Shown here: positions 1 to 29,169 of the stretch, piece by piece
How positions within the stretch are numbered: position 1 is the first letter of the stretch
Layout: each line of letters starts with the position of its first letter
DNA from: Candidatus Peregrinibacteria bacterium
GTDB taxonomy: Bacteria; Patescibacteriota; Gracilibacteria; UBA1369; UBA12463
Reading direction: 5' to 3'
Length of the DNA: 29,169 nucleotides
Assembly: GCA_016215735.1 (NCBI GenBank)
Contig: JACRIA010000069.1
Span: 1-29,169, forward strand
Translations under genes and position numbers: made by a program
The notes under the pieces: model-generated
What the model saw: only the letters and a program-made list of their open reading frames with translations
The model's database searches: none
Told to the model about the DNA's origin: nothing

Positions 1-651
1 AATTTATCCGGAGATGTTACGTATCTAAATGTCAAATATGACGGCGAAATTGCTCTCAAAATGGCAGGCAAAAAATTGTATCTTAATCTTTTAAAATATC
101 CTAAAGCTGTTGAAGACAATCCGCAGCTTGCCATGCTGCCGGCGCTTGCGAATAAATGGTATTTTGTGGATTCTACTCCATATGAAAAGCAATACGGGCT
201 GGGTTTTACTGAAAAGCAGGTAACTCCCGAGCAAAAGCAAATAGAAGAAGAATTTTTTAACACAAGTTTGTTTAAAAATCTCAAATATGAAGGCAAAGAG
301 AAAGTCGGCAATATTGACGCCTATAAATACAGCGGCGTTTTTGATAAAGATGCCTTTTATCAGTTTGTCCTGAAGGCTTCAGAAATTAATAAGACACCTG
401 CGACAGAAGCGGAAAAGAAAGATTTGAAAAAAGCGCTTGCGAGTTTTGATATGCCTGCGGAACTACTGATTTCCGCGAACGACGAGATGCTCGTTGGCCT
501 AAAAAGCACTATTGCGTATAAAGATCCTGAACAGAAGGCCGATGCTATTATCAAAATTGACGCAAAGCTCATTGATATCAATCAGTCGTTTACTGTTGAA
601 ATTCCCAAAGACGCTGTTGATTTAATAAAGATGTTTGGCGGAGGAGCTTGA
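1..651 (+). CDS. Partial (5' end outside window) hypothetical exported/lipoprotein-like protein, LppX/LolA-like beta-sheet fold suspected
   Basis: Frame 1 is open from base 1 through the ATG at 61 to TGA at 649-651. Pattern WYFVD...EGKEKVGNIDAYKY...INQSFTVEIP resembles LppX/LolA-like proteins (recognition only). Confidence 0.6.
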   Translation, partial: NLSGDVTYLNVKYDGEIALKMAGKKLYLNLLKYPKAVEDNPQLAMLPALANKWYFVDSTPYEKQYGLGFTEKQVTPEQKQIEEEFFNTSLFKNLKYEGKEKVGNIDAYKYSGVFDKDAFYQFVLKASEINKTPATEAEKKDLKKALASFDMPAELLISANDEMLVGLKSTIAYKDPEQKADAIIKIDAKLIDINQSFTVEIPKDAVDLIKMFGGGA

Positions 652-1413
652 ATCGATCTCGCTAAACCGTGGGTCTTTTCTGCTGGATGAGTTCCAGATT
701 ACTTCGAATAAATGCGTGAAAGTTTCCGCGATCGCGGCGTTGTCAATCAGAATTACAAACTCATTTTTTAGCGATATAAAAGCTATTTTATCGCTATAAA
801 TATTGATTATTGCGTTCGGCGCAAATTCTTTTCTCAAAAATCTTATTTCGCATAAATCTTTTTTAATCAATTCGGCGGCGCTGTCTAAAGCATTTTCCCG
901 CGCGATAATTTTTATTGGAATTTTTTTGAGAATCCGGCGCTCTGTGAACGATTTGAAATATTTTTTTAATTTTTCATCGGTTTCCGATACAGATAAAATT
1001 GTTTTTAGGGGTTTTGCTTCTGATAAGATGCTTTCATATACGTATATTATTGAGTTTTTTCCTTCAAGAAGATTGGTTGCGGGCCGCGAATGGTAGGCTG
1101 TTTTCAAGCCGTCAAGATAACATATATTTTCGGCCAGTTCGCGGATTTTCATGTCGAGTTCTGATTGCTGGTATTTTAAATAATTCAAAATTCTTCTCGG
1201 CTCAGCCGCTGTGTATGAACGCAGAGAGCCTTTTTTGAGCTCCATCATATAGCCCTTATGTTTGAGTTTTTCAATGATTGAATAGGCAGTTGATCTTTCT
1301 ATATCCGCTTCTTTTGCGATGATGCTTGCCGGATTTGTCCCTATTTTCAGACTTGCTAAATAAAGCGCCGCTTCTTTGCCAGCAAGCCCTATGGATTCCA
1401 AAATTTCCTGCAT
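622..1413 (-). CDS. TrmB-family transcriptional regulator (N-terminal HTH plus effector-binding domain)
   Basis: MQEILESIGLAGKEAALYLASLKIG...IAKEADIERSTAYSIIEKLKHKG HTH, with C-terminal IYSDKIAFIS...F..LFEVIW. Start 1413 is preferred over 1428. Confidence 0.85.
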   Translation of the reverse strand: MQEILESIGLAGKEAALYLASLKIGTNPASIIAKEADIERSTAYSIIEKLKHKGYMMELKKGSLRSYTAAEPRRILNYLKYQQSELDMKIRELAENICYLDGLKTAYHSRPATNLLEGKNSIIYVYESILSEAKPLKTILSVSETDEKLKKYFKSFTERRILKKIPIKIIARENALDSAAELIKKDLCEIRFLRKEFAPNAIINIYSDKIAFISLKNEFVILIDNAAIAETFTHLFEVIWNSSSRKDPRFSEIDSSSSAKHLY

Positions 1414-1682
1414 TTTGTGAATTAACATATGGCGCCTTTAGTTACTAGCAGGAGAATAAACGTATAGTAAAAAATTGCGGCATACAAACGTTTTCTGTTG
1501 ATAGAAGTTGACAACATGGGGCTTCAAAGCAAAAAGCCGCCTTGAATATCCGAGGGCAGGCGCGCGGTTTTATTTTTGCGCCTTTGATTTTTAGAGCCGC
1601 GGAATAAAAAGTCCGGGGCAAAAAGCCGCGATGTCATAAAATTTTTAATTATTTTTAATGCTGTAGTGATTATTCTTGCGTT

Positions 1683-3098
1683 ATGAAATCCCCAGCCAGA
1701 ATATTGTTTTTTGTCATTTTTTGGGCGTTAGGCATTGTTTGCTACAAGGTTTTTTGGGCTGCAATACTGCTTTTGGCGCTGATTGCCGTAATTTTTTGGA
1801 AATTTCGCTTGGTTAAAATTATCTCGATTTTTATTCTCGCTTTTCTGCTTGGTTTTTTGAGAATGTACATTGCGCATGACAAGGGAATTGATTATAGCGA
1901 GGCGGCGCAAAATAAAAAAATAACAGTCGAAGGCTTTATTTGCGAAGATTTGGACAGGCGCGATGACTTTATGTTTTTATACGTGCAGGCTGAGAAAGCG
2001 CAGGTCGCCGGGGTTGCGCAGGCAGCGGATTTCAAATTTATTATAAAAACCGATCTATACGCGGATTTTGAGTATGGAGATTATGTGAAAGCGCAGGGAT
2101 TTCTGGTCGCAGCAGCGGATTATTTTCAGGCAAAAGACATAAAATATTTCATGTATTATCCAAAAATTTCTGCATCTGGCAGTCAAAAACAGAATATTTT
2201 TATGAAATTTATTATTTTTGTGCGGCGCAGTGTCTTAGGTGCTATTGAAAATGTTTTCAGCGAACCTGTTGCGAGTTTTATTGCGGGTTTGCTCATTGGC
2301 AGCCGAAAAAGCATTCCTGATGAAATCATGCAAAATTTCAATAAAATCGGGCTTACGCACGTTTTGGCTATTTCTGGCTGGAACATAACGCTTATTATTA
2401 GTTTTGCCGCGGCGATATTTGGTTTTTTGGGCAGACGGCTCAAGATTATTTTTTCCCTGGTTACAATTTGTATTTTTGTTTTGATTGTCGGCGGAAATCC
2501 AAGCGTTCTCCGCGCAGGCATTATGGGAGCAGTTTCTTTAATTGCTCTTGCGTTTGGCAGACAAGGCATTCCGCTTATTACCCTGTGTGTTTCCGGGTTT
2601 TTGATGACACTAGTCAATCCAAAAATTTTGCTGTTTGATGTTGGTTTTCAGTTTTCATTTTTGTCCACGCTAAGCCTTATTTGTCTATTGCCGCGCTTCG
2701 TTGAATTTTTTAAGTGCATTCCTGCGGCGTTTGGTTTGCGCGACATTTTTCTAGCAACAATGTCTTCGCAAATATTTATTTTACCGATTGCTGTTGCCGC
2801 CTTTGGACGAATTTCCATTGTTTCACCGATTGCGAATATTTTTATTTTGCCTTTTATTCCGTTTATTATGTTTTTTTCTTTTTTTGCGATAAGTCTGGGT
2901 GCGATTTTTTTGCCTGCAGGCGCCCTATTAGCGGTTTTACCGATAATGCTTTCAAAATTCATTTTTTGGATTTCAGCCTTGATGGCTAGTTTTGATTTTG
3001 CCTATATAGATGTTTTTCAAATTCCAACGTCTGCGAGGCTGCTGTATTTTACCTTTATTTTGTATGTTTTAATCAAGATTGAGGTTTTTGAGGCGTGA
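1683..3098 (+). CDS. comEC: ComEC/Rec2 DNA uptake channel (OB-like plus Competence domain; no C-terminal metallo-beta-lactamase domain)
   Basis: Motifs GLTHVLAISGWN, PSVLRAGIM, DVGFQFSFLST, SPIANIFILP; many TM helices. Confidence 0.95.
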   Translation: MKSPARILFFVIFWALGIVCYKVFWAAILLLALIAVIFWKFRLVKIISIFILAFLLGFLRMYIAHDKGIDYSEAAQNKKITVEGFICEDLDRRDDFMFLYVQAEKAQVAGVAQAADFKFIIKTDLYADFEYGDYVKAQGFLVAAADYFQAKDIKYFMYYPKISASGSQKQNIFMKFIIFVRRSVLGAIENVFSEPVASFIAGLLIGSRKSIPDEIMQNFNKIGLTHVLAISGWNITLIISFAAAIFGFLGRRLKIIFSLVTICIFVLIVGGNPSVLRAGIMGAVSLIALAFGRQGIPLITLCVSGFLMTLVNPKILLFDVGFQFSFLSTLSLICLLPRFVEFFKCIPAAFGLRDIFLATMSSQIFILPIAVAAFGRISIVSPIANIFILPFIPFIMFFSFFAISLGAIFLPAGALLAVLPIMLSKFIFWISALMASFDFAYIDVFQIPTSARLLYFTFILYVLIKIEVFEA

Positions 3099-5624
3099 AT
3101 ATTTTTTGGTTGCCTCTTCCATATCTTCCTTTTTGATTTTTGTTTGGCGCCCAGAGTTTGCGCGTGAGATCTCTCCGGCAAATTCTTTTATAAATTTATC
3201 TTTTTCTTCGCGTATCCTGTTTAGATCCAGCTCTTGGCCGTCCCTTCTTTTAACCATAAATCCGCGATATTCATGTTCACCCAGACTTGTTTCTTCGTTG
3301 TTAACATCGGGGCGCTTATTTCTGAACAAATCTACATAGTGTTCAATTATATTTTGATCATTGCCGTCTCGCACTCTATCGATATCTAGGATTTCAACAT
3401 TCGCGGCTTCGCCTTCCACGTCAAGAATTTTTTCACCTCTTGTATGATCGTATAATGCTTCATTTAGATCTTTTATCCTTTTATCCTCAAATCGGCTGCT
3501 CCTGTCGCGCAGGCGTTTTGCGCCCTCGTGGCGCTGGCTTTGTTCCAGCATATATTCAAAAACCTCTACAATGCGGAGACCTTCAAGCTTTCTTCGCATC
3601 GCCGGATTATCCTTAATACTTCCGTAAATCAACATTTGCGTTAACGGATTTTGTTCCATTTCAAGTTCAGCCAGTCTTTCCCGGCTCTTTTTATCTTTTG
3701 AATTGATTTCGAGAATTTGCTTATGGATTTCAATTTCAGAGTCGATGTTTCCTTCTTCCTCAAATTTTTCTGCTGCTTTTCGAAGCGTATGAATCTGAAC
3801 CGTCTGTTCAAAATCTACTACTTTTTCCTTTGCCTCCTTTTCATTGTTAGCTTCTTCGATTATTCTATCCACTGTTTTGGGGTTTAACTTGCGCAATAAT
3901 GCCATTCTTCCATCCAGATCAAGCTCATAGAAGCGGGAGTTATTTTTTTGCGTTTTGTCATCAAGCGACTGGAATGCCTCGAGGGTTTTTTTGCGCAGCG
4001 GATCATCTAATTCCGAATTTTCATAATAATCGCGGAGTTTCTTAAGCGGTAACTTTTTAATCCATTCTTTGTATGCGGCCGCTGTTTTGTGCGCTATAAG
4101 TTTTCTTTTTTCAAAATCTTTTACTTTCTTCATAAATTTTTCTTGAAGCGTATGAGTTTCGTTGATTTCCCTGGTTGCTTCTACCAATATCTTTAACCTT
4201 TCGCGCAAATTACCTTTCATAAACTGCTTTTCAAAGCGCTTTTTGTATTCTTCGGGCATTGATTTGAATTGTTCCAAAACATGTTTTCTAAACGGCACTT
4301 GCAGGCTGGAATCGCTTAAAGATTTTTTCTTTTCATCCAGCGATAATTTTGCGGTTTCCCGCCTCCATCTCAAAATATAATCCCCGTTTTCCCCCATTGT
4401 TTTTTTAGCAATTATTCCTTGTTCTGCCAGCTGTTTTATTTTTTTCTCGAGTTCTTTCATAATCCGCATATGTTCTTTTACCTCCGCTGCTATCTCCTTT
4501 TTTTTGTTATAGTCCGATTCCCAAAAATTATATTGTTTTTGGATTTCTTCGGGCGCTTTTTCGTATATTTCCGCCAATTTTTCTACCTGTTTTTCACATT
4601 TATCGAAATTTTTGACGCATTCTTCGATAAACTTAATGTCAAAATCAGACCGCGACACGCTTGCCAGCGCGAAATTCTTTTCAGCAGAGCTAAAATACGG
4701 AGTTTTATCCACTTTTTCCATGTATTTATTTTTGAGCTCAGCGCGCATTTTAGTTATTATTTCTGTTTTTTCTTTGCGGGTTTTTGCCTGATCAAAATCG
4801 CGTCCGTATCGTGATTGTCTTTCACGGGAAAATTTATTAAAGTCAGATTTTAATTCTGTTAAAGATTCAGCTGTTTCCTTGCCTCTTGCGCTTTTTTCCA
4901 TCCCCCATTCTTTCAAAAGCTTTTCCTGATCAGCAAGCGAAGATTCTTTGAAGCGTACAGTCATCATGTTAATATCGCGCGAATTATATTCATCGGATTT
5001 TTCCAGACGCTTCATCAGATCATTGAAATTGCGCATGTTTTCTTCAAGGCGCGGAAGATAATCCTCGCGCTTTTCATGCCTGCGCAGTTTTCCGAATTCA
5101 TCCAAATGAACACGCGAGTTGCCGACGTACTTTATTAATTTATTGCGAAGTTCCTGCAGGCTTTTGATTTCATCAGGAAGCGCCTCGAGATATTTCTGTT
5201 TTTTTTCAATCTCCTGCGTCAAAAATTCATCTTTATATTCCTGCAGAGTATCAATTTTTTTAGAAGGATTGAGTCCGAATAATTCTTTGTTAACATCGAG
5301 TTTTGAAAAATATTCACGCATAAGGCGTTGAGTTTCTTCGATGGTTTCTTTTATTTCTTCATGCAAAATCTGCAGAGCTTCTTTATCGCGTTTGCGCTCA
5401 ATGCGTTCTAGGCGCGAGAGAAATTTTTTCTGTTCAGTTTCGCTCAATAAATCACTAGCCTCTTGTATTTGACCCCTGATATTTAAAGCATTTTGTATAT
5501 GGTCGTTGTTGTTTTCAAAAAGATCGTACGCGTTTTTTTTGTTAGTAGCCAAATCATTCAAATCATCTTTTGTGATTTCCGTGCCGTCATCAAATCTTTT
5601 TGCTATATTTTCGTTTCCTGCCAT
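3069..5624 (-). CDS. 851-aa charged, all-helical hypothetical protein with degenerate ~95-aa tandem repeats and a TPR-like segment
   Basis: Long ORF rich in K/E/L. Residues ~390-482 align by eye with ~497-580. AAEKFEEEGNIDSEIEIHKQILEINSKD is TPR-like. Confidence 0.8.
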   Translation of the reverse strand: MAGNENIAKRFDDGTEITKDDLNDLATNKKNAYDLFENNNDHIQNALNIRGQIQEASDLLSETEQKKFLSRLERIERKRDKEALQILHEEIKETIEETQRLMREYFSKLDVNKELFGLNPSKKIDTLQEYKDEFLTQEIEKKQKYLEALPDEIKSLQELRNKLIKYVGNSRVHLDEFGKLRRHEKREDYLPRLEENMRNFNDLMKRLEKSDEYNSRDINMMTVRFKESSLADQEKLLKEWGMEKSARGKETAESLTELKSDFNKFSRERQSRYGRDFDQAKTRKEKTEIITKMRAELKNKYMEKVDKTPYFSSAEKNFALASVSRSDFDIKFIEECVKNFDKCEKQVEKLAEIYEKAPEEIQKQYNFWESDYNKKKEIAAEVKEHMRIMKELEKKIKQLAEQGIIAKKTMGENGDYILRWRRETAKLSLDEKKKSLSDSSLQVPFRKHVLEQFKSMPEEYKKRFEKQFMKGNLRERLKILVEATREINETHTLQEKFMKKVKDFEKRKLIAHKTAAAYKEWIKKLPLKKLRDYYENSELDDPLRKKTLEAFQSLDDKTQKNNSRFYELDLDGRMALLRKLNPKTVDRIIEEANNEKEAKEKVVDFEQTVQIHTLRKAAEKFEEEGNIDSEIEIHKQILEINSKDKKSRERLAELEMEQNPLTQMLIYGSIKDNPAMRRKLEGLRIVEVFEYMLEQSQRHEGAKRLRDRSSRFEDKRIKDLNEALYDHTRGEKILDVEGEAANVEILDIDRVRDGNDQNIIEHYVDLFRNKRPDVNNEETSLGEHEYRGFMVKRRDGQELDLNRIREEKDKFIKEFAGEISRANSGRQTKIKKEDMEEATKKYSRLKNLNLD

Positions 5625-5640
5625 TGAGAATATTTTGTTA

Positions 5641-5701
5641 GGTGTTCGCCTGCGGCGATTTTTAATAGCGCCTGTGCCCGCCTCAGGCGGACGGCGTGTT
5701 A
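5641..5701. repeat. Bipartite hairpin element, family A, copy 1
   Basis: TCGCC-tgc-GGCGA, then an AT spacer, then GCGCC[tgt]GCCCGCC-tca-GGCGGAC-GGCGTGTTA; intergenic between nrdJ and the 851-aa gene. Confidence 0.85.
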
Positions 5702-5726
5702 GGACGCCCGTGGTGCTGTTGCGTTG

Positions 5727-8700
5727 CTATACAGTACACGCGGAGAATCCGCAATTCAAGCACAAGATACAGCCTTCGCCTTGACGTATTTCCGCAGAAC
5801 ATTCCGGGCATTTACATTCGCGCAACAATTGTGCTTTGCTCAGCGATCGATGCTGATGTGTTGTGAATTCTTCGGAAAAGGGGGAGCCCTCGCTTGCGAT
5901 CGGCGGAAGTATTATCTCTTCAATTTTGTTATTTTTTATCTTGGCCGTTCCTTTTTTCTGTTCCGGGATATCCGGCTGCGGAATTGTTTTTGATTTATTC
6001 ACTTTTCCGATATTAAGCACCTGCGATTCGCGGCTTTGGTCTCTGTAAATCGTGATTCCTTTGCAGTGCAGTTTATATGCGAGCCAATACGCTTGCTTGA
6101 TATCGTCGATCGACGCGGTTGACGGAAAATTTATTGTTTTTGATACAGAACTGTCAACATATTTTTGAAACGCGGCCTGCATTTTAACATGCCATTCAGG
6201 CAAGATATCCTGCGCGACGACAAAAACTTTTCTGATTTTTTCCGGAATCCATTTTATATTTTGTATTGATCCAATTTTCGCGATTTCAGCCATTAATTCA
6301 GGGGAATAAAGATTTTCTTTTTTCATTTCATCCTCAAAATATTTATTCGTGTAAACAAATTCAGTGCCGTCCATCACATTTTTGATATATGAGATTGCGA
6401 AGTTTGGTTCGAGTCCGCCAGAGGCTTCCGCGAGCATTCCAATCGTGCCGGTTGGAGCAATAGACGTGACGCATGCGTTTCTGATTTTAATGCCTTTTTT
6501 ATCGTATTCAGAGCCTTTCCATACTGGGAATACGCCGCGTACAGCCGCGAGTTTTATAGAATGTTTTATCGCGGCTTCATGAATGAATTTCATTGTTTTT
6601 TCGCCGAATTCAACTCCTTCATCTGAATTGTACGGAATATGCAATTGATAAAGAATATCCGCAAAACCCATTATGCCGAGGCCGATTTTGCGCGTTCTAT
6701 AGGTGTTTTCTTTAATTTGTTCAATTGGATAATGGTTTACGTCAATGACGTTATCCAAAAAATGTACGCATTTTTCCACAAGTTTATCGAGTTTTTCCCA
6801 ATCCAAATCCTTGCCGCTGCTTGCTACCACTTTATTAAGATTGATTGAGCCGAGATTACAGGATTCGTATGGAAGAAGCGGCTGTTCTCCACAATTATGG
6901 ACTACAAGTCCGTTTGCAATAAAACTGTGTGTGAGAGGTTCCGTAAGATCATATACAAGTTCTGTTCCAATGTGTTTTAGATTTTGAAATGTTGCGAAGA
7001 AATATTCTTTATACGGCTTTCTTTTCATGTTTTTTAGCGCAAGAGCAAGTTTTATTTTTTTGTTTGATTGAAGGAATCCGATTTCATTTTTGAATCTGGC
7101 AAGATTTTCTTTTGATATAACAAGTTCATGTTGCGCTTTTGTTCTGTAGAATTTGCTGCTGCCTTTGCCGTCTGGCAATTTTTTCCATCCTTCAAGTCTT
7201 CTGTTGCTGTATATTTTTGAAAATATGCCGAAATTCAAAAGCATTTGCTGAATTTTTTCCAAAACATCGAGGTTACTTTGTGCCAATCGTACGCTGAATC
7301 CTTTTTCTTTTGTGCCTGCGGTGTCGCTTCGCGACAGCTTATTTCTATAGACCTGTGTTCGCCTGCGGCGAACGGTCTGTTGAAAACTTCCGTCCGCAGA
7401 AAATAATCCCTGCAAAAATCCTTTCTGAAATGTTTCCGATGCAGTGAATATTTTTTCATCAATATCGTATTTACAAGGATTCAGTCCGTATGAATGCGCT
7501 AGTTCTCTCAAACGGCTTGAGCTGATTCGAACCTCATTCCTATTTGGGATTTTTACAATTCCTATTTTATTGTTTAACAATTCGGCTACCATTTTTTGAA
7601 ACATTGGCGCAAGACTGTATTTTTCCTCGCCAAAAAACGCTAATACTAATCTGGCTTTTTTGAATTCTTTGTTGTTCAGATATCCGTCTCCGACATACCA
7701 TCCAAGAATGCGGCCTGTTGCGAGATTTCCGTTTTTCCCGAACCCGCCTTTTCTATTTAATATATAAATTTTATCGTCTTGTTTTAGATCTTGCGCTTTA
7801 ATCCACCCATGTTTTGTCATTATTTTGTGATTCGCTGTGAGCTTTAAGCTGAATCCTTCTTTTGTTGTTAGCTTGTAGACGTCTTTTTCTCCAGTGATGA
7901 ATACTTTGCTGGCTTGAAGGCTGGATTTTTCGCTTATGCGCGAGTCAATGGTAAGCTTAATCGGGTTTTGTTTTAAAAATAATTCTTTTGCTGAAACCAG
8001 CCCTTTGTCCGTATAAATTAATGTATCGCCGGTTACGCATGGATTTGTGGCTTCTATATCCCCTAAATGCTTTACCGGACTTTTTCTATTTATTTCATCA
8101 ATAAAAATTAGACCCGGATCGCCGTTTTTCCACGCGTTCGCGAGAATGATATCAAAAACCATTTGACTGGGCAGTGTTTTTACGACTTTTTTATTGCGCG
8201 GATTCAAAAGCTCATATTCTTCATTTTTTTCAAGAGCTTCCATAAATCTGTCTGTTAATGCGACAGAAATATTAAAATTCGTGAGAGAATTCATGTCGGA
8301 TTTTGAATTGATGAAATCCAAAATATCCGGATGGTCAACGCGCAAAATTCCCATATTGGCTCCGCGCCGCTTGCCGCCTTGTTTGATAATTTCTGTCGCA
8401 GCGTCAAAAACTTTCATAAAACTCACTGGTCCGGAAGAAACGCCTGTTGTAGAGCGCACTACATCGTTTGACGGCCTTAATCTTGAAAAAGAAAAACCAG
8501 TTCCGCCGCCGCTTTTGTGGATAAGGGCGGCATGTTTCAGGCTTTCAAAAATTCCTTCCATTGAATCTTCAACTGGAAGAACAAAACATGCAGACAATTG
8601 TCCAAGTTGAGTTCCAGCATTCATAAGAGTGGGGGAATTCGGCATGAATTCCAGATTCGCGATCATATTGAAAAATTCTTCGCTTGTTTTTTCAACATTA

Positions 8701-9185
8701 GCGTTATAATTTTTGTCTGCCTGCGCGATTGCGTTCGCGATTCTATGCACCAAATCTTCAGGAGTTTCAATCAGATTTCCATTTTCATCTTTTAGCAAAT
8801 ATCTTTTTTCCAAAATCTTGAGCGCGTTGTTTGAAAAATTTAAATTCTTTTCAGCTTTGCCTTTACCAAGAATAAGTTCACGTTGAGCTCTTTCTTCGGC
8901 CCTTTTTTGTCTGTATAAAATGTACGCTTTTGCGGTTTTCGCGTGGCCTCCTTCAATCAATATTTTTTCAACAAGATCTTGAATCTGTTCAACAGTCGGA
9001 ATATCAGTTTCTTTTTTGAAAAAAACTTCTAGCACCGCAGTGATCTGGTTTGAAATTTGTTCTGCTTCTTTGCGATCTGTGCCACCAACAGCGGAAGCTG
9101 CTTTCCATATTGCTTCTGTAATTTTATTTTGATCAAAATCAACTATCCTTCCATCGCGTTTAACTATTTTTTTTATTGGAGACAT
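5727..9185 (-). CDS. nrdJ: Class II adenosylcobalamin-dependent ribonucleotide reductase with N-terminal ATP-cone, an intein and a C-terminal Zn-ribbon
   Basis: IVKRDGRIVDFD (ATP-cone), FMPNSPTLMNAG, QLSACFV, GGTGFSFS, NPC^CGEQPLLPYESCNLGSINL, IAPTGTI, VSKTINFP, KGITIYRD, CPEC...CLNCGFSAC. Confidence 0.96.
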   Translation of the reverse strand: MSPIKKIVKRDGRIVDFDQNKITEAIWKAASAVGGTDRKEAEQISNQITAVLEVFFKKETDIPTVEQIQDLVEKILIEGGHAKTAKAYILYRQKRAEERAQRELILGKGKAEKNLNFSNNALKILEKRYLLKDENGNLIETPEDLVHRIANAIAQADKNYNANVEKTSEEFFNMIANLEFMPNSPTLMNAGTQLGQLSACFVLPVEDSMEGIFESLKHAALIHKSGGGTGFSFSRLRPSNDVVRSTTGVSSGPVSFMKVFDAATEIIKQGGKRRGANMGILRVDHPDILDFINSKSDMNSLTNFNISVALTDRFMEALEKNEEYELLNPRNKKVVKTLPSQMVFDIILANAWKNGDPGLIFIDEINRKSPVKHLGDIEATNPCVTGDTLIYTDKGLVSAKELFLKQNPIKLTIDSRISEKSSLQASKVFITGEKDVYKLTTKEGFSLKLTANHKIMTKHGWIKAQDLKQDDKIYILNRKGGFGKNGNLATGRILGWYVGDGYLNNKEFKKARLVLAFFGEEKYSLAPMFQKMVAELLNNKIGIVKIPNRNEVRISSSRLRELAHSYGLNPCKYDIDEKIFTASETFQKGFLQGLFSADGSFQQTVRRRRTQVYRNKLSRSDTAGTKEKGFSVRLAQSNLDVLEKIQQMLLNFGIFSKIYSNRRLEGWKKLPDGKGSSKFYRTKAQHELVISKENLARFKNEIGFLQSNKKIKLALALKNMKRKPYKEYFFATFQNLKHIGTELVYDLTEPLTHSFIANGLVVHNCGEQPLLPYESCNLGSINLNKVVASSGKDLDWEKLDKLVEKCVHFLDNVIDVNHYPIEQIKENTYRTRKIGLGIMGFADILYQLHIPYNSDEGVEFGEKTMKFIHEAAIKHSIKLAAVRGVFPVWKGSEYDKKGIKIRNACVTSIAPTGTIGMLAEASGGLEPNFAISYIKNVMDGTEFVYTNKYFEDEMKKENLYSPELMAEIAKIGSIQNIKWIPEKIRKVFVVAQDILPEWHVKMQAAFQKYVDSSVSKTINFPSTASIDDIKQAYWLAYKLHCKGITIYRDQSRESQVLNIGKVNKSKTIPQPDIPEQKKGTAKIKNNKIEEIILPPIASEGSPFSEEFTTHQHRSLSKAQLLRECKCPECSAEIRQGEGCILCLNCGFSACTV
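6894..8039 (-). mobile_element. 382-aa intein with LAGLIDADG homing endonuclease, inserted just before the catalytic Cys of NrdJ (NP^CGEQ site)
   Basis: Starts CVTGDTLIYTDKG and ends FIANGLVVHN followed by C(+1). LAGLIDADG blocks ILGWYVGDG and FLQGLFSADG. Removing it restores EATNPCGEQPLL. Confidence 0.95.
7317..7379. repeat. Family A hairpin element, copy 2, inserted in frame in the intein endonuclease
   Basis: gtcgcttcgcgacagctt is identical to 11753-11770, followed by AGACC[tgt]GTTCGCC-tgc-GGCGAAC-GGTCT. Encodes about QTVRRRRTQVYRNKLSRSDTA. Exact boundaries are uncertain by a few nt. Confidence 0.85.
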
Positions 9186-9365
9186 GTGTTGGAGTTAAAT
9201 TTCTAATGTCTAATATATACTAATTTCTAATGCGGTTTGCGGCTGTGATGCACTAATTTCAAACACGGAAAGAACGGCCCAAGAAATTTATTTCTCCGAG
9301 CACTTCTAAATATATTCATATTTAGTTTTTGTTCAATAGATTTTTAGCAAAAACGCTTGCACCAA

Positions 9366-9413
9366 ATCATATATGTAGCGTCTTATACGATTGCGGCATA
9401 CTATATATTGTGG
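9366..9413. promoter_or_regulatory. Tandem putative NrdR boxes upstream of nrdJ
   Basis: atactatatattgtgg (9398-9413) matches the acaCwAtATaTwGtgt consensus. A weaker box atcatatatgtagcgt (9366-9381) lies 32 bp away, the spacing known for NrdR box pairs. Confidence 0.65.
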
Positions 9414-9465
9414 AAATGGCTTATTGCAGGGAGATAAGAGTTATTGTCCAAAAAGCCATGAAATT

Positions 9466-9975
9466 TCACATTTGTTTTAGCCTTTCAATGATGGCGGTTT
9501 TTACTGCGTTATCTACTGCGCCGGTTTTTCCTGATGTGTTTCCGAATTCAGATTCAGGTTCTTTTTCCAAAAGCTTTTCAATTTCTCGTGATTGTTCAAA
9601 CCCATCTTCTTTAGCAGGGTCTACATTTATTTCAGTTTCAGTATCCAAATCCATATATATTAAATCTGTTGTTCCAACGCGGCCGGCATTTATTTTCTTA
9701 TCTATTCCCAATTCCTGTTTTTCTTCTTCTGTTAATTTAATAACAAACCCTGCATCTCTGCCATCAGGCAATTTATAAAATTTATATTCCATATCCATGC
9801 AAGCAGTTGTTTTGTTGTTCAACCATACATTTACATATTGTTTGCCGGCTATTGCTACAGATTCCAATACTTCTTCTATTTCCAGGTCTGTTCAGGGAAT
9901 TTTATCTCCGACTTTAATAGACATTTCATTGATTTCTGTTTCATCAAAGGTAAAAGTTCCATCGTTGTTGTCCAT
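9466..9975 (-). pseudogene. Acidic hypothetical protein (169 codons) interrupted by one in-frame TGA at 9892-9894
   Basis: ATG at 9975 reads MDNNDGTFTFDETEINEMSIKVGDKIP*TDLEIEEVLESVAIAGKQ..., in frame with the listed 9466-9867 ORF. Confidence 0.65.
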
Positions 9976-10045
9976 GGTATATTTCGATTAATTAATAAAA
10001 GGATTTCATTTTTGCATAAATAAATTGTTGCGTCAATCCTTTGTA

Positions 10046-10513
10046 TTAACTGGCTTTTTTGAAATAATTTTCAATCGCGGATTTGAGGGCTTGGTCGCCT
10101 AAAACAGAACAGTGGATTTTTCTTTCTGGAAGACCGCCGAGACGTTTTAATATATCTTTTTGGCTTAATTTAAGCGCTTTATTAATTGGCATTCCGTTTT
10201 TTTCTGTGACCATTACAGATATTATTGAAGTTGATGCAATCGCGCTGGCGCAGCCGAAAGTCTGCCAGCCGCATTTTTTGATTCGTTTTGTTTTTGGATC
10301 AATGTAAATCCAAATTTTCATCATATCGCCGCACGCGGGACTGCCGACCATTCCTACGCCGTTATATTTGAAATTCGGCTTTCCGCCTAACACAAAATTT
10401 CTCGGATGAAAAAAATGGTCTTTAACTGTTTTTGAATAAAGCCATTTATCTCCGCGAGGAGAAATTATGTCAGGAGAGAATTTTTTGCACGAGAATTTTT
10501 GCGTGCGTTTCAT
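10046..10513 (-). CDS. iscU: IscU/NifU-N Fe-S cluster scaffold protein
   Basis: GSPACGDMMKIWI, TFGCASAIAS, RKIHCS (three conserved Cys); ATGA overlap with the iscS stop. Confidence 0.92.
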   Translation of the reverse strand: MKRTQKFSCKKFSPDIISPRGDKWLYSKTVKDHFFHPRNFVLGGKPNFKYNGVGMVGSPACGDMMKIWIYIDPKTKRIKKCGWQTFGCASAIASTSIISVMVTEKNGMPINKALKLSQKDILKRLGGLPERKIHCSVLGDQALKSAIENYFKKAS

Positions 10514-11721
10514 TGTTTGTATTTTAAGTTAACCGGCGAAATTGAACGCAGGTATTTTACTATTTTCGGAAGAGTTTCTAAAACATAATCAATTTCTTTT
10601 TTAGTCGTGTATTTGCTGAGCGTGAGCCGCAGACTGCCGTGGATTATTTCATGCGGAAGTCCGATCGCAGAAAGCACATGTGATGGTTCAAGATTTTTGG
10701 AGCTGCATGCGGATCCTGTGCCGCAGCAGATATTCATTTGGTCAAGATATAAAACAAGCGCTTCACCTTCGATATCGTATATTGAAATATGAACGTTGTT
10801 TGGGAGCCTTTGCGTTGGATGGCCGCTCCGAATTACTTTATCGATCCGTTTCATGATTCCATTTATCAATTTGTCGCGCAAATTACGAATTCGCGGCACA
10901 TCTGTTTTGATTGATTTTTGCGCTAGTTCAAGGGCTTTGCCGAATCCAACAATTGCCGCCACATTTTCAGTGCCTGGCCGCAAGCCGAATTCATGGTGGC
11001 CGCCGAAAATTATCGGTTCGATTTTTGTATTTTTTCTAATATAAAGGCTGCCGACTCCTTTTGGGCCGTGTATTTTTCCAGCGTTAAGCGTCATCAAATC
11101 AACACCCAATTTATCAACATTAAGAGTTAAACTGCCTGCTGCCTGACATGCGTCCGTATGAAGATAAGGGAGCCCGGCCGAATTTTTATACTTCTTGATT
11201 ATTTTGCTGATTTCTTCAATTGGCTCTATTGTTCCGATTTCATTGTTTGCATACATAATACTTACGAGAATCGTTTTTGGCGTGAGCGCTTTTTTTAATT
11301 CATCAAGCCGTACCACTCCGTATTTATCCACATTCAGACATGTGACGCTGAAGCCTTCTTTTTCAAGCGCCTCGCAAGTTTCAAGAATAGAAGGATGCTC
11401 TATTTTTGTTGTAATAATGTGATTCCCTTTTGATTTATTCAGCCGAGCTGCGCCGGCCAGCGCCAAGTTATTAGCTTCGGTACCGCTTCCAGTGAAAATA
11501 ATTTTGCCAGCATTGCAGCCAAGATAGTCGGCTGTAATTTTTCTTGCGTGATCGATTGCTTCGCGGCCTTCATAGCCAAGCGAATATAAGCCGCTTGGAT
11601 TACCGTATTTATCCGTCAGATATGGTTCCATCGCATGCAGCACAGTTCTATCGAGCTGTGTGGTTGCAGCGTTATCAAGATAAATCAATGTTTTACAAGG
11701 TTTTATATTGAGATTTTGCAT
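10510..11721 (-). CDS. iscS: PLP-dependent cysteine desulfurase (IscS/NifS group I)
   Basis: IYLDNAATT, FTGSGTEANN, HTDACQ, GKIHGPKG (PLP Lys), GSACSS (catalytic Cys). Confidence 0.96.
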   Translation of the reverse strand: MQNLNIKPCKTLIYLDNAATTQLDRTVLHAMEPYLTDKYGNPSGLYSLGYEGREAIDHARKITADYLGCNAGKIIFTGSGTEANNLALAGAARLNKSKGNHIITTKIEHPSILETCEALEKEGFSVTCLNVDKYGVVRLDELKKALTPKTILVSIMYANNEIGTIEPIEEISKIIKKYKNSAGLPYLHTDACQAAGSLTLNVDKLGVDLMTLNAGKIHGPKGVGSLYIRKNTKIEPIIFGGHHEFGLRPGTENVAAIVGFGKALELAQKSIKTDVPRIRNLRDKLINGIMKRIDKVIRSGHPTQRLPNNVHISIYDIEGEALVLYLDQMNICCGTGSACSSKNLEPSHVLSAIGLPHEIIHGSLRLTLSKYTTKKEIDYVLETLPKIVKYLRSISPVNLKYKQ

Positions 11722-11724
11722 AGT

Positions 11725-11827
11725 TTTATAGCGCCTGTGTCCGCCTGTTTGCGTCGCTTCGCGACAGCTTGTTTATAGCGCCTGTGTCCGCCTGAGGCGG
11801 ACGGCGTGTGCGGCGAACGGCGTGTTA
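11725..11827. repeat. Nested family A composite (copy 3 inserted in the loop of another copy)
   Basis: 23-bp direct repeat tttatagcgcctgtgtccgcctg at 11725-11747 and 11772-11794. Deleting 11748-11810 (63 nt) rejoins a complete hairpin. Confidence 0.85.
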
Positions 11828-11877
11828 TAGGGAGTGTTACGCGCTTTGATAGGCGAGCGTAAGTATTTTAGCATAAC

Positions 11878-11905
11878 TTGACTTAGGGTTATAACAAAGT
11901 ATAAT
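11878..11905 (+). promoter_or_regulatory. Sigma70-type promoter for the 11944 ORF
   Basis: TTGACT (11878-83), 16 bp, TATAAT (11900-05). Confidence 0.65.
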
Positions 11906-11943
11906 GGTTTTGCATAATAAATACTTAATTAAACCATAGAATT

Positions 11944-12384
11944 GTGTTAAATCAAGGGTTAGAGCAGACTAGTGGCGGGAATGGACAAAAAATAACAAAT
12001 CCCGAAGAATTTATTTGCGAGATAACCAAAGTTTGCGACAGCACAAGGGGAGCTGAAATACTTAAAAGCGATCTTAAACAGATTTGGGTTGCCGCATACT
12101 GTAATGGAAATGATGTAAGGGTGGCATTGAAGGAGGCTTTGGAAAGTGTTCTTGATGAAAAACGGCGGGAGAAAATCAAAGAAACATTGTCAAGCATCAT
12201 GGATCCCGAAACGGATGCGCTTTTGGGGTATTATTATATAAAAAATCCCGAAAAAACAGTTGATGACGTAGCGCAAAATTTTAGAGTTGCCGCGATGGCC
12301 GCGCTGGAGCTTTTGCCGCGCATCGAGCTCGCGGAAATCAACGTTGATGATTGTTCAGATTATTCCGGAGAAGTTCAAGGCTAA
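11944..12384 (+). CDS. Hypothetical helical protein
   Basis: 146-aa ORF with a GTG start behind a near-consensus promoter; no motif recognised. Confidence 0.6.
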   Translation: MLNQGLEQTSGGNGQKITNPEEFICEITKVCDSTRGAEILKSDLKQIWVAAYCNGNDVRVALKEALESVLDEKRREKIKETLSSIMDPETDALLGYYYIKNPEKTVDDVAQNFRVAAMAALELLPRIELAEINVDDCSDYSGEVQG

Positions 12385-12907
12385 GGCATGTTCCCATATC
12401 TTTTATTTTGCCTTTTTTCGCAAGCAGGCGAGCTTTAGCGAGCGTCAAGAGCTGCACCCGAATTTGTTCGTGCGGATCTAGTTTTTGTTTTGAAGTTTTG
12501 ATTGCGCCGCGTCCTATAAAAATATGAGCTTTGTTTGTTAGAACACCGGGCGATGCATAAAATTCGCCGAGCTTCTTGAGAGACACAGTTTTATAGCCGG
12601 TTTCTTCAAGAAGTTCGCGTGCCGCCGCCTGCGTCATTGTTTCATTTTTCCGCGCAAACCCAGCTGGAAACTCCAAATCTATCCGGCCAATCGGATGGCG
12701 ATACTGTTTAACCATTATTAATTTTCTGTCGGCGGTCCTGCCTCGCGGAGCGTGGGTGAAAGCCGCGATTATGCAGTAATCGGATTTTTCAATCACATAA
12801 TAATCTTTTGCGATGCGGCCATCTGTCATTTTATAGTCATCGCGCCTGACGCACAGAATGTTATTTTTCAAGACATATTTAGAGCGAATAATTTTCCAAT
12901 TTTTCAT
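12338..12907 (-). CDS. Nudix hydrolase, ADP-ribose pyrophosphatase-like
   Basis: VKQYRHP...EFPAGFARKNETMTQAAARELLEETGY Nudix box; FYASPG; DPHEQI. Confidence 0.92.
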   Translation of the reverse strand: MKNWKIIRSKYVLKNNILCVRRDDYKMTDGRIAKDYYVIEKSDYCIIAAFTHAPRGRTADRKLIMVKQYRHPIGRIDLEFPAGFARKNETMTQAAARELLEETGYKTVSLKKLGEFYASPGVLTNKAHIFIGRGAIKTSKQKLDPHEQIRVQLLTLAKARLLAKKGKIKDMGTCLSLELLRNNLNNHQR

Positions 12908-12914
12908 GATTTTA

Positions 12915-12923
12915 TGATATACT
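12915..12923 (+). promoter_or_regulatory. Extended -10 promoter (TGnTATACT) for the tRNA
   Basis: tgatatact at 12915-12923, 12 nt before the tRNA 5' end. Confidence 0.5.
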
Positions 12924-12935
12924 AATCGCTGTCAT

Positions 12936-13010
12936 GGCGCACTCGTCTAGTGGTTAGGACATCAGGTTTTCAACCTGAGAACTGGGGTCCGATTCCCCAT
13001 GGCGCTGCCA
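12936..13010 (+). tRNA. tRNA-Glu (anticodon TTC) with encoded CCA; atypical acceptor stem and T-loop
   Basis: D arm GTCT-AGTGGTT-AGGAC, anticodon arm TCAGG-ttTTCaa-CCTGA, T arm TGGGG-TCCGATT-CCCCA, 3' end TGGCGCT-G-CCA. Confidence 0.88.
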
Positions 13011-13072
13011 GAATTGAAGCATAGAATATAGAGGGCGGCTGTTTATGAGCTTGCCGCGGCAGACGAACTTTT

Positions 13073-13333
13073 TTATTTATACACATCGTGATCCCCGACA
13101 GCCAGGAGTATTGCTGTATTTTTTGATTCGTATTTAAAAACAATCCGATATTCATAATTCACAGAGAAGCTCCAAAAATCCTTCAATTTCCCCTTCAGTT
13201 TATGTGTTTTCAAAAAAGAATGATTTGGATCCTGACAAAAAAGGCCAATTTTCTCCTTTATTTCATCCTGCAGCGGTTTAGAATATTTTTTGTATTGGCG
13301 GACAAAAGTTGGTTTATACAAAATTTCGAGCAT
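13073..13333 (-). CDS. RelE/StbE (YafQ/YoeB-like) mRNA interferase toxin
   Basis: MLEILYKPTFVRQYKK...LKTHKLKGKLKDFWSFSVNYEYRIVF...VGDHDVY. Start 13333 lies just after the antitoxin stop. Confidence 0.9.
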   Translation of the reverse strand: MLEILYKPTFVRQYKKYSKPLQDEIKEKIGLFCQDPNHSFLKTHKLKGKLKDFWSFSVNYEYRIVFKYESKNTAILLAVGDHDVYK

Positions 13334-13337
13334 AGTC

Positions 13338-13544
13338 CTATAATTTTTTAGCAAGGGTGTCTAAATCGCCTTTCAAACTTGGCTCTTTTGAGGCTTCGAT
13401 GACAGTTTTTACAGCTTGATCTTCCAAGTACATGCGAAGCGCATGTCGGACAGCATCTGCCTTGTTTGCAGCAACACCCCGTTTAACAAGCATATTTAGG
13501 CTTCTCATCATATCTTCCGGCAGAGGGACGGATAGTGTACTCAT
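13338..13544 (-). CDS. Ribbon-helix-helix (CopG/MetJ-type) antitoxin
   Basis: MSTLSVPLPEDMMRSLNMLVKRGVAANKADAVRHALRMYL; immediately upstream of the toxin. Two TAATATTA palindromes upstream (13564-71, 13577-84) are candidate operators. Confidence 0.85.
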   Translation of the reverse strand: MSTLSVPLPEDMMRSLNMLVKRGVAANKADAVRHALRMYLEDQAVKTVIEASKEPSLKGDLDTLAKKL

Positions 13545-13701
13545 TTTAATTTTAATTATAATATAATATTACATTATAATATTAACATATCACATAAAAA
13601 TTTTCAAGAGATATTTAAATATCAAACATTTGCGGCTGTGCCGCTTCAAAGCTAAGCTTTTTACCTGCAAGTTAAATTCGTATAGCAGAAACAATTTCCT
13701 G

Positions 13702-14007
13702 CTATTTTACATAAACTTTGCTTGTCGGTTCCTGCATTTTTTTAATAAACGGATTTTTTTCAAGAGCAGGTGAGGACATCATTTCTGTTAGTTGTTCGTC
13801 GAGTTTTTCATTCTGCTGCTGCAAGTTTTCATGCTGGAGCTGGAGCTGTTTGAGCATGTAGCCCCTTTGTGTTGTATTGCCTGTTTGAAGCAGAAAATAA
13901 GCGCTAAGGCCGATTATAAGCGCTGTTAAGGTAATGAGCAGATATATTATTGTTTTTTTGATTTCAACAGAAAGGGGAGTGCGGGTTTGGATGATTTTGT
14001 GTTCCAT
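13702..14007 (-). CDS. FtsL-like bitopic cell division protein
   Basis: Short N-tail, single TM, then coiled coil GYMLKQLQLQHENLQQQNEKL; family by architecture only. Confidence 0.5.
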   Translation of the reverse strand: MEHKIIQTRTPLSVEIKKTIIYLLITLTALIIGLSAYFLLQTGNTTQRGYMLKQLQLQHENLQQQNEKLDEQLTEMMSSPALEKNPFIKKMQEPTSKVYVK

Positions 14008-14008
14008 T

Positions 14009-14071
14009 GTGGTGTCCGCCTTCGGCGGACGGCGTGGTGTCCCCCGCCATGGCGGGGCGGGCGGCGTGTTA
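14009..14071. repeat. Family A tandem variant filling the whole rlpA-ftsL-like intergenic gap
   Basis: GTCCGCC-ttc-GGCGGAC-GGCGT, then a second unit containing the CCCGCCATGGCGGG palindrome, ending GGCGTGTTA. Confidence 0.8.
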
Positions 14072-15043
14072 TTGAATGATTAAATATTCAATGGGTATTA
14101 TACCGTTAGAAAGGGGCGCGATAGAAGAAAACGCAGCCTGCGATAAATCAAGCGTGAAATTTTTAGCGTAGGGGCCGCGGTCGTTGATAACAACTTCAAC
14201 TGTTTTTGAATTGCGTAAATTTGTGACGCGCACTCGCGTGCCAAACGGAAGTTTCCTGTGCGCTGCTGTGAAATTTTTGTTTGAAAATGATTCTCCGGAA
14301 GATGTATGGCCGCCTTCAAGAGTTTTATGATAATAACTCGCGATTCCAAAATTTATTCCTTCGCGGGAACGAATTAATCTGTATAAAATTTCCATCAAAT
14401 AACCTTTTGTAACGATTTCACTTGGTTCCATTTCGTCAGATTTCCCAAATTTAATTATCCGTTTTTCTCTTGCCAGTTTCGCGTACGGCGCAAACCATAC
14501 GTTAGCTGGTACATCAGCAAAAATATTTTCAGCAGGCGCCGCAGTTGATATTTCCGGCGCCGCGGATTCTTCAGCCGGCGCGCTAAAAACTATTGAATTA
14601 TTTATTAATTTTTCTGTTTCAAGAACCATTTTGATGGCTTCTGCAAGCAAAATACGCTTATGCGGCAGAAACTTTTTGTTTTCATATCCGTTGATTATTT
14701 TTAATTCAACAGCTGTCTTTATATATGGCGCGAGAATACTTTCCGCAGGCACGTCCAAAAACGGTTTTAATGTTAATTTCATGTTTGATTCAGGCGCGTA
14801 GCCGAGAATTATTTTTAAAATATAATAAACAGCTTCGGCGCGGGACATTTCTTTTCCCGTATCAAACAAATCTCCATTTTTATCAAGCAAATCTGCTTTT
14901 TTTAAATATTGGATTGCTGTGAAATAATCGCTTCCTTTCGGCACGTCCTTAAAAAATTCTCCCTCTGCGTTTACCGCTGGCGCGAAAAAAATCTGGGACG
15001 CCAAAAATATGAACCCGATAAAAAAAGCTATTTTATGTTTCAT
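14069..15043 (-). CDS. rlpA: SLH-domain protein fused to an RlpA-like (DPBB) lytic transglycosylase domain
   Basis: Signal peptide; SLH motifs FKDVPKGSDY, FLDVP...IINGY, FADVPANVWFAPY; C-terminal GIASYY...TAAHRKLPFGTRVRVTN...INDRGPY...LDLSQAAF. Confidence 0.9.
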   Translation of the reverse strand: MKHKIAFFIGFIFLASQIFFAPAVNAEGEFFKDVPKGSDYFTAIQYLKKADLLDKNGDLFDTGKEMSRAEAVYYILKIILGYAPESNMKLTLKPFLDVPAESILAPYIKTAVELKIINGYENKKFLPHKRILLAEAIKMVLETEKLINNSIVFSAPAEESAAPEISTAAPAENIFADVPANVWFAPYAKLAREKRIIKFGKSDEMEPSEIVTKGYLMEILYRLIRSREGINFGIASYYHKTLEGGHTSSGESFSNKNFTAAHRKLPFGTRVRVTNLRNSKTVEVVINDRGPYAKNFTLDLSQAAFSSIAPLSNGIIPIEYLIIQ

Positions 15044-15516
15044 GCTTTTTCTTCGCTTTTTAGCTTGAGCGTGACTTGTCTATGGTCGTTTTCGCCGACG
15101 CTTTCGGTTTGAATATCTTGAAATTTTTCCTGCACAAAATGCATGTGCACAATTCTGCGCAGATAAGCCGGCATTGGCGGAAGAATCTGGATTTTCTTTG
15201 TTTTCCGCAGAAGTTCAACTTTTCGCTCTGCGAGATTGAGAATATTGTCCTCGTGCTCTTTTTTGTAATTGTCCACATCGAGCACGATATTTATTCCCAT
15301 TTCACCGAGACGTTTGAATGCCAGTGCTTTAAAAATATGCTGGAGACTGTGTAAAGTTTCGCCATGATATCCGATAAGCATGGCTGCGTTCTTTAGCCCA
15401 GCGATGTTCGCTTTGTACGTTGTGTTGTCGGATGTGATCTCGATTTTGACTGACGGCTCCGTAAAATATTTGATCAGTTCCTCGAGGATTTCCTGAAGCA
15501 ATTTTTCTGTTTCCAT
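15040..15516 (-). CDS. jag: Jag/KhpB (EloR)-type KH plus R3H RNA-binding protein
   Basis: LIGYHGETLHSLQ (KH), LDVDNYK, LPPMPAYLRRIVH...TESVGENDHRQV (R3H); canonical position after yidC. Confidence 0.92.
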   Translation of the reverse strand: METEKLLQEILEELIKYFTEPSVKIEITSDNTTYKANIAGLKNAAMLIGYHGETLHSLQHIFKALAFKRLGEMGINIVLDVDNYKKEHEDNILNLAERKVELLRKTKKIQILPPMPAYLRRIVHMHFVQEKFQDIQTESVGENDHRQVTLKLKSEEKA

Positions 15517-15559
15517 ATTTTTTTGGCGTAGATCTGCGGAACGACGTGATCCGCGCCTG

Positions 15560-16852
15560 TTAATGAGTAATGACTTTTACAGTTGGTTCACTTTTCCCTT
15601 TTCCGCCGCGATTAACAAGATATTGCTGGCCGACGCTGAATAACGTAGAAGCGCCCCAATAGATGCCAACACCTGCCGGCACCGAAGCAGTGAATATAGC
15701 AATCATTACAGGCATAAAATAAAGCATCATTTTGTTTACACTTTTAGATTCTGTTTTATTCTGTTCACCCGGGGTTTTTGTAGCTGCGCCTCCTGTGCTG
15801 AATGACAATTTCATCTGCAGAAATTGAAGTCCGCCGATAATAACCGGCAGAACGTAGCTGTTTTGTTTAGTGAGATCAAGAATCCCCAGAAAATTCACAT
15901 TTATATTATCCAGCGTAAAGCCCTTAAGAAAGCCATAAATCATATACGCGTTATCAGCGTTTAATCCGTTTCGTACAACATAAAAAATCGCGATCAAGAA
16001 CGGAAACTGAATCAAAATCGGCAGACAGCTTCCAAACGGATTTACTTTATTTTCCTTGAAAATTCTTAAAGTTTCCTGGCCGATCATTTGCTGATTTCCT
16101 TTGTATTTTTCTTTGAGCCTGTCGATTTCCGGCTGGACTTCCTGCATTCTTTTTTGCGACTGCATTGAGCGGTGCGACGGCCAGAAAAGTATCATTCGTA
16201 CGATTATCGTAAGAATAATAATCGCGAAGCCGAAATCGCGAAAAGGCAGAATATTTGTGAAGAAAATCAGCGTGTTATAAATCGGGAAATAAAAGAAATT
16301 GTTCCAGAGCTTGCGCCAAAAGCTTTGTTCTACAACTTGAAATTCATTTGATTCAAAAGTTTTATCCGCGGCTTTTTTTTCAACGACTTTTTTCCCTTTA
16401 GCAGTTGGACTTGGTTCGTCGCTAGTTGCGCTGGCGGTTTTTATTGTGAGGCTGATTTTGTATTTTCCAAGTTCGCCGAATAAAGCGTGATTCCATTTAT
16501 CATACGCGATTTGATAGTCTTTGCCCGTAGGAAGTACAAAATCTTTTGCTTCAGTACAATCTGTTTTTGGGTTTGATTCTATTTTTTGCCACGCGTTATC
16601 AGCATATTTAAAAACATCGAGCGGATTATGCGGACATGCGTTTTTAATTGTGATATCTGCCTGCGTGTTATTTTTGAGTTCGACGATTACGGTTTTATCG
16701 AGGCCGAATTCGCTGTCAGTCTGCATCCCAATTTCGTTTTTATCGAGCAGGCCGGGTTCGCTGCTTTTTCCTTTAAAAGCGCCCAAAATCAAATTCAGCG
16801 CAAGAAAAATTGCCACAAAAATAACTACATTTCTCAGGATGTTTTTACCCAT
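15560..16852 (-). CDS. yidC: YidC/Oxa1 membrane protein insertase
   Basis: FGFAIIILTIIVRMILFWP, SQKRMQEVQPEI, NPFGSCLPILIQFP, GVGIYW. Confidence 0.96.
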   Translation of the reverse strand: MGKNILRNVVIFVAIFLALNLILGAFKGKSSEPGLLDKNEIGMQTDSEFGLDKTVIVELKNNTQADITIKNACPHNPLDVFKYADNAWQKIESNPKTDCTEAKDFVLPTGKDYQIAYDKWNHALFGELGKYKISLTIKTASATSDEPSPTAKGKKVVEKKAADKTFESNEFQVVEQSFWRKLWNNFFYFPIYNTLIFFTNILPFRDFGFAIIILTIIVRMILFWPSHRSMQSQKRMQEVQPEIDRLKEKYKGNQQMIGQETLRIFKENKVNPFGSCLPILIQFPFLIAIFYVVRNGLNADNAYMIYGFLKGFTLDNINVNFLGILDLTKQNSYVLPVIIGGLQFLQMKLSFSTGGAATKTPGEQNKTESKSVNKMMLYFMPVMIAIFTASVPAGVGIYWGASTLFSVGQQYLVNRGGKGKSEPTVKVITH

Positions 16853-17214
16853 TTGAATATATTTTTGAAGATATAAATTATTTCGTTTTCCATTTCAGCA
16901 AAGCCTTTTTCGAGAATTTTGCTGTTTGGTCCGAGCGCTATGTCATATGTTGCGCCGGGTCTTGCCGCGTTTGCTATGGCCGCGCCTTGCCCTGCGCCGA
17001 GATTTTTCCTTATTGCTTCGTAGATTTGTCTTCGGATCCGCGTTCTTTTGATTGGCGTGAGTTTGAGCTTCTTACTTATTATAATACAGAAACGATTGAT
17101 ACCTGCTTTATTCGCCTTAGAAATCACCAAAAAATTGCTGGACTTATGCCGAATGCCTTTACGCAGCAGAAATTCAACCTGGCCTTTACTGAGCCTGTTT
17201 TTTTTAGCCAGCAT
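16834..17214 (-). CDS. rnpA: Ribonuclease P protein component
   Basis: MLAKKNRLSK...RFCIIISKK...KRTRIRRQIYEAIR (RNR-like motif); located between rpmH and yidC. Confidence 0.88.
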   Translation of the reverse strand: MLAKKNRLSKGQVEFLLRKGIRHKSSNFLVISKANKAGINRFCIIISKKLKLTPIKRTRIRRQIYEAIRKNLGAGQGAAIANAARPGATYDIALGPNSKILEKGFAEMENEIIYIFKNIFKWVKTS

Positions 17215-17215
17215 A

Positions 17216-17347
17216 TCAAACAGGAGTTAGTTTTTTCCTGCCCTTCTCTCTTCTGCGGGATAAAACTTTCCGACCGCCTTTTGTTTTCATTCTTTTTAGA
17301 AAACCGTGGGTGCGGGCTCTTTTCCGCTTCTTTGATTTCGAAAGCAT
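17216..17347 (-). CDS. rpmH: 50S ribosomal protein L34 (43 aa; absent from the ORF track)
   Basis: Manual translation [43 protein letters not shown], with the HGFxxRM signature. Confidence 0.96.
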
Positions 17348-17370
17348 ATATTAATTAGTTATTATTTGAC

Positions 17371-17435
17371 GTGGTTTCCGCCTGCGGCGGATTTATTTTA
17401 TAACGCCTGTGTCCGCCTGAGGCGGACGGCGTGGT
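17371..17435. repeat. Family A bipartite hairpin element upstream of rpmH
   Basis: TCCGCC-tgc-GGCGGA, AT spacer, ACGCC[tgt]GTCCGCC-tga-GGCGGAC-GGCGT. Confidence 0.85.
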
Positions 17436-17453
17436 CGGGAAAAGCTTATCGTA

Positions 17454-17494
17454 TAAATAAAAAGTTTGCAAATGTATATATATTATATTATACT
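17454..17494 (+). promoter_or_regulatory. Sigma70-type promoter, copy 1 of a duplicated promoter
   Basis: A-tract UP-like sequence, TTGCAA (17466-71), 17 bp, TATACT (17489-94). Confidence 0.65.
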
Positions 17495-17561
17495 CAAACT
17501 CGGCTTTTTTGTTATTAAAAACCATGTTATTCTAAGTATGCTTTATATAACCTAATAAAAT

Positions 17562-18578
17562 ATGAAAAAAATAATTTTGGCAGTTTTACTATTTTTCTTG
17601 TCAATCCAGCCTGTTTTCGCGGATCTTACTATACCGACAACCACTAAAGTATATTTTGAAAAGGACGGGAAACAATACAATAAAAAAATCGAATATACCG
17701 TAAAATGTTATGGCTTCAGTTTCGTACCATGGAAGGAGGAATTTTTTCAGCCCGGAGAATATACGCCAACAAAGATTTATTCTTATTCAGCTACATGTCC
17801 GAATTACGGTTGTGAAATCAACGAAAACTATTATTTAAATTACGTCAAAATCGATTACTGCGATTTGGAAGGAAAAAGCGATGATGGCGCTTTTAAAATA
17901 AAAAACTTTGCTTCCGAGCCTATCACGGATTGTTCTAAAAATGACGAAGAAAGATCTTGCCAGATACGCTTTGATATTCCAACTGATAAAACCAGCCTTA
18001 TTTTTCTCGATATGCATCCGAATCACGAAAATTACGATGCTGTAGAATATGTAAAATCTAAAAAAATTATCTCCGGATACCCGGACAATACATTCAGGCC
18101 CTATTTAGGCGTAAACAGAGCGGAATTTACAAAAATGCTTGTTGAATCGGTATTTGACAAGAATGTTATAGATAATTGCATACAACAAAACGTTCAATCT
18201 GACTGGGGATATGCTTATTTTAAGGACGTAGACCGCAATGCTTGGTATGCTAAATACGTTTGCGTAGCGAAAAATAAAAATATTATTAGCGGATATCCTG
18301 ACGGGACATTTAAACCAGAAAAGCCGATAAATCTAGCCGAGGCGTCAAAAATTTTAGTTGGCGCTTTCGGCTATCCTTATGATTCTTCCCATCAATACGA
18401 CTTGTGGTATTCGCCTTTTATAGGAGTTTTGTCAGATAAAAAGGCAGTTCCAGAGAGCGTTGAAACCGAAAGCCAAAATCTTAGGAGAGGAGAATTTGCA
18501 GAAATTATATATAGATTAAAAGAAAATATTACGAACAAACCGCATTATAATTGTTGTCCGACCGGAATATTAGAATAG
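17562..18578 (+). CDS. Secreted SLH-domain protein with a Cys-rich N-terminal domain
   Basis: Signal peptide ending VFA; SLH motifs IISGYPDNTFRP...NRAEF, FKDVDRNAWY, ISGYPDGTFKPE...AEA. Confidence 0.88.
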   Translation: MKKIILAVLLFFLSIQPVFADLTIPTTTKVYFEKDGKQYNKKIEYTVKCYGFSFVPWKEEFFQPGEYTPTKIYSYSATCPNYGCEINENYYLNYVKIDYCDLEGKSDDGAFKIKNFASEPITDCSKNDEERSCQIRFDIPTDKTSLIFLDMHPNHENYDAVEYVKSKKIISGYPDNTFRPYLGVNRAEFTKMLVESVFDKNVIDNCIQQNVQSDWGYAYFKDVDRNAWYAKYVCVAKNKNIISGYPDGTFKPEKPINLAEASKILVGAFGYPYDSSHQYDLWYSPFIGVLSDKKAVPESVETESQNLRRGEFAEIIYRLKENITNKPHYNCCPTGILE

Positions 18579-18587
18579 AGGTATTTT

Positions 18588-18944
18588 ATGGTTTATCAAA
18601 CACGATTTTTAATTTCTTTATTGATTACTTTATTGCTTGAGGTGCCGATTGTTTTTATTTTTGTTAAATATATTTTCCGAGAAAAAATAAGAACAAAAAA
18701 TATTCTTTTAACCGGATTTTTGGCTTCTATTTTGACCTTGCCGTATGTATGGTTTGTTATATCGCCGTATGTAGATGCGAGATATTATATTATTTACAGT
18801 GAGATTTTTGCGATTATTACAGAAGCTTTGTTATATAATCAATTTATAAATATCAAATTTCATAAATCAATCGCTATTTCTATTATTGCTAATGCGGCGT
18901 CTTATTTTGCGGGAGCATACCTAGTTAAATTTGCTTTTTCATAG
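18588..18944 (+). CDS. Small polytopic membrane protein (about 4 TM)
   Basis: Hydrophobic 118-aa ORF 9 nt after the SLH gene. Confidence 0.8.
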   Translation: MVYQTRFLISLLITLLLEVPIVFIFVKYIFREKIRTKNILLTGFLASILTLPYVWFVISPYVDARYYIIYSEIFAIITEALLYNQFINIKFHKSIAISIIANAASYFAGAYLVKFAFS

Positions 18945-18952
18945 ATTATCCT

Positions 18953-18993
18953 TAAATAAAAAGTTTGCAAACGTATCGCATATATTGTATATT
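18953..18993 (+). promoter_or_regulatory. Sigma70-type promoter, copy 2 of the duplicated promoter
   Basis: taaataaaaagtttgcaaa is identical to 17454-17472. TTGCAA (18965-70), 17 bp, TATATT (18988-93). Confidence 0.6.
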
Positions 18994-19020
18994 ATGCGCG
19001 AATTATCTGACCTTTTTATT

Positions 19021-20961
19021 ATGGCAATAAATGTAAACTATGAATTTTTGTTTGTTGGAAGGGACGAAAACAGTTTCCTGGAAAATTATGTGTATGACGC
19101 GACAGACGATTACGGCGATAAGGGAGGCAAACTTTGGGTAACGCTTGAAATTCAAAACAATCCTGCTGAAGCAGAAACAATCGCGGAGACTGTTTTTGAA
19201 ACAATGCGCAGGCATTTTTTCGCTGACATGAATGCTGATCCGTATGCGAGATTCGAAAACAGCCTTAAAGAAGCGAATAAGAAACTTGAGGCGTTTAAAG
19301 CTGAAAAGTCATCCCATTATATTGGCAATTTGAGCATTCTTGCGGCTGCTGTTGTTGGAACGAATCTGCTTTTGTCGCAATGCGGCGAAGCAGAGGCTTA
19401 TTTAATCAGAAAAAGATATGTGAGCGTAATTACAGAAGGTTTGAGCGATGATAATTATGAATTTTTCACAAATATAGCGACCGGAGTGCTTGAGCTTAAT
19501 GATTTTGTTGTTTTGTCTTCGAGCAGGCTGCTCCGATATATTTCAAAAACAGAACTTGCGAAATGTATTACGCAAGGCAATGTTGTTAAATCTCTTGAAG
19601 AATTAAATTCAATGGTTGCTTCGGAAATTCTGGGAAAGATAGCGATTACCGGAATCAATGCGGCTGAACAGGAAGAAATTATGGAGGAAGAAGTTGTGCG
19701 GCCGTCGTTTATCGCGAGCAAACTTGGATTTCTAAAAAAGGTTCCTTATATTGATAAATTGCCGCTGGATAAGCTTAAAAATATAGATTGGGAGAAATTT
19801 CGGTCAGGCGCGAAAAATGTTATTGAAAAAGCTAGTACTTTGCAGGAGAAATTTATGAAGCCGGAATCTTTGAAAGACAAAGTTTTAATCGGGTTTATCG
19901 CTGTCGCTGTTATTTTACTTTTGTTTGTCGGCGTTACGAAATACCGCCAGAGCAGAAATGAAGAATTAACAGCGCTTGATACAAAATTGAATCAGGCGCG
20001 CGATGAATTAAGCGAAGCTCTAACAAAAGGCGAGTACGATAAAACCGCAGCAGGCAAAATTTTGGCGCACGCGGAACAGACTGCGAAAGAAGTTCTTAAT
20101 ACAACTATGCGTGCGAAAGCGACCGAAGTTCTCACGAGGATTCAGGAAGTGCGCGACACCCTTGATAATACAAAAAGAGTAACGCCGGAAGTTTATCTTG
20201 ATCTGACCAAAACAAAATCAGAAGTAAACGCGCTTGGCATTTTGCATTTAAAAGATAGATCTTATGTGTTTGATAATAATTCGCTTTTTGAATTAATTTT
20301 GAATAATGTCGGCGAGCCAATGGCTATAGCTGACAACGAAACCGTTATTGCAGGCGCTGTTTTTGATGAACGCGAAAGCCTTGTTTTCCTAACCAAATCA
20401 GGCAAAGTGGTTGAGTTTAAAGACGGGAATTTCCGCTACATGTCAACGACTGACGGTGTGTTTCACAAAGGCATTTCAATCAAAACATGGAGCAATAAAA
20501 TTTATATTTTGAATCCAGAAGAAGATCAGATATGGAAATATGCGTACATGAATACAAAAGACATGTTCTCGAACGCGGAAGCGTACAGACAGGACGGTTC
20601 CATGAAAAATACTGTTGATTTCAGCCTTGATGGGAATATTTACACAGCGAACAGCGACGGCAGTCTTGTGCGGTATTACGCTGGCAGGATTCAGGAAACA
20701 CCGATGCTGAAGGCGGCATTTAGGCCTTTAAATTCAGCTTCGAAAGTTTACACTGACGCTGACATGATGCAGGTTTTTGTTTTAGATGGAACTGAAAATA
20801 GATTATATCTTTATCAGAAAGAGCAAAAAGGCGCGGCTTTAAGTTACGGCAGGCAATATCAGTTTGACGGCGTCGGTGAAGTGCGCAGTTTGTATTTTGA
20901 TAAAACAGCGAATCAAATTTATATAGTTGATTCAGAAAAGATATATAAAGTTACGCTTTAG
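19021..20961 (+). CDS. Membrane-anchored protein: degenerate PP2C-like N-domain, TM helix, coiled coil, C-terminal beta-propeller
   Basis: LSILAAAVVGTNLLLSQCGEAEAYLIR and GVLELNDFVVLSSSRL follow PP2C strand patterns without the DG motifs. TM VLIGFIAVAVILLLFVGV. Repeated IY(I/V)L/D blades. Start 19021 is preferred because 18931 overlaps the upstream gene and promoter. Confidence 0.7.
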   Translation: MAINVNYEFLFVGRDENSFLENYVYDATDDYGDKGGKLWVTLEIQNNPAEAETIAETVFETMRRHFFADMNADPYARFENSLKEANKKLEAFKAEKSSHYIGNLSILAAAVVGTNLLLSQCGEAEAYLIRKRYVSVITEGLSDDNYEFFTNIATGVLELNDFVVLSSSRLLRYISKTELAKCITQGNVVKSLEELNSMVASEILGKIAITGINAAEQEEIMEEEVVRPSFIASKLGFLKKVPYIDKLPLDKLKNIDWEKFRSGAKNVIEKASTLQEKFMKPESLKDKVLIGFIAVAVILLLFVGVTKYRQSRNEELTALDTKLNQARDELSEALTKGEYDKTAAGKILAHAEQTAKEVLNTTMRAKATEVLTRIQEVRDTLDNTKRVTPEVYLDLTKTKSEVNALGILHLKDRSYVFDNNSLFELILNNVGEPMAIADNETVIAGAVFDERESLVFLTKSGKVVEFKDGNFRYMSTTDGVFHKGISIKTWSNKIYILNPEEDQIWKYAYMNTKDMFSNAEAYRQDGSMKNTVDFSLDGNIYTANSDGSLVRYYAGRIQETPMLKAAFRPLNSASKVYTDADMMQVFVLDGTENRLYLYQKEQKGAALSYGRQYQFDGVGEVRSLYFDKTANQIYIVDSEKIYKVTL

Positions 20962-21194
20962 AGGGGACGGTTCTCTATTTACAGATCGAAAATTTTATTT
21001 CTGGATAAGATTTAAGGCAAAGGCACCGGATATACAAAATATTGATTTTGTGTTGAAACTACTGATTTTTATTAAAATTTCTTAACAAAAAATTAAAAAT
21101 CTCGGGGACGGTTCTCGGGTTTTTGGCATAAAAAAGCCAAAGTGCCTTAGAGAACCGTCCCGCTTTTAAGCTCGACAGGAGAGAACCGTCCCCT
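20962..21194. repeat. 233-bp inverted-repeat element (family C, GGGGACGGTTCTC) between convergent genes
   Basis: Perfect 15-bp IR aggggacggttctct (20962-76) / agagaaccgtcccct (21180-94); inner pair at 21104-16 / 21150-61. Confidence 0.85.
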
Positions 21195-21678
21195 AAATAG
21201 TGTGGCTTTTCGCGATTTTTTTGCTTTTGAATGTTGTTTGCGGGCCGCGCTCGACTTTGACGTTCGAGTCGCGCAATATATCAAAATGAGGTAGAACTTC
21301 AGGGTAACCTTCTTGATAAACAACGCGGGCGATTCCTGATTCCGCGATCAAACTTGAGCAAATTCTGCAAGGGTGTTTTGTGCAGTAGAGAGTCGCGTTT
21401 TTGAGCGAAACTCCTTTTTTGACAGCTTGCGCGATAATCCATTGTTCTGCGCACATTCCATAGCAGATTTCACGTTTTTCGCCTGATTTGATGTGTCTTC
21501 GGTTTCTGATGCAGCCGATTTTATTGCAGGGATATTGGCAATGCCAGTCGTTTGTATGTTTGAAAAGTACGCGGTTGTTTTTTACAACAACAGCCGCGAT
21601 GTTCGCGCGCAGACAAAGAGCGCCAGGCTCCATTTTATCAATCAGTTCCAAAAATTTTATGTCTTTTTTTGTGATCAT
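21193..21678 (-). CDS. dCMP-deaminase/ComEB-like zinc deaminase with a CAE motif instead of HAE
   Basis: CLRANIAAVVVKNN, GCIR...SGEKREICYGMCAEQWII, ATLYCTKHPCRICSSLIAESGIARVVY. Confidence 0.85.
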   Translation of the reverse strand: MITKKDIKFLELIDKMEPGALCLRANIAAVVVKNNRVLFKHTNDWHCQYPCNKIGCIRNRRHIKSGEKREICYGMCAEQWIIAQAVKKGVSLKNATLYCTKHPCRICSSLIAESGIARVVYQEGYPEVLPHFDILRDSNVKVERGPQTTFKSKKIAKSHTI

Positions 21679-21706
21679 TTTTTATGGGGCGGCTTGAGCG
21701 CATTTA

Positions 21707-21768
21707 TTTATATGTGCCTGTGTCCGTTTTAACTTCGTTGCTGCTTGCGCAGAGCGGCGGACGGTTTG
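21707..21768. repeat. Family A variant with an expanded loop, overlapping the 3' end of the R15P isomerase gene
   Basis: tttatatgtgcctgtgtccg...gcggcggacggt arms enclosing the AACTTCGTT and CTGC-ttgc-GCAG mini-palindromes. Confidence 0.65.
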
Positions 21769-22622
21769 AGCATCCAAGGATAAGCTTTTTGGACTTCGAG
21801 AACAAGAGTTTCTGGCTTGAATATGCCGATTTCTGTAATAACGCCCGTGATTATGTCGGGGGCGACAATTTCAAAAGCCGGATTAAAAATCTTTACTCCT
21901 TTTGGTGGATTTTCCCAGACTTCTTTTGGGTCGCGCTCTTCAATTTTTTCCTCAAAACCGTAAAGAGTTTGCGGATCAAATTTCCAAGAATTTGTACAAG
22001 AATAAGAGGGGATGCGCGCTTCGTTCGCAAATTCAGCCAGAAATTCCGTGCCGATTTTATTTATAATTTTTCCTTCACTTGTAATTGCGTCGCAGCCGAA
22101 TAAAAATATGTCTGCGTGTTTCATCGCGGTTCTGCCGGCGCTGTCAACAAAATGCATAACTTTGATTCCAGCTTTTGCAAGATTTGTTGCTGTGATGCGG
22201 CCTTGGAATTTCGGCCGCGTTTCTGTGTTATATACAGTAAATTTTTTGCCTTGTTTATGCGCTTTTATCAAAATCGCTTCAACTGTTGAAGAATGGCAGT
22301 GCGTAAAAACAATCATGTTATTTGAGATTTTTTTCGCGCCGTATTCTGCGATTAATTCTTGCGATTTTTTAAAATGATTTTTTGCTGCCTCGCATACGCT
22401 CGGCGTGTTCTTATGATTTGCGGCGCAGAAATGTAGCGCATTTCTTAACGCCGGTTCAGTTGGCCGCAGTGAAATTAGCTCATCAAGATATTTTTGGAAC
22501 TTTTTTGGATCGCGCGTTTCGCGGAGTTTTTCGCCAAACGCTTCAACCGCGGCGATCGCGATTTTTTCAGCGCCCTGAATTTCAAGATTTTTTATTTTTC
22601 TTATGATTTCATCGTATTTCAT
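21729..22622 (-). CDS. e2b2: Ribose-1,5-bisphosphate isomerase (eIF-2B alpha/beta/delta family)
   Basis: EIQGA, LRPTEPALRN, FTHCHS (catalytic Cys), ETRPKFQG, GCDAI (catalytic Asp), NKIGT, NPAFE. Start 22622 overlaps the AMP phosphorylase stop. Confidence 0.9.
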   Translation of the reverse strand: MKYDEIIRKIKNLEIQGAEKIAIAAVEAFGEKLRETRDPKKFQKYLDELISLRPTEPALRNALHFCAANHKNTPSVCEAAKNHFKKSQELIAEYGAKKISNNMIVFTHCHSSTVEAILIKAHKQGKKFTVYNTETRPKFQGRITATNLAKAGIKVMHFVDSAGRTAMKHADIFLFGCDAITSEGKIINKIGTEFLAEFANEARIPSYSCTNSWKFDPQTLYGFEEKIEERDPKEVWENPPKGVKIFNPAFEIVAPDIITGVITEIGIFKPETLVLEVQKAYPWMLKPSAALRKQQRS

Positions 22623-24093
22623 AACCAATGTTTGTGAGGTATTCTTTGGCATGAGTAAGCCTTTCTTCGTTTTCTGCGTAAATTGTGTAAAGCGGTTCGT
22701 TTTGCAAAACTTTTTCACCGATTTTTTTGTATAAATAAATTCCAGCTGCCGGATCCTTCGGAGCGCCTGCGATACGTGCGAGGTGGCTGATTTGTTTATT
22801 ATTTATTGATTTTACAATTCCTTCTTTTGGCGCTGTGATATGAAGAAAAAATTGTCCCGGCACAAGTTTTGCGTGTTTGCTGCCCTGCGCTTCTATAATT
22901 TCCTCCATTTTTTGATATGCTTTTCCTGAAACGAGAATATCTGTTGCCATTTTCAATCCTTGTCCTGGTCGAGCTTTGCCTGTCATTTCTAAAACTATTG
23001 CAGCCATTTTCAAGGCCTTATTCCGTAAATCGTAAGGCGCTTCAGGCTCATTTTTCAAAACTTTCATAACGTCGATTGCCTCAAGCACAGGCCCGACGCC
23101 GCGTCCTATTGGTTGGCTTCCGTCGCTCAAAAGAACTTTAACTTTTATTCCAAGAAGCCTTCCGATGCGTTCGAAATCCGCTTTCAAATCATCCGCCTGT
23201 TTTTTTGTTTTTACTTTTACGCCTGGACCCACCGGAATATCAATCAAAACATGATTCGCTCCAACAGCGTATTTTTTTGCCATAATTGAAGCGAGTAACA
23301 TTCCTTTTGGATCAAGGCTTAAAGGATGTCTGACACGAATCATCTTGTCATCAGCAGCTGCGATATCAACGCCGCCGCCCCAAGTTATACACGCGCCGAC
23401 TTTATTTACAATCTGCATAAGATGTTTCGCGTCGTTTTGAACATTCGCGAGAACTTCCATAGTATCAGCTGTGCCGGAAGGGCTTGTGATTGCGCGCGAA
23501 GAAGTTTTTGGAACTTTTATACCCATAGCCGCGACAATCGGAATTGAAATCATTGTGGTTCTGTTTCCCGGAACCCCGCCAATGCAGTGCTTATCCGCTA
23601 TAATTTCGCCTTTTTTAAATTTTAATCTGTTCCCGTGATTTACAATTGCTTTTGTGAGAGCAATTGTTTCTTTGTCATTCAAACCTTTTGTATAAGCGCC
23701 GGAAACAAAATAAGTTGTTTCAATGTCGCTTAAATCATCATTAACTACATCATTTATAATTGAATCTATTTTTTCAGGACTCAATTCTTTTCCTTCGAGC
23801 TTTTCCTTAATATAAAGCGTTGATTTTGGCTTTTCTGCTATTGTTACAATCAACCTGTCGCCGCGTTTGATTTTCAATCTTTCCCAAGTTTCAACGTAAA
23901 GCCCGATTTGATCGTCTTTAATATCTTTGGTTTCTGTGATATCAAGGATGGCTGTGATTTTGCCTTTTCTGTCATTTGTTATGCAAATACGGTCAGCCGC
24001 GAATAAATCCAGCTGGTGCGCTGTTTTTTCATTTAAAACAGCAATGAACTTATTGCCTACCTTGATAGGGATTTTCCTTGGGATAAGTCTCAT
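22609..24093 (-). CDS. deoA: Archaeal-type AMP (NMP) phosphorylase, thymidine phosphorylase family with an N-terminal extension
   Basis: DKHCIGGVPGNRTT, PKTSSRAITSPSGTADTMEVL, ADDKMIRV..PLSLDP, SIMAKK, DGSQPIGRGVGPVLEA. Confidence 0.93.
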   Translation of the reverse strand: MRLIPRKIPIKVGNKFIAVLNEKTAHQLDLFAADRICITNDRKGKITAILDITETKDIKDDQIGLYVETWERLKIKRGDRLIVTIAEKPKSTLYIKEKLEGKELSPEKIDSIINDVVNDDLSDIETTYFVSGAYTKGLNDKETIALTKAIVNHGNRLKFKKGEIIADKHCIGGVPGNRTTMISIPIVAAMGIKVPKTSSRAITSPSGTADTMEVLANVQNDAKHLMQIVNKVGACITWGGGVDIAAADDKMIRVRHPLSLDPKGMLLASIMAKKYAVGANHVLIDIPVGPGVKVKTKKQADDLKADFERIGRLLGIKVKVLLSDGSQPIGRGVGPVLEAIDVMKVLKNEPEAPYDLRNKALKMAAIVLEMTGKARPGQGLKMATDILVSGKAYQKMEEIIEAQGSKHAKLVPGQFFLHITAPKEGIVKSINNKQISHLARIAGAPKDPAAGIYLYKKIGEKVLQNEPLYTIYAENEERLTHAKEYLTNIGYEIR

Positions 24094-24166
24094 GATTTTT
24101 GTTTTTATTTGGCGCGGACAGACATAGCGGATCCGCGCGCGTTGTGTTTGTTTTAGGCTTTAAGAT

Positions 24167-24286
24167 ATTATATCAGATTTTTAAGGTTTTGGGAAGGGGT
24201 TTGGGGGACGGAGGCAGTTTCGGCGCTATTTCACGCTTGTTTCGAATCAGGAATCTTGATTATAAAATAAACTTAAAATGGCGCAA
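24167..24286 (-). promoter_or_regulatory. Two tandem sigma70-type promoters for the AMP phosphorylase operon
   Basis: Minus strand: TTGCGC (24281-86), 16 bp, TATAAT (24259-64); and TTCCCA (24190-95), 17 bp, TATAAT (24167-72) with a TGn extension. Confidence 0.55.
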
Positions 24287-24322
24287 AAAAATCTACGCTT
24301 GCCCTAGGGCGGAAATCTTGAT

Positions 24323-25957
24323 TTATTCCACGACTTCCAAATAACACTTTTCGCAGTAAACTTTTTCAGGACTGTTTGGATTGTAGGCGGTGTTTATCGC
24401 GGCGCCGCATTTTTGGCAGGTACGATTGTAAAGTTTGCGCTCAGTGCGGAGGTTGTGGCGGGCTTGATATCTGCATTCAAAGCAAATTTGCGGCAGAGAC
24501 AGATTTTGGTGTTTATAGAATTTTATTTCCTGCGGGATGAATTTTATTTTTTTTCCGCACGATTCGCAGCTAAAAATTTCATTGATAATATTGTCCGGCG
24601 CAGCCGTGGCTAGTATTGAAGGCACATGCTTGCCGCCTGCTGACGCTGGCTCGGATTCTTTCCACGAATATCCTGATTTAAGCGCTTCCAGCCTGGTGAG
24701 CGGATAATAATCAATCGCGACAGTCTCGTTATAGCAGAAAGGAGAAAGATTTATCGGAAAAAATTCGCCCCATTCACCAGTACGTTTCATATGTTCGATA
24801 ATTCGCGAGCGCAGTTCCTTATAATCTTTTTCAGAATATTCTTTATTGAAAATGCAGTATTCGCCGCGTTTTAATCCAACGCATCCAAAACAGTGTTTTG
24901 AATGATAGCAGTGGTCGCAGTATTGGAGATTCGCGCAGTAATAGCAGTATGTCGTGAATTGAACATTATAAAGCTGAAGCGTGCTCATTGTTTCATAGCA
25001 GAGTTCGGGTTTGTAATAAATAAACGAGCTGTCATGCGTGTCTTTTGGATCACACGCGTCTGTTAAATAAGCGCAGTCCCAGCCGTTTATCACATCAAAA
25101 GATTCATGCACACGCTTGCAGTTTTTCAAATAATCGCCTGTGCATTCCTCGCATTTCAGCAATTCAGCGTATTTGACGATGCGGTTTTTCAGCATTTTTT
25201 CAAATTCCTTTTTTGCGCCTTCGGCGCTGTCCGGCGAACTAAATATTTTCTTTATTTCCGCCTCGAATTCTTCTTTCGTTTTCTGTTTATTGAAAATACA
25301 ATTTTGTTTGTTTCTGAGCCCCCAGGAAAATAAACAATTACTGCAGGCTTTTAAATCAGCGCAAAAATAACAATCACTTGAATCAGAGAGATCTTTTGAA
25401 AATAAACAGTGATAGCATTTTAAGCAGTTTATGCATTCGTACAGCAATTCGCTGTTGTAAATATAACTGCAGTCTATGCAGTCCTTGCAGGTTTGCGCGA
25501 GTTTTCCGTAATAGCAGTCTTCGTCATTTTCAGACGCAAAAAGTAAATAGCAGTTTTTGTTGTCACCGGTCATGTTTGTGTATTCGCAATTAACGCTGTT
25601 TATGACCATTGAATATAAGCGCGGCACTTTTATCTGCAAATCGCGGAAATTTTCAGCGAATGTTTTTGAAAAATCAAAGTCGCGGCCAAATTCCATTGGA
25701 TCCCATTTGTTGCTCCACCAATAATCGTTTTCATATGCCTTGAAAGGCTTATCAGGAGAATAGATTGAAATTATGTTTTTACCTGTGCCGTCGCATTTTC
25801 TTTGATAAAGTGCGCGCTCGTTTCTGAAAGCGTATCTGCGCTGCATGCGGCAGTCCGGACAGCGTGTCGGAGATGGAACATCCAATTTGGCGTAAAAGAT
25901 TTTTTCTTTTTCAGAGAGAATAAATTTTCCGCCGCAATTTTTACAAACTTTATTCAT
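24323..25957 (-). CDS. Cys-rich hypothetical protein with multiple CxxC Zn-ribbons and beta-helix-like Cys/Ser/Asp repeats (family common in CPR)
   Basis: CKNC, CPDC, RNERALYQRKC, two blocks of CxxCxx repeats, GCVGL, EWGEFFP, CESC, CFEC, CQKC, CEKC. Confidence 0.85.
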   Translation of the reverse strand: MNKVCKNCGGKFILSEKEKIFYAKLDVPSPTRCPDCRMQRRYAFRNERALYQRKCDGTGKNIISIYSPDKPFKAYENDYWWSNKWDPMEFGRDFDFSKTFAENFRDLQIKVPRLYSMVINSVNCEYTNMTGDNKNCYLLFASENDEDCYYGKLAQTCKDCIDCSYIYNSELLYECINCLKCYHCLFSKDLSDSSDCYFCADLKACSNCLFSWGLRNKQNCIFNKQKTKEEFEAEIKKIFSSPDSAEGAKKEFEKMLKNRIVKYAELLKCEECTGDYLKNCKRVHESFDVINGWDCAYLTDACDPKDTHDSSFIYYKPELCYETMSTLQLYNVQFTTYCYYCANLQYCDHCYHSKHCFGCVGLKRGEYCIFNKEYSEKDYKELRSRIIEHMKRTGEWGEFFPINLSPFCYNETVAIDYYPLTRLEALKSGYSWKESEPASAGGKHVPSILATAAPDNIINEIFSCESCGKKIKFIPQEIKFYKHQNLSLPQICFECRYQARHNLRTERKLYNRTCQKCGAAINTAYNPNSPEKVYCEKCYLEVVE

Positions 25958-26091
25958 AAGCCGTACGTTATAACTTCCGGATAAGTTGATTCATACCACT
26001 TCCCCCAGCTTTCATCAGTTTTCATTTGCTTGATAATTTCTTCGACTTTTTCGTGATATTCTTCCGGAGAATATTCAACATGATTTATTAT
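25954..26091 (-). pseudogene. 3' remnant of a paralog of the adjacent Cys-rich protein
   Basis: Reads IINHVEYSPEEYHEKVEEIIKQMKTDESWGKWYESTYPEVITYGL*, similar to IFNKEYSEKDYKELRSRIIEHMKRTGEWGEFF. Its TGA overlaps the next ATG (ATGA). Confidence 0.65.
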
Positions 26092-26110
26092 AGCAGAAAA
26101 TATATTTTCC

Positions 26111-26139
26111 TTGATTTTAATTTTTATATATGCTATTCT
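26111..26139 (+). promoter_or_regulatory. Sigma70-type promoter of TA module 2
   Basis: TTGATT (26111-16), 17 bp, TATTCT (26134-39) with a TGn extension. Confidence 0.55.
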
Positions 26140-26165
26140 ATATATAGAAATATAAGTTTTAATAT

Positions 26166-26414
26166 ATGGTAAAAATTATACCAACTACAAAAATTCAGCA
26201 AAATATCGGCGCTATTTCGGCTTCCATAGGCCAAGATTTGTATATTGTAACCAATCGCGGCGAAGGGAAAATCGTAATGCTCCCTTATTTTGATGGATGC
26301 GACGAGTATTTTGCGGAATACATGGAGGATTATGTAATGTCCAAAAATAAAGAGGTTTTAAAGGGTCGTTATCAAAAATCATCCGATTCCGGAAAAAGCT
26401 CATTAACCGTATAG
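26166..26414 (+). CDS. Putative Phd/YefM-like antitoxin
   Basis: MVKIIPTTKIQQNIGAI...LYIVTNRGEGKIVMLPY pattern, acidic centre, directly upstream of a RelE toxin. Confidence 0.7.
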   Translation: MVKIIPTTKIQQNIGAISASIGQDLYIVTNRGEGKIVMLPYFDGCDEYFAEYMEDYVMSKNKEVLKGRYQKSSDSGKSSLTV

Positions 26415-26417
26415 CGA

Positions 26418-26687
26418 GTGGTTTTATTTGTTTTTACAAAATACGCAAAAAAGATTTTTGGGAAATTGCCGAAAATTGAAAGGGAAAGAATCTTGAATAA
26501 ACTTGCCGGGTTAAAAAAACATCCAGATATTTTTTCCATGCTTAGAAAGCTTGTTGATTTCGAGCCGGCAACGCACAGGCTTAGGACTGGGGATTATCGG
26601 TTGATTTTGGAATTAAAAAAATATGACGCAAAAATTGTTGAGTTTTGGGTGCTTGATGTAGGGCATAGAAAGGATATCTATAAATAA
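26418..26687 (+). CDS. RelE/ParE-superfamily toxin
   Basis: FTKYAKKIFGKLPK...HRLRTGDYRLIL...VLDVGHRKDIYK. Confidence 0.9.
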   Translation: MVLFVFTKYAKKIFGKLPKIERERILNKLAGLKKHPDIFSMLRKLVDFEPATHRLRTGDYRLILELKKYDAKIVEFWVLDVGHRKDIYK

Positions 26688-26728
26688 AAGACATTTCTTT
26701 AACCGCTAAACCCAGCAATTTATTCATT

Positions 26729-27862
26729 TTAACGGGTTTTTAAAGCTTCTTTCGCGATTAGCAATTCCTCGTTTGTTGGAATTACCAAGATTTTTATTTT
26801 ACTCGGAGTGTTGTTGATAGCAAGAGCATTTTGTTTATTTTTCTTTTGATCAATGCTTGCGCCTAAAAATTTTAGGTAATCGCAAATTGTGCTCCTTACA
26901 TACCACGCTTTTTCACCAATGCCTGCTGTAAAAACTACTGCGTTGAGGCCTTTCATCACAGCCGCGTAAGCAGCTATGTATTTTGCTGTTCTGTAAGCCA
27001 AAATTTCAATCGCGAGGCGCGCCATTTTATTTTTTTTCTGCGCCAAGGCCCAAATGTCTTTCATGTTGGAAAAGCCGCAAATGCCCCTCAACCCTGATTC
27101 ATTATTCAAAATATTTTTAGCTTCTTTTATTGAAAATTTTTGCGCCAAATACAGTACAATTTCGGGATCAATATCTCCGGAGCGTGTTCCCATTGGTACG
27201 CCTTCAAGCGGCGTGAAGCCCATGCTTGTATCAACAGCGCGGCCTCCGATTGAAGCAGTTATGCTCACGCCGTTTCCAATATGGCATGAAACTATTTTTG
27301 CGTTTTTCACGAAATAGCGTCCCTCCTTTTCTTCTAAAATTTTCAGCGCTTCATTAACAACATATTGATGGCTTGTTCCGTGAAATCCATAGCGCCTGAT
27401 TTTCTTGTTTTTATAAAGAGAGTAGGGAAGCGCATACAGATAAGCTTTTTCAGGTATTGTTGAATAAAAAGCAGTATCAAAAACCGCGACATTTTTTGCT
27501 TTTGGAAATATTTTTTGGCATGCGCGGATTCCTTCGAGATTTGCTGGATTATGTAATGGCGCGAGTTCGCACAAATCCTGAATTTTTTTGAGAACTTTCG
27601 CTGTGATGACTGTTGGTTTTTTGTATTCTTCTCCGCCATGCACGACTCGATGGCCGATTAGTTTTATTTCATTTCGATTTTTTATAATTTTTTCTTTCAA
27701 AAGCAAATCAGCGATGAATTTTATTCCGTTGTGATACGCATTTTTTCCTGATGTTTCAGGCGGAATTTCAACAATGCCTTTATAAAGGCAAAACATTATT
27801 GATGATTCAATTAATTGGAATTTAATTGATGAAGAGCCGGCATTGATGACTAAAATTTTCAT
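26729..27862 (-). CDS. ackA: Acetate kinase
   Basis: KILVINAGSSSIKF, GHRVVHGG, APLHNPAN, RRYGFHGTSH, FTAGIGE, VIPTNEE. Confidence 0.97.
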   Translation of the reverse strand: MKILVINAGSSSIKFQLIESSIMFCLYKGIVEIPPETSGKNAYHNGIKFIADLLLKEKIIKNRNEIKLIGHRVVHGGEEYKKPTVITAKVLKKIQDLCELAPLHNPANLEGIRACQKIFPKAKNVAVFDTAFYSTIPEKAYLYALPYSLYKNKKIRRYGFHGTSHQYVVNEALKILEEKEGRYFVKNAKIVSCHIGNGVSITASIGGRAVDTSMGFTPLEGVPMGTRSGDIDPEIVLYLAQKFSIKEAKNILNNESGLRGICGFSNMKDIWALAQKKNKMARLAIEILAYRTAKYIAAYAAVMKGLNAVVFTAGIGEKAWYVRSTICDYLKFLGASIDQKKNKQNALAINNTPSKIKILVIPTNEELLIAKEALKTR

Positions 27863-27926
27863 ATTTATTTGGGACCAGGTCCCTTCGGGATTTATTTGGG
27901 ACCAGGTCCCTTCGGGACCAGGTCCC
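27863..27926. repeat. 27-bp perfect tandem duplication containing three GGGACC-A-GGTCCC palindromes (family B)
   Basis: atttatttgggaccaggtcccttcggg at 27863-89 and 27890-916; palindromes at 27871-83, 27898-910 and 27914-26. Confidence 0.9.
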
Positions 27927-28941
27927 GTTGGATCAGATCACATTTATACTGCGGTTCAAGAACTTCGCATGCTGTGAAGGCTGTGAGAGTTATGATATCT
28001 GGAACAGAACAGCCTCTTGAAAGATCATTTATTGGTTTTTGCAGACCTTGCAAAATTGGGCCGATGGCCTGCGCGCCGGCAAGTCTTTGGACTAACTTAT
28101 ATGCGATGTTTGCGGCTTCAATATCAGGAAAAATCAAAACATTCGCGTTGCCTTTAAGAGGAGAATCAGGGCATTTTTTTTCTGCGACCCAAGGCACAAG
28201 CGCGGCATCAACCTGCAATTCGCCGTCAACAAGCAGATCCGGCCGTTTATCCTTCAAAATCGCGGTTGCCTCTGCCATTTTTTGCGACATCGGATGTTTC
28301 GTTGAACCTTTTGTTGAAAATGATAAAAACGCCACGCGCGGATCAAGGCCAAAACGTTTCGCTGTTTCCGCAGTATCTTCAGCAATGCCGGCAAGATCAA
28401 AAGAATTTGGATCAATCGTGACAGCGCAGTCAGCGAACAAAAGCAGGCGTTTTTCAAGAATCATGAAGAAAACCCCTGAAACTTTGTGGAATTTTTCTTT
28501 AGTTTTAATGATTTGAAGCGCTGGTTTTACAGTGTCTGCTGTTGAAGCGTGTCTGGCGCCGGAAACCATTCCATCAGCATCGTCTTTTTGCACCATCATT
28601 ACGCCGTAGTAATCAAAATTTTCCATTGTTTTGTGGGCTTCTTCTTCTGTTACACCTTTGCTTTTTCGTAATTTAAAAAATTCATGGCTGTATTTTTCCA
28701 TTTGCGCTGTTTTTTTCAGCGGATCATAAATTTCTACCTTATCAAAATTGATATTCAGGCCGAGGCGGCGGCTAGCTTCCGTTATTTCTTTTTCACTTCC
28801 AAGTAAAATTGGATAAGCGAGTTTTTCTTTTTGAATAATTTCAGTCGCGCGCAAAATGCGTTCTTCCGTGCCTTCTGGAAACACAATTCTTTTTTTGCGC
28901 TTGCGCGCCTTTTCTTTTACAAGCTCAACGAGGTTCATCAT
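27892..28941 (-). CDS. pta: Phosphate acetyltransferase (short PTA_PTB form)
   Basis: IVFPEG, DGMVSGA, ADCAVTIDP, FLSFST, DGELQVDAAL, GNANVLIFP, GPILQG, DLSRGCS. Confidence 0.96.
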   Translation of the reverse strand: MMNLVELVKEKARKRKKRIVFPEGTEERILRATEIIQKEKLAYPILLGSEKEITEASRRLGLNINFDKVEIYDPLKKTAQMEKYSHEFFKLRKSKGVTEEEAHKTMENFDYYGVMMVQKDDADGMVSGARHASTADTVKPALQIIKTKEKFHKVSGVFFMILEKRLLLFADCAVTIDPNSFDLAGIAEDTAETAKRFGLDPRVAFLSFSTKGSTKHPMSQKMAEATAILKDKRPDLLVDGELQVDAALVPWVAEKKCPDSPLKGNANVLIFPDIEAANIAYKLVQRLAGAQAIGPILQGLQKPINDLSRGCSVPDIITLTAFTACEVLEPQYKCDLIQRDLVPKGPGPK

Positions 28942-28980
28942 AAATTAAATTTTATCAGCCTTAGCCTCTATGGCGCAATT

Positions 28981-29169
28981 TTATTTAGTCAATTCGTTTA
29001 TCGCGTCAACGGCTTTGCCGAATTTATCAACCTTGTCTTCCACTTTGTTTTTTAAATCTTCGGCTTGTTTGAGTTTTTCTTCGCCCTCTTTAGTCAGATT
29101 TTCAACGCTTGTCTGAATGTCGGTTTTCAGCTTGTCAACAGTGCTTATAATATCCGCGGTTCCGTTGAT
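28981..29169 (-). CDS. Partial (5' end outside window) coiled-coil/apolipoprotein-like protein
   Basis: Manual translation INGTADIISTVDKLKTDIQTSVENLTKEGEEKLKQAEDLKNKVEDKVDKFGKAVDAINELTK*. Confidence 0.7.
   Translation of the reverse strand: MNGTADIISTVDKLKTDIQTSVENLTKEGEEKLKQAEDLKNKVEDKVDKFGKAVDAINELTK

Follow-up and report, generated by a model that had tools for sequence, protein, structure and literature searches.

The stretch of DNA analysed here (the window, 29,169 nucleotides) belongs to the 0.95-Mb (950 kb) genome of a groundwater bacterium (G000), which was compared with four sister species in the same genus. It carries a class II ribonucleotide reductase (NrdJ) gene with an intein, Ribonuclease_P and 60KD_IMP genes, and a series of GC-rich hairpins. 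An initial annotation had described six loci with related hairpins in one orientation, and all six are as described, on the plus strand. The three ends in GGCGTGTTA and the two minus-strand GCGAAGC motifs (GCTTCGC on the plus strand) given there are likewise exact. Kinship among the loci is clear for five of them, which are matched by a covariance model (R1) built on 22 clean copies and are referred to here as family A; the fourth is tied to the others through its hairpin and GGCGTG blocks only.

The first unit (5639..5701, plus strand) lies between two minus-strand genes and consists of a small hairpin (5646-5658), a T-rich spacer and a large bulged hairpin that belongs to the GCCCGCC/GGCGGAC sub-lineage and contains a single C.A mismatch (R1 E 8e-14; fold z -2.6). 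A canonical 63-nt unit follows at 7317..7379 (plus strand; R1 match 7318-7382, E 3.6e-21), inside the intein of the NrdJ reading frame (5727..9185, minus strand). It sits directly past the second LAGLIDADG motif of the intein, antisense to the host gene, and stays in frame as 21 codons. The composite locus at 11725..11827 (plus strand) comprises an outer unit of spacer and large hairpin that hosts a complete 63-nt unit at the 5' edge of its triloop; the inner unit occupies 11746-11808 or, given a TG ambiguity, 11748-11810 (R1 11748-11811, E 8.9e-19). The orthologous spacer in the sister species G002 has no element.

Locus 4 (14008..14068, extending to 14071; plus strand) is an atypical member, designated family D1, with two GC hairpins that are each followed by GGCGTG and no T-rich spacer. 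Its fold is weak (z -1.7), R1 does not match it at E <= 0.01, and it fills exactly the gap from one gene's stop codon to the following gene's start codon. At 15517..15559 (plus strand), side-by-side sequences with G002 reveal a short spacer with apparently decayed family A pieces, where the orthologous G002 spacer holds three to four intact or nested units (R1, G002:C50:5105-5237). The canonical unit at 17371..17436 (plus strand; R1 E 1.5e-17; fold z -5.4 / -6.4) is located ~24 nt upstream of a small, unlisted minus-strand ORF whose start codon reads CAT on the plus strand (17345-17347). This ORF probably represents rpmH, followed by rnpA and yidC, as the Ribonuclease_P and 60KD_IMP genes lie downstream of the unit. 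Finally, the plus-strand locus at 21684..21771 (R1 E 4e-6; z -0.9) is a family A large hairpin whose loop contains an unrelated insert of ~28 nt, which recurs in hairpin loops at C20:13480 and C27:27899.

A complete family A unit measures ~63 nt. Read along the plus strand of the window, a short T(G/T)-led tail leads into GG(T/A)G and a small GC hairpin, followed by a T-rich spacer of 10-15 nt and a large hairpin with a 5-bp outer stem, a TGT bulge, a 7-bp inner stem and a triloop, ending in (C/G)TG. A second, shorter form (~47 nt) has no small hairpin. The 22 aligned units and 75 large hairpins show the GG(T/A)G that precedes the small hairpin and the TGT bulge of the large one, and no conserved GTAG or CGTC tag was found in them, in agreement with the absence of a GTAG foot noted earlier. 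The compensatory stem changes first seen in the window extend much further: 10 of the 15 base pairs are changed on both sides within the 22-unit alignment and 96.9% of alignment cells in the stems are paired, values reached by 0-2 of 500 shuffles. Selection of the 22 units by a hairpin parser inflates the paired percentage and leaves the double-change counts unaffected. Compensatory change keeps the same architecture across families of the order.

Minus-strand GNA triloops, previously noted for the window, are a genome-wide feature, found in 40 of 57 large-hairpin triloops and in none on the plus strand; the loops of the small hairpins are TTC or TGC in 46 of 63 cases. The accompanying proposal that internal mismatches become wobble pairs only on the minus strand does not hold in general. 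Inner stems contain 5 G.T against 10 A.C mismatches, seven of the latter from one sub-lineage, and the outermost pair of the large hairpin is a plus-strand G.T in 46 of 75 copies. As to the active strand, wobble pairs point in both directions, the inner stems and the outermost pair favouring different strands, and folding energy shows no difference either, the two strands folding about equally well as single-stranded DNA.

The R1 model matches the source genome 122 times, at ~120 places, far from the handful of copies that would have spoken against a repeat family. In the four sister species there are 78, 32, 18 and 15 matches, the last in a genome of 85% completeness (G003), giving an 8-fold range of copy number. 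R1 matched nothing in 11 further genomes from the same family; elsewhere in the order its counts are low and confined to few genomes. Clearly related elements are present in five genomes from other families of the order (G059, G039, G143, G036 and G075; completeness 94-100%), with at least 20, tandem and nested ones included, in G059. Family A occupies ~0.8% of the source genome, about a tenth of its non-coding DNA. Its recurrence in independent assemblies of other species rules out an artefact. A search of public data for RNA evidence found the sequence only in the source groundwater DNA metagenome. Public unitigs stop at family A copies, and public contigs aligned to the window show repeat-induced joints and breaks at copies, with no empty alleles among them.

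Family A is mobile. Comparison of occupancy between relatives, as the initial annotation had proposed, reveals differences with precise empty sites. The sister species G004 has the same NrdJ intein without the 63 nt of 7317..7379; this empty site is exact, with an ambiguity of one T at the junction and no duplication. At locus 4, the orthologous genes of G002 overlap as TAATG with nothing between them and stop and start intact. A further five sites carry the element in G001 and lack it in G004, in aligned blocks that are 88-94% identical, and other element sites are common to these two species. Furthermore, ~30 nested junction signatures (20 + 10) place units within the loops of other units, where the host hairpin is regained when 61-65 nt or 46-48 nt are cut out. 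A quarter of all units lie inside other units, and in G002 three identical 63-nt units stand in tandem within a single loop. Being non-coding and too small for autonomy, the unit conforms to the non-autonomous REP-like element suggested at the outset.

Across seven empty/filled species pairs and the nested copies, junction ambiguity is at most 1-2 nt, and no target duplication longer than this limit of 1-2 nt was present at the nine junctions examined. Eight of the nine resolved insertions lie immediately 5' of T(T/G); the exception is an A-run that does not fit ^T(T/G). The 5' stem-loop junctions of existing copies (GCC^TGC, CGC^TTC) are hit far above chance, and landing there produces the nested and tandem arrays. 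Units at the same locus all point the same way, in nested or tandem arrangement and not as inverted doublets. The remaining sites are very short AT-rich spacers beside start codons and, in one case, an intein region that can be dispensed with. Elements lie close to start codons, at a distance of a few to ~25 nt in clear cases (ORFs were called crudely, and automatic measurement was noisy), and some units span the interval from a stop codon or tRNA 3' end to the next start codon.

Orientation is far from random. Between co-directional genes, 49 units are antisense and 7 sense (p = 7e-9), and within contigs C6, C27, C61 and C64 the orientation flips with gene direction. These flips, in at least four contigs, reject replichore as the sole cause of polarity; of the two references posed earlier, replichore and transcription, orientation follows the local direction of transcription. 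Read in the sense of the mRNA, the large hairpin accordingly comes first, and the GNA triloops lie on this strand. On the element strand, all window small hairpins tested (at 5646, 7322, 11753 and 17377) pass a terminator-like scan, and the GC-rich stem followed by a T-run is the predicted signature of an intrinsic terminator. The antisense bias may thus be explained by the small hairpin and T-run, which in sense orientation would act as an intrinsic terminator within operons. Alternatively, an exposed non-template strand may be the target. The initial annotation had named four outcomes that would count against it, namely only a few copies genome-wide, no covariation, random orientation, and identical occupancy in all relatives; none of these was found.

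The mobiliser was initially described as unrecognised. The source genome does contain a candidate, and its link to family A is circumstantial. The gene G000:C21:502-1155 matches Y1_Tnp (E 2.8e-16) and reaches exactly the cut-off of 80 bits against NF047646 REP_Tyr_transpos, compared to 25.7 bits (cut-off 55) against the IS200 profile. The closest solved structure is E. coli TnpA-REP (4ER8), and the alignment spans the HvH and Y-x-x-x-NPV (YielNPV) motifs. From its HUH motif, tyrosine context and profile scores, the product is predicted to be a REP-type (RAYT / TIRYT) tyrosine transposase, for which a search returned distant relatives only, of proteobacterial, Verrucomicrobia and Terriglobia origin. 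Homologues occur in four of the five genomes of the genus, which thus hold both family A and a RAYT-type gene, and in 0 of the 11 others in the family; G003 has no Y1 match. Outside the genus, none of seven genomes with R1 matches has a Y1_Tnp match. All of these genomes, within the genus and outside it, are metagenome bins, which often miss mobile genes.

A search for a RAYT/TnpA-Y1 gene flanked by family A copies had been proposed as a further check, and here the result was negative. Six RAYT-type genes were examined and no convincing R1 match adjoins any of them; they are instead flanked by 15-16-nt terminal inverted repeats (TIRs) starting GGGGACGG or GGTGTCGG. Repeats of this type form a second family, moderately abundant as dispersed hairpins and half-sites. 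The TIR differs for each Y1 paralogue in the genus, whereas family A is alike in all species. Nonetheless, within the 16-nt inverted repeats of the C21 gene, 13 of the first 15 bases equal the commonest family A left end. Searches of the source genome for TnpB, reverse transcriptase and rve integrase found none. An IS200-type TnpA is present there as a single copy (G000:C68), the only one among 41 genomes; it was rejected as mobiliser on account of this distribution, including its absence from sister species that bear family A, and of its unrelated hairpins and ends.

A mechanism of family A movement can be proposed. Like REP and IS200/IS605-derived elements, the unit would move in single-stranded form, with an HUH/Y1 nuclease acting in trans to bind the hairpin and cut adjacent DNA. 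Cutting beside a bound hairpin would explain the self-targeting. The E. coli enzyme TnpA-REP is a hairpin binder that cleaves single-stranded DNA at a nearby C^T (PMC3333891), in keeping with the GCC^T and CGC^T junctions of family A. The best candidate for the nuclease is the REP-type (TIR-flanked) tyrosine transposase of the genus, and GNA loops and junction logic make the minus strand plausible as the active single strand. Taken as a whole, a non-autonomous mobile element of ~63 nt, moved as single-stranded DNA by a Y1 enzyme in trans and biased against transcription, perhaps by its terminator-like half, is the probable explanation, held with moderate confidence.

Family A might instead owe its mobility to a mover other than Y1/RAYT, such as a nuclease or recombinase yet to be recognised, a function encoded by phage or plasmid, or host replication or repair that copies hairpin cassettes into stem-loop junctions. 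This is a tentative alternative, which draws on the five genomes of other families that carry related units and have no Y1_Tnp match, among them G059 with its tandem and nested copies; these contradict a link to the Y1 gene. The flanking of RAYT-type genes by another repeat also speaks for this alternative. The highest copy numbers, however, accompany a RAYT-type gene (122, 78, 32 and 18, versus 15 to ~20 or fewer), the left end matches the TIR at 13 of 15 bases, and HUH chemistry is compatible with hairpin ends, C^T-type junctions and insertion without duplication. Metagenome bins often lack mobile genes, and no other transposase family was found in the source genome, which weighs in the same direction. 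A more specific version, which we consider rather unlikely, would have an unknown enzyme or host process insert the cassette at 5' stem-loop junctions and in AT-rich DNA upstream of start codons, with an orientation set by transcription through the exposed non-template strand. Under it, the units would have persisted across several families of this order of ultra-small bacteria, perhaps because the host tolerates them or employs them as punctuation where Shine-Dalgarno sites are missing.

Strict polarity relative to transcription could also indicate that host intergenic punctuation is the main reason for the units, as antisense terminators, mRNA-end barriers or processing sites, and that mobility is secondary. 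Placement in the interval that runs from a stop codon or tRNA 3' end to the next start codon, the terminator-like small hairpin and an architecture held by compensatory change across families would suit this role, and the host genome has no Shine-Dalgarno sites, so that its leaders are unusual anyway. We judge it improbable, since orthologues in sister species do without the element, copy number varies 8-fold within the genus, a quarter of the units are nested and one lies in an intein where it can have no such role, and the genes downstream of units are unrelated housekeeping genes. As read from the consensus, no U-tract follows either hairpin on the sense strand. The spacer is likewise unsupported as a promoter of the downstream gene: a consensus scan found no minus-strand promoter in the spacers, and the sense core is TATAAA-type, with no hexamer containing both A2 and T6. 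That the units are genes for a small structured RNA family is highly improbable despite their stable, covarying hairpins, given that an Rfam scan of the window (E <= 1) returned a tRNA and one chance-level match and nothing for family A, both strands fold equally, no promoter stands out, and DNA insertion is indicated by nested or tandem copies, by a copy in frame within a coding sequence and by polymorphic presence or absence.

Ultra-small (CPR-type) genomes are usually called streamlined and repeat-poor, a picture with which ~0.8% of a 0.95-Mb genome made up of one recently active 63-nt element stands in contrast. Family A has practical consequences as well, breaking assemblies at its copies, where public unitigs end, and causing spurious ORF extensions and false start sites in annotation. 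Its exact empty sites in close relatives provide unusually clean material for the study of hairpin-element transposition, to which are added its strong tendency to land in its own loop junctions, its strict orientation and a natural in-frame intein insertion. The occurrence of elements with and without a Y1 gene allows a test of whether REP-type Y1 enzymes move such repeats.

Among known systems, the REP/BIME/REPIN repeats and RAYT genes of E. coli and Pseudomonas (PMC3333891, PMC3733652) are among the closest. Like family A, they comprise high-copy GC-rich hairpins in short spacers with compensatory change, clustered and tandem arrays, occasional copies within genes, and a single- or low-copy REP-type Y1 HUH gene in the genome; C^T cutting near the hairpin by E. 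coli TnpA-REP resembles the GCC^T junctions. Family A differs from a classical REP, a single imperfect palindrome of 20-40 bp, in having no GTAG or CGTC tag and in moving, as the empty sites show, as a 63-nt unit in which a spacer joins two unlike hairpins. Its units are direct, nested or tandem, unlike a REPIN, in which two inverted REPs form one long hairpin, and the Y1 gene is not flanked by them, unlike a REPtron. Strict orientation against transcription and relatives in genomes without a Y1 gene further separate it from REP systems. TIRtrons, in which tyrosine transposases (TIRYT) are flanked by TIRs with a GGGGWSAS-like motif (Di Nocera et al. 2013, PMC3733652), are matched by the Y1 genes of the genus, both in the inverted repeats that flank them and in the dispersal of these as hairpins and half-sites. 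This likeness fits the second repeat family and not family A, which has only its first ~15 bases in common with one TIR variant.

With IS200/IS605 and their gene-less PATEs, for which the strand-specific rules of IS608 are summarised in PMC3333891, family A shares subterminal hairpins at both ends, no target duplication, strand-specific behaviour and, in mRNA sense, insertion on the 3' side of a short sequence, mostly ..AA^ or ..CA^, similar to the 3' end of the element itself. In contrast, the lone IS200-type copy (G000:C68) has different hairpins and is absent from sisters that bear family A. Rickettsia palindromic elements (RPE) are short palindromes of a reduced genome that are found in frame within protein-coding genes and are not known to be linked to loop self-targeting. 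Family A resembles RPE (cited in PMC3733652 / PMC10969869) as a short palindromic element of a reduced genome that can lie in frame in a coding gene without destroying it, a likeness of description; its one coding copy seen is in a dispensable homing-endonuclease domain. Overall, family A is a new family of a known kind, the REP-like repeats.

The element family occupying the six loci of the window (family A; 5641-5701, 7317-7379, 11725-11827, 14009-14071, 17371-17435 and 21707-21768) was found on re-reading to be as the initial annotation had described it, with every locus on the + strand, the strand as given. Read on this strand, a full unit of about 63 nt comprises a short 5' tail beginning T(G/T); GG(T/A)G and then a small hairpin of 5-8 bp, in which TTC and TGC loops predominate; 10-15 nt of T-rich spacer; a large hairpin with a 5-bp outer stem, a TGT bulge, a 7-bp inner stem and a triloop; and (C/G)TG as the end. 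There is also a shorter form, made up of the large hairpin and a characteristic T-rich leader. The outer stem occurs, for example, as GCGCC/GGCGT, AGACC/GGTCT, GGGCC/GGCCT and AGAGC/GCTCT, and the inner stem in at least six versions. Compensatory stem changes, also claimed initially, are borne out by 22 aligned un-nested units scored over a three-helix structure: 96.9% of the cells are paired, a percentage inflated because a hairpin parser chose the units, and 10 of 15 pairs have changed on both sides, a count that this choice does not inflate. Only 0-2 of 500 shuffles matched the observed pairing measures, which collapsed when partner columns were shifted by one to three positions. In several large hairpins an additional palindrome, CCCCGAG-TA-CTCGGGG, lengthens the inner stem to 12 bp (C13:6158, C40, C42, C32, C64:4740, C27:27960 and C52:17544 of G000, the window's own genome); it could be a further nested insert or mark a sub-family. 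After some small-hairpin-plus-spacer modules a different 3' hairpin of ~27 nt (GCGCGG...CCGCGC) replaces the large one (G000:C5:4257-4355, C64:6819-6860, C32, C52, C72), which suggests modular shuffling between repeat families.

Simple pattern searches of the G000 assembly (950,091 bp, 90 contigs, 40% GC, estimated completeness 94.7%), of which the window is contig C50, gave 78 occurrences of the large-hairpin left half and 160 of the inner hairpin, evenly split between contig strands, so the motif is not confined to the window. A covariance model of 22 clean copies matched 122 times in G000 and 78, 32, 18 and 15 times in the sister species G002, G001, G004 and G003, and gave no match beyond one at chance level in 11 genomes from two other genera of the family. 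Across the order, 12 of 151 genomes were positive, namely the genus, G059 (at least 20 matches), G039, G143, G036, G075 and two singletons; sequences from G036, G039, G059 and G075 keep the architecture with different stems. Family A covers ~8 kb, or 0.84%, of G000. Among public runs searched, the window sequence was present in one only, a groundwater metagenome.

Mobility of the element is shown by five kinds of evidence: nesting, a copy within an intein, the locus at 14008-14071, recent insertions in G001 and tandem copies. Nested junctions fall into two classes, a unit end running into the right half of a CGGCG-type hairpin (n = 20) or of a GTCGC small hairpin (n = 10), and the host hairpin is restored once 61-65 nt or 46-48 nt are cut out; thus about one quarter of units lie inside a target space well under 1% of non-coding DNA. 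The unit at 7317-7379 lies within a 1152-codon ORF, 5727..9185(-), encoding a class II ribonucleotide reductase split by a LAGLIDADG intein. G004 carries the same intein (73-79% protein identity) minus exactly those 63 nt, and the junction shows a one-T ambiguity and no duplication. The locus at 14008-14071 is missing from G002, where its two flanking genes overlap as TAATG; in the reverse case, G002 has three or four units in a spacer that is nearly empty in the window. Across three syntenic blocks of 16-20 kb each, at 88-94% identity, G001 has five unit-containing insertions of 60-125 nt that G004 cleanly lacks, and the two genomes have other units in common. Three identical 63-nt units stand in tandem within one loop in G002. 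Of nine events whose junctions were resolved, eight have T(T/G) at the start of the sequence immediately 3' of the insertion, the contexts being TTAA.. (three times), TTGAA, TTATT, GTTAT, TGC and TTC; the ninth lies in an A-run.

The intein-bearing ORF of G004 has 1135 codons; the G002 and G001 orthologues have 773-783, their matches to the query were confined to its C-terminal extein, and they appear to lack the intein. A ~28-nt mini-insert with a CTGC/GCAG hairpin occupies the loop in each of three family A hairpins (window 21712-21768, G000:C20:13480-13530, G000:C27:27899-27950) and looks like another small loop-targeting element.

Orientation was assessed at 90 loci from the longest open frames on both sides. 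Between co-directional genes, 49 loci are antisense and 7 sense (binomial p = 7e-9); 14 lie between divergent and 10 between convergent genes. Neighbouring loci switch orientation in 9 of 42 pairs, and contigs C6, C27, C61 and C64 bear loci on both strands, each antisense to local genes; since there are just two replichore boundaries in a genome, orientation follows transcription and not solely replication, the two alternatives that the initial annotation had asked to be compared. Read in mRNA sense, a stop codon (or tRNA 3' end) comes first, then the large hairpin, the A-rich spacer, the small hairpin and, a few to ~25 nt further, the start codon; all five recent G001 insertions already have this arrangement. 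In a consensus scan, the small hairpin plus T-run met the terminator consensus on the element strand, and the simplest reading of the polarity is that sense-oriented copies would end operon transcripts and be lost. Alternatively, the polarity could arise through targeting of the exposed non-template strand. Replication alone is ruled out as the cause by the flips within the four contigs.

At several loci the large hairpin ends within 0-8 nt of the 3' end of an opposite-strand tRNA gene (G000:C5:4141-4194, G000:C84:2471-2511, G004:C16, G004:C1:9396, G002:C21). The locus at 17371-17436 lies ~24 nt upstream of a small ORF of under 60 codons (17215-17347 (-), ATG at 17347), itself upstream of rnpA and yidC and probably rpmH. 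Upstream of 675 long ORFs across G000, Shine-Dalgarno motifs are essentially absent (GGAG in 1.2% of -18..-4 regions versus 3% within genes); these regions are rich in A and poor in G, with enrichment of A at -11 and of T at -7 and -15, and may point to promoters immediately ahead of the start codons (leaderless mRNAs).

The two strands of the element differ in their loops. As first proposed, GNA triloops belong to the minus strand, where they close 40 of 57 large hairpins (GCA 28, GAA 10, GGA 2), against none of 57 on the + strand; of 63 small-hairpin loops, 46 read TTC or TGC. The other strand tests disagree among themselves: inner-stem mismatches comprise 5 G.T and 10 A.C, with 7 of the latter in a single sub-lineage, whereas 46 of 75 copies have G.T as the outermost pair on the + strand; folding energies of the two strands are nearly equal.

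G000 has two intact Y1_Tnp genes. The better candidate mobiliser, G000:C21:502-1155(+), is REP-type (80 bits to NF047646, exactly at cut-off); among solved structures it is closest to E. coli TnpA-REP (4ER8), with which the HUH and tyrosine motifs align. Homologues occur in G000, which also has a partial second copy, in G001, in G004 and in G002, where one of two is interrupted by stop codons; none was found in the 11 other genomes of the family. The E. coli enzyme binds the REP hairpin and cuts single-stranded DNA at C^T (PMC3333891); by analogy, such an enzyme would naturally prefer sites beside existing hairpins. Each C21-type gene is bracketed by its own 15-16-nt inverted repeats starting GGGGACGG or GGTGTCGG, which matches the TIRtron/TIRYT arrangement and comes near its GGGGWSAS motif (Di Nocera et al., PMC3733652). 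These repeats also form a second dispersed family. The repeat of the C21 gene itself has 13 of its first 15 bases in common with the commonest family A left end. The initial annotation had proposed looking for a RAYT/TnpA-Y1 gene flanked by family A copies: the REP-type gene is there, and family A units flank neither it nor any other C21-type gene. Y1_Tnp gave no match in G003, nor in G059, G039, G143, G036 and G075 (94-100% complete), though related units are present in these five. For these reasons we regard mobilisation by the C21-type enzyme as possible, at somewhat less than even chances, and family A as very probably a mobile non-autonomous element. The second gene, an IS200-type TnpA (G000:C68:301-759(-), 104.9 bits to NF033573), is flanked by its own hairpins, unrelated to family A, and was found in no sister species. 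G000 has one Xer-like recombinase; neither TnpB nor a reverse transcriptase or rve integrase was found there.

The C68 gene (152 codons) belongs to a single insertion sequence, G000:C68:281-810, with matching hairpins on both sides and, beside it, what appears to be a tRNA-like region. The second repeat family has 13-nt arms, GGGGACGGTTCTC, as palindromic hairpins (~20 loci) and single arms (window 20963-21194; G000 C2, C8, C13, C24, C79, C81 and others); TATTGACA or TATTTACA, resembling a -35 box, often follows single arms, and species-specific variants flank RAYT-type genes. Between two genes at window 27863-27932, a 27-nt sequence (ATTTATTTGGGACCAGGTCCC...) is perfectly duplicated in tandem, and part of a third copy is present as well.

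As a family of small mobile hairpin elements, family A is real, well supported and active in the recent past, and of note for its loop-junction self-targeting, its transcription-tied orientation and its occurrence with and without a Y1 gene. No account of repeats of this sort in CPR bacteria came up in a limited search of the open-access literature. Family A works like REP/BIME and IS200/IS605-derived hairpin elements, but unlike a classical REP it lacks a GTAG or CGTC tag and is not a single palindrome; unlike REPINs it does not form inverted doublets, and unlike REPtrons it does not flank the transposase gene. Its coding copy recalls the Rickettsia palindromic elements.

Follow-up and report, generated by a model that had tools for sequence, protein, structure and literature searches.

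The NrdJ intein of a groundwater bacterium with a genome of about 1 Mb carries one selfish element inside another, and the nesting is both real and recent. In all likelihood a 63-nt unit of a genomic repeat, family A, was recently copied in frame into the endonuclease domain of this intein and was tolerated by a simple filter, without any special property of inteins being required. The region analysed (the window) is a 29,169-nt stretch of one contig of this genome. Genome size, habitat and the names of homologues suggest a CPR/Patescibacteria-like host.

The NrdJ gene and its intein

The NrdJ precursor gene occupies 5727..9185 on the minus strand (open reading frame list, translation, Pfam and NCBIfam) and encodes 1152 amino acids. 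Its identity comes from the NCBIfam model TIGR02504 (725 bits, cut-off 400). The protein has an ATP-cone, the RNR N and barrel domains and a Cys-rich C-terminal tail. NrdJ is the adenosylcobalamin-dependent (vitamin B12) ribonucleotide reductase. The intein (6894..8039, minus strand) has 382 residues, corresponding to NrdJ residues 383-764, and interrupts the enzyme immediately before the catalytic Cys. It was delimited by homologue alignment and by the Pfam matches Intein_splicing and LAGLIDADG_3 (the latter at 7e-21); the boundaries were set by alignment with 70 homologues, all of which have the pattern C...HN/CGEQ. The first residue is Cys and the last two are His-Asn, after which the extein resumes with the Cys of the RNR motif NPCGE. 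An intein at this same position, right in front of that Cys, occurs in thousands of database NrdJ proteins.

In a 40-sequence alignment the splicing residues (C1, T68/H71, H381-N382 and the +1 Cys) are invariant or nearly so, and D118 and D216, at the ends of the two LAGLIDADG helices, are invariant. The first helix (7686..7724, minus strand; intein residues 106-118) ends in the invariant Asp118-Gly119. The second (7392..7436, minus strand; residues 202-216) ends in the invariant Asp216-Gly217, with A215, D216 and G217 as invariant columns. Both helices were placed by this alignment together with the secondary structure of an AlphaFold (AF2) model. The best fold match found by Foldseek is PI-PfuI (PDB 1dq3, E ~2e-18); further matches are the TliVMA intein (3.8e-18), PI-SceI and, for the endonuclease part, I-DmoI. 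Motifs and fold identify the NrdJ intein as a class 1 intein with a LAGLIDADG homing endonuclease, for which splicing and site-specific cleavage are predicted.

An in-frame insert found in a single intein

The insert lies at 7317..7379, as delimited by homology, profile search and alignment. In the repeat's own orientation it is on the plus strand, antisense to NrdJ. Its 63 nt form 21 codons, in frame, inside the LAGLIDADG domain; they sit between a Gln codon and a Gly codon and encode NrdJ residues 603-623 (intein residues 221-241). In this antisense orientation the unit has a length of 3n and no stop codon in the NrdJ frame. The minus-strand peptide reads ...FLQGLFSADGSFQ, QTVRRRRTQVYRNKLSRSDTA, GTKEKGFSVRLAQ..., with the insert in the middle. 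This translation agrees exactly with the initial annotation, which had described an in-frame repeat directly after the second LAGLIDADG motif. The 21 inserted residues are Arg-rich, with a net charge of about +6.

A gap of some 20-21 residues had been anticipated in homologous inteins, and it measures exactly 21 in a MAFFT alignment of the best 120 intein homologues (window protein included). Only the window protein has residues in these columns; an equally long segment is found in 0 of the 119 nearest homologous inteins, one of which is from the same genus. At the DNA level the empty site CAA/GGC is present at L001, L003 and L017, one of the three being same-genus, where the window has CAA, 63 nt, GGC. 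Comparison of filled and empty sites leaves at most 1 nt of junction ambiguity, and a target-site duplication is absent. A search of 5.8 billion sequences returned no second protein carrying the insert, and the allele forms one protein cluster with one member. One could turn the argument around and regard the segment as ancestral and deleted in relatives or, equivalently, the genomic repeats as derived from the intein. We give this practically no credence, since the segment is missing from all 119 homologues, which span several phyla and identities of 44% to 76%, and family A numbers more than 100 copies and is present, too, in genomes of the genus in which NrdJ has either no intein or one that lacks the insert.

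The insert is a copy of family A

The insert is the best nhmmer match of the family A profile. It is identical at 63/63 positions to C3:5961-6023, on another contig of the same genome (E 9e-31), 98% identical to C1:799-858 and 95% identical to C7:1930-1987. These three near-identical copies are each nested in the loop of an older copy. The homology first proposed, with a 63-nt module at 11748-11810, holds up (an 18-nt exact match of 7323-7340 to 11753-11770, and 51 of 66 aligned columns identical), and closer copies exist elsewhere in the genome. The insert folds into two hairpins at -17.3 kcal/mol (z = -4.8), and 0 of 200 shuffles fold as well. With 100% identity to another copy, the intein copy is the youngest, and purging may simply not have caught up with it.

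Such an abundant repeat invites the suspicion that assembly put it in the intein, either by a misjoin that the repeat induced or by collapsing a path of the graph. The identical 63-nt copy on another contig would favour such an error, as would the k-mer depth of only about 6-8x in the insert flanks and the fact that the Logan contigs break inside the repeat, no single record spanning the whole insert. For the length of its interior, the support comes from the original assembly and from the exact 3n agreement with the homologues. Nevertheless, one Logan contig covers 6900-7342 and another 7346-7800, each with 0 differences; within the repeat they extend over 26 nt and 34 nt. As the two were built separately, both junctions are crossed independently, one by each contig. 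The empty joint occurs in no Logan contig. Moreover, a misjoin would not pick the gene up again exactly one nucleotide on from where it was left, and the flanks abut exactly at the CAA/GGC of the homologues with the frame kept. We therefore regard an assembly artefact as extremely unlikely.

Family A in the genome and the genus

The family A profile gives 114 nhmmer matches (E<0.01) in the 950-kb (0.95-Mb) genome. Of the genomes searched, all five from the genus contain family A, against 0 of 36 from other relatives; the syntenic loci L001-L004 of the two closest intein-bearing relatives gave no match. The window contains three intergenic plus-strand occurrences: a cluster at 11725..11827, which includes the module at 11748-11810, a copy at 5641..5703, just downstream of the NrdJ stop codon, and a copy at 17371..17438, built of a small triloop hairpin, an AT spacer and a large hairpin. 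Rfam, run on the whole window, reports only a tRNA at 12936-13007, and family A matches no curated RNA family.

The intein is one of several coding sequences that contain the repeat. By alignment, UvrA has a genome-specific in-frame insert of 20 residues (60 nt) at a family A copy, whose last 9 nt are the same as those of the intein insert and whose empty site is clean in three same-genus genomes. MnmA has about 27 extra residues, likewise genome-specific and in frame at a family A copy. Split matches place genome-specific in-frame segments of Mfd, GuaA and IspDF at family A positions, and candidate further carriers among conserved-domain reading frames are HhH-GPD/LigD_N, a MurA-like protein and a sigma-70 factor. 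The peptide module NKLSRSDTA of the insert recurs in UvrA and IspDF. The non-intein in-frame copies sit between Pfam domain matches or at their edges, positions that suggest loops or inter-domain linkers.

These copies bear on an earlier suggestion, that the intein is a safe harbour in which an insert is spliced out of an essential enzyme. One half of it stands: the splicing motifs are all kept and the peptide should leave with the intein. The other half, a special role of the intein, finds no specific support, since UvrA, MnmA, Mfd, GuaA and IspDF have in-frame copies and being spliced out is thus not needed for tolerance. The chance of one family A copy hitting the 1.1-kb intein is about 0.02, a post-hoc figure for a single event, computed from about 13 CDS loci over about 0.85 Mb of coding DNA.

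The insert is predicted to extend a hairpin of the endonuclease

In the AF2 model of the intein (pLDDT 92.5; secondary structure by DSSP) the insert is at the tip of the β-hairpin that follows the second LAGLIDADG helix (residues 202-216). It lies between the outgoing strand (7371-7391, minus strand; residues 217-223) and the returning strand (7278..7304, minus strand; residues 246-254, FSVRLAQ...). The model is consistent with the original placement of the insert in the strand and loop region of the DNA-binding sheet. A single long stretch is modelled with low confidence (pLDDT below 50, residues 229-244); it falls at the insert, and the inserted loop is probably disordered and extends a surface hairpin. 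With such a loop on the DNA-binding sheet, altered or reduced homing cleavage is plausible.

In a stronger form, the insert has disabled the homing endonuclease, and the intein is now an immobile, decaying copy of which the repeat is the first visible lesion. We think this possible, although we lean against it. The insert begins 5 residues past the catalytic Asp216, in a β-hairpin of the DNA-binding sheet which, in LAGLIDADG enzymes, sits in the major groove. It brings in 21 probably disordered residues that carry about +6 of charge, and the allele belongs to a single one-member protein cluster. On the other hand, the insertion is at the hairpin turn, outside the strands and the active site, in a loop whose length differs among LAGLIDADG enzymes. 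The remainder of the domain is modelled at pLDDT >90, and the invariant columns, the two catalytic Asp residues among them, are all preserved.

The same basic loop on a DNA-facing sheet could be read as a gain, an Arg-rich segment that adds or alters DNA contacts, or makes splicing conditional, and is kept by selection. This is very unlikely. Identity of 100% to another genomic copy leaves no time for selection, the GC-rich stems of the hairpins account directly for the Arg codons, the NKLSRSDTA module is shared with UvrA and IspDF, and no second genome has the allele. Only slightly less improbable is that the basic loop shifts the target range of the homing endonuclease, or that the repeat rides with the intein into the intein-less NrdJ alleles of the genus. 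Were the repeat to ride with a homing intein, homing would give a non-autonomous repeat a means of spreading horizontally.

Mobilisation of family A

Family A could be mobilised by single-strand, hairpin-guided copying of the HUH/Y1 type, which would fit the lack of target duplication and the strand polarity. Of 63 copies, 49 are antisense to the dominant coding strand (49 against 14), a clear bias, and GC skew as a replication-strand proxy gives a weak one (39 against 27). The orientation bias could equally reflect selection against sense-orientation stop codons or terminator-like hairpins. The ends of family A are not inverted repeats of each other, and ambiguity at the intein and UvrA sites is at most 1 nt. 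A classical MITE was rejected, as these two clean filled/empty pairs have no target-site duplication.

Two resident enzymes were considered and set aside as mobilisers. A RAYT gene is present at C21:502-1155 (NF047646, 80 bits, equal to the cut-off), and the distribution of RAYT roughly tracks that of family A (4/5 genomes of the genus, 0/11 in two sister genera). In G000, G001, G002 and G004, the RAYT flanks carry GGTGTCGGTTCTC- or GGGGACGG-type arms, and the family A profile has no match there even at E<=10. RAYT, flanked by a different repeat, was therefore rejected as a direct partner of family A. An IS200 transposase on C68 has its own CCACGGCTTTAGCCGTGG hairpins, unrelated to family A, and this IS200 is found only in the genome under study (G000) and not in the four same-genus genomes carrying family A; its TnpA was rejected on both grounds. 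As neither RAYT nor IS200 is paired with family A, the case for HUH-type mobilisation is built from indirect features.

Discussion

We propose that the NrdJ intein recently acquired, in its homing-endonuclease domain, a 63-nt copy of family A, a non-autonomous repeat of two hairpins that is specific to the genus. A length of 3n and the lack of a stop in the antisense frame keep NrdJ open, and the unit would be translated into 21 Arg-rich residues that lengthen a surface hairpin. With the splicing residues intact, the additional loop is expected to leave with the intein, so that the mature reductase would be the same as without it. Survival of the insert would then reflect a filter (length divisible by three, no stop, a tolerant surface position) and no special property of the intein, as the in-frame copies of family A in several housekeeping genes of the genome indicate. 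Most likely the insert has no effect on the reductase itself, and hence probably little biological consequence for the cell.

The wider interest is twofold. First, nature has run a clean and datable experiment at this locus: there is an exact donor-like copy, the empty sites are exact, the intein is intact, and sister genomes have alleles that lack the intein. These features could reveal how the addition of 21 residues to the tip of a DNA-binding hairpin affects cleavage and splicing by a LAGLIDADG intein. Second, repeat-derived peptides are tolerated in UvrA, MnmA, Mfd, GuaA and IspDF as well as in an intein, all in a bacterium whose genome has about 1 Mb. Our literature search found no paper on a REP- or MITE-like repeat inside an intein; an intein of Trichodesmium reportedly contains tandem repeats.

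PI-PfuI (1dq3), TliVMA (7qsu/7qss) and PI-SceI (1vde), the top fold matches (E 1e-18 to 1e-12), have in common with the NrdJ intein a Hint splicing domain and a two-motif LAGLIDADG endonuclease. Compared with related LAGLIDADG inteins, the NrdJ intein is alone in having a 21-residue repeat-derived hairpin extension after the second LAGLIDADG helix.

Family A resembles REP/BIME elements with RAYT and the palindrome-associated elements derived from IS200/IS605 in being made of short, GC-rich, imperfect palindromes that are clustered, strand-polar and without target duplication, in a genome that has a RAYT gene. It differs in that the RAYT genes here are flanked by another repeat family and the resident IS200 copy has hairpins unrelated to family A. 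Furthermore, copies of family A lie within coding sequence as well, an unusual place for REPs, known as "extragenic".

Rickettsia palindromic elements (RPEs) and other MITE-like repeats make in-frame fusions (reviewed in PMC10969869; for Coxiella QMITEs, PMC5896051). The analogy with RPEs drawn at the outset is sound: family A is a multi-copy, hairpin-forming, non-autonomous repeat, in frame in several unrelated, conserved housekeeping genes of a small genome and absent from their orthologues, and it adds a repeat-derived peptide at seemingly structurally tolerant positions. By this likeness the insert can be classed as an in-frame repeat of the RPE type. The likeness is one of behaviour, and kinship in sequence is not expected. 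Family A is 60-63 nt long against about 150 nt for RPEs (PMC10969869), has a modular two-hairpin structure that nests in its own loops and lacks target duplication at two clean sites; its host is a groundwater bacterium of about 1 Mb and one of its copies is inside an intein. The phenomenon known from Rickettsia is thereby extended to a streamlined lineage of a very different kind, in which the element is far shorter and leaves no target duplication.

The NrdJ intein and its insert

The minus-strand ORF at 5727-9185 (ORF list and translation; 1152 aa) has ATP-cone, RNR N, RNR barrel, Intein_splicing and LAGLIDADG_3 domains in Pfam and is an adenosylcobalamin-dependent NrdJ (NCBIfam TIGR02504, 725 bits; cut-off 400). 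Alignment with 70 homologues places an intein at 6894-8039 on the same strand (protein residues 383-764), starting with Cys and ending in His-Asn; the next residue is the Cys of the NPCGE motif, which in RNRs is the thiyl-radical cysteine. Inteins at this site are common: using this one as query against 5.8 billion proteins retrieved thousands of NrdJ inteins. The splicing residues are all conserved in the homologue alignments, as are both catalytic Asp residues.

The Arg-rich peptide quoted in the initial annotation is present: 21 residues (QTVRRRRTQVYRNKLSRSDTA) encoded by 7317-7379 (protein residues 603-623, intein residues 221-241). It is indeed an insertion, with a 21-residue gap in all other homologues aligned and empty sites in the DNA. 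When the best 120 intein homologues were aligned with MAFFT, the 21 columns were filled only in the window's protein. The two nearest relatives (76% and 73% identical, 1129 aa long) keep the gene order NrdJ, ~850-aa gene, competence gene. Their loci and that of one same-genus genome (3/3) read CAA GGC; the window reads CAA, 63 nt, GGC. The junction can be shifted by one A only, so there is no target-site duplication.

Within the genus, genome G004 has the intein and lacks the insert. The NrdJ ORFs of G001 (G001:C7:100428-100544, L019; 783 aa) and G002 (G002:C47:4799-4915, L018; 773 aa) match the extein part of the query only, indicating that the intein is absent there. The genus is polymorphic for the intein, and the intein-less genes mean that potential homing targets exist.

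Assembly of the insert was tested against Logan contigs, from what appears to be a groundwater metagenome. One of 1670 nt spans 6900-7342 and another of 1001 nt spans 7346-7800, each with 0 differences, so that both junctions are supported, independently and on separate contigs. Both contigs terminate within the repeat, as expected of a de Bruijn graph when an identical copy lies elsewhere. A misassembly, the alternative raised at the outset, is very unlikely, since a misjoin would not come back into the same gene at the neighbouring nucleotide with the frame kept, and the empty-site joint of the intein was not seen among the Logan contigs.

Position of the insert in the endonuclease

AlphaFold2, given 40 homologues, models the intein at mean pLDDT 92.5 and pTM 0.91. 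The model has PI-PfuI, the Tli and Pho VMA inteins and PI-SceI as its best PDB matches, and its endonuclease part is matched by I-DmoI. The second LAGLIDADG helix (intein residues 202-216) ends in the invariant Asp216-Gly217 and is followed by the outgoing (217-223) and returning (246-254) strands of a β-hairpin. The insert (221-241) is the turn joining them, and the sole long low-confidence stretch of the model lies there (pLDDT below 50 at 229-244). By the model, the element has thus made the hairpin tip longer and has broken no secondary-structure element. In LAGLIDADG enzymes this hairpin is part of the sheet lying in the DNA major groove. The loop has a net charge of about +6 over its 21 residues and thus could alter the DNA contacts of the endonuclease. 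Its Arg-richness arises from GC-rich stems read as codons (CGC CGC AGG CGA).

Family A and its coding copies

The insert had been assigned to family A, a multi-copy two-hairpin repeat of this genus, by comparison with the module at 11748-11810. The two share an 18-nt exact run, and realignment gives 51/66 identical columns. A copy on contig C3 of the same genome, identical at 63/63 positions, establishes this more clearly; copies on C1 and C7 are 98% and 95% identical. All three are nested in older family A hairpins, at the loop, in agreement with the self-nesting noted earlier. The unit folds as two hairpins (z = -4.8) and matched no Rfam family. The sole Rfam match in the window is a tRNA gene at 12936-13007.

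Searching the 950-kb genome with a profile from 13 copies gives 114 matches (E<0.01). Family A occurs in 5/5 genomes of the genus and was not found in 36 other relatives searched. The family is strongly polarised: genome-wide, 49/63 copies run antisense to whichever coding strand dominates their contig, and at 5641-21768 of the window all family A copies of the direct-repeat families share one orientation. The intein copy, 100% identical to another, is also the youngest and so may be transient.

All family A matches were screened for long ORFs reading through them, giving about 13 coding loci; a Pfam scan covered ten of these ORFs. In five housekeeping genes the in-frame repeat adds about 20-55 residues relative to orthologues. 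In UvrA (C67:1634-1693) the addition is 20 residues long and is missing in eight relatives, three of them same-genus; in MnmA (C41:14495-14580) it comprises about 27 residues that its relatives lack. Mfd (C61:2370-2480), IspDF (C61:20735-20855) and GuaA (C44:9040-9110) have genome-specific segments at the repeat, with split matches in relatives (for GuaA, in the two sister-genus relatives only). The empty site of UvrA reads ATC|AAT, and the 60-nt insert shares its last nine bases with the intein copy; the peptide module NKLSRSDTA is common to the intein, UvrA and IspDF. Coding copies are situated between Pfam domains or at domain edges, nearly all antisense to the host gene. An HhH-GPD/LigD_N ORF, a MurA-like ORF and a sigma-70 factor are candidate hosts only. 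The first of these (C49:1342-2427, L026; 362 aa) has an HhH-GPD glycosylase domain (38-173) and a LigD_N 3'-phosphoesterase domain (246-348), with the repeat in the linker between them (residues ~205-225); the repeat may have brought about the fusion of two genes.

The initial annotation regarded the intein as a safe harbour for the repeat. Such protection is not required for tolerance, as essential, unspliced proteins carry family A too. The chance that one of about 13 coding insertions lands in the 1.1-kb intein is ~0.02, a rough figure that is suggestive but post hoc.

Mobility of family A

The genome encodes two Y1/HUH proteins, a RAYT and an IS200 transposase. The RAYT gene (C21:502-1155; C21:380-1155 with flanks, L016/L058) scores 80 bits on NF047646, equal to the cut-off, and a second, partial copy lies at C34:2-322 (L063). 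Of the four other members of the genus, three have homologues, against 0/11 genomes of the two sister genera, a distribution that roughly mirrors that of family A. As direct mobiliser of family A the RAYT was rejected, the gene being bracketed by inverted arms of another repeat (GGTGTCGGTTCTC). In same-genus relatives the flanks are of GGGGACGG type, with arms GGGGACGGAGGT or GGGGACGGTGGT; between species, the arms and the RAYT thus appear to co-vary. The arms resemble the GGGACGGTTCTC element, another hairpin family initially seen at 20962-21194. The IS200-type transposase (152 aa; C68:1-1200, L015) was likewise rejected, having its own CCACGGCTTTAGCCGTGG hairpins on either side and, among 16 genomes of the family, having been found in this one only. 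It adjoins sequence with a tRNA-like T-arm.

Family A makes no target duplication, has hairpin ends, nests in hairpin loops and is strand-polarised; our best guess from these features, at moderate confidence only, is that it is moved by a single-strand, hairpin-guided mechanism.

Comparison with known systems

The literature search turned up no account of a REP- or MITE-like repeat nested in an intein. The intein insert is a recent, well-documented and testable example and introduces no new principle; its effect on cleavage is directly testable because intein-less NrdJ alleles exist in the same genus. In-frame palindromic repeats are known from the Rickettsia palindromic elements (reviewed in PMC10969869), a precedent cited in the initial annotation and matched by the in-frame family A copies in several coding genes. 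The pattern is the same in both, although the family A element is much shorter, and the RPE-like phenomenon here occurs in a ~1-Mb genome.
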